From positions 120,001-152,000 of the forward strand of contig JAZDEL010000004.1 of NCBI GenBank assembly GCA_043808785.1: 32,000 nucleotides of DNA. The letters are read 5' to 3'. Below, one piece after another: positions 1-32,000 of the stretch. The notes below the pieces were generated by a model, which saw only the letters and a program-made list of their open reading frames with translations, did not search any database and was not told the DNA's origin. Source of the DNA: Candidatus Iainarchaeum sp. Its GTDB lineage: Archaea; Iainarchaeota; Iainarchaeia; Iainarchaeales; JAZDEL01. The position numbers were made by a program, and so were the translations under genes. The first letter of the stretch is position 1. Each line of letters begins with the position of its first letter.

Positions 1-1323
1 ATGAGCGACAAGTATGCGGAAGGCGACAAGGTGTCGCTCTGGTGCAAGGGCACAGATAACCCGGAATCCAAAGATGCATACTTGAAAAAGAACGCGCCTT
101 CTTACGATTGGGGCTATGTGCAATGGTACGTCAAAGGCTCGACAACCAACAACTGCGACCCGTGCAAAAAGGACACCACGCTTAGGGCAATGTATGACAA
201 CAAAGGCATGGCATTCGACTGCACGGCGCTGTGCCAGAACACCACGGCGCCGCAGCCCGAATGCGGAAACGGGACCAAAGAGGGCGAAGAAGAATGTGAT
301 GCCCCCGACCTTGATAACAAGCAGTGCAGCGATTTCACCGATTCTAAGGGCAATCAGTACAAATACGGCGAACTGAAATGCACAAGCGGCTGTGAGTTCG
401 ACACAAGCGGCTGCGGCTACTGCGGCGACGGCGACATCGACTTACCCTACGAGCAGTGCGACGGCGGAGGCTGCGGGGCGGGGGAAACGTGCAGCGACTC
501 GTGCTTCTGCACGGGCGGCGGCGGAACTGACGAGGACGTTTCAATAAGAATTCTCAGCGCAAACCCGCCGGGGGTCATCCAGGGCAGAAGCGTAGTGATT
601 TCTGCCGGAATAGAGAACAGCTATAGCGAGAGCAAAACCCTGGATGTTAAGTTCGAGATAAAAAACACCAGCAACCCGGGCTTTAAAGAGAAAACCTGCT
701 ATGAGCAGGTTACGATCGGCCCAGGAACCGGGCAGTCAGTCACACATTCGTTTGGCGGCAGCGGCGGTTTCGGCATCATGCGCTGCGGGGACGACGTTTA
801 CTTCGACAATATTGGGGACAGATACCGGGCAATTGTGAGCATTGAAGGCATCGAACCGCCGGAGGCGGACGACGACACATCGGATAACTACAAGGACGAT
901 GCATATTTCGAAATCGTCAGGGGCATAACCCCGCCGTCGGAAACGTTGGAGGACTGCTTCAACGGCGAGGATGACGACGGCGACGGCTTGATTGACTGCA
1001 TGGACAAGGACTGCCCGTGCCCGAGCGGAGAAACATGCAACCCGACGACATATAAGTGCGAGGCGACAGGCACGCCCGGCCGCTGCGGTGACGGCAACTT
1101 TGACCCAAGCACCGAGCAGTGCGACGAATCCGCAGGTGTCGGCGACGATTACTGCGTTAGCCAGCACGGCGGCGAAGCTGGCTGGACGTGCCAGAACTGC
1201 ATCTGCGTACCGCCCGGGGGCGGCGGCACAGGCGGCGGCTTCATCCCCGAACTGCCGATTTTCTTCGTGCCAGCGATGCTCGGCGCAGTGCTTGCGATAA
1301 TTTTCCTGAGCCGCAGGAAATAG
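1..1323 (+). CDS. Secreted cysteine-rich repeat surface protein with PEF-CTERM-like C-terminal anchor (true start may lie upstream of the window)
   Basis: ORF open from base 1. Three CG[ND]G-x(5-9)-E[EQ]CD repeats (CGNGTKEGEEECD, CGDGDIDLPYEQCD, CGDGNFDPSTEQCD). Acidic CFNGEDDDGDGLIDCMDKDC motif. Gly-rich linker, then FIPELP + hydrophobic helix + SRRK at the C-terminus. Confidence 0.6.
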   Translation: MSDKYAEGDKVSLWCKGTDNPESKDAYLKKNAPSYDWGYVQWYVKGSTTNNCDPCKKDTTLRAMYDNKGMAFDCTALCQNTTAPQPECGNGTKEGEEECDAPDLDNKQCSDFTDSKGNQYKYGELKCTSGCEFDTSGCGYCGDGDIDLPYEQCDGGGCGAGETCSDSCFCTGGGGTDEDVSIRILSANPPGVIQGRSVVISAGIENSYSESKTLDVKFEIKNTSNPGFKEKTCYEQVTIGPGTGQSVTHSFGGSGGFGIMRCGDDVYFDNIGDRYRAIVSIEGIEPPEADDDTSDNYKDDAYFEIVRGITPPSETLEDCFNGEDDDGDGLIDCMDKDCPCPSGETCNPTTYKCEATGTPGRCGDGNFDPSTEQCDESAGVGDDYCVSQHGGEAGWTCQNCICVPPGGGGTGGGFIPELPIFFVPAMLGAVLAIIFLSRRK

Positions 1324-1349
1324 GCGTTCCGCCAAATGCTGGCAAGGCA

Positions 1350-1361
1350 AATAAATTTATT
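1350..1361 (+). promoter_or_regulatory. TATA-like AT palindrome upstream of hicB (possible promoter of a leaderless transcript)
   Basis: aataaatttatt is a perfect 12-nt palindrome centred about 27 nt upstream of the ATG at 1383. No GGAGG-type RBS lies in between. Confidence 0.35.
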
Positions 1362-1382
1362 AACTCATTCAGGCACTAATTA

Positions 1383-1613
1383 ATGGTGAGACAAATGAAA
1401 AAAAGGTTCTTTGAGGTTGTAATCGAAAAGGACGAGGAAGGCTGGTATATCGCGGATGTTCCCGCACTTCAGTCGTGCCACACACAGGGCAGGACAAAGC
1501 AGGAAGTCCTGAAGAACATAAAGGAAGCGATAGAACTCTGCCTCGAAGTAGAGGCGGACAAGGCAAAGAGCAGCGGGTTCGTGGGCATAGAAAAGGTCTC
1601 GGTTTATGCCTGA
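1383..1613 (+). CDS. hicB: HicB-family antitoxin
   Basis: 76 aa. FEVVIEKDEEGWYIADVPALQSCHTQGRTKQEVLKNIKEAIELCLE matches the HicB/UPF0150 N-terminal fold signature. Overlaps the downstream hicA by 8 nt. Confidence 0.8.
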   Translation: MVRQMKKRFFEVVIEKDEEGWYIADVPALQSCHTQGRTKQEVLKNIKEAIELCLEVEADKAKSSGFVGIEKVSVYA

Positions 1614-1824
1614 AACAATAAAAACCCACAAACTGCTGAAACTGCTCAAGGAACTCGGCTTCGGGCAGGTTAGGCAGAAGGGTTCACACGTATTTTTCCA
1701 GCATCCTGACGGCAGGACAACATTGGTTCCGCTGCACAGCGAGATACGTGCTAAACTTCTCACAAAAATAATAAAGCAGGATTTGAAAATGGATAAAGAG
1801 GAATTCTTCAGGAAACTAGGGTGA
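1606..1824 (+). CDS. hicA: HicA mRNA-interferase toxin
   Basis: 72 aa. LLKLLKELGFGQVRQKGSHVFFQHPDGRTTLVPLH is the HicA (YcfA) signature, including the GSH motif. Confidence 0.85.
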   Translation: MPETIKTHKLLKLLKELGFGQVRQKGSHVFFQHPDGRTTLVPLHSEIRAKLLTKIIKQDLKMDKEEFFRKLG

Positions 1825-1850
1825 ACGCGCTCAGAGCATGCGCTGCATCC

Positions 1851-2267
1851 CTATTTATTCCCAAGTTCGGAAAGCAGTTCCCCTGTTGAAATAATTTTCA
1901 CCCTGTTCTGCCTTTTCAGCGCTGCATCGTTCGACCAGACGGTGCAGCCAAGGTGCAGGGCAAGGGCGATGTATGCGACATCATCTCTATCGGGGGAGAT
2001 TTCCTTTGCCAGCGCCTCACGGTTCCTGAAATCCTCAAAGGGGACAACAACCATCTCGGAAAGTTCCAGCAGTTCGTCAAGCAGGCGGCTTATTTCCCTT
2101 TCGGAAAGGCCTGCCTTTTCCTGAAGTTCGGGAAGGTGCTTTTTGATTTCCCGAATCGAGAACTCTGGCGTGAAGAAATCAATTCCTGAGAGGAGGAGCG
2201 TGCTGCGCGTTGCGCCACCCTTAATCAGCGCGGAAAATATGATGTTTGCGTCCACAACAAGAAGCAT
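1851..2267 (-). CDS. PIN-domain protein (VapC-like toxin)
   Basis: 138 aa. N-terminal MLLVVDANIIFSAL with the PIN Asp, internal acidic residues (TPEFSIRE, DRDDVAYIALA) and C-terminal WSNDAAL. Sits 4 nt downstream of a small antitoxin-like ORF. Confidence 0.75.
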   Translation of the reverse strand: MLLVVDANIIFSALIKGGATRSTLLLSGIDFFTPEFSIREIKKHLPELQEKAGLSEREISRLLDELLELSEMVVVPFEDFRNREALAKEISPDRDDVAYIALALHLGCTVWSNDAALKRQNRVKIISTGELLSELGNK

Positions 2268-2271
2268 ACGC

Positions 2272-2496
2272 TCAGCCCTGCCCGAATTTGGCAGAGACCG
2301 AATGCTTTACTTTTCGCCCAAGCGCTATTGTTTCCTTCTCGGAAAGTTTGCTTTTAGCAAGCTTCCTGTCCATTTTTTCAAGGAACGCGATGCGCTCGGC
2401 AATCGCCTTCCTTGCCACGGCAGACCAGTTCAGTTCGGGAAAAAGGCACATTTTTTCCTTGAGTTCCTCGGGAACAGATATTGTTACTGTCGACAT
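2272..2496 (-). CDS. Small antitoxin-like protein paired with the PIN gene
   Basis: 74 aa. MSTVTISVPEELKEKM...NWSAVARKAIAERI resembles the small archaeal antitoxin partners of PIN proteins. The operon geometry fits. Confidence 0.55.
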   Translation of the reverse strand: MSTVTISVPEELKEKMCLFPELNWSAVARKAIAERIAFLEKMDRKLAKSKLSEKETIALGRKVKHSVSAKFGQG

Positions 2497-2551
2497 TTGT
2501 TACCACAATATATACTGTGCTAGCACAGTATTTAAATATTTCGGGAAAGGC

Positions 2552-3454
2552 TCAGAGCATGCGGGTTACTTTCCCCTCAAACAAAAGCAGCGATGTCTCC
2601 GCCTGCGTTACGAACTTTCCCTCATCCTCGTGCAGGATTGGGAAAGCGCGTATGCATTTCCTCTGGATAAGTTCGCGCAACCCGACCTTTAAAGCAAACT
2701 CGGAAAGCCCCAAACCCTTCTCAAGCCAGCGCTGTGCAAAGGGAAGTGTCTGGTATTCCGCATCAATAAATTCAAGAATCTGCCTTGCATAAGGGCTGCG
2801 CACGGGAACAACGTCCTCAATCTGGAATATCTCCGCCTGCACCCCCTCCCTTATCATGCCCCTTCCGTCTGTTGCAAAGGGCTCGATTGCAATGCATGTG
2901 CCGTCCTCAAGCGCCCTGCCGTCCCTTGTTTCAATATTGGGTATGCTCGGCGGCGCGTGCTGCACATACTGTTCCAAAGTGTGCCCTGAAAGGTTCTGCA
3001 CAGGCTTGAAGCCGTAGGAGGTTATTGTTTTCTCTATCTCCGCGCCAATTTTGCTCAGGGCGGCGCCGGGCTTTGCAACCGAAACAGCGTTCTCAAGCGC
3101 CGATTCCGCAGCCTCAACCATCTTCGCGTGCCCGCCGGAAAGGTCAACAGTAAAGGCGCAGTCCGCTACATAACCGTCGATATGAACCCCTATATCCACC
3201 TTTAAAACATCCCCCTCCTCGAGCAGGGTTTCATCCCCCGAAGCGGGGGTATAATGCGCGGCATAATTGTTCTTGGAAAGGTTCACGGGAAAGGCGGGTT
3301 TTGCTGACTTATCAAGGGCTGTGATGCCCTGCTCGATGCGCTCCGCAATATCCAGCAGTTTTTCCCCTGTTTTGATGCTTTTTTTGGCTTTATCGCGCAC
3401 CTGTGCGAGAATTTTGCCCGCTTTTATGTATTTTTCCGCCTCTCTTTTATCCAT
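2552..3454 (-). CDS. map: Methionine aminopeptidase, type 2 (archaeal)
   Basis: 300 aa. AAHYTP, LKVDIGVHIDGYVADCAFT (two metal Asp), LSGHTLEQY (His), IAIEPFAT (Glu) and TQAETSLL (Glu) form the MetAP pita-bread metal-ligand pattern, with the archaeal-type insertion. Confidence 0.9.
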   Translation of the reverse strand: MDKREAEKYIKAGKILAQVRDKAKKSIKTGEKLLDIAERIEQGITALDKSAKPAFPVNLSKNNYAAHYTPASGDETLLEEGDVLKVDIGVHIDGYVADCAFTVDLSGGHAKMVEAAESALENAVSVAKPGAALSKIGAEIEKTITSYGFKPVQNLSGHTLEQYVQHAPPSIPNIETRDGRALEDGTCIAIEPFATDGRGMIREGVQAEIFQIEDVVPVRSPYARQILEFIDAEYQTLPFAQRWLEKGLGLSEFALKVGLRELIQRKCIRAFPILHEDEGKFVTQAETSLLLFEGKVTRML

Positions 3455-3477
3455 GCCAACCAGCCCGAATTAAGCAA

Positions 3478-3668
3478 TAAACAAGGCAAACAAGCCCGAA
3501 CAACCAAAAAAACAAACCCAAACAACCGAAAACAAACCCGCAACAATAAACCAAAAAAACCCCCGTTAACCCGCGAAGCGGGTTATTTTTCGGTTTTTTT
3601 GTTTTTTGGGTTTTGTGTTTTTTGCGTTTTGGCGTTTGTTTGTTTTTTTTGTGTTTTGCCTGTTTTGC
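3478..3668. repeat. Long imperfect inverted repeat with A/C-only left arm and G/T-only right arm
   Basis: Left arm (aaacaaggcaaacaagcccgaacaaccaaaaaaacaaaccc...) is almost free of T. Right arm (...cggtttttttgttttttgggttttgtgttttttgcgttttggcg...) is almost free of A. The arms are approximate reverse complements around a perfect hairpin aacccgc-gaa-gcgggtt at 3568-3584. Lies in the divergent spacer between map and tRNA-Arg. Confidence 0.7.
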
Positions 3669-3734
3669 GTGGTTTCCGCACGCGCGCAAACCATAGGGAT
3701 TAAATACAAAAAGGCATAAAAATGAATGAGAACA

Positions 3735-3890
3735 GGCCCCGTGGTGTAGCCTGGATAGCATAGTAGCTTGCGGTTACTGGAGGGAAGCGAAGGCTTGGCC
3801 CGGCGAGCGAAAGCGAGCCGGTCCGGATCGTCGCCGGATCCCTCCGGCGGCGGAAAGCTGCTGACCGGGGTTCAAATCCCCGCGGGGTCG
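3735..3890 (+). tRNA. tRNA-Arg(GCG) with an intron of about 82 nt after position 37
   Basis: Acceptor GGCCCCG/CGGGGTC. D-arm GTGT-AGCCTGGATA-GCAT. Anticodon stem GTAGC (3763-3767) pairs with GCTGC (3857-3861). Loop is TT-GCG-G [intron 3774-3855] A. T-arm CGGGG-TTCAAAT-CCCCG. Discriminator G. The intron folds internally (ctggaggga/tccctccgg). The exact splice positions were not verified. Confidence 0.7.
3879..3889 (+). repeat. Candidate attL core (inside the tRNA-Arg T-stem/acceptor 3' strand)
   Basis: cccgcggggtc is identical to 15064-15074. Confidence 0.4.
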
Positions 3891-3914
3891 TAAGGGCTGA
3901 AAGCACCAAATACC

Positions 3915-3947
3915 CCCCTGCGCTTTTAAATAGAAAAAGCACAGGGG
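3915..3947 (+). promoter_or_regulatory. 13-bp-stem hairpin between the tRNA and the integrase start
   Basis: cccctgcgctttt (3915-3927) pairs with aaaagcacagggg (3935-3947), 12 of 13 pairs. Ends 6 nt before the int ATG. Confidence 0.4.
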
Positions 3948-3953
3948 TGTTAT

Positions 3954-5285
3954 ATGGTGGAAGCGAGCATACACAATTACGATAAAAGTTTGGGGCGTTA
4001 CCTTGCCCTGATAAAAGGCGAGCGCACTCTGGACAAGAAGGACAGGCATAAACTGATTTACGCCGAGCCTATTTCGAAAGGCAAGGCGGATTTAATTTTG
4101 GAATACATAGCGCAGCGGGGCAAATTGGGCAAACGGCATTCCACTCTGGAGGTGGATGCAAGGTTCTTGCGCATTGCCGCACAGAAACTCAAAGGCGAGT
4201 TCGACTTTTCGCAGGATAACATGGACAACCTGAACGCCCTTTATGATTGGGCGATAGGGCAGGAGAGCAGGGAGGTTGCGACCATAAACAAATTGATTAA
4301 GGTTTTTCGCGCCTTCGGAACGTGGCACTACAACCGCGACCCGAAGAACAGGGTAAAAATAATGCGCGGGCACTTCCCGCCCTCGCTTTGCGGCTGGCAG
4401 TTGCTCCAAAAGAACGGCAGCATGAGGACGGAAAAAGGTGAGGCTCGGAAGCGGTTGCTTAACGACCCCGACAGCAGGCTGACGCTTGCGGATTACCGGC
4501 GGCTCATACGGGCGGCAGGGAGCGACCAACTGCGGGCCTACTTTGCGCTATGCGCCGATTGCGGAGCTCGGGGAGGAGAAAGCGGGGCGCTTATGGTTGG
4601 CGACATACGCGACAACGCAATAGCCGACCCGAAGCGCCCGTTTCTGGCCGTGCATTTCAGGCGGACAAAGACAGGCAGCGCAAACACCTTGCCCGTGCTG
4701 AACTGCAAGCCGCTGGTGCTGCGCTGGATTGAGAAGCACCCGATTGTGCAGAAGATGCGGGCACGGGGAGAAACCGACTTTTCAAACGTGCCGCTGTTCA
4801 TAAACGGGCGCGGGGCTTGCGTAAAATACAACGGCATTGCAAAAAGGCGCAGGACTGTGTTCGAGGCTGCGGGCATAACCAAGCCGAGCCAAACGCACCA
4901 CGACAGGCGCAGCATTGCGGGGATATATGCGGAACACTTCAGCGACAAGGCGCTGGATGCGTGGTTCAGTTGGAACAGCGGAAAAATGAGCAGCAGGTAT
5001 GTTAAATTTGCGACCGACCAACTCTGGGCGCAATACCTGAAGTTCTACAACAACCCCGAAAACATCCTGCGCAATGTGGAGTGCAAGAAGTGCGGGCGCA
5101 TAGGCATGAATGGCATAGAGGACTATTGTGAGTGCGGCTCGCCCTTTGAGGCAATAACAGTGCTCGCGCCGAAGGGGAGCGACACCGTGAGAAGTGCGGA
5201 GAAACAGGACGCGCTCATGGCGGCACTTGAGGCACTCTCGCGCAAGGTTGCACTGCTGGAGGTTGCCAACCAAAAAGTTATTTAA
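3954..5285 (+). CDS. int: Tyrosine recombinase / integrase
   Basis: 443 aa. Catalytic pattern R (CGARGGESGAL), H-x-x-R (HHDRRSIAGIY) and Y (SSRYVKF). C-terminal zinc-ribbon-like CKKCGRIGMNGIEDYCEC. Starts 63 nt after tRNA-Arg on the same strand. Confidence 0.85.
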   Translation: MVEASIHNYDKSLGRYLALIKGERTLDKKDRHKLIYAEPISKGKADLILEYIAQRGKLGKRHSTLEVDARFLRIAAQKLKGEFDFSQDNMDNLNALYDWAIGQESREVATINKLIKVFRAFGTWHYNRDPKNRVKIMRGHFPPSLCGWQLLQKNGSMRTEKGEARKRLLNDPDSRLTLADYRRLIRAAGSDQLRAYFALCADCGARGGESGALMVGDIRDNAIADPKRPFLAVHFRRTKTGSANTLPVLNCKPLVLRWIEKHPIVQKMRARGETDFSNVPLFINGRGACVKYNGIAKRRRTVFEAAGITKPSQTHHDRRSIAGIYAEHFSDKALDAWFSWNSGKMSSRYVKFATDQLWAQYLKFYNNPENILRNVECKKCGRIGMNGIEDYCECGSPFEAITVLAPKGSDTVRSAEKQDALMAALEALSRKVALLEVANQKVI

Positions 5286-5342
5286 GGGGGGAATAAAAAC
5301 ATGCCCCTTTAAAAAGGGATATATACCCAAGTGTTATCCAAT

Positions 5343-5471
5343 ATGCAAACGTTGCAAAAGACCGAACGGGTTATAAAAATTACCCCACGCGCATACGCTG
5401 GCTTAAAAGCCGCGAAACTGTACGCGAGGGAAACCTACTCGGACACGATTGAACGCTTGCTAAAAAAATGA
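5343..5471 (+). CDS. Small RHH/VapB-like antitoxin-family protein (42 aa, below the ORF-track cutoff)
   Basis: My translation is MQTLQKTERVIKITPRAYAGLKAAKLYARETYSDTIERLLKK. The I-x-I-x(3)-Y-x(2)-L-x(2)-K...E[ST][FY]SD[VT]I-x(2)-LL pattern is typical of small archaeal antitoxins that precede PIN genes. ATGA overlap with the next ORF. Confidence 0.5.
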   Translation: MQTLQKTERVIKITPRAYAGLKAAKLYARETYSDTIERLLKK

Positions 5472-5641
5472 AGCCGTTGGTTTGCGATACCTCGGCGGAT
5501 ATGGGAAAAAAAAGAGCATCAAATAGGAAAACGCGCTTCGGCGTTTTCCGCGCAAGTGAAGTTCGGATAGTTCCGAACAGATGCGACAAAGCCCAACGCT
5601 GGCGAAAGTCCAGCAAGACCCAAATGGGGGGCGGAGACTAA
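5468..5641 (+). pseudogene. Possible degraded PIN (vapC) remnant
   Basis: 57-aa ORF beginning MKPLVCDTSA (PIN-like N-terminal Asp motif), translationally coupled to the antitoxin-like ORF. The remainder is basic low-complexity without PIN motifs. Contains a perfect 9-bp hairpin, ggaaaacgc-gcttcg-gcgttttcc, at 5526-5549. Confidence 0.25.
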
Positions 5642-5723
5642 TTCTTCTCCGCGGCACCGTTCGATGCACACGATGTGATGAGAAAAGTTAAAGTGTGTAG
5701 CGAAAGCCGCGGAGGCAAAAAAA

Positions 5724-5903
5724 ATGGAAACGGAAAAAACGGGAATTAAAAAAATACGCAGCAGCCATAAGGCTGCGCCAGATTTGGCGGGCAACCTGTG
5801 GGCAGACCTGAAAAGGCACAGCCCAGCGGCTTTTGAACTGTTTAAGCATGATTGGGAAGAATACACCGCAGCCATCGGCAGGGAGGCTGAAAATAAAAGT
5901 TAA
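5724..5903 (+). CDS. Hypothetical small protein (59 aa, below the ORF-track cutoff)
   Basis: GGAGG at 5711-5715 lies 8 nt before the ATG. Translation is METEKTGIKKIRSSHKAAPDLAGNLWADLKRHSPAAFELFKHDWEEYTAAIGREAENKS. Followed by a GGGGG/CCCCC hairpin. Confidence 0.45.
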   Translation: METEKTGIKKIRSSHKAAPDLAGNLWADLKRHSPAAFELFKHDWEEYTAAIGREAENKS

Positions 5904-5942
5904 AAAAAAGAAGGGGGCTTGCACCCCCAGAGATGATGTCCT

Positions 5943-6221
5943 ATGATTGTTGCGTCCACGAGTTTTATAAGTGCAGGGGTTTTTTCTACAAAACCCATAC
6001 AGGCAGTTGTGCCACGCCGCAGAGTGTGTGCGCTCTGTTTGAACGATTCGGGAAGGCTTAAGCGAACTGTTTCTCATAAGGGGCAAAAGTTGAATTTCCT
6101 CTGCGGGGCTTGCATGAAAAAACTCGGACGCCCTGAATGCCAGCGGCTTCTTGAGCAATTACCCTTTCATGAAAACCAAACGAATTTTTGCAAAAATAAA
6201 ACCAGCGGAGGCGATGCTTAA
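5943..6221 (+). CDS. Zinc-ribbon protein, paralog of the ORF at 7930-8169
   Basis: RVCALCLNDSGRLKRTVSHKGQKLNFLCGACMKKL has a CxxC...CxxC pattern. Its stop overlaps the start of the Rep gene (TAATG at 6219-6223). Confidence 0.5.
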   Translation: MIVASTSFISAGVFSTKPIQAVVPRRRVCALCLNDSGRLKRTVSHKGQKLNFLCGACMKKLGRPECQRLLEQLPFHENQTNFCKNKTSGGDA

Positions 6222-7933
6222 TGAAGTCCATAACTGAATTAGCCCTTGACCTTTCTGAAGGTTTTTTTATTTTCCGCGACCAATTCGGCGAAACGTTCGC
6301 TATGATAAACTTCGGCGAACATTCTGAATTTTTCCCGCTGCATTCGAAACGATTTAAGGCACACATCGCAGGGGTTTTGTGGCTGCAACATAAAGTATCA
6401 ATCACCCCCGGCGCGTTGCAGGGAGTTATTCTATGTGTGGAGGGAACGTCCCAGAGGGCAGGTTCGCGGTTCTCTTTGCAAACCCGCGTTGCGGAGTGCG
6501 GGGGAAAGTTCTATTACGACCTCTGCGATGCGGAGTGGCGTGTTGTTGAAATTTCCGAGGAAGGCTGGAAAATTACCAACCAGCCGCGCCCTATTTTCAG
6601 GCGCTATTCGCACCAACTGGCGCAGACCGTTTCGGAAACAGAAACGCAGAACCTTGATGATTTTTTGGGAATGTTTAAGATTAGGGATACGGACAAACTG
6701 CTGATTAAGGTTTGGCTGGTGTGTTGTTTTATACCTGACATTCCCCACCCCATATTAGTTCTGCACGGCGGGCAGGGTTCAGCAAAGAGTACCTTTTTCA
6801 GAATGTGCCGCACGCTTGTGGACCCCTCGGCGCTGGCGGTTCTGAGTTTCCCTTCCGATAAAATGGAACTGATTCAGAAACTGGCGCACCACTACTTTGC
6901 GCCGTTCGATAACGTCAGCAGCATCGGGTCGGAGGTCAGCGATGTGCTGTGCCGCGCATGCACGGGCGAAGGGTTCAGCAAGAGAAAACTATACTCCGAT
7001 GACGAGGATGTGGTGTATGCATACAAACGTTGTGTTCTGCTAGGCGGAATTAACATTGCGGCAACGCGCGCCGACCTGCTTGACCGCGCCATGCTGTTCG
7101 GCTTTGAGAGGATCTCAAAAAAACACCGCAAAACCGAGAAGGTTCTCGATAAGCAATTGGAGGCGATGCGCCCGAAATTGCTCGCGGAGATTTTTGGGAT
7201 TATCAGCCGAGCAATGAGCATAAAGCCCGACCTTAAAACGCTCCCGCGCATGGCTGACTTCGGAACGTGGGGAGAGGCAGTCGCCCGCGCAATGGGGGAG
7301 AAGCTGATGGTTTTTGAGGCGGCATATTCCGCCAACCTTGATAAGCAGCATATTGAGGTTGTGGATGCTTCGCCTATTGGGCAGTGCCTACTGGTTTTTA
7401 TTTCCGAAAACTCTGAAGGCTGGCAGGGTTCAGCGAGTGATTTGCTTTCAAAACTTGAGGAGATAGCGCAAAAGGTGAAGATAAAAACAAACGACAAATA
7501 TTTTCCGAAAGCCCCCCACATTCTGATGCGCCGCCTAAATGAAATGAAGGCGAACCTTGAGGAACTTGGGATAGATATAACCTCCGACCATGACGGGAAG
7601 GAGAGGACGGTTCTTGTAAAAAAAGTAATGAAAGAAAGCGTTAGTAGCGTTATAGCGTTAGAAACGCAAGAGATAGCCGAAACGGGCACGAATAAAAAAA
7701 ACGCTACTGAAAAAGTAGCGTTAGTAGAAGCGTTAGCCGAGGGGAATAACGCTACTGAAGTGAAGCGTTCTGAAATAGCGTTAGCCGAAACGGGCACGAA
7801 TACTGCCGAGAATAAGCAAACTAACGCAACTAACGCTACTAACGCTATTCTGCCTACTCCTTTGTATGAAGGGCAGTGTGTTGTGTGGGAACGGGCCGCG
7901 GACGGCAAAGAAAAGCCGAGGTGGATTAAATGA
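6221..7933 (+). CDS. P-loop NTPase replication protein (SF3/D5-like helicase candidate)
   Basis: 570 aa. Walker A-like PILVLHGGQGSAKSTFF, Walker B-like HYFAPFDNVSS, then VLLGGINIAATRADLLDRAMLF (sensor/Arg-finger-like). The N-terminal domain is of the type seen in plasmid/phage primase-helicases. The repetitive C-terminal tail is Ala/Glu/Thr/Asn-rich. Confidence 0.65.
   Translation: MKSITELALDLSEGFFIFRDQFGETFAMINFGEHSEFFPLHSKRFKAHIAGVLWLQHKVSITPGALQGVILCVEGTSQRAGSRFSLQTRVAECGGKFYYDLCDAEWRVVEISEEGWKITNQPRPIFRRYSHQLAQTVSETETQNLDDFLGMFKIRDTDKLLIKVWLVCCFIPDIPHPILVLHGGQGSAKSTFFRMCRTLVDPSALAVLSFPSDKMELIQKLAHHYFAPFDNVSSIGSEVSDVLCRACTGEGFSKRKLYSDDEDVVYAYKRCVLLGGINIAATRADLLDRAMLFGFERISKKHRKTEKVLDKQLEAMRPKLLAEIFGIISRAMSIKPDLKTLPRMADFGTWGEAVARAMGEKLMVFEAAYSANLDKQHIEVVDASPIGQCLLVFISENSEGWQGSASDLLSKLEEIAQKVKIKTNDKYFPKAPHILMRRLNEMKANLEELGIDITSDHDGKERTVLVKKVMKESVSSVIALETQEIAETGTNKKNATEKVALVEALAEGNNATEVKRSEIALAETGTNTAENKQTNATNATNAILPTPLYEGQCVVWERAADGKEKPRWIK
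7637..7850 (+). repeat. Dense direct-repeat (iteron-like) block inside the 3' end of the Rep gene
   Basis: agcgttag occurs 5 times (7637, 7654, 7717, 7729, 7777), plus two near-copies at 7646 and 7763. A 20-nt perfect repeat, agccgaaacgggcacgaata, sits at 7675-7694 and 7783-7802. aacgctactgaa sits at 7700 and 7748. There are 9-nt periodic (a)ctaacgc units at 7821-7848. Confidence 0.6.
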
Positions 7934-8169
7934 ACACCACCCCCCGCCTCGCGCGAGGCACCCGCCCCCACCGCTGCATCGTGTGCGGCGAGCGCGCCAG
8001 CCGCCTGCACGCCCGCCATGACCGTTCGGAGTTGGAATTTTTGTGCGAGGAACATTACCGCCCGTGGCATCCTGACTTAGCCGCCACGCCAAAGCCAAAG
8101 GTGTTCTGGCGCAACCGCTACCGCCTCTCCGCTCTGCGGTATTGGGGAAGAGGGGGGTTTCACGCATGA
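7930..8169 (+). CDS. Zinc-ribbon-like protein, paralog of the ORF at 5943-6221
   Basis: HRCIVCGERASRLHARHDRSELEFLCEEHYRPW aligns with the CxxC..RL....FLC motif of the upstream ORF. ATGA overlap with the Rep stop (7930-7933). Confidence 0.5.
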   Translation: MNTTPRLARGTRPHRCIVCGERASRLHARHDRSELEFLCEEHYRPWHPDLAATPKPKVFWRNRYRLSALRYWGRGGFHA

Positions 8170-8177
8170 GCACAGTG

Positions 8178-8227
8178 CTGAGAGGTGCGAGAGGTGCAAT
8201 GCGCACTGCCACTCTCGCCACTCTCAG
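8178..8227. promoter_or_regulatory. Candidate operator: 50-nt imperfect palindrome built from doubled 9-mers
   Basis: gagaggtgc x2 (8180-8197) faces gccactctc x2 (8208-8225), with outer perfect inverted 7-mers ctgagag/ctctcag. Ends 13 nt before the RHH gene start. Confidence 0.4.
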
Positions 8228-8239
8228 GGGGTGCATGGT

Positions 8240-8563
8240 ATGAAGCGCGTCCACTTGCCCCTTACGGAAGAAGAATACGCCAACATCAAGGCGCTGTCAG
8301 CCAGCATGAGCGAGCGCCTGAACGAGCGCGTTGGCTTCGCGGATGTGGTTTGCAGGGCAGTGGCTTTGCTGGGCGCGCAAGAAAATGCGCTGCATGGTGT
8401 GGTAAAACACAAGCGCGGACGCCCACGGAAAAATGGGGGCAATAAAACAGCGGATTTTGCGAGTAAAAAACCAACCGCACCCTCGCCCTGCACAGAAAAC
8501 GCAGGGCAGGTGCAACAATTCGGAGGTGAAAACTATGGGAAGGAAACCGATAAGCAGGGCTGA
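8240..8563 (+). CDS. Ribbon-helix-helix DNA-binding protein with AT-hook-like KRGRPRK
   Basis: MKRVHLPLTEEEYANIKALSASMSERL shows an RHH beta-strand plus helix pattern. The basic tail carries GRP. Confidence 0.6.
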   Translation: MKRVHLPLTEEEYANIKALSASMSERLNERVGFADVVCRAVALLGAQENALHGVVKHKRGRPRKNGGNKTADFASKKPTAPSPCTENAGQVQQFGGENYGKETDKQG

Positions 8564-8807
8564 GCATGAGCGCAGGCTCGCGCTTTACCATGCAGGCAAG
8601 AGCGATGTGCAGATTGGCAAACTTTTGGGCAAAAAACCAAACACGATTGTGCATTGGAGATACGGAAACAAACTTATCGCCAACTTTACGAACTTTCGCG
8701 GCGAGCGGGCAGGCTTGAGGCGCATGGCGGTTTTGATTGAGCATACAAAGCGGGCGAACAGGATTTATGCGCGCAAGCGTAAGGCGAGGAAACAAAAGAG
8801 GGCATAA
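8535..8807 (+). CDS. Small helix-turn-helix protein with basic C-terminal tail
   Basis: GGAGGTGA at 8523-8530 precedes the ATG at 8535. MGRKPISRAEHERRLALYHAGKSDVQIGKLLGKKPNTIVHWR is HTH-like. The C-terminus ARKRKARKQKRA is basic. Confidence 0.55.
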   Translation: MGRKPISRAEHERRLALYHAGKSDVQIGKLLGKKPNTIVHWRYGNKLIANFTNFRGERAGLRRMAVLIEHTKRANRIYARKRKARKQKRA

Positions 8808-8818
8808 GGGGCGATAAC

Positions 8819-9055
8819 ATGGACGTGATGGAGGTGTTCTATGACGGCGCACAAGTTGTGCTAAAGGTAGAGGTCAATGGCACCCCCATCTCGATACCGT
8901 GGGGCGGGCTTCGCGTAAAGTGGCGCACTGTTGGGAGATGGCACGCCCATTTTATAAAAATGGGGTTGATGCCGCGCGGGCAGTTTAAGCGTACCCCGCT
9001 CTCCGCCCCAAAGAATTTTTTAGGGGGGGTTAAAAAGGTTTTGCAAAAACAATAA
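8819..9055 (+). CDS. Hypothetical protein
   Basis: 78-aa ORF in the same orientation and spacing as its neighbours. No motif recognised. Confidence 0.4.
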   Translation: MDVMEVFYDGAQVVLKVEVNGTPISIPWGGLRVKWRTVGRWHAHFIKMGLMPRGQFKRTPLSAPKNFLGGVKKVLQKQ

Positions 9056-9143
9056 CCCCCCAACCCCGCAGTTATTTTATTGCCGACCTGCAGGTGCAAA
9101 TGTTCGCCGAGCAGGAGGCTCAACGTAAAAAAGGTTTTGTAAA

Positions 9144-9359
9144 ATGGGAAACCAACCGCAAAAAGAGCGTTCAACCTTTACAGCCATCGGCACGGTGCTG
9201 TTTCTTTTTGCGATTTTATTCCGCGAGTTCTTGGTGCACGGCGTTGACCTGTTGTTTGCACTTTTATTTTTAGGGGCGGTGTTCATGGGCACTGGCTCGC
9301 TCGGCTTTTTGCTCAACCGTTTCCACGCACGCGCGGAAAATAGCGAGGTGTCGGCATGA
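9144..9359 (+). CDS. Small membrane protein (two predicted TM helices)
   Basis: Hydrophobic segments FTAIGTVLFLFAILF and LLFALLFLGAVFMGTGSLGFLL. ATGA overlap with the next gene. Confidence 0.6.
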   Translation: MGNQPQKERSTFTAIGTVLFLFAILFREFLVHGVDLLFALLFLGAVFMGTGSLGFLLNRFHARAENSEVSA

Positions 9360-9547
9360 ACTTAAACCCGCTCGCGCTTGGCGCGGTTGTGGCGCTGGCG
9401 TTTTTCGCAGCGGCTGTTGTGGAGCATTTTTTCAGGCAGGATAAAATTGTCGCGGCGCTCATGGATTTGGGTTCGTTCCTTGCAATTGCCGCAATTTTCG
9501 GCGCGGTGTTTGCACTTGCCGCGGCTTACTTGGGGTGGTTGCAATGA
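9356..9547 (+). CDS. Small membrane protein (two predicted TM helices)
   Basis: Hydrophobic segments LALGAVVALAFFAAAVV and LGSFLAIAAIFGAVFALAAAYL. ATGA overlap with the next gene at 9544-9547. Confidence 0.6.
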   Translation: MNLNPLALGAVVALAFFAAAVVEHFFRQDKIVAALMDLGSFLAIAAIFGAVFALAAAYLGWLQ

Positions 9548-11169
9548 ATAACGGAAATTTGCTCGCGGCGTTTGTTCTGCTCGCCGTTCTTGCGGGTGGG
9601 TTTTATTTCGGCTTTTTTGGTTCATTCGGGCTCGGCGCGGTTGCGGACGCGGGAAAGTTTTACCGCCCTGTTTGGGGCAGCGTTGGCTGCGAATTTACAG
9701 GCAGCGGTGCAGGCACCGCGCAGGACAGCATTAAAATTGCGAACGGGAACGCACAGTATTTTTGCAAAGGCGGCTCGTGCAGGGTTGCAAGCATGAGCGC
9801 CGCGTGCGGCGGCGTTCCAGTTTATGAGGGCGGCTCCGCGAACTATGCGCAGGGGTTTTGGGCAAAGGTTTGTGTGGACAATAACCCCGCAAAATGCGCG
9901 ACAGGTAACCAAATTTACAATTTGAAGGCGGCACAGGGCGAAACGCTTTACATCAGCAACGTGCACTGCTATTCTGGTCTTATCCCGCCTTTGGCAAACG
10001 GCACCGCTGGGATTGAATACAGCCCGCTGCAACTTATGCGTTTCCAAGACGGCTCGCGCTTCAATGTTCAGGGCGGCGCAGGCTGCCTGACAGCGGACGC
10101 AAAATATAATTTTGGCAGCATTCAGCCAGTTGCCTCGGACGCGCCGAAAACCGACTTTTGGAAACAGGTCGGCACGGCTTTGTTCGGCGTAAATATTCAG
10201 GGCTACATGGGCGGGGAAACCGCAAAAACTTTCAAGAACACAACTGGCGCGGAATTTCTGAAACTCGGAACTTACCTGCCGTACATTGTTGAATGGAGGG
10301 AGATAATTGCCGGCCTGCACATTTACAAGCCAATCGTGGGCAAGTTTGCTGGCAAAAACATCCTGTGCGACACAGCGCAAACCCGCATTTACGAATTTGG
10401 TTCCGTTAGAACCAGCGGCGGCGCGGCTTACAACATTCCGATAAAAGACTTGGGCGCTGTTGCGTGCTGCAATGACGCGGATTGCGCGCTTGGAAAAATA
10501 TGCAACACTGCGGGCGGAAACTTTGTATGCGAGCAGGCTGCAAGCACATGCCAAAAGGCATGTGCCACCGATTTGGTATGCGGCGGAACATACAGCCACA
10601 AGAACGGCGCGCCAGTATGGACAAAGGGCGAGTGCGTAAATTCGTGCTGTAAATACACGGATTTGCCCGTTGAGTGTGTCGAGGCAAACGATTGCCCAGC
10701 CCGCGATGGCTACACAAAGGAGTGCGACAGCCGCACGCACGAGTGTTTGTACAGTAAAAACGCGGACTACAAAACCGCCTGCGCTGGCGAATGTTGCAGC
10801 GGCAGCGGAAATTATTATGCAAAGGCATGTGCAACTGGTTTGTGCTGCCCCGCTGGCGCGGATGTCGGGGTTTGCAAAGCCTCGTGCAGCGAACTGCCGA
10901 GCAGTTGCGGCGATGGCATTTGCCAACTGGGTGAGCAACTGACCTGCCCGCCAGATTGCCAGCCAAAAACCGAATGCCCGGCAGGGCAGGTGCTTGTGGA
11001 GAAGCACTGGCTCGGCTTGGACTTTATGCCAGCGGTAACGGACATTTTCGGCAACGCGCAGAAGGAATGCAGGGCACCAGCGGACAACGGCCTGCTGATT
11101 GTTGGCGGTGTTGTGCTGCTCGCTGGCGCAATAGTGTTCGCCGCGCTGCTCATGAAAAGGAAGAGGTGA
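9544..11169 (+). CDS. Large type-I membrane protein with Cys-rich ectodomain (candidate envelope spike)
   Basis: 541 aa from the ATG at 9544. N-terminal hydrophobic signal/anchor LLAAFVLLAVLAGGFYFGFF. The C-terminal third is packed with Cys motifs (CCNDADCALGKIC, CVEANDCPARDGYTKEC, CGDGICQLGEQLTCPPDC). C-terminal TM LLIVGGVVLLAGAIVFAALL + MKRKR. Confidence 0.75.
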   Translation: MNNGNLLAAFVLLAVLAGGFYFGFFGSFGLGAVADAGKFYRPVWGSVGCEFTGSGAGTAQDSIKIANGNAQYFCKGGSCRVASMSAACGGVPVYEGGSANYAQGFWAKVCVDNNPAKCATGNQIYNLKAAQGETLYISNVHCYSGLIPPLANGTAGIEYSPLQLMRFQDGSRFNVQGGAGCLTADAKYNFGSIQPVASDAPKTDFWKQVGTALFGVNIQGYMGGETAKTFKNTTGAEFLKLGTYLPYIVEWREIIAGLHIYKPIVGKFAGKNILCDTAQTRIYEFGSVRTSGGAAYNIPIKDLGAVACCNDADCALGKICNTAGGNFVCEQAASTCQKACATDLVCGGTYSHKNGAPVWTKGECVNSCCKYTDLPVECVEANDCPARDGYTKECDSRTHECLYSKNADYKTACAGECCSGSGNYYAKACATGLCCPAGADVGVCKASCSELPSSCGDGICQLGEQLTCPPDCQPKTECPAGQVLVEKHWLGLDFMPAVTDIFGNAQKECRAPADNGLLIVGGVVLLAGAIVFAALLMKRKR

Positions 11170-11173
11170 AAAC

Positions 11174-11506
11174 ATGGCAAAGGCAAAGGACATTTTGGGA
11201 ATGGCGGTTGACCTGCTTGCGTGGGGGGTTCTCGCATTGATGCTGCTTGCTGCAGTGGATTATTTTGTTTTGGGCGGGTGGAACTTGGAAAGCCTTAGCC
11301 TTACTTATTTTGGCAAGGACGTATCGGGTCGTTGTGTGGCTTACTCGCAGGACACATGCAGCACAAACGCCGAATGCACCTCGCATGTGCCATCGGACAG
11401 CGCGGAAAATTCTCTCTGGAAACTAAATTACACAAAAGCGGTTTGCTCAAGCGGGCATTGTTGCATTCCGCGGAATGCAACAATTTTATGGGAGGTGCTT
11501 GACTGA
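11174..11506 (+). CDS. Small N-terminally anchored Cys-motif protein (paralog A)
   Basis: TM AVDLLAWGVLALMLLAAVDYFVL, then CSTNAECTSHVPSDSAENSLW...CSSGHCC. Confidence 0.6.
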   Translation: MAKAKDILGMAVDLLAWGVLALMLLAAVDYFVLGGWNLESLSLTYFGKDVSGRCVAYSQDTCSTNAECTSHVPSDSAENSLWKLNYTKAVCSSGHCCIPRNATILWEVLD

Positions 11507-11814
11507 TGGGGTCGGCTATAAATCTGTTCGGCGTGGCGCTTTTGCTTGTGGTGGCGCTTTTCGTGGTTGATTTGCAGTTTGCAGGCGGGCGCAACGCAAA
11601 ATTGGCGGCAAACTTTGTGCGCGAGGAGATGCACATGAACGAGCCAGCGCCTTTGCGGCAGGGAAATTATTTGGTTTCCGCGCAGGCGTGCACAACATCC
11701 TCCGAATGCCGCGACAAGGTTCCAATGGATGCAACGCCGAGCAATTATTGGCAGGCGCACGCGGGTTTGGCTGAATGCCTGAACCATGTTTGCGTGCTTG
11801 AGGTAAAAAAGTAA
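11506..11814 (+). CDS. Small N-terminally anchored Cys-motif protein (paralog B)
   Basis: TM LFGVALLLVVALFVV, then CTTSSECRDKVPMDATPSNYW...CLNHVC, which aligns with the preceding ORF. TGATG stop/start overlap. Confidence 0.6.
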   Translation: MGSAINLFGVALLLVVALFVVDLQFAGGRNAKLAANFVREEMHMNEPAPLRQGNYLVSAQACTTSSECRDKVPMDATPSNYWQAHAGLAECLNHVCVLEVKK

Positions 11815-11829
11815 AAAGGGGTGTGAAAA

Positions 11830-12087
11830 ATGGCAAAAATGGTTTTACCAATTTTGGTATTGGGCGTACTGGTTGTTGTGGCGCTTGGGCTGGGCGTGTT
11901 GAACTCGTGGCAGATTTGGTTTGCGCCGCATGCGCAGCCAGAACAAGCCGAGCAGCCGCAGGTGCAGCCAGAACAAGCCGAGCAGCCTCATGCGCAGCCA
12001 GATTCAAACGGCTGCGTGCCCTGTGCCATGACCGATGCAAACGGCAACAAGTTAGATACGCTTTGCTGCCCAACGGGGGGCGTGTAA
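11830..12087 (+). CDS. Small N-terminally anchored protein with QPEQAEQP tandem repeats and a Cys-rich tail
   Basis: TM VLPILVLGVLVVVALGLGVL, a repeat linker, then C-terminal NGCVPCAMTDANGNKLDTLCCP. An RBS-like ggggtg lies 7 nt upstream. Confidence 0.55.
   Translation: MAKMVLPILVLGVLVVVALGLGVLNSWQIWFAPHAQPEQAEQPQVQPEQAEQPHAQPDSNGCVPCAMTDANGNKLDTLCCPTGGV
11934..12002 (+). repeat. 30-nt tandem repeat (2.3 copies) inside the CDS
   Basis: gcagccagaacaagccgagcagcc at 11934-11957 and 11964-11987, then partial gcagccaga at 11994-12002. Confidence 0.8.
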
Positions 12088-12090
12088 TTT

Positions 12091-13389
12091 ATGCTTCGTT
12101 TTAGCAAAAACGAAAACTGTGAGGGCGCTCTGGCAGGTGCTTTCACCTCCAAACAAAATAGTACGGGAAAAAACGGCGGCGGTTTTGCCAAATTCTCGCC
12201 GCCCTTTCTCTTTGCAATTTGCCTGCTTGCACTTGCGCCGTTTGCTTTTGCCAGCACGCCGCATTACCTGACTGTTTCGGGCAGGCTTTCAAACGCGGCA
12301 AAAACTTCGTACCTTACGCAAAACCTGAGCACGACTTTTGCGCTTTATGACGCGGCAACAGGCGGCACCGCGCTGTGGTCGGAAACCAAAAACATAAATT
12401 ACGTTGTCGGCACATACAGCACAACCCTCGGCGACACCACGGCGCTCGATTTAAATTTCCGCGTGTCTTACTGGCTGGGCGTCACGGTTGGCGCCGACAG
12501 CGAGATGACGCCGCGCAAGCAATTGGCAAGCGTGCCTTATTCCATGCGGGTGAACGACATAAACGCGATGGGGGATTTGAACCTCACGGGCAAAATTACC
12601 TCGAACGGCAACTTGGTTTTTGCCAAAGATAGCAACATAACCCTCGCATCAACAAAAAGTGCGGACGCTGGCGAATTGATAAAATTGAAGTTCGATGATT
12701 TGACAAACCCAAGCGCGAAGGCAACAATTTCGTGGTACGATGCCAACACGGCGGCAGAAAATAATTCTCCGCAGGCAATCGGCTGGTTTGTTTGCCACAA
12801 TCAATTAGGCAGTGGGGCAACGGCTGTAGTCCATAAACATTGCTCCATCGAAACCAGTTTAGCAGACGGAAGCCCAACTTCAAGGCTCGCCATACAATAC
12901 GGGGTAGACCACGCCAACATAACTACTTATGATTCCGATTTTACGGTTGGGGGCTCAGGCGGAAACTTCAGGGTTGGCGGCACTTCGGTAATGGATTCGG
13001 ATTTGAATGTTGCCACAAAAGTCTGGCTGAACTCCGCGGGCACTGCATCTTTTATCGCCGACCGTGCGGCAACTACAAACTTCTCAAGCCTGATTTTTAA
13101 CACCGCCAATGTGAACCAGTGGACTTTTGGTTTGCGCAATGAAAGCACAAACGACCTGCACCTGCGCGACAATGTGAACCTGCGCACTCCGATAAAAATA
13201 ACCCAGAGCACGGGGGATATTAATTTCAGCAGCAATATACGCGCAAACGATGTTAATTGCTCCGACCTGAACGTCAGCAACAAAACCGTGGTGCGCAGCG
13301 ATGGCAACATGTACCTGACGGACAGTGCGGGGGTACGCTGGAACTGCGGCGTTAATTCGGGCACGGGCACGTTTGCCTGTACCCCATGA
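12091..13389 (+). CDS. Secreted sequon-rich fibre/adhesin-like protein
   Basis: Signal-like FLFAICLLALAPFAFAS. The N-terminal module FALYDAATGGTALWSET...YWLGVTVGADSEMTPRKQLASVPYS resembles a domain common in tail-fibre/adhesin-type proteins. At least 10 N-x-S/T sequons (NLS, NLT, NIT, NNS, NFS, NES, NCS, NVS, NKT). Confidence 0.65.
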   Translation: MLRFSKNENCEGALAGAFTSKQNSTGKNGGGFAKFSPPFLFAICLLALAPFAFASTPHYLTVSGRLSNAAKTSYLTQNLSTTFALYDAATGGTALWSETKNINYVVGTYSTTLGDTTALDLNFRVSYWLGVTVGADSEMTPRKQLASVPYSMRVNDINAMGDLNLTGKITSNGNLVFAKDSNITLASTKSADAGELIKLKFDDLTNPSAKATISWYDANTAAENNSPQAIGWFVCHNQLGSGATAVVHKHCSIETSLADGSPTSRLAIQYGVDHANITTYDSDFTVGGSGGNFRVGGTSVMDSDLNVATKVWLNSAGTASFIADRAATTNFSSLIFNTANVNQWTFGLRNESTNDLHLRDNVNLRTPIKITQSTGDINFSSNIRANDVNCSDLNVSNKTVVRSDGNMYLTDSAGVRWNCGVNSGTGTFACTP

Positions 13390-13398
13390 GGTGTTTGC

Positions 13399-14133
13399 AT
13401 GAAGAAAGCAATAACCCTCTGCGCGCTTATTTGCCTGTGCGCCTTTGCAAGCGCGGCAATGGGCAGCACAAACTATGCAATGGAACTGGAAACAGTTGCG
13501 GGCGGCGGCACGGGCAGCGTATCGGAAAACTACGCAATGGATTTTACGGTTGGGTTTGGTGCAGGCATGAGCAGCACAACTTACAACCTTTGCTGGGGCC
13601 TGTACTGCGATGTGGTGCCCGCGGCTTATGGTGCGGGCACGTTTTCAGTGCAGGCGCCCGGCAGCGGCACACAGGATTATTCGATTGCGGTCGGCAACAG
13701 CGACCCCACAGTTCCGACAGGGAGCATAAAAATAACTTCGACCTGCCCCTCTGCCAACCTGACAACAGTGGGCGGCATTGCAAGCATACCCGCTGGCGGC
13801 ACTGGCGGCATTACTGTCCATGTGCAGGGCACAAACACGGGCGGCATGATTAACTGCGCCTTGAATTTAACAGGCGCGGATTATAACACAACCGTGCCAA
13901 TTTCGCTTTCGGATAACGTCACGAGCAACAGCGGAGCCGTACAGGGCAGCGGCAACGGTGCACCATCGGGCAATGTAGATAACGCGCAGGGTGAGGGCAG
14001 CGGTGCACCGCTGCCGCAGGATAACGGCACGGGTGCGGCGCTTGCGCTTGCGGGCGGCGACACTGACACGCTCCTGCTGCTGGGGCTTTTGATTGTAGCG
14101 CTTGGGGCTGCTTGGCTTTTCTTGGGGCGGTGA
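13399..14133 (+). CDS. Secreted protein with signal peptide and C-terminal TM anchor
   Basis: GAGGTG RBS at 13388-13393. MKKAITLCALICLCAFASA signal. Internal duplicated S-x-NYAM[ED] motif. Sequons NLT, NTT, NVT, NGT. C-terminal LLLLGLLIVALGAAWLFLGR. Confidence 0.7.
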   Translation: MKKAITLCALICLCAFASAAMGSTNYAMELETVAGGGTGSVSENYAMDFTVGFGAGMSSTTYNLCWGLYCDVVPAAYGAGTFSVQAPGSGTQDYSIAVGNSDPTVPTGSIKITSTCPSANLTTVGGIASIPAGGTGGITVHVQGTNTGGMINCALNLTGADYNTTVPISLSDNVTSNSGAVQGSGNGAPSGNVDNAQGEGSGAPLPQDNGTGAALALAGGDTDTLLLLGLLIVALGAAWLFLGR

Positions 14134-14135
14134 AC

Positions 14136-14393
14136 ATGGCGGGCATGGGCACAGGAGAGTATGAAACACTTTCAACGCAAACCATTTTGCTGGAGCCGAC
14201 CTCGTACTCGTATGAGGTTTCCATTAAGCGCCGCATAGGGCAGCGCAAGGCATTCCTCGAAATTGCCCGCCTTGTCAGCGCCGCCAACACCAGAAGAAAG
14301 AATAAGTATGTGCAGATACCCCAACTCTGCTGGAAGGAAGTATTACATACAGCGGCACACCTATGCCGCGAGCATGAGGAACGCAAACAATAA
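14136..14393 (+). CDS. Hypothetical protein (last gene of the + strand operon)
   Basis: ATG 3 nt after the preceding stop; 85 aa. No motif recognised. The coding call rests on position only. Confidence 0.35.
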   Translation: MAGMGTGEYETLSTQTILLEPTSYSYEVSIKRRIGQRKAFLEIARLVSAANTRRKNKYVQIPQLCWKEVLHTAAHLCREHEERKQ

Positions 14394-14491
14394 TCAAACA
14401 TCGTTTGCATGTTTCATTCCTTGTGTTGTGCTCTAATTATTTTTTCTGTCGGTGGGTTTGGGGAAACTGTTTAATAGTTCTAGATTTACCG

Positions 14492-14516
14492 AAAAGCCCC
14501 CCCATGGCTTTTTTAT
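14492..14516 (+). terminator. Hairpin plus T-tract downstream of the operon
   Basis: aaaagcc (14492-14498) pairs with ggctttt (14506-14512) and runs into tttttt. Lies in an AT-rich stretch. Confidence 0.4.
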
Positions 14517-14653
14517 ACATAACATAAGGAGATTAATTATTGCCAAATTAATTATATGTGAACTGCCTGCTCGCTGAGGCGGGAAGGATTCTCCCGTGCC
14601 ATTCCCTGAGTGCCGTATTAATACCGAAGATATTTAATATTAGGGCAGCAAGC

Positions 14654-14797
14654 ATAAAGGGGCGCGGCGGGGATAGGAAAAGCGAGGAGTTCAAAGAGGA
14701 CACCGTGTCCTCTTTGATTGATGATGGTGTACTTACAAGAACAGCGGAAGCCGTTGGTGAAAGCAGCAAAACAATTCAGCGCGCCCGCGCCTATGGC
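14654..14797 (+). pseudogene. Fragment of an HTH protein (GGDRKS...TIQRA type), probably decayed
   Basis: IKGRGGDRKSEEFKEDTVSSLIDDGVLTRTAEAVGESSKTIQRARAYG resembles the N-terminal GGDR[KR]S + HTH region of plasmid/phage ParB-like or regulator proteins. It has no credible start and runs into the convergent AbrB-like gene. Confidence 0.3.
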
Positions 14798-14967
14798 GAA
14801 ACCTTGCCCACCACAACAGCGCCGCCCTTGACGACCCAGCGAATCTTTTGCTTCTCGTCATCCACATGCAAGCCGAGCATCTCGATTGCGAGCCTGCGCG
14901 GGATGGCGGTGCGGAAGAAATGCCTGCCGTGGATTTGCACGGTTGTCGTGCCTTCGAGTGCCCTCAT
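14791..14967 (-). CDS. AbrB/SpoVT-family DNA-binding protein (regulator or antitoxin)
   Basis: MRALEGTTTVQIHGRHFFRTAIPRRLAIEMLGLHVDDEKQKIRWVV fits the AbrB swapped-hairpin pattern. The TATA-like ttataaataaa (complement of 14985-14995) lies about 18-28 nt upstream of this ATG. Confidence 0.5.
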   Translation of the reverse strand: MRALEGTTTVQIHGRHFFRTAIPRRLAIEMLGLHVDDEKQKIRWVVKGGAVVVGKVSP

Positions 14968-15063
14968 ATTTAAGTATTGTGCACATTTATTTATAAGCAC
15001 AAGGCACAGGAAAATAATACATAAGCGCAGTGGTTGGGTATTTGACGCTTTGGCTGTGTATTA

Positions 15064-15074
15064 CCCGCGGGGTC
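15064..15074 (+). repeat. Candidate attR core
   Basis: cccgcggggtc is identical to the tRNA-Arg 3' segment at 3879-3889. The flanks do not match further. Confidence 0.4.
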
Positions 15075-15093
15075 ATTGCGCCATTTCGTAGGT

Positions 15094-15179
15094 GCGCGAA
15101 TTGGCATCAGCCAATTGCGCCCGTTTTGGCTGAGCCAAAACAGGGCGATCCGAAGTATGTGGGCTGCCTTTGGCAGCCC
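15094..15179. repeat. Cluster A of three short GC-clamped hairpins (TTGGC/GCCAA type)
   Basis: gcgc(g)aattggc-atca-gccaattgcgc (15094-15120), gttttggc-tga-gccaaaac (15123-15141) and gggctgcc-ttt-ggcagccc (15161-15179). Confidence 0.6.
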
Positions 15180-15212
15180 GGTAATACGTAAATATTTACG
15201 CCATCAATAGTT

Positions 15213-15566
15213 TCAGACTTCTATTTCTTTCCAGACAAGCTTAATGGCGTTAAAATATTTTTTTGTAAAATCGGCAACCATTTGCGCGGAGAACGGCTTG
15301 CAGGTGTAAGTGTCCACGGTGAACAGCGGCGGTTTTGTCGGGTAGCTGTAAAAGTGCGCGCCCGAAGATTTCCAGTGGATCCAGCCGCCAAAACCCATAT
15401 CGTGGGCTGTGTAAGCAACGGGCTGCTCCAAAACTTCCATGTCAGAAATTTTTGCAAGTTCGAGCAAATAAGCCTTAATCTGCCCAATGCCGACAATTTT
15501 TTCGGTAGTCCCTTCAATAATCATTCTCTGCCTAATTAGACCTGGAGCTAAATTTTCCCACTTCAT
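15213..15566 (-). CDS. S-adenosylmethionine decarboxylase-related (pyruvoyl-type, SpeH/SpeD-like) protein
   Basis: From MKWENLAPG. GFGGWIHWKSSGAHFYSYP...LFTVDTYTCKPF resembles the (E)SS self-cleavage region and the VD.F(Y)TC motif of the small AdoMetDC family. Confidence 0.5.
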   Translation of the reverse strand: MKWENLAPGLIRQRMIIEGTTEKIVGIGQIKAYLLELAKISDMEVLEQPVAYTAHDMGFGGWIHWKSSGAHFYSYPTKPPLFTVDTYTCKPFSAQMVADFTKKYFNAIKLVWKEIEV

Positions 15567-15659
15567 CAAAATCAAAAGCCGCCAAAAAGTTAAAAAAACT
15601 ACTTTACTTGCAAACACGCCCACAAAAGGAATAAATACAACTTAGCACATTTTAGTTTC

Positions 15660-16658
15660 ATGGCCGAAAAAGTAACCGAGAGCGCGAAGCCGAACACGAT
15701 GAATTACGCCATAATCGCGGGCTCTGTTTTCATAACCTTCGTGCTGTGGATGTTTTTCCTCAGCGCAACGGGCGGCATAATGGCGGATTTCCTCAACATA
15801 GACGTTTCGCCGCTGATTGCAAAAGTATTCTCGATGAATTTCACGCTTTTCGCGCTTATTTTCCCGCTCACTTATGCGCTCGTGATTTCGTTCTGCACGA
15901 AATTCAGCAAGGTCGAGGTAATGTCGGGTTCCGTTGTGGGGGCGCTGCTCGGCGCGATTGTTTCCGCACTGCTGTTTTCAGGCAGCATGCAGTACTGGCC
16001 TGTGCTTATATTCTACCTTGCCTCGCTCCTGCTTGTCGCGGAAACCACTTTCGCAAGGCTCGAGGAACTGAAGAAATGGGTTATGCTCAGGACACTTAAC
16101 CAGGGGTTCGGCCAGGCGTTTTCCATACTGTCCATAGGCATTATTGCCTTCGGCGTAATTACCCTGCTGCCGATGAACGAGCAGTATGTGAAAAATGTCG
16201 AGGCAAAGCTCTTCGAGGGCGTCTCAAAGAACGTGGCGGGCGGCGACCTCACGGAGAGGCTTGCCGAGAACGCCGCGAAGGCATACCTGCAGGGGCAGAA
16301 GGATACTATGAGGATGCTTACCGGGACAGAGGTTTACGCCAGCTCCACGGATGAAATGCTCAAGGGGCTTATTTCCGAGGGCGAGACGCAGGTTAATTCC
16401 GGGGAATACGGGGAGCAGGTCACGGAAAAATATAAGGAAGCCGGCAGGGCAATGGGCGCGCAGATACAGGGCGGAAACCTTGACATGACCGCAATGGTGA
16501 AGCAGCAGTTCCCGTTCATAGCAGTTATGGAAAAGTTCATGTGGGCGTTCAATTCGCTTATTCTTGCTTCGGCGTTCATGTTTGTTGCTTCGGTAATTTT
16601 CAGGCCTCTCGGGATAATTTACGGGCTGGTTATAACGAAAGTCGCGTTCGGGCGGTAG
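15660..16658 (+). CDS. Integral membrane protein of unknown function
   Basis: 332 aa. Several N-terminal hydrophobic helices, a charged central soluble segment of about 110 aa, and two C-terminal helices. Confidence 0.6.
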   Translation: MAEKVTESAKPNTMNYAIIAGSVFITFVLWMFFLSATGGIMADFLNIDVSPLIAKVFSMNFTLFALIFPLTYALVISFCTKFSKVEVMSGSVVGALLGAIVSALLFSGSMQYWPVLIFYLASLLLVAETTFARLEELKKWVMLRTLNQGFGQAFSILSIGIIAFGVITLLPMNEQYVKNVEAKLFEGVSKNVAGGDLTERLAENAAKAYLQGQKDTMRMLTGTEVYASSTDEMLKGLISEGETQVNSGEYGEQVTEKYKEAGRAMGAQIQGGNLDMTAMVKQQFPFIAVMEKFMWAFNSLILASAFMFVASVIFRPLGIIYGLVITKVAFGR

Positions 16659-16809
16659 TTTGCAATTCAGGGCAGGGGCGCGTTCCTGCCGGCGAACCGA
16701 AAAAGGCGGCGCGGGGCGCATGCGGGCAAACGCAACGAAAAAGGCGGCACTCCTGAAATGCGGGCATGCCGAAGGCTGAGGCGTTAAACCAAAAAACGTG
16801 CGCGCGGGT

Positions 16810-16932
16810 TCACTTCTTTTTCCTGTCCGCCGCCCACTTTCCCTTCCAGTCCGCTGCGGAGGCGCCCTTTGGCTTGCCTTTCTTCTTCTCCTCCGTGCCG
16901 AAGACCGAGTTAAGGAAATCTCCGAATCCCAT
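16810..16932 (-). CDS. Tiny Lys-rich protein (40 aa, below the ORF-track cutoff)
   Basis: My translation is MGFGDFLNSVFGTEEKKKGKPKGASAADWKGKWAADRKKK. GAGGTGA RBS lies 5 nt upstream of the ATG (complement of 16938-16944). Confidence 0.4.
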   Translation of the reverse strand: MGFGDFLNSVFGTEEKKKGKPKGASAADWKGKWAADRKKK

Positions 16933-16974
16933 TCTTTTCACCTCTTGGTTGTAAGAGAAATTTCAAATGCAGGT

Positions 16975-17109
16975 TTACTGCATGCCCTGCTGCTGCCTTT
17001 TCTGCATTTCTTTCTGGCGCTCTATTTCTCCCTGCTCCTTCATGTCCTGATGCACGGTTCTCCTTGAACCGATAATTTTCCTGAAAAGTTTACTCATTCC
17101 GAAAGGCAT
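16975..17109 (-). CDS. Tiny basic/Gln-rich protein (44 aa), possible paralog of the previous ORF
   Basis: MPFGMSKLFRKIIGSRRTVHQDMKEQGEIERQKEMQKRQQQGMQ shares the M-x-FG start and similar size with its neighbour. No strong RBS. Confidence 0.25.
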   Translation of the reverse strand: MPFGMSKLFRKIIGSRRTVHQDMKEQGEIERQKEMQKRQQQGMQ

Positions 17110-17285
17110 TCCAGAACCCCATAGAACTAACCGCCGCGTTGTATTTAATCCTTTTGTTGGCAGGGCGTTGAATGCCTGAACCATCAAAAAGCATAATTAG
17201 GGCGGGTTATTTATTTGTTCAACGCCCTGCGGGGTTTTTTGCGGGGTTTTGGCGCGGGTTTGCACGGGAGGGTTTGCCTGCCGCT

Positions 17286-17885
17286 TCAGGGAAGCGGCCC
17301 TCTGCGGCGCGAATGCCGTTTGTGGAGCACCTCCCAATTAGGGGCTGCTTTGCGATTAGGCGGACGGTACTTGCTGCCATAAACCCATGGGAGGTATGTT
17401 TTCGCGCTTGCCAGCCTGCCTTTGAACCGCTCTGAAATTACGGACAGCGCCGGCTCGCAAATGCCTTCGAAGCAATTCCGTGCCGCCCCGCCAAAAAAAG
17501 TGACGTCTATTTTTTCGCCTTTGCCCAATTTCGATGAAACCTTATCAAGCGCCTTCTTGAAATTGTTCTTATACGGATAAAATTCGTTTGCCGGGCCGCG
17601 GGATTTGCCAACATGGCTAATTCGCCCAGCAGGTAAACCTGGAATCTGCCATTTGCGCAGACCCACGAAATCTATGAGAAAGACATTCCGCATGCCCCCG
17701 GCGCGTTCCATGACTTCCGCAGGCAGTTTAGCAATTTCTGACGCAGGCAAATAATCCGGATGAATCGCGACAAGCAACTGCATGCAAGAATAATGCATGC
17801 CATAAATTAAACCTTTGCCCTGCGGCACGGCGGAAGCGCCAAAATGGCACGCAATCAAAACCCTTTTAAACCCTAAAGGGCGCAA
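17286..17885 (-). CDS. Hypothetical protein
   Basis: 199-aa ORF of non-repetitive composition. No family recognised. The start codon is uncertain. Confidence 0.45.
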   Translation of the reverse strand: MRPLGFKRVLIACHFGASAVPQGKGLIYGMHYSCMQLLVAIHPDYLPASEIAKLPAEVMERAGGMRNVFLIDFVGLRKWQIPGLPAGRISHVGKSRGPANEFYPYKNNFKKALDKVSSKLGKGEKIDVTFFGGAARNCFEGICEPALSVISERFKGRLASAKTYLPWVYGSKYRPPNRKAAPNWEVLHKRHSRRRGPLP

Positions 17886-18046
17886 TCTATCTATGGCTTC
17901 AAAAAGTGAGTGCCTTCATATGGATTGCGGCGGATGCGGCGACGACTGTTGCGGCGGGCCGCCCTACTGAATTAGCCAGCGGGAGCGTTGGCGCTGATTT
18001 TCCGTTTTCGTTTTTCGGCTATTTCATGCCTAAATATATCTCGGAT

Positions 18047-18119
18047 GGCGGCCGTGGTCTAGTGGTTTGGATACAGGACTGTGGATCCTGTGGTCCGGGT
18101 TCGATCCCCGGCGGCCGCC
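18047..18119 (+). tRNA. tRNA-His(GUG) with encoded G-1
   Basis: G-1 + GCGGCCG/CGGCCGC acceptor. Anticodon arm CAGGA-CTGTGGA-TCCTG. T-arm CCGGG-TTCGATC-CCCGG. Discriminator C pairs with G-1. Confidence 0.9.
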
Positions 18120-18246
18120 CTTCTTTTGACAGCGGTGATTCACTTCACCTGCGAAAGGGCTGATTCAGTTCACCGCGGGCCAACCGGCCCGGGGAGGCGG
18201 CTTCACCTCAGCGCGCGGCGGAATTAAAATCTACGAACTTTCGCGC

Positions 18247-19554
18247 ATGTCCCGCGCTGAAAAGGAGTTTATCCTTAACCGCGCGCGTGCGGACATAGAG
18301 GGCGCGAAGGCCGCGGTTAAGCCGATAGTTCAGGCCGTGCGCGGGCGCGGGGATTCGGCACTAATCGAATACACGAACAGGCTTGACGGCTTCAGCCTAA
18401 AGCCCCGCGAAATAAGGGTTTCGCGCGGGGAAATTGCGCGCGCGTTTGAAAGGGTTGACCGGCGCATAATCGATGCAATAAAAAGGCAGATAAAATACGC
18501 CAAACAGTTCCAGCAGGCCCAGCTTCGGCGCTCCGCGGAAAGGTGGGAAACAGGACTGGGAAAGGGCGTGCAAGCGGGGCAGATAACCGTGCCTGTCGAA
18601 AGCGCCGGCCTGTATGTGCCGGGCGGAAATGCCCCGTATCCCACGGTTATGCAGATTCTCGGCGTTGCCGCAAAGTGTGCGGGCGTGAAACGGATTGTTG
18701 CATGCACCCCGCCGCGCAAAGGCGCGGAAATGGATGTCCTGCTTGTTGCCGCGAAACTTGCGGGAGTGGACGAGATTTATAGGGTCGGCGGGGCGCAGGC
18801 GATTGCCGCGATGGCTTACGGCACCGAAAGCATAGCGCGCGTGGAGAAGATTGCGGGGCCGGGAAATGTCTACGTTACCGCGGCAAAGCAGCTTGTTTGG
18901 GGAGATGTTGCAGTAGATATGCCCGCGGGCCCTAGCGAGGCGATAATTCTTGCGGATGAAACCGCGAATGCGGAATTTGCAGCAGCGGATATCCTTGCAA
19001 GGGCGGAGCACGATGCCAATGCCGCGGGCGTGCTTGTTACGCCTTCGGAACGGCTGGCTCTTGAAACAGCAGGGCAGATTGAAATCCAGTTGCCTAAACT
19101 AAAAAACAGAAAAATTGCGGAGCAGGCACTTGGCAAATATTGCGCCATAATTATAACGCGCGATATGGGCGAGGCGGTGGAATTCACAAACAATTATGCC
19201 CCGGAACACCTGGAAATCATGTGCAGGAAGCCGCGCGCTGTGCTGAAGAAAATCAAAAACGCGGGTTCGGTGTTTCTTGGCGAGTATGCGCCTGTTGCCG
19301 TGGGGGACTACGCAAGCGGCGTGAACCACGTTCTGCCGACAGGAGGAAACGCACGCAGGTTTTCGGCCGTGGGAGCGGAAACATTCCAGAAAAAAATAGA
19401 GTTCGGGGAACTCACGCGCAGCGGCCTGCGCAGGCTTCTGCCGATTGTGGAAACCATTGCGGATATTGAGGGGTTCGAGGCACACAAGAGGAGCGTGCAG
19501 ATACGGCTTGAAAAAGGAGGCGATAGAGATGGCAAAACAGGGAGAAATGGCTGA
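18247..19554 (+). CDS. hisD: Histidinol dehydrogenase
   Basis: 435 aa. LYVPGGNAPYPTVMQ, GGAQAIAAMAYGTESI, GPGNVYVTAAK, RAEHD, APEHLEI, GDYASGVNHVLPTGG. Confidence 0.9.
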   Translation: MSRAEKEFILNRARADIEGAKAAVKPIVQAVRGRGDSALIEYTNRLDGFSLKPREIRVSRGEIARAFERVDRRIIDAIKRQIKYAKQFQQAQLRRSAERWETGLGKGVQAGQITVPVESAGLYVPGGNAPYPTVMQILGVAAKCAGVKRIVACTPPRKGAEMDVLLVAAKLAGVDEIYRVGGAQAIAAMAYGTESIARVEKIAGPGNVYVTAAKQLVWGDVAVDMPAGPSEAIILADETANAEFAAADILARAEHDANAAGVLVTPSERLALETAGQIEIQLPKLKNRKIAEQALGKYCAIIITRDMGEAVEFTNNYAPEHLEIMCRKPRAVLKKIKNAGSVFLGEYAPVAVGDYASGVNHVLPTGGNARRFSAVGAETFQKKIEFGELTRSGLRRLLPIVETIADIEGFEAHKRSVQIRLEKGGDRDGKTGRNG

Positions 19555-20146
19555 GGTGCGGAGGGGGACTGCGGAGTCGGAAGTGCGCGCAGCCCTGTAC
19601 AGCGGAGCGTGGGGAGGGACAAAAATAGAAACAGGGCTCGCGTTCCTAGACCACATGATAGAAACCATTACGTGGCGTGCAGGAGTGAACGCGGAACTGC
19701 AGATAAAAACAAAAAAGCAGAAACTCGCGCACATGGTTGCGGAGGATTCGGGAATTGCGCTAGGTATGGCATTTGCCGAGCTTGCCGCAGGGAAACGCGC
19801 CGCGGGAATCAACGGCTGCGGCTCCTCTGTTGCAGTTATAGACGAGGCGATGGCAACTGCCTGCGTCAGCATAGAGGGCAGGGCAAATTGCTTTGTGGAT
19901 AGGAACTGTACGGGAGCAAGAACTGAGTGTGTGGAGAGCATGCAAAGCGCGGACCTTGTTGCATTCCTTGAAGGGTTTGCTCAGGGGGCAAGATGCACAC
20001 TGCGCGTGGACATCGGGCGCGGCGATGACCCGCACCACGCCTGGGAAGCGGGGTTCCGCGCGCTCGGGGAGGCGCTGGGAAAGGCGCTTGAACCGAACTC
20101 GTTCCGCGCTGGAAGCATTGCGGGAATGAAAAGGACAATCGAGTGA
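19529..20146 (+). CDS. hisB: Imidazoleglycerol-phosphate dehydratase (divergent metal-ligand motifs)
   Basis: GGAGG at 19515-19519 precedes the ATG at 19529. IETGLAFLDHMIETI and GDDPHHAWEAGFRALGEAL motifs are present. The central motif reads KLAHMVAEDSGIALG instead of DxHHxxED. Confidence 0.8.
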   Translation: MAKQGEMAEVRRGTAESEVRAALYSGAWGGTKIETGLAFLDHMIETITWRAGVNAELQIKTKKQKLAHMVAEDSGIALGMAFAELAAGKRAAGINGCGSSVAVIDEAMATACVSIEGRANCFVDRNCTGARTECVESMQSADLVAFLEGFAQGARCTLRVDIGRGDDPHHAWEAGFRALGEALGKALEPNSFRAGSIAGMKRTIE

Positions 20147-20153
20147 GAGTGAA

Positions 20154-20771
20154 ATGAAAATGAAAACAATATCGATAGTCGATTACGGCGCGGGAAACCT
20201 GAAGAGCGTGCAGAACGCATTCGGGTTTCTCGGCATGCGGACGGAATTGATTAGCGGAGCAAGGGGAATAAGGAAAGCGGAAATGCTGGTATTTCCGGGT
20301 GTCGGGAATTTCGGGGAGGCAATGAAAAGGCTGCGTAGGAAAGGGATTGACAGTGCAATAAAGCAGTTCATCGCCTCGGGAAAGCCGTTTCTCGGAATAT
20401 GCCTCGGCATGCAGTTGCTTTTTGAGGAAAGCGAAGAAAGCGCGGGAGTGAAAGGGATGGGCGTGTTCAAAGGGAAGGTGAAGCGGTTCCCACGCGGCAT
20501 AGTTAAGGTGCCGCAGGTAGGCTGGAACCGCCTCTCGGCAAAAGGGAACAGCCGGCTGCTGAATGGCGCCGGCGGAGAGATGGTTTATTTCATAAACTCC
20601 TACTTTGCCGAGCCTGAGGACATCGGGGTTGTTTCGGCGGTGTCGGAATACGGAGGGGCATTCTGCAGCGCTGTTGAGGAGGGGGATGTTTTTGCGGTGC
20701 AGTTCCACCCTGAAAAGAGCGGGGAGGCAGGGCTGCAAATATTGAGAAATTTTGCGGAGATGAAACCATGA
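20154..20771 (+). CDS. hisH: Imidazole glycerol phosphate synthase, glutaminase subunit
   Basis: [21 protein letters not shown] (catalytic Cys), VQFHPEKSG (His/Glu). Confidence 0.9.
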
Positions 20772-21523
20772 TTGCAAAAAGGATAATCCCCTGCCTTGAC
20801 GTGAAAGACGGCAGGGTCGTGAAGGGCGTGAAATTCCGTGGATTGCGGGATTCGGGAAATCCCGTTGACTTGGCCAGTGAATACTATAAGCAGGGCGCGG
20901 ACGAACTTGTGCTGCTCGATATTAGTGCAACCATCGAGGGAAGGAACACAATGCCCAGAACTGTTGAGGAAGTGGCGGGGCGCACATTCATCCCCTTCAC
21001 TGTCGGCGGAGGGATAAGGAGTGTGGAAGATGCAACTGCGCTGCTCCGCGCAGGGGCGGATAAGGTTTCCGTAAATACTGCTGCTGTCGAGAACCCGGCA
21101 CTAATAAACAAACTCTCAAAACGGTTCGGTTCGCAGTGCGTGGTTGTTGCCATTGATTGCAAAAGGGAGGGGAAGGAGTGGAAAGTGTGGGCAAGGGGAG
21201 GAACGCAGCGCACTGAGAGAAACGCGATTGAATGGGCGCTTGAGGCGGAAAGGCGCGGTGCGGGGGAAATATTGCTTACCTCGATGGATTGCGACGGCAC
21301 AAAGGGGGGGTATGATATTGAACTCACGCGCGCGGTAAGCACGGCTTGCGGCATTCCAGTAATTGCTTCAGGCGGCGCAGGGAGCAGGGAAGATGTGCTT
21401 CGCGTTCTCACCGAGGGAAAGGCGGATGCCGCGCTGTGTGCGAGCGTGTTCCACTTCAATGAGTTCGGCATCCGCGAACTCAAGGAATTCCTTTCGGAAA
21501 ATGGGGTAAAGGTGAGAATATGA
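20768..21523 (+). CDS. hisF: Imidazole glycerol phosphate synthase, cyclase subunit
   Basis: [45 protein letters not shown] overlap with hisH. Confidence 0.9.
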
Positions 21524-22629
21524 TGATACCGAGCATCGACCTGCTCGAGGGGAAAGTTGTGCAGATGGTGCAAGGGAAAGGGAAGGCGGTTGAGATAGCG
21601 GAAGCGCCCGCGCAATTCGCGAAAAGGTTTGCGGACTTTGAGGAGGTGCAAGTGGTTGATTTGGATGCGGCAATGGGCAAAGGGAGCAATAGGGAAATTG
21701 TAAGGGGGATTTGCGGGACCGTGAATGCGCGCGTGGGGGGAGGAATACGCACACTCGCGGACGCGCTCTTCTACATAAAAGCGGGGGCGAAGAAAATCAT
21801 AATCGGCACGAATGCGAATACGGAATTCCTTGAAAACCTGAACAGGGTTATTGCGCGGGAGAACATTGCTGTTGCGCTTGACAGCGCAAAGGGCAGGGTG
21901 CTTGTCGAGGGCTGGCAAAAGGAAACAGGTGCGGATGTACTGGAGCGGATGGCTGCACTTGAGGAATACTGCTCCGAATTCCTCTGCACGAATGTCGCGA
22001 GGGAGGGGACAATGCGTGGCGTTGATTTTAAATTTGCGCGCATGCTGAAGGGAGCAACGAAAAACCGCCTGGTTTTCGCGGGGGGCATTAATTCCGCGGC
22101 GGAAGCCGCGGAACTGGAGAAAATCGGAGTTGACTGCGTTGTCGGGATGGCACTATACATCGGCAGGATAACGCTCGGCGAGGCGCTTATGGATTTCGAT
22201 AAGGGGAACGGCATGCTTCCCGCGATTGCGCAGGATGCGAAGAGCGGCGAGGTTCTGATGCTCGCATACATGAACCGCGCAGCGCTGGCAGAAACGCTGC
22301 GCAGCGGGTTCGCGACATACTGGAGCAGGTCGCGGTGCAAGCTTTGGAGGAAGGGAGAAACAAGCGGCTGTTTGCAGCGTGTGATTGAGGTGCGTGCTGA
22401 CTGCGATGCTGATGCGATATTGCTCAAGGTCGAACAGCAGGGCATAGGGGCATGCCACACTGGCGCTTACTCATGCTTTTACAGGAAACTGGAGGCGGAA
22501 GAATGGCGGGGGAGCAGGGAAAATGCTGCGGGGGCAGCGACACAGGAGGCGGAAGAATGGCAAAGGAACAAAGGAAACCTGGCAGGCGCTGCAAAACAGG
22601 AGGCGAAAAAATGGATAACAAAAAAATGA
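21520..22629 (+). CDS. hisA/hisI: Fusion of ProFAR isomerase (HisA) and PR-AMP cyclohydrolase (HisI), with a repetitive charged tail
   Basis: N-terminal half: [48 protein letters not shown] (HisA). Residues from about 226: [24 protein letters not shown]...[17 protein letters not shown]...[27 protein letters not shown] (HisI). The tail is [41 protein letters not shown]. Confidence 0.85.
22491..22615 (+). repeat. 54-nt tandem repeat (about 2.3 copies) spanning the hisA/I - hisG junction
   Basis: ggaggcggaagaatggc at 22491-22507 and 22545-22561, with a degenerate third copy aggaggcgaaaaaatgg at 22599-22615. Each copy carries GGAGG-7nt-ATG in the hisG frame. Confidence 0.75.
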
Positions 22630-23495
22630 AACTGAAATTAGGGATTCCGAAGGGCAGTTTGCAGGAGGCTACGCTCGAGCTTTTCAGGAAGGCGGGCTTT
22701 GAGATAACCGTGCCGGAGCGCTCGTATTACCCATCCATAAATGACTGCGAAATCGAGGTAATTATGGTAAGGGCACAGGAGATGGCGAGGTATGTGGAGC
22801 AGGGGGTGCTTGACGCGGGAATAACGGGCGCGGACTGGATAATGGAGAACAGTGCGCGCGTGAGGGAGGTTGCCGAACTGCTTTATGCGAAACAGGGCTT
22901 GGGGAAGGTGAGGTGGGTGCTTGCAGTGCCGGAGGATTCCGCGATAAAAAAGGCCGCTGACCTGGAAGGGAAGCTGATTGCAACCGAACTCGTGAGCGCA
23001 ACAAAAAAATGGCTGCGCGGAAAGGGCATCTCCGCGCGCGTAGAATTCTCGTGGGGCGCAACTGAAACGAAATGCCCCGCGCTTGCGGACGCGATTGTCG
23101 AGCTCACTGAAACGGGCTCCTCGCTGCGCGCGAACAAACTGCGCATTGTGGAAACCGTGATGGAATCCAGCACAAGGTTTATCGCAAACAGGGAGGCGTG
23201 GAAAGACAGGCGGAAAAGGGAGAAAATCGGGAACATCAACATGCTACTGCAGAGCGTCCTGCTTGCGCGCAGGAAAAGCATGCTTGAGATGAACGTTTCC
23301 GCGGGAAACCTGCGCAGGCTTGTGAAGGTCCTGCCCTGCATGAAAAGCCCGACTGTTTCGAAACTCATGGGCAACGACGGCTATGCCGTAAAGGTCGCGG
23401 TGGACAAGGGGGAGGTGCAGCGGGCGGTTGCACTCGCAAAAATGAATGGCGCAACCGATATACTCGAATTCGGGCTTGAGAAGGTGGTAAGGTGA
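22626..23495 (+). CDS. hisG: ATP phosphoribosyltransferase, long form
   Basis: [28 protein letters not shown]-terminus. A C-terminal regulatory domain is present. ATGA overlap with the hisA/I stop. In-frame upstream ATGs at 22503, 22557 and 22611 are possible alternative starts. Confidence 0.85.
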
Positions 23496-23568
23496 ACACG
23501 CCGCTGCCGGCACTGCAAGAAAAACCATTAAATATTGGTTATTGGTTAGTTAGTATGAGGCGTTTTGA

Positions 23569-24927
23569 ATGGAATTAATGCTCCCGCGCGGAATGAGGGA
23601 TTTCCTCCCCGAGGACAAGATTCTGAGGGATAAGATAGCGGACACGCTGCGCTCCACTTTCGAGCTTTATGGCTACGCGCCGCTGGAGACGCCTGCAGTG
23701 GAAAGGCTCGATGTACTCGCCTCCAAATTCGCGGGCGGGGAGGAGATATTGAAGGAAAGTTTCAGGCTTAACGACCAGGGTGGAAGGGAACTTGGCTTGC
23801 GCTATGACCTGACCGTTCCTTTGGCGCGCGTTGTGGGGATGAACCCGCAATTGAAAATGCCGTTCAAGAGGTACGCGATAGGAAATGTATGGAGGGACGG
23901 GCCTGTCGCAGGCGCACGCTACCGCGAATTCATGCAGGCGGATGTTGATGTTGTCGGCGCTTCGGGAATGGCTGCTGATGCCGAGTGCCTTGCAGTTGCG
24001 AAAGCCGCGCTGGCTAAACTCGGCTTCGAATTCGAGATTTTTGTGAACAACAGGAAACTGCTGAACGCTATTGTTGAAAAGGCGGGCATTGAAAAAGCAA
24101 AGGCGGAAACCACGATACTGACAATCGACAAATCGGACAAGGTCGGGGTTAAGGGCGTGGAGAACGAGCTGCGCGGGAAGAAAATTCCCGAGGCGCGCAT
24201 AGAGGCGCTTATGCAGCTGCTTTCGGTGCGCGGGGAGAATGAGGAAGTGATTGACGGGCTCCGCGGGGAATTGGGCGAATGCGGGGCGATTTCGGAACTG
24301 CGCGAACTCCTGCGCTACTGCAAACTTTTCGGCGTGGAAGTGAGACTCAACGTTTCCCTTGCGCGCGGGCTTTCATATTACACGGGGAGCATATTTGAAA
24401 TTTTCCTCAAAAATTCGGAAGTGAAAAGCGCGGTTGTCGCGGGGGGGAGGTATGACAGGATGATTGGCGCGCTTTTGGGAAAGGGTTGGACAGGCGCGGA
24501 CGCTTCGGGGGAAGGGAGTTCCGGTGCCGGGGGCTATCCTGCTGTCGGGTTAAGTTTCGGCGTGGAGCGCCTGTTCGACGCGATGCTTGAACGCGCGGCA
24601 AAAGAAAAGGGAGCAGCAAAAAACAAAAACGAAAAAACAAAAAAAACAAACACGCGCGTTTACGTGGTTCCGGTTCAGACAGAGGCGGAGTGCATAGGGT
24701 TCGTGCAGAAACTGCGCGCTTCTGGCGTTAACGCGGACATGGATATTATTGGCAGGGGTCCCTCGAAGAACCTCGATTACGCGGACAGGATGGGGATTCC
24801 TTTCGTGATTGTGCTGGGGAGAAAGGAACTGGGCAAGGGCGAGTTCGCGCTGAAGGACATGCTCAGCGGGAAGGAGAGGAAGTTCAAAATCTCGGAAATT
24901 AAAAAACTCGCGGAAGCACTGCGCTGA
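23569..24927 (+). CDS. hisS: Histidyl-tRNA synthetase
   Basis: LPRGMRDFLPED, GYAPLETP, LRYDLTVPLARV, YAIGNVWRDGPVAGARYREFMQADVDVVG, GGRYD. Carries a Lys/Gly-rich low-complexity insertion before the anticodon-binding domain. Confidence 0.9.
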   Translation: MELMLPRGMRDFLPEDKILRDKIADTLRSTFELYGYAPLETPAVERLDVLASKFAGGEEILKESFRLNDQGGRELGLRYDLTVPLARVVGMNPQLKMPFKRYAIGNVWRDGPVAGARYREFMQADVDVVGASGMAADAECLAVAKAALAKLGFEFEIFVNNRKLLNAIVEKAGIEKAKAETTILTIDKSDKVGVKGVENELRGKKIPEARIEALMQLLSVRGENEEVIDGLRGELGECGAISELRELLRYCKLFGVEVRLNVSLARGLSYYTGSIFEIFLKNSEVKSAVVAGGRYDRMIGALLGKGWTGADASGEGSSGAGGYPAVGLSFGVERLFDAMLERAAKEKGAAKNKNEKTKKTNTRVYVVPVQTEAECIGFVQKLRASGVNADMDIIGRGPSKNLDYADRMGIPFVIVLGRKELGKGEFALKDMLSGKERKFKISEIKKLAEALR

Positions 24928-24997
24928 CTGCCCCGTGCCACAATGCGCATAACTGCCCAATATAAAAACGTTTTTCGGGAGTTTATTATATGCAAAA

Positions 24998-25088
24998 GCC
25001 CCGATAGCTTCAGCTGGGAGAGCGCCACCTTGGTATCGCTTCTATGCCAAAAAGGTGGAGGTCCCGGGTTCGAACCCCGGTCGGGGCT
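24998..25088 (+). tRNA. tRNA-Thr(GGU) with a 17-nt intron after position 37
   Basis: Acceptor GCCCCGA/TCGGGGC. Anticodon stem CCACC/GGTGG. Loop is TT-GGT-A [intron 25036-25052] A. The anticodon region ttggta pairs with intron tgccaa (BHB-compatible). T-arm CCGGG-TTCGAAC-CCCGG. Confidence 0.75.
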
Positions 25089-25211
25089 TTTCTGTTCTGC
25101 TTTCCCACGCGCCCAAAAACCGAAACGCAATTAAACAGGTTCGGGCATTAAATTAATCGCCTTTTGCGGTCCCCCAAAGAACCGCGGAACGCATATGCAA
25201 GGGTGAGTTGC

Positions 25212-26156
25212 ATGATGCGGATAAGCAAGAAAACACTGAAGGGCGAGTTCTCGACAGACCTGCCCGAAATGCCCGAGAACTGCTGGGTTGATTTGGTCAG
25301 GCCGAGCGCCGAGGAACTTGAGTTCGTTGCAAAGGAAACAGGCGCGCCTGCGGAGATGCTCAAGGCGGCGCTTGATGAAAACGAAAGGCCGCGCGTGGAG
25401 TCCGAGGACGGCTGCGTGCTTGTTATTTTCTCGATACCGTTCAAGGAGAGCGGCGCGGACAACGGCAAGCTGATGGTTTCAACAATGCCGCTCGGCATAA
25501 TAATGGCGGGGGACAAGACAATAACGGTATGCCTGCGCGAGAACGAGGTTCTGAACGATTTTTACAGCGGAAGGGTAAGGGGCTTCTCGACAGGGAAGCA
25601 CACGCGCTTCCTGATACAGATTTTTGCAAGGGCGACCGTGCACTTCACGCGCTACCTGAACACCATAGAGAAGACAATAGATGATATTGAAAAGGCGCTG
25701 CAGCACTCGTTCAGGAACGAGGAAATTGTAAGGCTGCTTGAACTCCAGAAATCGCTTGTATATTTCAACAACGGCGTTGTTTCCAACAACAACGTGCTTG
25801 ACAAAATTGTGAAGGGCAGGTTTTTGAGGCTGTTCGAGGAGGACAGGGAGATGCTTGATGACGTCATAATCGACAACAAGCAGGCGATTGAGATGGTTAC
25901 GATATCCGCAACAGTGCTGAACAGCACCATGGATGCGTACACATCCATCATCTCAAACAACCTCAACACCGTGATGAAGTTCCTCACATCGATAACGATT
26001 GTGCTGATGATTCCGACCATGGTTGCGAGCTTCTACGGCATGAACGTGGACCTGCCGCTGCAGGAGAACCCGCAGGCGTTCGTGATTGTTATTGCGGTTT
26101 CTTTCATGCTGTCGGGCATGCTGGCATATATCTTCTGGCGCAGGAACTGGTTCTAA
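25212..26156 (+). CDS. corA: CorA-family magnesium/cobalt transporter
   Basis: GGGTGA RBS-like at 25201-25206. C-terminal two TM helices with the FYGMNV signature (YGMN). Confidence 0.85.
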   Translation: MMRISKKTLKGEFSTDLPEMPENCWVDLVRPSAEELEFVAKETGAPAEMLKAALDENERPRVESEDGCVLVIFSIPFKESGADNGKLMVSTMPLGIIMAGDKTITVCLRENEVLNDFYSGRVRGFSTGKHTRFLIQIFARATVHFTRYLNTIEKTIDDIEKALQHSFRNEEIVRLLELQKSLVYFNNGVVSNNNVLDKIVKGRFLRLFEEDREMLDDVIIDNKQAIEMVTISATVLNSTMDAYTSIISNNLNTVMKFLTSITIVLMIPTMVASFYGMNVDLPLQENPQAFVIVIAVSFMLSGMLAYIFWRRNWF

Positions 26157-26231
26157 AAATACGGGAATATTTGAAAATCCGCATCTTCTTCTACATAACC
26201 CTTTCAGCCCGCGCAACCATTAAATCAGCCT

Positions 26232-26347
26232 TTTCTTGGAAAGAAACCCGATTTGGCTTCCCTATTTTGGCTGTTGCCAAAATGGGCGCAATTGGGCGGA
26301 GCCCAATTAGCGGAGCCAAATGGGCCCTTTCAGGCGTTAGCCTGAAA
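26232..26347. repeat. Cluster B of nested and tandem 8-bp-stem hairpins (TTGGC/GCCAA type)
   Basis: tttctt-gga-aagaaa (26232-26246). Outer stem atttggct (26251-26258) / agccaaat (26314-26321) encloses attttggc-tgtt-gccaaaat (26264-26283) and aattgggc-gga-gcccaatt (26290-26308). Then tttcaggc-gtta-gcctgaaa (26328-26347). Confidence 0.6.
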
Positions 26348-26417
26348 CGGGGGCTGGCGAAAAGAACACAAGGCACGGCGCAATCATTTAAATATCTGAA
26401 TGCAGCATTAATAACCG

Positions 26418-27086
26418 ATGCTCCACGAGAGGCATATCGAGAATCTGGTTGCAAAGTACGTTCGCGACGGCGATGTTATTGCCGTTGGCACGAGCAGGGC
26501 GGGGGAGGTTTTCCTGAAGAAGCTTGCTTTTGCGATAGAGGAACGCGGCATAGGCGTGAGTGTCATCCCCACGTCCCTGAAGCACGCAACAATCGCCTCA
26601 TCCCTCGGCATTAAAATTGCGTCCATAAACGACAGCGAAATCGACCTTGCCGTCGAGTTTGTGGATATGGTGGACGCGGACTACAATTACATAAAGCGCG
26701 ATTCTTCTTCCCTTGTAAGGGACAAAATGATTGCGCAGAGCGCCTCGACGCTTATTGCAGTTGCAAGGAAGGAGGATTTCGTGAAAAGGCTCAGGGGGAA
26801 AATGGCGTTTGAGGTTGCGGCCTTCGGCTGGGGAAGGACGCTGCTGCAATTGGACACGCTGGGAAAGGCGAAACTGCGCGAAACCGCGGGAAAGCCTTAC
26901 AAAACAGAATCAAACAATTACCTTATTGATGTTGAAATAGGGCTGGGCTACGAACTCGAGGACCTTGAGTTCAAGGCAAAGGAAATTCCGGGCGTGCTCG
27001 AAACAGGGCTTTTTTTGGGTTACGCCGACAAGATACTCCTGCACAACCACGGCCTCGAGGTTAAGAGCAGGATGGAGTTCGAATAG
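26418..27086 (+). CDS. rpiA: Ribose-5-phosphate isomerase A-like protein (divergent)
   Basis: Overall RpiA pattern: VRDGDVIAVGT..., IPTS, IDLAV.., IKR....LVRDKMIA, AFEVAAF, NNYLIDV, EIPGVLETGLF. The Gly-rich loops GxGTGST and KGGGG are replaced (AVGTSRAG, KRDSSS). Confidence 0.65.
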   Translation: MLHERHIENLVAKYVRDGDVIAVGTSRAGEVFLKKLAFAIEERGIGVSVIPTSLKHATIASSLGIKIASINDSEIDLAVEFVDMVDADYNYIKRDSSSLVRDKMIAQSASTLIAVARKEDFVKRLRGKMAFEVAAFGWGRTLLQLDTLGKAKLRETAGKPYKTESNNYLIDVEIGLGYELEDLEFKAKEIPGVLETGLFLGYADKILLHNHGLEVKSRMEFE

Positions 27087-27244
27087 CGTGCGGTAATTGG
27101 CGCGCCAAACCCGCGGGCACGGCATTTTCGCGGTGCGGGCACGTTTTTAAACCCTTTCTGGGGCAATTTTATTCTGCTACGGCGTGAAGGCTAGCCCTGC
27201 CGAACATGAGTGAGGCAGTGCCCGCACCCGCCGGGCGTGACGGC

Positions 27245-27319
27245 GCCGGGGTAGCTCAGCCTGGTTAGAGCGCATGACTCATAATCATGAGGTCGAGGGC
27301 TCATATCCCTCCCCCGGCA
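27245..27319 (+). tRNA. tRNA with CAU anticodon (elongator Met or Ile2) and an atypical T-loop
   Basis: GCCGGGG/CCCCGGC acceptor. GCTC-AGCCTGGTTA-GAGC D-arm. CATGA-CTCATAA-TCATG anticodon arm. T-arm is GAGGG-CTCATAT-CCCTC rather than TTCRAAT. Confidence 0.8.
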
Positions 27320-27545
27320 TTGGGCAATAAGCCCTTATGGTTAGGTTCCCTGTGAAGAACAGGCTGAGTGCCGAGCCGCGCCCGCAAGGGCGCTAGTCCG
27401 GCCCTGTGCCGTACGCGGTGCAGCCGGACGCAAACGGCTATGAGGAAGATTATGAGTTCCGAGGGGGTTGCGGGACTGAACAAATGCGCCGGAACAAAAA
27501 GGTAATTAAAGGGTTCATCACAGAAATTAGGTTTGCAAAGGCAAT
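27320..27545 (+). ncRNA. Possible structured RNA in the spacer between tRNA(CAU) and tRNA-Glu
   Basis: GNRA-capped hairpin gcgccc-gcaa-gggcgc (27378-27393), directly followed by a 14-bp bulged hairpin capped by a UACG tetraloop (27396-27429). No class assigned. Confidence 0.25.
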
Positions 27546-27618
27546 GCCCCTGTAGTGTAACGGCTAAGCACCCAGCCCTCTCAAGGCTGTGATTCGGGTT
27601 CGAATCCCGGCGGGGGCA
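27546..27618 (+). tRNA. tRNA-Glu(CUC)
   Basis: GCCCCTG/CGGGGGC acceptor. Anticodon arm CAGCC-CTCTCAA-GGCTG. T-arm TCGGG-TTCGAAT-CCCGG. Discriminator A. Confidence 0.85.
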
Positions 27619-27716
27619 CAACAACTTTTCTGAGCGCGGGCAAGCCCGCTTCCGAAAAGTTGGCAAAAGACAGGCAAAAAGAACAGCCCGCCTTTGCGGC
27701 GGGCAAAGGTGGTTGC

Positions 27717-28148
27717 ATGGAAAGCTGGGTAATTTATGCGCTACTTGCCTCGGTGAGCTGGGGCGTTTACATAGTAATAAGCAAACTTGCGCTCGACGGG
27801 AAGGGAAGCAGCCCGTTCCTTGTGGCGCTGCTGATGGGTTTCGGCATCATGGGGCTGTTCGGGATTTTGTTCCTTGCAACAAGGCCTGCACTTGAGATGG
27901 GCGCGCAGGGCGTGGGGCTTGCGGTTGCCGCGGGCGCTGTCTGGGCGCTGGGGCAGATTTTTGCGATAATGGCGCTTGTGAACAGGGCGCCTGTTGCAAA
28001 ACTCGCGCCGCTGTACAACACGAACACGCTCATCGCGGTTTTGCTCGGCATAATCCTGCTTAAGGAACTGCCCTCGGGGTTCGAGAAAGTTAAGGTGCTT
28101 ATCGGCGCGGCACTCATAGTAATCGGCGGGATTCTGGTAAGTTCGTAA
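27717..28148 (+). CDS. EamA-domain (DMT superfamily) small membrane transporter
   Basis: AGGTGG lies 4 nt before the ATG at 27717. 143 aa with 4-5 hydrophobic helices. SWGVYIVISKLAL and GAVWALGQIFAIMAL are typical EamA helices. Confidence 0.7.
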   Translation: MESWVIYALLASVSWGVYIVISKLALDGKGSSPFLVALLMGFGIMGLFGILFLATRPALEMGAQGVGLAVAAGAVWALGQIFAIMALVNRAPVAKLAPLYNTNTLIAVLLGIILLKELPSGFEKVKVLIGAALIVIGGILVSS

Positions 28149-28166
28149 TTTGGCGGGGCGCGGCAA

Positions 28167-29108
28167 ATGGCAAAAACCGAAAAAAGCCTCCTCGGGCAGT
28201 TCATTTCCTTCGTGCGCAGGCCCGATTACGGGATTGCGCAATCGAGAGGAAGCATACGGGAAAAGGCGCGGGATGTGTTCAGGCTCTGGGCACTCACAAT
28301 AGTTGTTTCCTTTATCGCCATGCTTTTAGTTTCCGCGATTTCAAATGCGACAGGCGCCCCCGTCGGCGAGAACAGGCTAATCGGCCTTGCCGAGGAGGTG
28401 CCGATATACATGTTCCTGTTCGTTGCGTTCATTTGGTCGCCCGTCGTGGAGGAACTCACGTTCAGGATGGGGATGCGGTTCTCGCGCGCGGCGCATTCAT
28501 ACTCCGCGGGGCTTATGCTGACAATGGCGGTTTTCCTTGCGTTCGAAATTGTCGGGGTTAGCGCGGGGCTGATTGCATATGCGGCAATGGCTGTGCTGTT
28601 CGGCACCCTGTTCTGGCTTGCCTCAAAAACAATGCTCGGCGAAAAACGGCTTGCGGCGTTTTACGCGAAAAGGTTCGGGCGGATATTTTATTTTTTCACG
28701 GCGATGTTTGCGGCTTACCATTTATTCAATTACGCAAACATCGGCGGCGTGCTGTTTCTTGCGCCGCTGCTTGTCCTGCCGCAGTTCATGGGCGGGCTTT
28801 TCCTCGGCTTTGTGAGGATGCGCTACGGCCTTAAATGGTCGGCGCTGGGGCACCTTATGCACAACATTGCGGTCATGTCACCCTCGGCAATAATACTTTA
28901 CCTGCCCGCCGCAACCAGGGAAGCGCTGGAGGCAGGGGGGGCGTATGCGATGGCAAATATCACCGCTGCGGATGCGATTATGCTCTCTGTTGCGATGCTT
29001 ATGTTCCTCACGGTGCAGGTTCTCGCATTGTGGGGCTTCCATTCGCTCTGGTCCGAGTTCGTGAGGGCGAGGAAAGGGGCCTCCAAAACCAAGCATAAAG
29101 GCGCCTGA
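28167..29108 (+). CDS. CPBP-family (CAAX/Abi) intramembrane metalloprotease
   Basis: SPVVEELTFRMG (EExxxR), FAAYHLFNY (FxxxH) and HLMHNIAV (HxxxN) in a multi-TM protein. Confidence 0.8.
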   Translation: MAKTEKSLLGQFISFVRRPDYGIAQSRGSIREKARDVFRLWALTIVVSFIAMLLVSAISNATGAPVGENRLIGLAEEVPIYMFLFVAFIWSPVVEELTFRMGMRFSRAAHSYSAGLMLTMAVFLAFEIVGVSAGLIAYAAMAVLFGTLFWLASKTMLGEKRLAAFYAKRFGRIFYFFTAMFAAYHLFNYANIGGVLFLAPLLVLPQFMGGLFLGFVRMRYGLKWSALGHLMHNIAVMSPSAIILYLPAATREALEAGGAYAMANITAADAIMLSVAMLMFLTVQVLALWGFHSLWSEFVRARKGASKTKHKGA

Positions 29109-29146
29109 AACTTTCTTTTTTAACCTTATTGCCCGGCAATATTTAA

Positions 29147-29923
29147 ATGCCGAAAGGGAAAAAGGAAACCGCGAAACCGTGGAAAAACGCGCCTGAGGAA
29201 AAGCGGGGGGCGCCTGCGGAGAAGCAGGGCGCTGAAACCGCCGGCAAGGAGGGCGCCGAACCTGCAGGGACGCAGGGAACGGAACAGGCGGAAAAGCAGG
29301 AATCGCCGACCCTGCTGAGGAGGATACGCGTTGCCGCAGGGGAATTGGTTGACGCTGGTGCGCACATAGATGCCGCAACAGGCGCGCACCTTATAGGGAA
29401 GAGGCTTGGCCTTAACGAGAGGCTGATGAACTACACGCACATAGAGCTGAGGAACAAGCTCCTTGAGCCGAGGTTCCTTGAGGTGCAGTGCGGCGAGAGG
29501 ATGCTTTTCCTTCCGCACTGCCTGAGAAATGCCGATAAGTGCAGGGCACAGTACGGCGAGGAGGGCCTTGAGTGCCTCGGGTGCGGGAAATGCAAGATTG
29601 CGAAAATGAGGGAGATGGCGAAGGTGCTGGGATACGGGGGATGCTTCATAACCCCGGGGGGGAGCATGGTGATAAACATTATAAAGAAATACAATCCCAA
29701 AGCCGTTGTAGGGGTTGCGTGCAACGATGAACTAAATATGGCGGTCGATAAGTTAAGGGAGGAGGGCAATATCCCTGCGCAGGCGGTGATGTTAATGCGC
29801 TCGGGCTGCAGGAACACGGATGTAAATTTGGAGGAGGTGTGGGAGAAACTCGTGCTCGGCAGCGGCATTAACGAGCAGGAACTTATTGAAATGAGAAAGA
29901 AAATTTTCAGCGGAACTAACTGA
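29147..29923 (+). CDS. DUF116-family protein with low-complexity N-terminal extension
   Basis: LFLPHCLRNADKCRA...LECLGCGKCKI...GGCFITPGGSMV...AVVGVACNDELN matches the DUF116 Cys pattern. The N-terminal 55 aa are Ala/Glu/Lys/Gly-rich. Confidence 0.75.
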   Translation: MPKGKKETAKPWKNAPEEKRGAPAEKQGAETAGKEGAEPAGTQGTEQAEKQESPTLLRRIRVAAGELVDAGAHIDAATGAHLIGKRLGLNERLMNYTHIELRNKLLEPRFLEVQCGERMLFLPHCLRNADKCRAQYGEEGLECLGCGKCKIAKMREMAKVLGYGGCFITPGGSMVINIIKKYNPKAVVGVACNDELNMAVDKLREEGNIPAQAVMLMRSGCRNTDVNLEEVWEKLVLGSGINEQELIEMRKKIFSGTN

Positions 29924-29929
29924 AGATTC

Positions 29930-30005
29930 GCCTCTGTAGCTCAGCCTGGCAAAGAGCAGCCGCCTTGTAAGCGGCAGGTCGAGGGTTCAAATCCCTCCAG
30001 AGGCT
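29930..30005 (+). tRNA. tRNA-Thr(UGU)
   Basis: GCCTCTG/CAGAGGC acceptor. GCCGC-CTTGTAA-GCGGC anticodon arm. GAGGG-TTCAAAT-CCCTC T-arm. Confidence 0.9.
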
Positions 30006-30064
30006 TGTATTTATGCGGGTTCACAGAACCCGCGACGTACGCGGCATGCGCGATCGCAAGCGCG

Positions 30065-30084
30065 CTTCAAGTCCCTCCGGAGGC
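30065..30084 (+). other. Orphan copy of a tRNA T-loop/acceptor 3' end
   Basis: ttcaagtccctccggaggct matches 18 of 20 nt of the 3' end of tRNA-Thr(UGU) (ttcaaatccctccagaggct, 29986-30005). No matching 5' half. Followed by a T6 run at 30088-30093. Confidence 0.5.
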
Positions 30085-30119
30085 TCTCTTTTTTAAATTT
30101 TCAGAAAATTTGGCTCTCA

Positions 30120-30524
30120 CTACGCGTGCTTTACCAGCTTCTTCAGCGAGAGTATTATGAAAACAATCGCTGTCGCAACAGCGGCGGCGATGAAGTAGCC
30201 CAGCCCCGCGGCAAGCCCCACGGCGGCAATCGCCCAGACAGAGGCTGCGGTCGTCAGCCCTTTAACGTGGTTCTCCGCGCGGAAGATGGTGCCTGCGCCG
30301 AGGAAGCCTATGCCTGTGACAATGCCCGCAGCAATCCTCGTGGGGTCTGCGCTTGAACCGTCAAAGCCCATTGAAAGGACAGTGAAAAGCGCGGAACCCA
30401 TGCATACGAGCATGTGCGTGCGCAGCCCCGCCGCCTCGTCCGACTTCTCGCGCTGGTACCCTACAACAGCGCCGAGAAAGGCGGCAACAATCAGCCGCAA
30501 TACAATGTCGGTTTCAGTAAGCAT
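30120..30524 (-). CDS. mgtC: MgtC/SapB-family membrane protein
   Basis: From MLTETDIVLRLIVAAFLGAVVGYQRE...GLRTHMLVCMGSALF...GIVTGIGFLGAGTIF...GLTTAASVWAIAAVGLAAG. This is the MgtC N-terminal domain signature. Confidence 0.8.
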   Translation of the reverse strand: MLTETDIVLRLIVAAFLGAVVGYQREKSDEAAGLRTHMLVCMGSALFTVLSMGFDGSSADPTRIAAGIVTGIGFLGAGTIFRAENHVKGLTTAASVWAIAAVGLAAGLGYFIAAAVATAIVFIILSLKKLVKHA

Positions 30525-30615
30525 GTAAACTAATATGGGGGAGGTGGTTAATAAATTTTTTGGGCGTTTATTTGTTGGTGAAAAAGGCGGTATTATGGGG
30601 GAAACGGGCAACACA

Positions 30616-31044
30616 ATGCAATTCATAGCGAATTATGACGGCTGGGTTTCGGTTAAAAAACTCAAAATAGAGCCCGCAACCGAGCCGCGCACTATAATGG
30701 AATTCCTGGCAAGCCTGGGCACGGGAATTGACGCGAAGGTCGAGGCAAATTTGAGGAAAACCGTCGAGTTGGCAAAGGTGGACGCTGTGCTTGCGCAGGT
30801 TCCCGCGGGAAAGAGCGAGGAGCAGATTGCCGGCGTGCTTAAGGCAATGAATTCACGGGCAGTTACAGGGGCGATAAACGAAATAACCGCACTTGAGAAG
30901 TTCCAGAAGAACGAGCAGAAGGAATTAGCGGATTTCTGCAGGGTTTATGCCATGAGGAAAAAACTCAGGGAGTGCGGGCTTAATATCGATTATTCGTCCA
31001 TCGAGATACCGGGGATGAAGAAAATCAAGAAGGCGAAGGTCTGA
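30616..31044 (+). CDS. Hypothetical protein (start uncertain; the ORF is open from 30535)
   Basis: 142 aa from the MQFIANYDGW start, helical and charged. No family recognised. Confidence 0.45.
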   Translation: MQFIANYDGWVSVKKLKIEPATEPRTIMEFLASLGTGIDAKVEANLRKTVELAKVDAVLAQVPAGKSEEQIAGVLKAMNSRAVTGAINEITALEKFQKNEQKELADFCRVYAMRKKLRECGLNIDYSSIEIPGMKKIKKAKV

Positions 31045-31129
31045 TTGCCTAACGCCCTGCACGCCCGAAATGCACCGCAAACCAACATGCGCCCCGCGGC
31101 AAAAGGTTTAATAACGCCCGAACCGTATT

Positions 31130-31993
31130 TTGTCCATGGTTTTCTGGTTCGATGTTTCGGCGCTGCACCTTGTGCAGCAGTTCGCGAACCCGCTGCTGGA
31201 CATTTTCTTCCTCGCGGTTACCGAACTCGGCAACCCGCTGTTCTGGCTTTTCATTGCCGCTTTCATTTACTGGCAGGGAAAGGAGGACGATTCCTTTTTC
31301 ATAGTGAACCTCATTACATTCAGCGCGGCCATAAGCGGCATGCTGAAATTTGGGGTTGCAAGGCCGAGGCCCGATGCTTCGGAGTTCAGGGTTATTGCAA
31401 GGGGCATTATGATGCACTCCTTTCCGAGCGCGCATGCGACGCTTGCCGCGTCCGCTTACGGCTATTTTTCCGCGGGGTCGAAAATATTGCGCAGGCTTGC
31501 GCTTGCGCTGCTTGTGCTCCTTGTGGCGGTTTCACGCATTTACCTCGGCGCTCACTTCCTCACGGATGTGCTTGCGGGCTTGCTGATAGGGTATGCGATA
31601 GGGAAGGCGAACTTCCTGCTTAAGCAGAGGCTGAAGGGCGCAAAGTTCCGCCTCACTAAAATCGGGGACGAGCTCGGGCTTGTTGTTGCCGTGGCTGCCG
31701 CTGTTGCGGCGATTGTTTTCGTGCAGCCAATGAGCATCGCGCAGGGCATCTTCGGCTTCTATGCGGGGTTCTTTGCATTCAAATACTTCGGCCAGCCGCA
31801 GTGCGGCGGGAAATGCATGCATCCCGCGCTTAAGCACGGCATAGGCGCGATAGGGCTGTGCGCGCTTGTGCTGCCCGCATATTCGGGAATGCTCGGAAAC
31901 GCCCTGCTTGACGGCTTGCTCTATTTCCTTGCGGGATTGTGGATAAGTTTCCTCTGGCCGCTACTCAGTTCGGGAATACGCCGAAGGGAATAG
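31130..31993 (+). CDS. PAP2-family lipid phosphatase
   Basis: KFGVARPRP (KxxxxxxRP), FPSAHA (PSGH-like) and SRIYLGAHFLTDV (SRxxxxxHxxxD), with multiple TM helices. Confidence 0.8.
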   Translation: MSMVFWFDVSALHLVQQFANPLLDIFFLAVTELGNPLFWLFIAAFIYWQGKEDDSFFIVNLITFSAAISGMLKFGVARPRPDASEFRVIARGIMMHSFPSAHATLAASAYGYFSAGSKILRRLALALLVLLVAVSRIYLGAHFLTDVLAGLLIGYAIGKANFLLKQRLKGAKFRLTKIGDELGLVVAVAAAVAAIVFVQPMSIAQGIFGFYAGFFAFKYFGQPQCGGKCMHPALKHGIGAIGLCALVLPAYSGMLGNALLDGLLYFLAGLWISFLWPLLSSGIRRRE

Positions 31994-32000
31994 ATTAATA

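Follow-up and report, generated by a model that had tools for sequence, protein, structure and literature searches.

An integrated element with a membrane and surface protein operon, putatively an enveloped provirus or vesicle plasmid, at tRNA-Arg(GCG) of a Diapherotrites archaeon

What kind of mobile element, if any, occupies the 3' side of an archaeal tRNA-Arg gene when an integrase gene, a replication gene and an operon for membrane and surface proteins follow each other there? The locus was analysed in a window (the whole stretch of DNA under study, 32,000 nt) from a Diapherotrites (Iainarchaeia, DPANN) archaeon. Positions 3891-15074 are certainly an 11.2-kb integrated mobile element, plausibly a putative capsid-less enveloped provirus or vesicle plasmid (Table 1). 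The original prediction had proposed an integrated enveloped virus or vesicle-forming plasmid; its integration was borne out by genome comparison, while the membrane-enveloped or vesicle part is still what we infer.

Table 1. Features of the element and of its flanks, with positions in the window.
Feature	Position	Strand	Basis or remark
Target gene tRNA-Arg(GCG)	3735-3890	+	ARAGORN with introns allowed; alignment to L004 orthologue
Exons and intron of tRNA-Arg(GCG)	Exons 3735-3773 and 3856-3890; 82-nt intron 3774-3855		Intron at canonical position 37/38; discriminator G at 3890
attL core CCCGCGGGGTC (last 4 T-stem nt and 3' acceptor strand)	3879-3889	+	Exact match to 15064-15074
Inverted repeat CCCCTGCGC / GCACAGGGG with TTTTAAATAG loop, just upstream of int	3912-3950	+	Repeat search
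Tyrosine integrase, 443 aa, C-terminal Zn ribbon	3954-5285	+	PF00589 3.3e-6; phrog_1 1.8e-16
Two small ORFs, 57 aa (5468-5641) and 59 aa (5724-5903)	5468-5903	+	ORF list only; reality uncertain
Zn-ribbon protein, 92 aa, upstream of Rep, conserved backbone	5943-6221	+	tblastn against L001
Replication protein (Rep), predicted D5-like SF3 helicase, 570 aa	6221-7933	+	Homologues, AF2 model, Foldseek
Zn-ribbon protein, 79 aa, overlapping the Rep stop codon	7930-8169	+	CxxC...C motif; weak Pfam zf matches
RHH-like protein	8231/8240-8563	+	By eye only
HTH protein, start probably internal ATG 8535	8433-8807	+	HTH_38 E = 0.001, below cut-off
78-aa basic soluble protein, first of nine genes	8819-9055	+	ORF and hydropathy
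Two small 2-TM proteins, 71 aa (9144-9359) and 63 aa (9356-9547)	9144-9547	+	Hydropathy
544-aa Cys-rich (38 Cys) membrane glycoprotein, candidate envelope spike	9535-11169	+	Family, hhalign, AF2
Three small N-terminally anchored Cys-containing proteins, 110, 102 and 85 aa	11174-12087	+	Sequences and hydropathy
432-aa secreted fibre-like adhesin	12091-13389	+	Bdello_MAT_N match
244-aa surface protein, signal peptide and C-terminal TM anchor	13399-14133	+	Hydropathy
85-aa ORF, possibly last operon gene	14136-14393	+	ORF only
Distal non-coding/regulatory region	14394-15063		ORF list; motifs by eye only
attR core CCCGCGGGGTC, candidate right end	15064-15074	+	Exact repeat, between last operon gene and resumed L004 synteny
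136-aa gene	15213-15623	-	Outside candidate attR, yet missing from L004 empty site
Host flank, 332-aa multi-TM protein	15660-16658	+	Orthologue directly after tRNA-Arg in L004 empty site

Integration at the tRNA-Arg gene

The predicted arrangement of an intron-containing tRNA-Arg gene ending at 3890 and an integrase gene starting 63 nt further on the same strand was upheld by ARAGORN and alignment to a related Iainarchaeum genome (L004) and by Pfam and PHROGs, respectively. The label that ARAGORN itself gave to 3735-3890, Cys(GCA) with a non-canonical splice, was rejected since the intron-less L004 orthologue, Arg(GCG) according to ARAGORN, sets the exons and the canonical 37/38 intron. In L004 the site is empty: MetAP and tRNA-Arg(GCG) are followed after about 43 nt by the orthologue of the 332-aa flank gene. 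Identity between the window and L004 is 74% for MetAP and 57% for the flank protein (tblastn 1e-60), which is also 30% identical to the product of the gene adjoining tRNA-Arg in a further locus, L001. The alignment makes evident that, compared with the related genome, the window has an insert at the 3' end of tRNA-Arg(GCG).

L001 carries an independent element at the same sublocation of an intron-containing tRNA-Arg(GCG), with its integrase gene about 58 nt downstream of the tRNA. The two Rep proteins are 44% identical, and the 92-aa Zn-ribbon protein shares 39% identity with L001 ORF 3746-3973, just upstream of the Rep homologue (tblastn 1.8e-16); the L001 ORF at the position of the 79-aa gene resembles a Zn ribbon by eye, and its sequence similarity is undetectable. 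At the sequence level, the comparison establishes a family of elements (integrase with C-terminal Zn ribbon, Zn-ribbon protein, D5-like SF3 helicase) that uses the same tRNA sublocation. Upstream of int, both elements also have the hairpin whose loop is TTAAATA; it is kept in sequence and position at L001 1580-1610 and was not found in the L004 empty site. This hairpin is probably the int promoter, with a TATA-like box, and an operator or Int-binding site. The empty site in L004, the second element at the same tRNA and the shared hairpin together demonstrate real site-specific integration, in line with the element originally placed at tRNA-Arg(GCG).

Integrase, replication protein and small backbone genes

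The integrase is annotated by NCBI as a tyrosine-type recombinase. The alignment shows its catalytic R, HxxR, W and Y residues, its Zn ribbon is matched in Pfam (zf, 2.7e-4) and its gene is intact and unsplit by integration. Rep has the Walker A motif GGQGSAKST and lacks a fused primase domain; among its more than 1,900 homologues, fusions to PrimPol, zf-CHC2 or Toprim are frequent. It retains 28 of the 28 invariant alignment residues, and its AF2 model (pLDDT 82) matched ASFV PrimPol, NrS-1, PriRep1, SaPI5 and poxvirus D5/E5 in Foldseek, with E down to 8e-9. The family is present in phage and mobile element contigs; 13 contigs of IMG/VR are among them, as is Microbacterium phage Zeta1847. Judged from its model, Rep is a D5-like SF3 helicase, which agrees with the SF3-like Rep first proposed. 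An antitoxin-like stub had also been proposed; small ORFs are listed there, and neither the 57-aa nor the 59-aa ORF had a family match. With integrase and Rep apparently intact, the suggestion that the element may still be mobile appears reasonable.

The membrane and surface operon

The predicted gene order and topology were reproduced by ORF lists and hydropathy: the operon genes are packed on one strand with stops overlapping starts, and TM or signal segments are found in eight of the nine. No capsid or other virion family was detected among the element ORFs with Pfam and PHROGs, as the original prediction had it. Each of the proteins looked up is a singleton, which means that this element has so far been encountered a single time.

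The two 2-TM genes (NCBI V1676_03815, V1676_03820) directly precede the large glycoprotein gene. The 544-aa product consists of an N-terminal signal/TM segment, a beta-rich ectodomain, Cys-knot-like modules and a C-terminal TM anchor; its moderate AF2 model (pLDDT 69) had no significant PDB match, and no known spike or fusogen fold was among the Foldseek matches listed. Its small family (13 representatives) matched gene 8 of Altivir_3_ACLF in hhalign at 99.7% (E = 3.4e-25), against 2-3% for the specificity controls. Profile comparison thus makes the 544-aa protein a homologue of gene 8, and the structural ORFs, none of which could originally be placed in a named family, are not entirely orphan. 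Altivir_3_ACLF is a putative virus that is targeted by CRISPR and lacks hallmark genes (PMC8324899). A pair of 2-TM genes (59 and 66 aa) and a third small TM gene (98 aa) lie upstream of its gene 8, and more Cys-rich anchored proteins are encoded downstream; the order of two 2-TM genes and a large glycoprotein gene is common to both elements. Other contigs with family members are one-strand and ORFan-rich and encode very basic small proteins, transglutaminase and YdjM, in one case (L017) also a DUF87 ATPase.

Among the remaining products, the 110-aa and 102-aa proteins resemble paralogues by eye, sharing the motif C.T..EC...VP.D...W...C...C, and the 85-aa Cys protein gene has a 3 x 30-nt repeat inside. 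No family matches were obtained for these three, for the 78-aa basic protein or for the 244-aa surface protein. A similar Cys-rich anchored protein is encoded by host ORF 1-1323. The N-terminal domain of the 432-aa protein (about 100 aa) is of the mosaic-adhesive-trimer or tail-fibre type (Bdello_MAT_N, 9.4e-5); 14 of 15 family members match, the best at 5.7e-13, homologues are named tail fiber domain-containing, and a match to T4 gp36 is weak.

An integrative element with pleolipovirus-like enveloped or vesicle export on a plasmid backbone is the best explanation of the whole, one in which our confidence is evenly poised. A serious, though only tentatively held, alternative is an integrative plasmid or genomic islet whose nine-gene block is surface-remodelling accessory cargo, used in the attachment of a DPANN episymbiont to its partner or in superinfection exclusion, with particles absent and transfer by other routes. 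Since the L001 element has the related backbone at the same tRNA and lacks the operon, the backbone works without it, and the operon is an accessory module added to a backbone that resembles an integrative plasmid. Chromosomal cell-surface genes of bacteria and of another Diapherotrites genome also commonly contain the fibre N-domain, near genes for large surface proteins and for pili or T2SS, and the domain matches the cellular MAT fibres of Bdellovibrio. Cargo is favored as well by the similarity to the host's own Cys-rich anchored proteins, the missing virion hallmark genes and a codon usage identical to that of the host. However, all members of the 544-aa family found were on contigs resembling MGEs or in Altivir_3, never in an evident chromosomal context; the gene order shared with that putative virus and the close coupling of the operon to replication and regulation genes likewise argue against cargo.

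Right end and integrity of the element

Exactly two copies of CCCGCGGGGTC are present in the whole 32-kb window, at 3879 and 15064, and the absence of a third copy was thereby confirmed. The repeat corresponds to tRNA positions about 62-72 and is followed by G at attL and A at attR; a repeat search of the window found no longer direct repeat joining the tRNA end to anything downstream. The chance of one per 4.2 million positions initially put forward was too optimistic, as about 21% of Markov simulations gave some recurrence of a tRNA 3'-exon 11-mer in the 28 kb downstream. The repeat is significant only because independent boundary information, the empty site in the relative, narrows the zone to 14134-15660, where P is ~0.009 for any 11-mer and 0.00035 for the terminal tRNA 11-mer. 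The L001 element repeats the equivalent terminal 10-mer at 7076 (P = 0.004). The distal 11-mer is the sole attR candidate and a statistically credible one; the predicted excised circle would be 11,185 bp.

Synteny with the empty site had been expected to resume at 15075. The site was found, and the insertion relative to L004 reaches ~15650-15660. The 136-aa gene in between had no family, PDB or phage match. Unrelated small indels separate L004 from the window as well, as a second indel at the same locus, a PIN gene, shows. In the distal region, the ORF list gives one possible small ORF on the minus strand (14791-15000), and an HTH-like stretch was seen by eye on the + strand; Pfam was empty at E <= 5. 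Composition, proposed as a check of 3.9-15.1 kb, is uninformative since GC and GC3 of the element are no different from the flanks.

These data bear on a second alternative, that of a decayed, immobile and now fixed remnant whose 11-mer is coincidental and whose real right end lies near 15650, taking in the 136-aa gene. The core of only 11 bp with a differing next base, the simulated recurrence, the extent of the insertion and the wholly host-like composition would fit such a remnant. It is nevertheless improbable: none of the integrase, Rep and operon ORFs is disrupted, catalytic and invariant residues are kept, the 11-mer corresponds exactly to the terminal segment of the tRNA, falls in the expected zone and recurs in kind in L001, and unrelated indels such as that of the PIN gene also separate the two genomes.

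Proposed mechanism and comparison with pleolipoviruses

In the favored reading, enveloped or vesicle export on a plasmid backbone, the integrase would recombine the circular form with the tRNA over the short core, restoring a functional tRNA. Once excised, the circle would be replicated by the SF3 helicase, probably together with the neighbouring Zn-ribbon proteins and with primase and polymerase of the host. The small RHH and HTH proteins, along with the conserved int-promoter hairpin, would govern the switch. The operon proteins (two 2-TM proteins, the type-I glycoprotein, three Cys proteins, the trimeric-fibre-type adhesin and another anchored surface protein) would enter the host membrane. 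Enclosed by this modified membrane, element DNA would exit the cell in the form of a pleomorphic virion lacking a capsid or of a plasmid vesicle, and the fibre and glycoprotein would mediate attachment and entry.

An analogy to Pleolipoviridae was drawn originally. It stands for layout only, the proteins not being detectably related: a VP3 or AAA+ ATPase homologue was not found in the element with Pfam, PHROGs, hhalign or BLASTP. The two compared proviruses, pleomorphic and pleolipovirus-like, are from Archaeoglobi and carry a rolling-circle Rep, whereas the window element has an SF3 helicase. No pleolipovirus genus is known to use an SF3 helicase. A highly diverged member of Pleolipoviridae / Haloruvirales, with the small membrane proteins as VP3, the 544-aa protein as VP4 fusion spike and similarity lost, is the least probable reading and a most unlikely one: small membrane genes before an anchored spike of ~500-550 aa, the size of ~11 kb, an integrase at a tRNA, the missing capsid, integrase matches restricted among deposited viruses to these two proviruses (weak, 24% identity) and the frequent failure of BLASTP to detect pleolipovirus homologues across hosts (10.1101/2025.02.15.638363) would suit it, but the 544-aa family gave hhalign probabilities of only 0.4-0.5% against the VP4-like proteins of GacPV1 and ThalV2, the integrase alone was found when every protein of the element was compared with both proviruses by BLASTP, no solved spike or fusogen fold of any kind was among the Foldseek PDB matches listed, the helicase differs, and the AAA+ ATPase and ORF6/ORF7 of the canonical module (10.1101/2025.02.15.638363) have no equivalents. 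Overall, the element may belong to an undescribed virus-like group and would function as a temperate pleolipovirus does, on the backbone of an integrative plasmid.

Target tRNA gene and integrase

The element lies 3' of a tRNA gene located by ARAGORN with introns allowed. The gene was called as tRNA-Cys(GCA) with an odd splice, a call rejected here since the intron-less orthologue in L004, a related Candidatus Iainarchaeum contig, is called Arg(GCG) by ARAGORN. Alignment to this orthologue places the window intron at the canonical 37/38 position and bears out the anticodon GCG, as originally predicted. All introns of the tRNA-Arg(GCG) genes compared here are located at 37/38, distant from the 3' end where integration occurs. 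The two intron-bearing genes, in the window and in L001 (a contig carrying a second element), are both occupied by an element and the intron-less L004 gene is empty. Elsewhere in the window, a tRNA-Thr(GGT) was found only with introns allowed, being reported as tRNA-??? by default ARAGORN.

The tRNA gene is complete and the integrase ORF begins 63 nt past its end, which reproduces the predicted arrangement. The protein matches PF00589 weakly and phrog_1 with an E-value of 1.8e-16; its alignment displays the R, HxxR, W and Y motifs followed by a C-terminal Zn ribbon. The integrase gene is a single intact ORF located entirely downstream of the att core, i.e. unpartitioned and not in the SSV-type arrangement where attP lies inside the int ORF. 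The interval between tRNA and int start carries an inverted repeat, CCCCTGC(G/A)C ... G(C/T)GCAGGGG, with a TTAAATA-containing loop. This hairpin with its TATA-like motif is common to the window element and L001; it is absent from the L004 empty site and has no match in IMG/VR.

Boundaries of the element and empty site

The sequence CCCGCGGGGTC, proposed as the att repeat, is found exactly twice in the window, and no longer direct repeat was found between the tRNA 3' region and the downstream sequence. The original prediction argued that such a recurrence is unlikely to be due to chance. This is not convincing as posed: in about 21% of Markov simulations, some 11-mer of the tRNA 3' exon recurs within 28 kb downstream. 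The repeat becomes convincing because of independent information, namely the empty site and the L001 element.

L004 was retrieved by scanning GTDB species genomes with the flanking MetAP, to which its own MetAP is 74% identical. Its gene order is the homologue of 1349-1826, MetAP, tRNA-Arg(GCG), a spacer of ~43 nt and the orthologue of 15660-16658 (57% amino acid identity). Thus, the window from 3891 to ~15650 is an insertion relative to L004. An empty site of the kind suggested as a check exists, with a right junction that L004 does not resolve to the base; its gene order places the right end between the last operon gene (14133/14393) and 15660. In this 1.5-kb boundary zone, CCCGCGGGGTC is the sole match of at least 9 nt to the tRNA end. 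The corresponding P is 0.009 if any 11-mer is allowed and 0.00035 for this terminal one specifically.

Together, the empty site, the L001 element and the common hairpin support the assignment of the two copies as putative attL and attR, with a predicted circle of 11,185 bp. The predicted attP junction of the circle reads ...GTGTATTA-CCCGCGGGGTC-GTAAGGGC... and the predicted attB junction of the empty site reads tRNA...AATC-CCCGCGGGGTC-ATTGCGCC... The base 3' of the core differs, being G at attL and A at attR.

A 136-aa gene is located outside attR, between attR and the host gene, yet it is missing from L004; it has no match in Pfam, NCBIfam, PADLOC, PDB or phage genomes. Its reading by eye as AdoMetDC-like was rejected for want of Pfam support, as were the by-eye readings of two ORFs in 14.4-15.1 kb as AbrB-like and ParB/HTH-like. 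On the other side of the tRNA, the PIN_2 gene lying between MetAP and the next conserved gene is also absent from L004, where its two flanking genes are 19 nt apart. This second, independent indel at the locus indicates that unrelated small indels do separate L004 and the window genome.

The comparisons of composition and codon usage with the flanks were uninformative: GC, GC skew and GC3 are the same in element and host genes. Exact look-up of the window proteins returned no record of other assemblies or empty sites. Identical NCBI entries (MFH1224902-MFH1224914, V1676_038xx) exist for the integrase, the Rep, both 2-TM proteins and the proteins of 244, 432 and 544 aa; at 90% identity, each of these is a singleton among ~15 billion proteins. 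The source contig (200.7 kb) belongs to a Candidatus Diapherotrites (DPANN) MAG.

Coordinates of the features discussed, by contig
Contig	Feature	Position	Strand	Remark
Window	Host ORF, Cys-rich secreted protein	1-1323
Window	Gene with L004 homologue	1349-1826
Window	PIN_2 gene	1851-2267	minus	PF10130, 1.9e-22
Window	MetAP gene	2552-3454	minus
Window	tRNA-Arg(GCG)	3735-3890		exons 3735-3773 and 3856-3890
Window	tRNA-Arg(GCG) intron	3774-3855		82 nt
Window	Putative attL	3879-3889
Window	Tyrosine integrase	3954-5285		443 aa
Window	Zn-ribbon protein	5943-6221
Window	SF3-like Rep	6221-7933		570 aa
Window	Glycoprotein	9535-11169		544 aa
Window	N-anchored Cys protein	11830-12087		85 aa
Window	Three tandem 30-nt repeats	11925-12002		encode (Q)PEQAEQP
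Window	Fibre protein	12091-13389		432 aa
Window	Putative attR	15064-15074
Window	136-aa ORF	15213-15623	minus
Window	Host gene with L004 orthologue	15660-16658
Window	ORF, histidine-biosynthesis neighbourhood	21520-22629
Window	Two tandem 54-nt copies	22485-22592		70% identity
Window	tRNA-Thr(GGT)	24997-25089		17-nt intron
L001	tRNA-Arg(GCG)	1370-1560		118-nt intron
L001	Second copy of terminal 10-mer	7076
L004	tRNA-Arg(GCG)	639-714	complement	no intron
L012	Cas1 next to Cas12f1/TnpB-like gene	15020-17750	minus	contig end
L012	Proteins with KGW motif	1538-1906, 8796-9524, 12546-13481
L017	Proteins with KGW motif	245-445, 5560-5973, 5982-6251

A second element at tRNA-Arg(GCG)

L001 (Logan SRR6490177 contig 42, GC 42%) comes from a different organism and carries P0004, among the closest Rep homologues. 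From the window, the core was predicted to be the 10-11 tRNA nucleotides that precede the discriminator base, and this prediction was then tested in L001. There, the terminal 10-mer CTGTGGGGGC recurs once (P = 0.004 for that specific 10-mer), directly past the element genes and ahead of toxin-antitoxin and TrkA/TrkH genes. A tyrosine integrase with a matching C-terminal Zn ribbon starts ~58 nt past the tRNA and is followed by a minus-strand ORF, an RHH-like ORF, a Zn-ribbon protein, the Rep, an ORF that by eye resembles a Zn ribbon, and one 2-TM protein. The window and L001 integrases have diverged too far for BLASTP.

The likeness of both elements therefore extends over the target tRNA and its sublocation, the short terminal-tRNA repeat, the int-upstream hairpin with its TATA-like motif, and homologous Zn-ribbon (39% identity with window 5943-6221) and Rep (44%) proteins in a conserved gene order. 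In contrast, the L001 element is only ~5.5 kb long and bears a single small 2-TM gene after the backbone, without the glycoprotein, the fibre or any other secretome gene. Together, these observations establish a family of integrative elements targeting this sublocation of tRNA-Arg(GCG).

Replication module

The Rep belongs to no Pfam, NCBIfam or PHROG family. It has >1,900 homologues (37-48% identity), many of which are fused at their N-terminus to PrimPol/PriCT, zf-CHC2 or Toprim domains (PF09250, PF08708, PF01807, PF13155). The contigs of these homologues carry integrases, serine recombinases, ParB, methyltransferases or a terminase, and relatives were identified on 13 IMG/VR contigs and in Microbacterium phage Zeta1847. 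No primase domain (AEP/PrimPol or Toprim) was found by family searches in the Rep itself or elsewhere in the element.

The AlphaFold2 model built from a 46-sequence alignment is confident, with a pLDDT of 82 and a pTM of 0.79. Its best 50 Foldseek matches are all D5-like SF3 primase-helicases (E down to 8e-9, probability 1.0), which supports the SF3-like nature proposed for this protein. The targets include ASFV C962R, NrS-1, PriRep1, SaPI5 and poxvirus D5/E5, and the TM relative to the target reaches 0.61. The Walker A P-loop reads GGQGSAKST, its lysine K189 being invariant.

The membrane and secretome operon

The gene order, strand bias and stop/start overlaps described for the element were all recovered, and TM or signal segments were detected in eight of the nine operon genes, the number of membrane or secreted proteins first counted. 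Searches of all element proteins against Pfam, PHROGs, NCBIfam and PADLOC returned only the integrase, weak HTH and weak fibre matches, with no defence system found. Likewise, no protein of the element matches a major capsid protein, portal or terminase in Pfam or PHROGs, in agreement with the reported lack of recognizable capsid genes. Sequence searches of the PDB with the Rep, the integrase, the 136-aa protein and the fibre family yielded nothing past a P-loop.

Homology of the 432-aa protein is confined to its N-terminal ~100 residues; its homologues are named tail fiber domain-containing or bear collagen or Peptidase_S74 domains. NCBIfam Bdello_MAT_N, the N-domain of the mosaic adhesive trimer fibres of Bdellovibrio, is matched by 14 of the 15 family members, which supports a predicted trimeric adhesive fibre. 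This N-domain is not virus-specific, because bacteria and another Diapherotrites genome also have homologues in ordinary chromosomal surroundings. Among the other products, the 110-aa and 102-aa proteins are N-anchored Cys proteins that look paralogous by eye, and the 244-aa protein combines a signal peptide with a C-terminal anchor. The three tandem 30-nt repeats are located in the linker of the 85-aa protein. Another tandem repeat, of two 54-nt copies, was observed outside the element near the 3' end of an ORF.

The 544-aa glycoprotein family

The 544-aa protein has a hydrophobic segment at its N-terminus, a TM anchor at its C-terminus and 38 Cys. It is an orphan in a word-indexed search; a full HMMER scan recovered 13 representatives with 25-39% identity. 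The contigs carrying them (L012-L017) have a GC content of 36-38% and one-strand ORFan clusters. Among the products are other Cys-rich proteins with anchors at both ends, small proteins that are either multi-TM or extremely basic, a transglutaminase-core protein and YdjM. L017 also encodes a DUF87 (HerA/FtsK-type) ATPase, and Cas1 lies next to a Cas12f1/TnpB-like gene at the end of L012. No chromosomal housekeeping context is evident on these contigs. On L012 and L017, unrelated proteins, one of them a D12-class methyltransferase, begin with a common basic N-terminal motif, KGW.GE..(K/R)HR.A..KG, that may be a shared targeting or packaging tag.

The family profile has no match in IMG/VR and finds two loci only in JGI metagenomes, one being a duplicate. 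Single-protein scans of IMG/VR with the 544-aa protein, the 432-aa protein and the Rep found no close relatives. Among deposited phage and virus genomes, the sole match is gene 8 (542 aa) of Altiarchaeum virus Altivir_3_ACLF (tblastn 7e-3), matched independently by a second family member (tblastn 2e-4). The comparison of the family profile with gene 8 gives an hhalign probability of 99.7% (E = 3.4e-25, 323 columns), against 2-3% for two control proteins that are also Cys-rich. Altivir_3, a prediction based on Altiarchaeota CRISPR spacers, has no hallmark genes, is labelled a putative virus and is lytic according to VirSorter (Rahlff et al. 2021, PMC8324899). It is ~12.6 kb long and nearly all on one strand; the record (BK059157.1) is partial. 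Upstream of gene 8 are 2-TM genes of 59 and 66 aa followed by a 98-aa TM gene; downstream are Cys-rich proteins with N- and C-terminal TM segments. In the window, the 71-aa and 63-aa 2-TM genes directly precede the 544-aa gene.

For the 544-aa protein, AlphaFold2 gives a model of moderate quality (pLDDT 69, pTM 0.44), with a beta-rich ectodomain and small disulfide modules. No PDB entry matches it significantly (best E = 0.06), and no solved spike or fusogen fold appears among the Foldseek PDB matches listed. The model's only significant structural match is BFVD A0A5Q2W4P0, a 384-aa viral protein (E = 1.5e-9, probability 1.0, TM 0.19-0.25). The product of the host ORF at the start of the window is also Cys-rich and secreted; it is anchored at its C-terminus and contains an acidic double-disulfide repeat (NF033662, 9e-6). 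A CGDG...C...C motif in this host protein recurs towards the C-terminus of the 544-aa protein, as well as in Altivir_3 genes 9 and 11; host and mobile element surface proteins seem to share small disulfide modules.

Nature and significance of the element

The element is certainly an integrated mobile genetic element, and its genes look intact. Its backbone is best seen as an integrative plasmid because L001 carries the backbone without the operon. The operon is a module otherwise found only on contigs of mobile elements or putative viruses. The favoured reading is that this module would build a membrane envelope for a putative pleomorphic virion or plasmid vesicle lacking a capsid; as a whole, this statement is given about an even chance. 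The main rival, by which the operon is surface-remodelling cargo, is quite possible though short of probable; the chromosomal occurrence of the fibre N-domain speaks for it and the mobile contexts of the 544-aa family against it. More ambitiously, the element could be the first integrated (temperate) member of an undescribed lineage of capsid-less membrane-enveloped archaeal viruses that spans DPANN and Altiarchaeota, unrelated to Pleolipoviridae, whose hallmark would be a ~540-aa Cys-rich glycoprotein following small 2-TM proteins and whose origin would be the capture of an envelope module by a tRNA-Arg-targeting SF3-helicase plasmid. This proposal is considered rather unlikely.

To our knowledge, DPANN viruses and plasmids are known almost only from metagenomic contigs, many of them without hallmark genes. 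The present locus offers an anchored case, with a defined Diapherotrites host (a MAG), a defined att site for which an empty site serves as control, and a sister element at the corresponding tRNA. It ties an integrative-plasmid backbone to a membrane-protein module also present in a putative Altiarchaeum virus targeted by CRISPR. Should the module make particles, the 544-aa family could serve as a search marker for a new group of archaeal viruses lacking a capsid, and the two elements, one having the module and one lacking it, would illustrate the interconversion of plasmids and enveloped viruses. If a new lineage is indeed represented, it would provide a structural marker gene for hallmark-less putative viruses such as Altivir_3 and would document a transition from plasmid to virus in DPANN archaea. 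Were the module instead cargo for the cell surface, mobile elements would supply adhesins to episymbiotic archaea.

Archaeal elements integrated at tRNA genes are known, as are SF3 Reps and enveloped archaeal viruses without a capsid. What appears to be new is the combination of genes found here in a Diapherotrites archaeon, the family of elements specific for tRNA-Arg(GCG), whose core is very short, and the link of the glycoprotein family to a hallmark-less putative Altiarchaeum virus. The family may have been described earlier, in the DPANN mobilome literature.

Comparison with known systems

The Rep resembles the D5-like SF3 primase-helicases of viruses and satellites (ASFV C962R, phage NrS-1, SaPI5, poxvirus D5/E5 and PriRep1) in the fold of its helicase core and preceding domains, in its Walker A motif and in being the replication protein of a mobile element. 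It differs from them by a sequence identity of 9-12% and by the absence of an AEP/PrimPol or Toprim domain.

The only relatives of the integrase among deposited viruses are encoded by GacPV1 (BK065156) and ThalV2 (BK065158), with 24% identity and E = 1e-5 to 1e-7. Both are pleolipovirus-like Archaeoglobi proviruses with the layout int, VP3-like, VP4-like and a rolling-circle Rep. Like the element, they are temperate and encode a tyrosine integrase with a C-terminal Zn ribbon. Pleolipoviridae also share with it a small size (7-17 kb) and the concept of a capsid-less enveloped particle, read from genes alone in the case of the element, and their proviruses have small membrane-protein gene(s) ahead of an anchored spike of ~500 aa. 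Of the originally proposed likeness, the layout stands; no homology of spike, matrix or other morphogenetic proteins was detected. The 544-aa family reaches an hhalign probability of 0.4-0.5% with the VP4-like proteins of GacPV1 and ThalV2. The 2-TM proteins are equivalent in position to the VP3-like proteins, with BLASTP E = 0.27-0.42 for these very short sequences, and no other element protein except the integrase has a BLASTP match in the two proviruses. The canonical morphogenetic module of pleolipoviruses comprises an AAA+ ATPase (HRPV-1 ORF8-like) and ORF6/ORF7 (10.1101/2025.02.15.638363). No counterpart of these was found in the element, whose sole P-loop protein is the Rep, an SF3 helicase in contrast to the rolling-circle Rep of the two proviruses; the element additionally has a fibre adhesin and three small Cys proteins. 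Because there is no match to VP4 or other proteins, no ATPase, ORF6 or ORF7 and another class of Rep, membership in Pleolipoviridae is not supported by the sequences. A functional analogy is possible.

The ~50 kb haloarchaeal plasmid pR1SE of Halorubrum lacusprofundi is a vesicle-forming plasmid, which codes for membrane proteins and is spread by membrane vesicles rather than capsids. It resembles the element in idea only and serves as a lead.

Altivir_3 differs from the element in its host phylum, Altiarchaeota, and in its GC content (32% vs 53%). One protein is demonstrably shared: the 2-TM genes resemble each other in topology and order only, with no sequence similarity detected, and no relatives of the window integrase or SF3 Rep were detected on the partial Altivir_3 record. 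Both nevertheless have the homologous large glycoprotein, small TM genes ahead of it and Cys-rich anchored proteins after it, in genomes without a capsid or hallmark gene.

Follow-up and report, generated by a model that had tools for sequence, protein, structure and literature searches.

A tRNA-linked island of a Candidatus Diapherotrites chromosome encodes a candidate membrane-protein module with a Cys-rich protein related to gene 8 of Altivir_3

For DPANN archaea other than halophiles, descriptions of viruses and mobile elements are few and come from metagenomes only. Altivir_3_ACLF is targeted by Altiarchaeum CRISPR spacers, by which it was assigned to Altiarchaeum, and is considered only a "putative virus", without hallmark genes (PMC8324899). 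Pleolipoviruses carry a module composed of a VP3-like matrix gene, homologs of ORF6 and ORF7 and a VP8-like AAA+ ATPase gene by the spike, while the signature of spindle-shaped viruses comprises a small hydrophobic hairpin MCP, often in two adjacent copies, together with genes for a tyrosine integrase and a large adhesin (bioRxiv 10.1101/2025.02.15.638363).

The window (the whole stretch of DNA analysed, 32,000 nt) holds an island in the chromosome of a Candidatus Diapherotrites (Iainarchaeum-like) archaeon, in which two mini-protein genes are followed by the gene for a Cys-rich protein of 541 aa. We give an even chance to the reading that a temperate virus-like element has its membrane-protein module in these three genes, with the 541-aa product as a displayed recognition or entry protein which would be located on the virion, bind a receptor and possibly act in fusion. 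The locus assigns a host to a protein family that is rare and unannotated, since it lies in a Diapherotrites chromosome, where the context of integration is clear.

The island and its borders

An intron-containing tRNA gene (3735..3890, + strand; intron of approximately 85 nt) was identified by Rfam (35.3 bits, gathering score 29, E 7e-6). It was missed by ARAGORN; the anticodon, read by eye, is GCG (Arg). This gene is the probable integration target of the island, on its attL side. The integrase gene (3954..5285, +), which starts 64 nt 3' of the tRNA, is intact and encodes a tyrosine recombinase of 443 aa with a C-terminal zinc finger, matching Pfam Phage_integrase at 27.4 bits (cut-off 27.1) and PHROG 1, integrase, with an E value of 1.8e-16. 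A replicative helicase/primase-type protein of 570 aa with the Walker-A-like motif GGQGSAKST is encoded at 6221..7933 (+). Based on tblastn it is related to gp37 of Microbacterium phage Zeta1847, annotated as DNA helicase/primase (E 1e-25, 74% of the query); no PHROG match was obtained, and an IMG/VR scan was also empty. Four small genes on the same strand (7930..9055) are putatively regulatory or DNA-binding, based upon sequence features, a weak HTH_38 match (E 0.001) and GAGGTG-type Shine-Dalgarno sequences. These encode a CxxC protein (7930-8169), a small protein (8231-8563), an HTH protein (8433-8807) and a basic protein of 78 aa (8819-9055).

A related Iainarchaeum genome is collinear with the window only from 17398 rightwards, which places the right border at or before ~17270. 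The element starts at ~3891 and ends between 14133 and ~17270, giving a size of roughly 10-13 kb. A repeat search revealed that 11 nt of the tRNA 3' end (CCCGCGGGGTC) recur at 15064..15074 (+). As a candidate attR this copy is only a lead, because chance alone would yield approximately 0.4 matches of this kind across the window, and another is located at 31470; when the tRNA/integrase end was compared with the 13-18.4 kb region, direct repeats that could represent att sites were limited to 11-nt matches, at chance level. No evidence for excision of the island was found. An ORF on the opposite strand (15213-15623) had been considered as a host AdoMetDC-like gene fixing the right border, and was dropped since Pfam, NCBIfam and PDB gave no support. 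The tRNA, the integrase, the phage-like helicase and the point at which collinearity begins bear out the original prediction of an archaeal integrated mobile element.

Pfam, PHROG, NCBIfam and inspection of the ORFs revealed no virion hallmark in the island, whether capsid, portal, packaging ATPase or any other, and PLSDB contained no matching plasmid. When all island proteins were compared by phmmer with fetched viruses and relatives, no shared gene was found besides that of the 541-aa protein.

The membrane-protein operon compared with spindle-shaped viruses and pleolipoviruses

The membrane/surface-protein operon covers approximately 5 kb (9144-14133), its genes lying on one strand and tightly packed, with several pairs overlapping or abutting. 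A GAGGTG Shine-Dalgarno motif precedes every gene of the island except the first of this operon, which is possibly leaderless. As originally predicted, the operon opens with three ORFs chained by ATGA overlaps (9356-9359 and 9544-9547), namely those of mini-protein A (9144..9359, +; 71 aa), mini-protein B (9356..9547, +; 63 aa), which is thus coupled to both of its neighbours, and the 541-aa protein (9544..11169, +). The two hydrophobic helices proposed for each mini-protein agree with Kyte-Doolittle hydropathy, on which the topology of all island proteins is based; these are residues ~13-31 and 29-47+ in A, the termini of which are basic, and 4-22 and 41-59 in B. Both are therefore read as two-helix membrane hairpins. 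The mini-ORFs were taken as genes because of the translational coupling, the GAGGTG motif before gene B, the hairpin topology and the analogous 2-TM mini-ORFs upstream of the Altivir_3 homolog. No homolog of either was found in Pfam, PHROGs, NCBIfam, PDB, further sequence searches or the ORFs of the fetched viruses. A Saf_2TM match of the 63-aa protein (E 0.059; 13.7 bits, cut-off 29.5) was dismissed as reflecting TM composition.

The sizes of the mini-proteins and their two-helix hydropathy fit the hairpin MCPs of spindle-shaped viruses. In a fusello- or halspivirus-like provirus A and B would be these MCPs, and the particle would hold the anchored 541-aa protein as its tail or terminal adhesin. 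Hairpins of 63-92 aa adjoin a large anchored or terminal protein in His1 (VP21 and VP27) and SSV1 (VP1/VP3 and the end-filament protein VP4) as they do in the island, and in His1 a 505-aa protein with a signal sequence and a C-terminal anchor is encoded downstream of the 73-aa 2-TM VP21. A tyrosine integrase, tRNA-linked integration and a genome of 10-20 kb are likewise common to both. We nevertheless regard such a provirus as unlikely: the AAA+ ATPase, the second signature gene, is absent, the sole P-loop-like motif in a long ORF being that of the 570-aa helicase; paralogy of A and B was not detectable, against an MCP pair; sequence comparison revealed no similarity to VP21, SSV1 VP3 or His1 VP27; and Pfam and PHROGs were silent for both mini-proteins. 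The integrase gene of the island also differs in being intact, whereas it is split in SSV-type integration, the SSV1 att site lying inside int.

The original prediction had likened the order and topology of the three genes to those of pleolipoviruses, which are also small temperate elements integrating in archaeal genomes. This resemblance holds, as in HRPV-1 and HHPV-1 small membrane gene(s) precede that of a type-I protein of about 520-570 aa, and element size agrees; it is not diagnostic, because the same arrangement occurs in His1. Beyond this the analogy was not supported. Alignment by hhalign of the family profile described below with HRPV-1 VP4, HRPV-6 VP5 and HHPV-1 VP4 gave a probability of 0.1% over 13 columns. 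The conserved VP3 is a single protein of ~132 aa, whereas the island encodes two mini-proteins of ~65 aa without similarity to it. No Walker-A ORF lies downstream of the large gene, which excludes a VP8-like AAA+ ATPase there, and phmmer of the island proteins against the ORFs of HRPV-1, HRPV-6 and HHPV-1 gave nothing at E < 1, so that ORF6 and ORF7 homologs are also absent. The pleolipovirus spikes compared share no invariant Cys, whereas the 541-aa protein contains 38. Finally, neither structural model of that protein gave a significant Foldseek match in the PDB to the V-shaped VP5 fold (which the PDB should include if HRPV VP5 is deposited). A pleolipovirus-like provirus, with the mini-proteins as VP3-like matrix and the 541-aa protein as a VP4/VP5-like fusion spike, is thus considered highly improbable.

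Downstream of the large gene, and on the same strand, are the genes for two small N-anchored, Cys-containing proteins of 110 aa (11174-11506) and 102 aa (11506-11814), assigned by topology and GAGGTG motifs, which are paralogous (BLASTP E 4e-6). An 85-aa N-anchored protein (11830..12087, +) has PEQAEQP-type peptide repeats, encoded by a 30-nt tandem repeat at 11925-12014, and a Cys-containing tail. The next gene (12091..13389, +) specifies a secreted fibre-like protein of 432 aa, with a match to NCBIfam Bdello_MAT_N (E 9e-5) that is below the cut-off. Its N-terminal domain of ~120 aa is common to "tail fiber domain-containing" proteins. For the N-terminal quarter 48 homologs were found in Planctomycetes, Omnitrophota, Patescibacteria and Diapherotrites, some of them with PF13884; an IMG/VR scan with the fibre was empty. 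The last clear gene of the operon (13399..14133, +) encodes a protein of 244 aa that begins with a signal peptide, contains an Ig-like/Gly-Ser-rich region and is anchored by a C-terminal TM; there was no family match for it in Pfam, PHROG or NCBIfam. The locus represents a small, testable operon that specifies two hairpins, a spike-like protein, a pair of small Cys proteins and a fibre.

The 541-aa protein and its family

The 541-aa protein is identical to NCBI protein V1676_03825 and has homologs with E values down to 1e-74, so that its ORF is certainly coding; an antisense ORF of 523 aa (9622-11193) is a shadow of it. Its sole hydrophobic segments by Kyte-Doolittle are residues 6-24 (nt 9559-9615), which may be a signal or a TM, and 517-535 (nt 11092-11148), a C-terminal TM followed by KRKR; this is the topology that had been described for it. 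Between them lie the motif YRPVWGSVGCE (residues 40-50) within a beta-rich N-domain (residues 36-307, nt 9649-10464), and a Cys-rich region (residues 308-480, nt 10465-10983). All three Cys motifs quoted in the original prediction are present, and the density of Cys noted there in the last third is real, 30 of the 38 being located between residues 275 and 480.

No sequence match to the protein was found in Pfam, PHROG, NCBIfam or PDB. Four weak phmmer matches to PDB entries (E 0.1-0.7) over residues 6-73, all archaeal pilins, are probably an effect of composition; they were not reproduced by the family profile against the PDB, and the alignment shows no conserved cleavage motif of a class III signal. 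AlphaFold models of the full-length protein (pLDDT 68) and the N-domain (pLDDT 79.5) were compared with known structures. The full-length model is almost entirely beta, its only helices being the two TM segments and two short ones at residues 183-207. Foldseek searches of the PDB with both models returned nothing at E < 0.01, the best hits being small generic beta-sandwiches with TM scores of at most 0.46, and BFVD contained no significant match.

The original prediction had also raised attachment or membrane fusion, mentioning Fsx1. Like the 541-aa protein, Fsx1/HAP2 has a beta-rich, disulfide-containing ectodomain and a C-terminal TM and is encoded on an integrated element of an uncultivated archaeon. 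The modelled layout would comprise one beta domain and a Cys-knot stalk, versus the three-domain class II architecture of Fsx1/HAP2, and no significant match to the class II fold was found by Foldseek in PDB or BFVD, nor by Pfam. The coiled-coil/heptad-repeat helices of class I and the domain set of class III are absent from the almost all-beta model and gave no Foldseek match. Fusion activity is pure hypothesis, because no fold relation to pleolipovirus VP5, Fsx1/HAP2 or the class I-III fusogens was detected. The part of the proposal which stands is that a displayed, envelope-type role is plausible, since its only relatives lie on virus-like or mobile-element contigs, one of which belongs to a putative archaeal virus under CRISPR targeting.

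An exhaustive HMMER scan of 1.84 billion representative proteins identified 12 other proteins, nine of them full-length (E 1e-74 to 2e-7). Their common architecture consists of an N-terminal TM, the motif YRPVxGSIGCE, a beta domain of ~270 aa, a CCxxxxC junction, a Cys-rich region and one or more C-terminal TMs; 24 alignment columns are invariant, mostly Cys, with about 20 invariant Cys in the Cys-rich region. By sequence criteria the 541-aa protein is taken as the founding member of a rare, undescribed family of Altivir_3 gp8-like, Cys-rich, doubly anchored proteins. None of 10 members matched Pfam or NCBIfam, the family profile matched nothing in the PDB, and a scan of 185,579 GTDB species representatives (with a single motif, hence of limited power) revealed no relative; a cellular S-layer or adhesin family, which would have contradicted the original prediction, was thus not encountered. 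Virome homologs, for which it had proposed a search, were not found either, the IMG/VR scans with the protein and the family being empty. Looking up contigs by the exact 541-aa product likewise yielded no record. A word-indexed homolog search returned only the query for both the single protein and the family profile, probably because the candidate list was saturated by Cys-rich words.

A further member is gene 8 of Altivir_3_ACLF (DAZ85516.1, BK059157.1), annotated as "hypothetical", which was the sole match in a tblastn search of 50,697 phage and archaeal-virus records. Pairwise E values are 3e-9 with the 541-aa protein, and 2e-17 (the gene of P0003) and 9e-13 with other members. At 542 aa it is nearly equal in length, and the two proteins have in common the N-terminal TM, a YFGG motif, the V-x-CCND-x-x-C junction, the Cys-rich C-terminal third and the C-terminal TM, although identity is only about 24-26%. 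Four small ORFs with 2 to 3 TMs lie 5' of gene 8, comparable to the 2-TM mini-ORFs of the island. No other gene is common to both elements, and Altivir_3 (32% GC) is a free linear contig, whereas the island is integrated. This member also connects the family with a CRISPR-targeted Altiarchaeum element, so that there is now a concrete candidate for the protein by which a new group of elements may be displayed or enter cells.

The remaining relatives are found on ORFan-rich contigs of about 2-54 kb, with genes mostly on one strand, for which a terminal-repeat test of circularity was negative. The neighbouring genes always encode other Cys-rich proteins with two anchors, along with polytopic proteins of small size and highly basic ones. 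Sak4-like and SNF2 virus-type genes were identified on one contig (L016), and a HerA/DUF87 ATPase, with a weak terminase-like PHROG match, on one; apart from these matches, PHROG scans of the large neighbours in the related loci gave nothing, neither a capsid nor a portal. As judged by sequence, that of the 541-aa protein is the only island gene common to rare uncultivated virus-like elements of DPANN/Altiarchaeota-type environments.

Display on a particle or on the cell

The occurrence of the fibre N-domain in cellular fibre adhesins of bacteria and CPR speaks against a viral reading, and because of it the operon could dress a cell rather than a particle. The missing virion hallmarks, the lack of any second gene in common with the viruses and relatives compared, the merely putative viral status of Altivir_3, and the absence of signs of excision and of a convincing att repeat also count against that reading. 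The island would then be an integrative plasmid or genomic island without a virion, whose 541-aa protein, fibre and small anchored proteins are cargo displayed on the host, with possible roles as adhesins for an episymbiotic DPANN lifestyle, in mating or cell contact for transfer, or in superinfection exclusion. We hold this as a tentative possibility. It agrees with the lack of virion hallmark genes from the island, with the presence of the fibre N-domain in MAT-like surface fibres of Planctomycetes, Omnitrophota, CPR and another Diapherotrites MAG, and with the HerA/DUF87 ATPase, a type also used in DNA transfer. A C-terminal TM with a basic tail is, moreover, a standard archaeal cell-surface anchor. 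Against it are the failure of the GTDB motif scan, given its limited power, to find the family, which elsewhere occurs only on short ORFan contigs; the CRISPR-targeted element and the Sak4/SNF2 genes with which two relatives are associated; and several tiny, extremely basic proteins of related contigs, which suggest genome condensation.

Under the virus-like reading, which we prefer, an element with its own helicase/primase would have integrated beside the tRNA gene. The 541-aa protein would be inserted co-translationally, exposing a beta-rich domain of ~270 aa on a disulfide-knotted stalk of ~170 aa, and be retained in the lipid bilayer by the C-terminal helix and KRKR tail. In a temperate, lipid-containing virus-like element it could be the glycoprotein displayed for host recognition or entry, with hairpins A and B as co-assembled, membrane-embedded structural partners. 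If it is virion-borne, this is an archaeal envelope protein without a known fold relative; if it is on the cell surface, mobile elements remodel the surface of episymbiotic archaea. A bolder proposal, to which we assign only a slim chance, is that the family represents the entry glycoprotein (receptor-binding and fusion) of an unrecognised small enveloped or lipid-containing virus lineage of DPANN/Altiarchaeota, with the island as its first integrated representative. It would then be a new structural class of fusion protein, because sequence and predicted fold match no class I-III fusogen, VP5 or fusexin.

A further point for the virus-like reading is that in one relative (P0008) the TM is followed by an SR/RR-rich tail of ~40 aa, which by its sequence would resemble tails that bind nucleic acid within particles.

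The three-gene cluster and its island

Three ORFs were found exactly at the positions of the original prediction, namely A (9144-9359, 71 aa), B (9356-9547, 63 aa) and a large gene (9544-11169) whose product is 541 aa long counted from the ATG, an alternative GTG start being possible at 9535. They are chained, as had been claimed, by ATGA overlaps at 9356-9359 and 9544-9547. Topology was assessed by hydropathy only, which bore out two hydrophobic helices in each mini-protein; the large protein has hydrophobic segments only at residues 6-24 and 517-535, the second followed by the expected KRKR. Thirty of its 38 cysteines lie within residues 275-480, and all three motifs quoted from this Cys-dense region are present.

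The large ORF is a real gene, being identical to NCBI protein V1676_03825 from a Candidatus Diapherotrites MAG (200-kb contig) and having homologues; a 523-aa antisense ORF opposite it was rejected as a shadow ORF. No homologues of A and B were found, and both were accepted as genes because they are translationally coupled, B has a GAGGTG Shine-Dalgarno motif and a related element contains comparable mini-ORFs. This motif precedes nearly all island genes, A being the sole operon gene that lacks it. A 20-nt direct repeat, GT(T/A)AAAAAGGTTTTG(C/T)AAAA, is located at 9029-9048 and 9125-9144 (spacing 96 nt), its second copy adjoining the ATG of A, and may act as promoter or operator in leaderless transcription. 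The gene starting at 11830 is also preceded by a copy (11811-11830), the third and a weaker one.

A, B and the large gene are the first genes of a tightly packed one-strand operon. They are followed by genes for two N-anchored Cys proteins, paralogous to each other (E 4e-6), an N-anchored repeat protein of 85 aa (11830-12087), a fibre-like secreted protein of 432 aa (12091-13389) and, last, a 244-aa protein that, judged by hydropathy, starts with a signal peptide and is anchored C-terminally. Within the 85-aa ORF, three 30-nt tandem units (11925-12014) encode PEQAEQP-type peptide repeats. The N-terminal ~120 aa of the fibre are common to "tail fiber domain-containing" proteins (PF13884) and, weakly, to Bdellovibrio MAT fibre N-domain proteins, with PF13884-type relatives in Planctomycetes, Omnitrophota, Patescibacteria and another Diapherotrites MAG; its C-terminal part is unique. 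To the left of A lie a gene for a 570-aa homolog of the helicase/primase of Microbacterium phage Zeta1847 (E 1e-25) and then four small, putative DNA-binding genes. Assignment of the three genes to a membrane and surface-protein operon of an integrated mobile element is solid.

An intact tyrosine integrase gene (3954-5285) begins 64 nt downstream of an intron-containing tRNA (3735-3890, plus strand; Rfam 35.3 bits; intron ~85 nt; anticodon read as GCG, Arg), which was detected by a permissive Rfam scan and missed by ARAGORN and the Rfam gathering scan. Since collinearity of the window with a related Ca. Iainarchaeum MAG (hisD identity 85%) is confined to the part to the right of 17398, the island is bounded by this tRNA on the left and at or before ~17270 on the right. 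Directly after the last operon gene, ~1 kb (14134-15210) holds no convincing ORF. At 15064-15074, 11 nt repeat the 3' end of the tRNA; this match, which would make the element ~11.2 kb, is statistically unconvincing and a weak attR candidate. The 13-nt inverted copies of the BRE/TATA-like sequence GGATTAAATACAA at 3695-3709 and 17139-17151, one ahead of the tRNA and the other ahead of small minus-strand ORFs, probably mark strong promoters of the host, not the ends of the element. A second intron-containing tRNA (24998-25088, plus strand; 19-nt intron; Rfam 45.9 bits) was labelled "tRNA-???" by ARAGORN.

A rare family of cysteine-rich membrane proteins

None of the three genes matched Pfam, PHROGs or NCBIfam above cut-off, and the large protein matched no PDB sequence. 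When 1.84 billion cluster representatives were scanned exhaustively with HMMER, 12 other proteins emerged, nine of them full-length relatives (558-655 aa, E 1e-74 to 2e-7). Members share an N-terminal TM helix with a YRPVxGSIGCE motif directly after it, a ~270-aa domain, a CC-x4-C junction, a Cys-rich region holding about 20 invariant Cys, and one or two C-terminal TM helices. No member exceeded the curated Pfam cut-offs, and the family profile found nothing among PDB sequences. Two loci with relatives were present in JGI metagenomes; none was found by a motif scan of 185,579 GTDB species-representative genomes or in IMG/VR.

Two medium-confidence AlphaFold2 models were obtained. The full-length model (10-sequence alignment) had a mean pLDDT of 68 and a pTM of 0.46, residues 40-400 scoring mostly 70-90 and being nearly all beta; the N-domain-only model reached 79.5 and 0.67. 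Foldseek searches of PDB and BFVD with both gave zero matches with E < 0.01, the best alignments being to small, generic beta-sandwich or jelly-roll proteins (TM <= 0.46). Among solved viral and archaeal fusion proteins, including pleolipovirus spikes, HAP2/Fsx1-type proteins and class I-III fusogens, none matched significantly, and membrane fusion by the large protein receives no structural support from these predicted models.

It is solid that the large protein is the founding member of a family that is rare, had not been described and, as far as visible, is restricted to virus-like elements of DPANN/Altiarchaeota-type habitats. A surface or envelope glycoprotein module on a mobile element is of an already known kind; this family and its fold were absent from every library searched, and the related contigs may already be in the DPANN virus/MGE catalogue of Wu et al. 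2024, probably as hypothetical proteins.

Comparison with pleolipoviruses and spindle-shaped viruses

VP3, VP4, ORF6, ORF7 and an AAA+ ATPase make up the canonical module of pleolipoviruses (bioRxiv 10.1101/2025.02.15.638363). The proposed analogy to it did not hold: aligning the family profile with that of three pleolipovirus spikes gave a probability of 0.1%, the conserved VP3 (~132 aa) is unrelated to A and B, and no Walker-A ORF was found downstream of the large gene. A pleolipovirus-like provirus is therefore very improbable.

A provirus of the spindle-virus type is unlikely, if less so. Two adjacent hairpin MCPs plus a tyrosine integrase are a signature of these viruses (bioRxiv 10.1101/2025.02.15.638363), with which the size and two-helix hydropathy of A and B agree, and spindle-shaped His1 shows the same topology pattern in VP21 (73 aa, 2 TM) and VP27 (505 aa, with a signal peptide and anchored at its C-terminus). 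The AAA+ ATPase that such viruses require is absent, however; paralogy between A and B could not be detected, nor could similarity to VP27 or any MCP. The other island genes shared nothing with His1, SSV1, HRPV-1, HRPV-6, HHPV-1 or Altivir_3 even at E < 1.

Loci of the relatives and possible role

Searching 50,697 phage and archaeal-virus records by tblastn gave a single match, gene 8 of Altiarchaeum virus Altivir_3_ACLF. Its 542-aa product has the topology of the large protein, aligns end to end, matches other family members (E 2e-17 and 9e-13) and is preceded by four mini-ORFs with 2-3 TM. Altivir_3 was defined via Altiarchaeum CRISPR spacer matches; its authors regard it as a putative virus that lacks hallmark genes (PMC8324899).

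All contigs of relatives that were fetched (about 2-54 kb) are almost wholly ORFans, mostly on one strand, and rich in other proteins with an N-terminal TM, Cys-rich ectodomain and C-terminal TM, in small polytopic proteins and in multi-copy, very basic small proteins. The few recognisable genes encode a D12 methyltransferase, a transglutaminase-like protein, YdjM, a HerA/DUF87 ATPase and Cas1 with a TnpB-like gene; none of the other island genes is common to these loci. The 54-kb contig L016 is a much larger, virus-like element, in which the relative P0007 (10001-11677) is flanked on one side by giant surface proteins of 1129 aa (weak FG-GAP match) and 1572 aa (DUF2341), and on the other by a block of tiny ORFs, then an SNF2 helicase and a Sak4-like annealing protein.

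Two very basic small-protein families without a Pfam match occur in several copies on the related contigs L002, L005, L006, L008 and L017 (for example L006 13350-13640 and 14417-14803, L005 4859-5206, L017 11053-11271). One carries an N-terminal KGWxGExxRHRxAxxKG motif, the other a GKRRKVxVKK core, and they may condense the genome. The relative P0008 (L017 2729-4531) ends, behind its TM, in an SR/RR-rich tail of ~40 aa (…PRSYSPQRRYSQPRRASPRRYSSKPKRRYYYK) reminiscent of the arginine-rich tails with which viral capsid proteins bind nucleic acid.

A temperate virus-like particle is supported by the relative targeted by CRISPR spacers, the virus-type genes adjoining another relative, the plentiful tiny basic proteins of related contigs and this tail. 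On its lipid membrane the large protein would be displayed for recognition or entry, with A and B as putative membrane-embedded partners; we give this most likely reading about an even chance. Second in rank, possible and ahead of the spindle-virus and then the pleolipovirus-like provirus, is an operon whose products would coat the cells of an episymbiotic archaeon and serve in adhesion, mating or exclusion, which is in keeping with the absence of capsid and packaging genes and with the cellular distribution of the N-domain of the neighbouring fibre. At the end of L002, another family-member contig, YdjM, Cas1 and a Cas12f/TnpB-like gene are clustered (14586-17750, minus strand).
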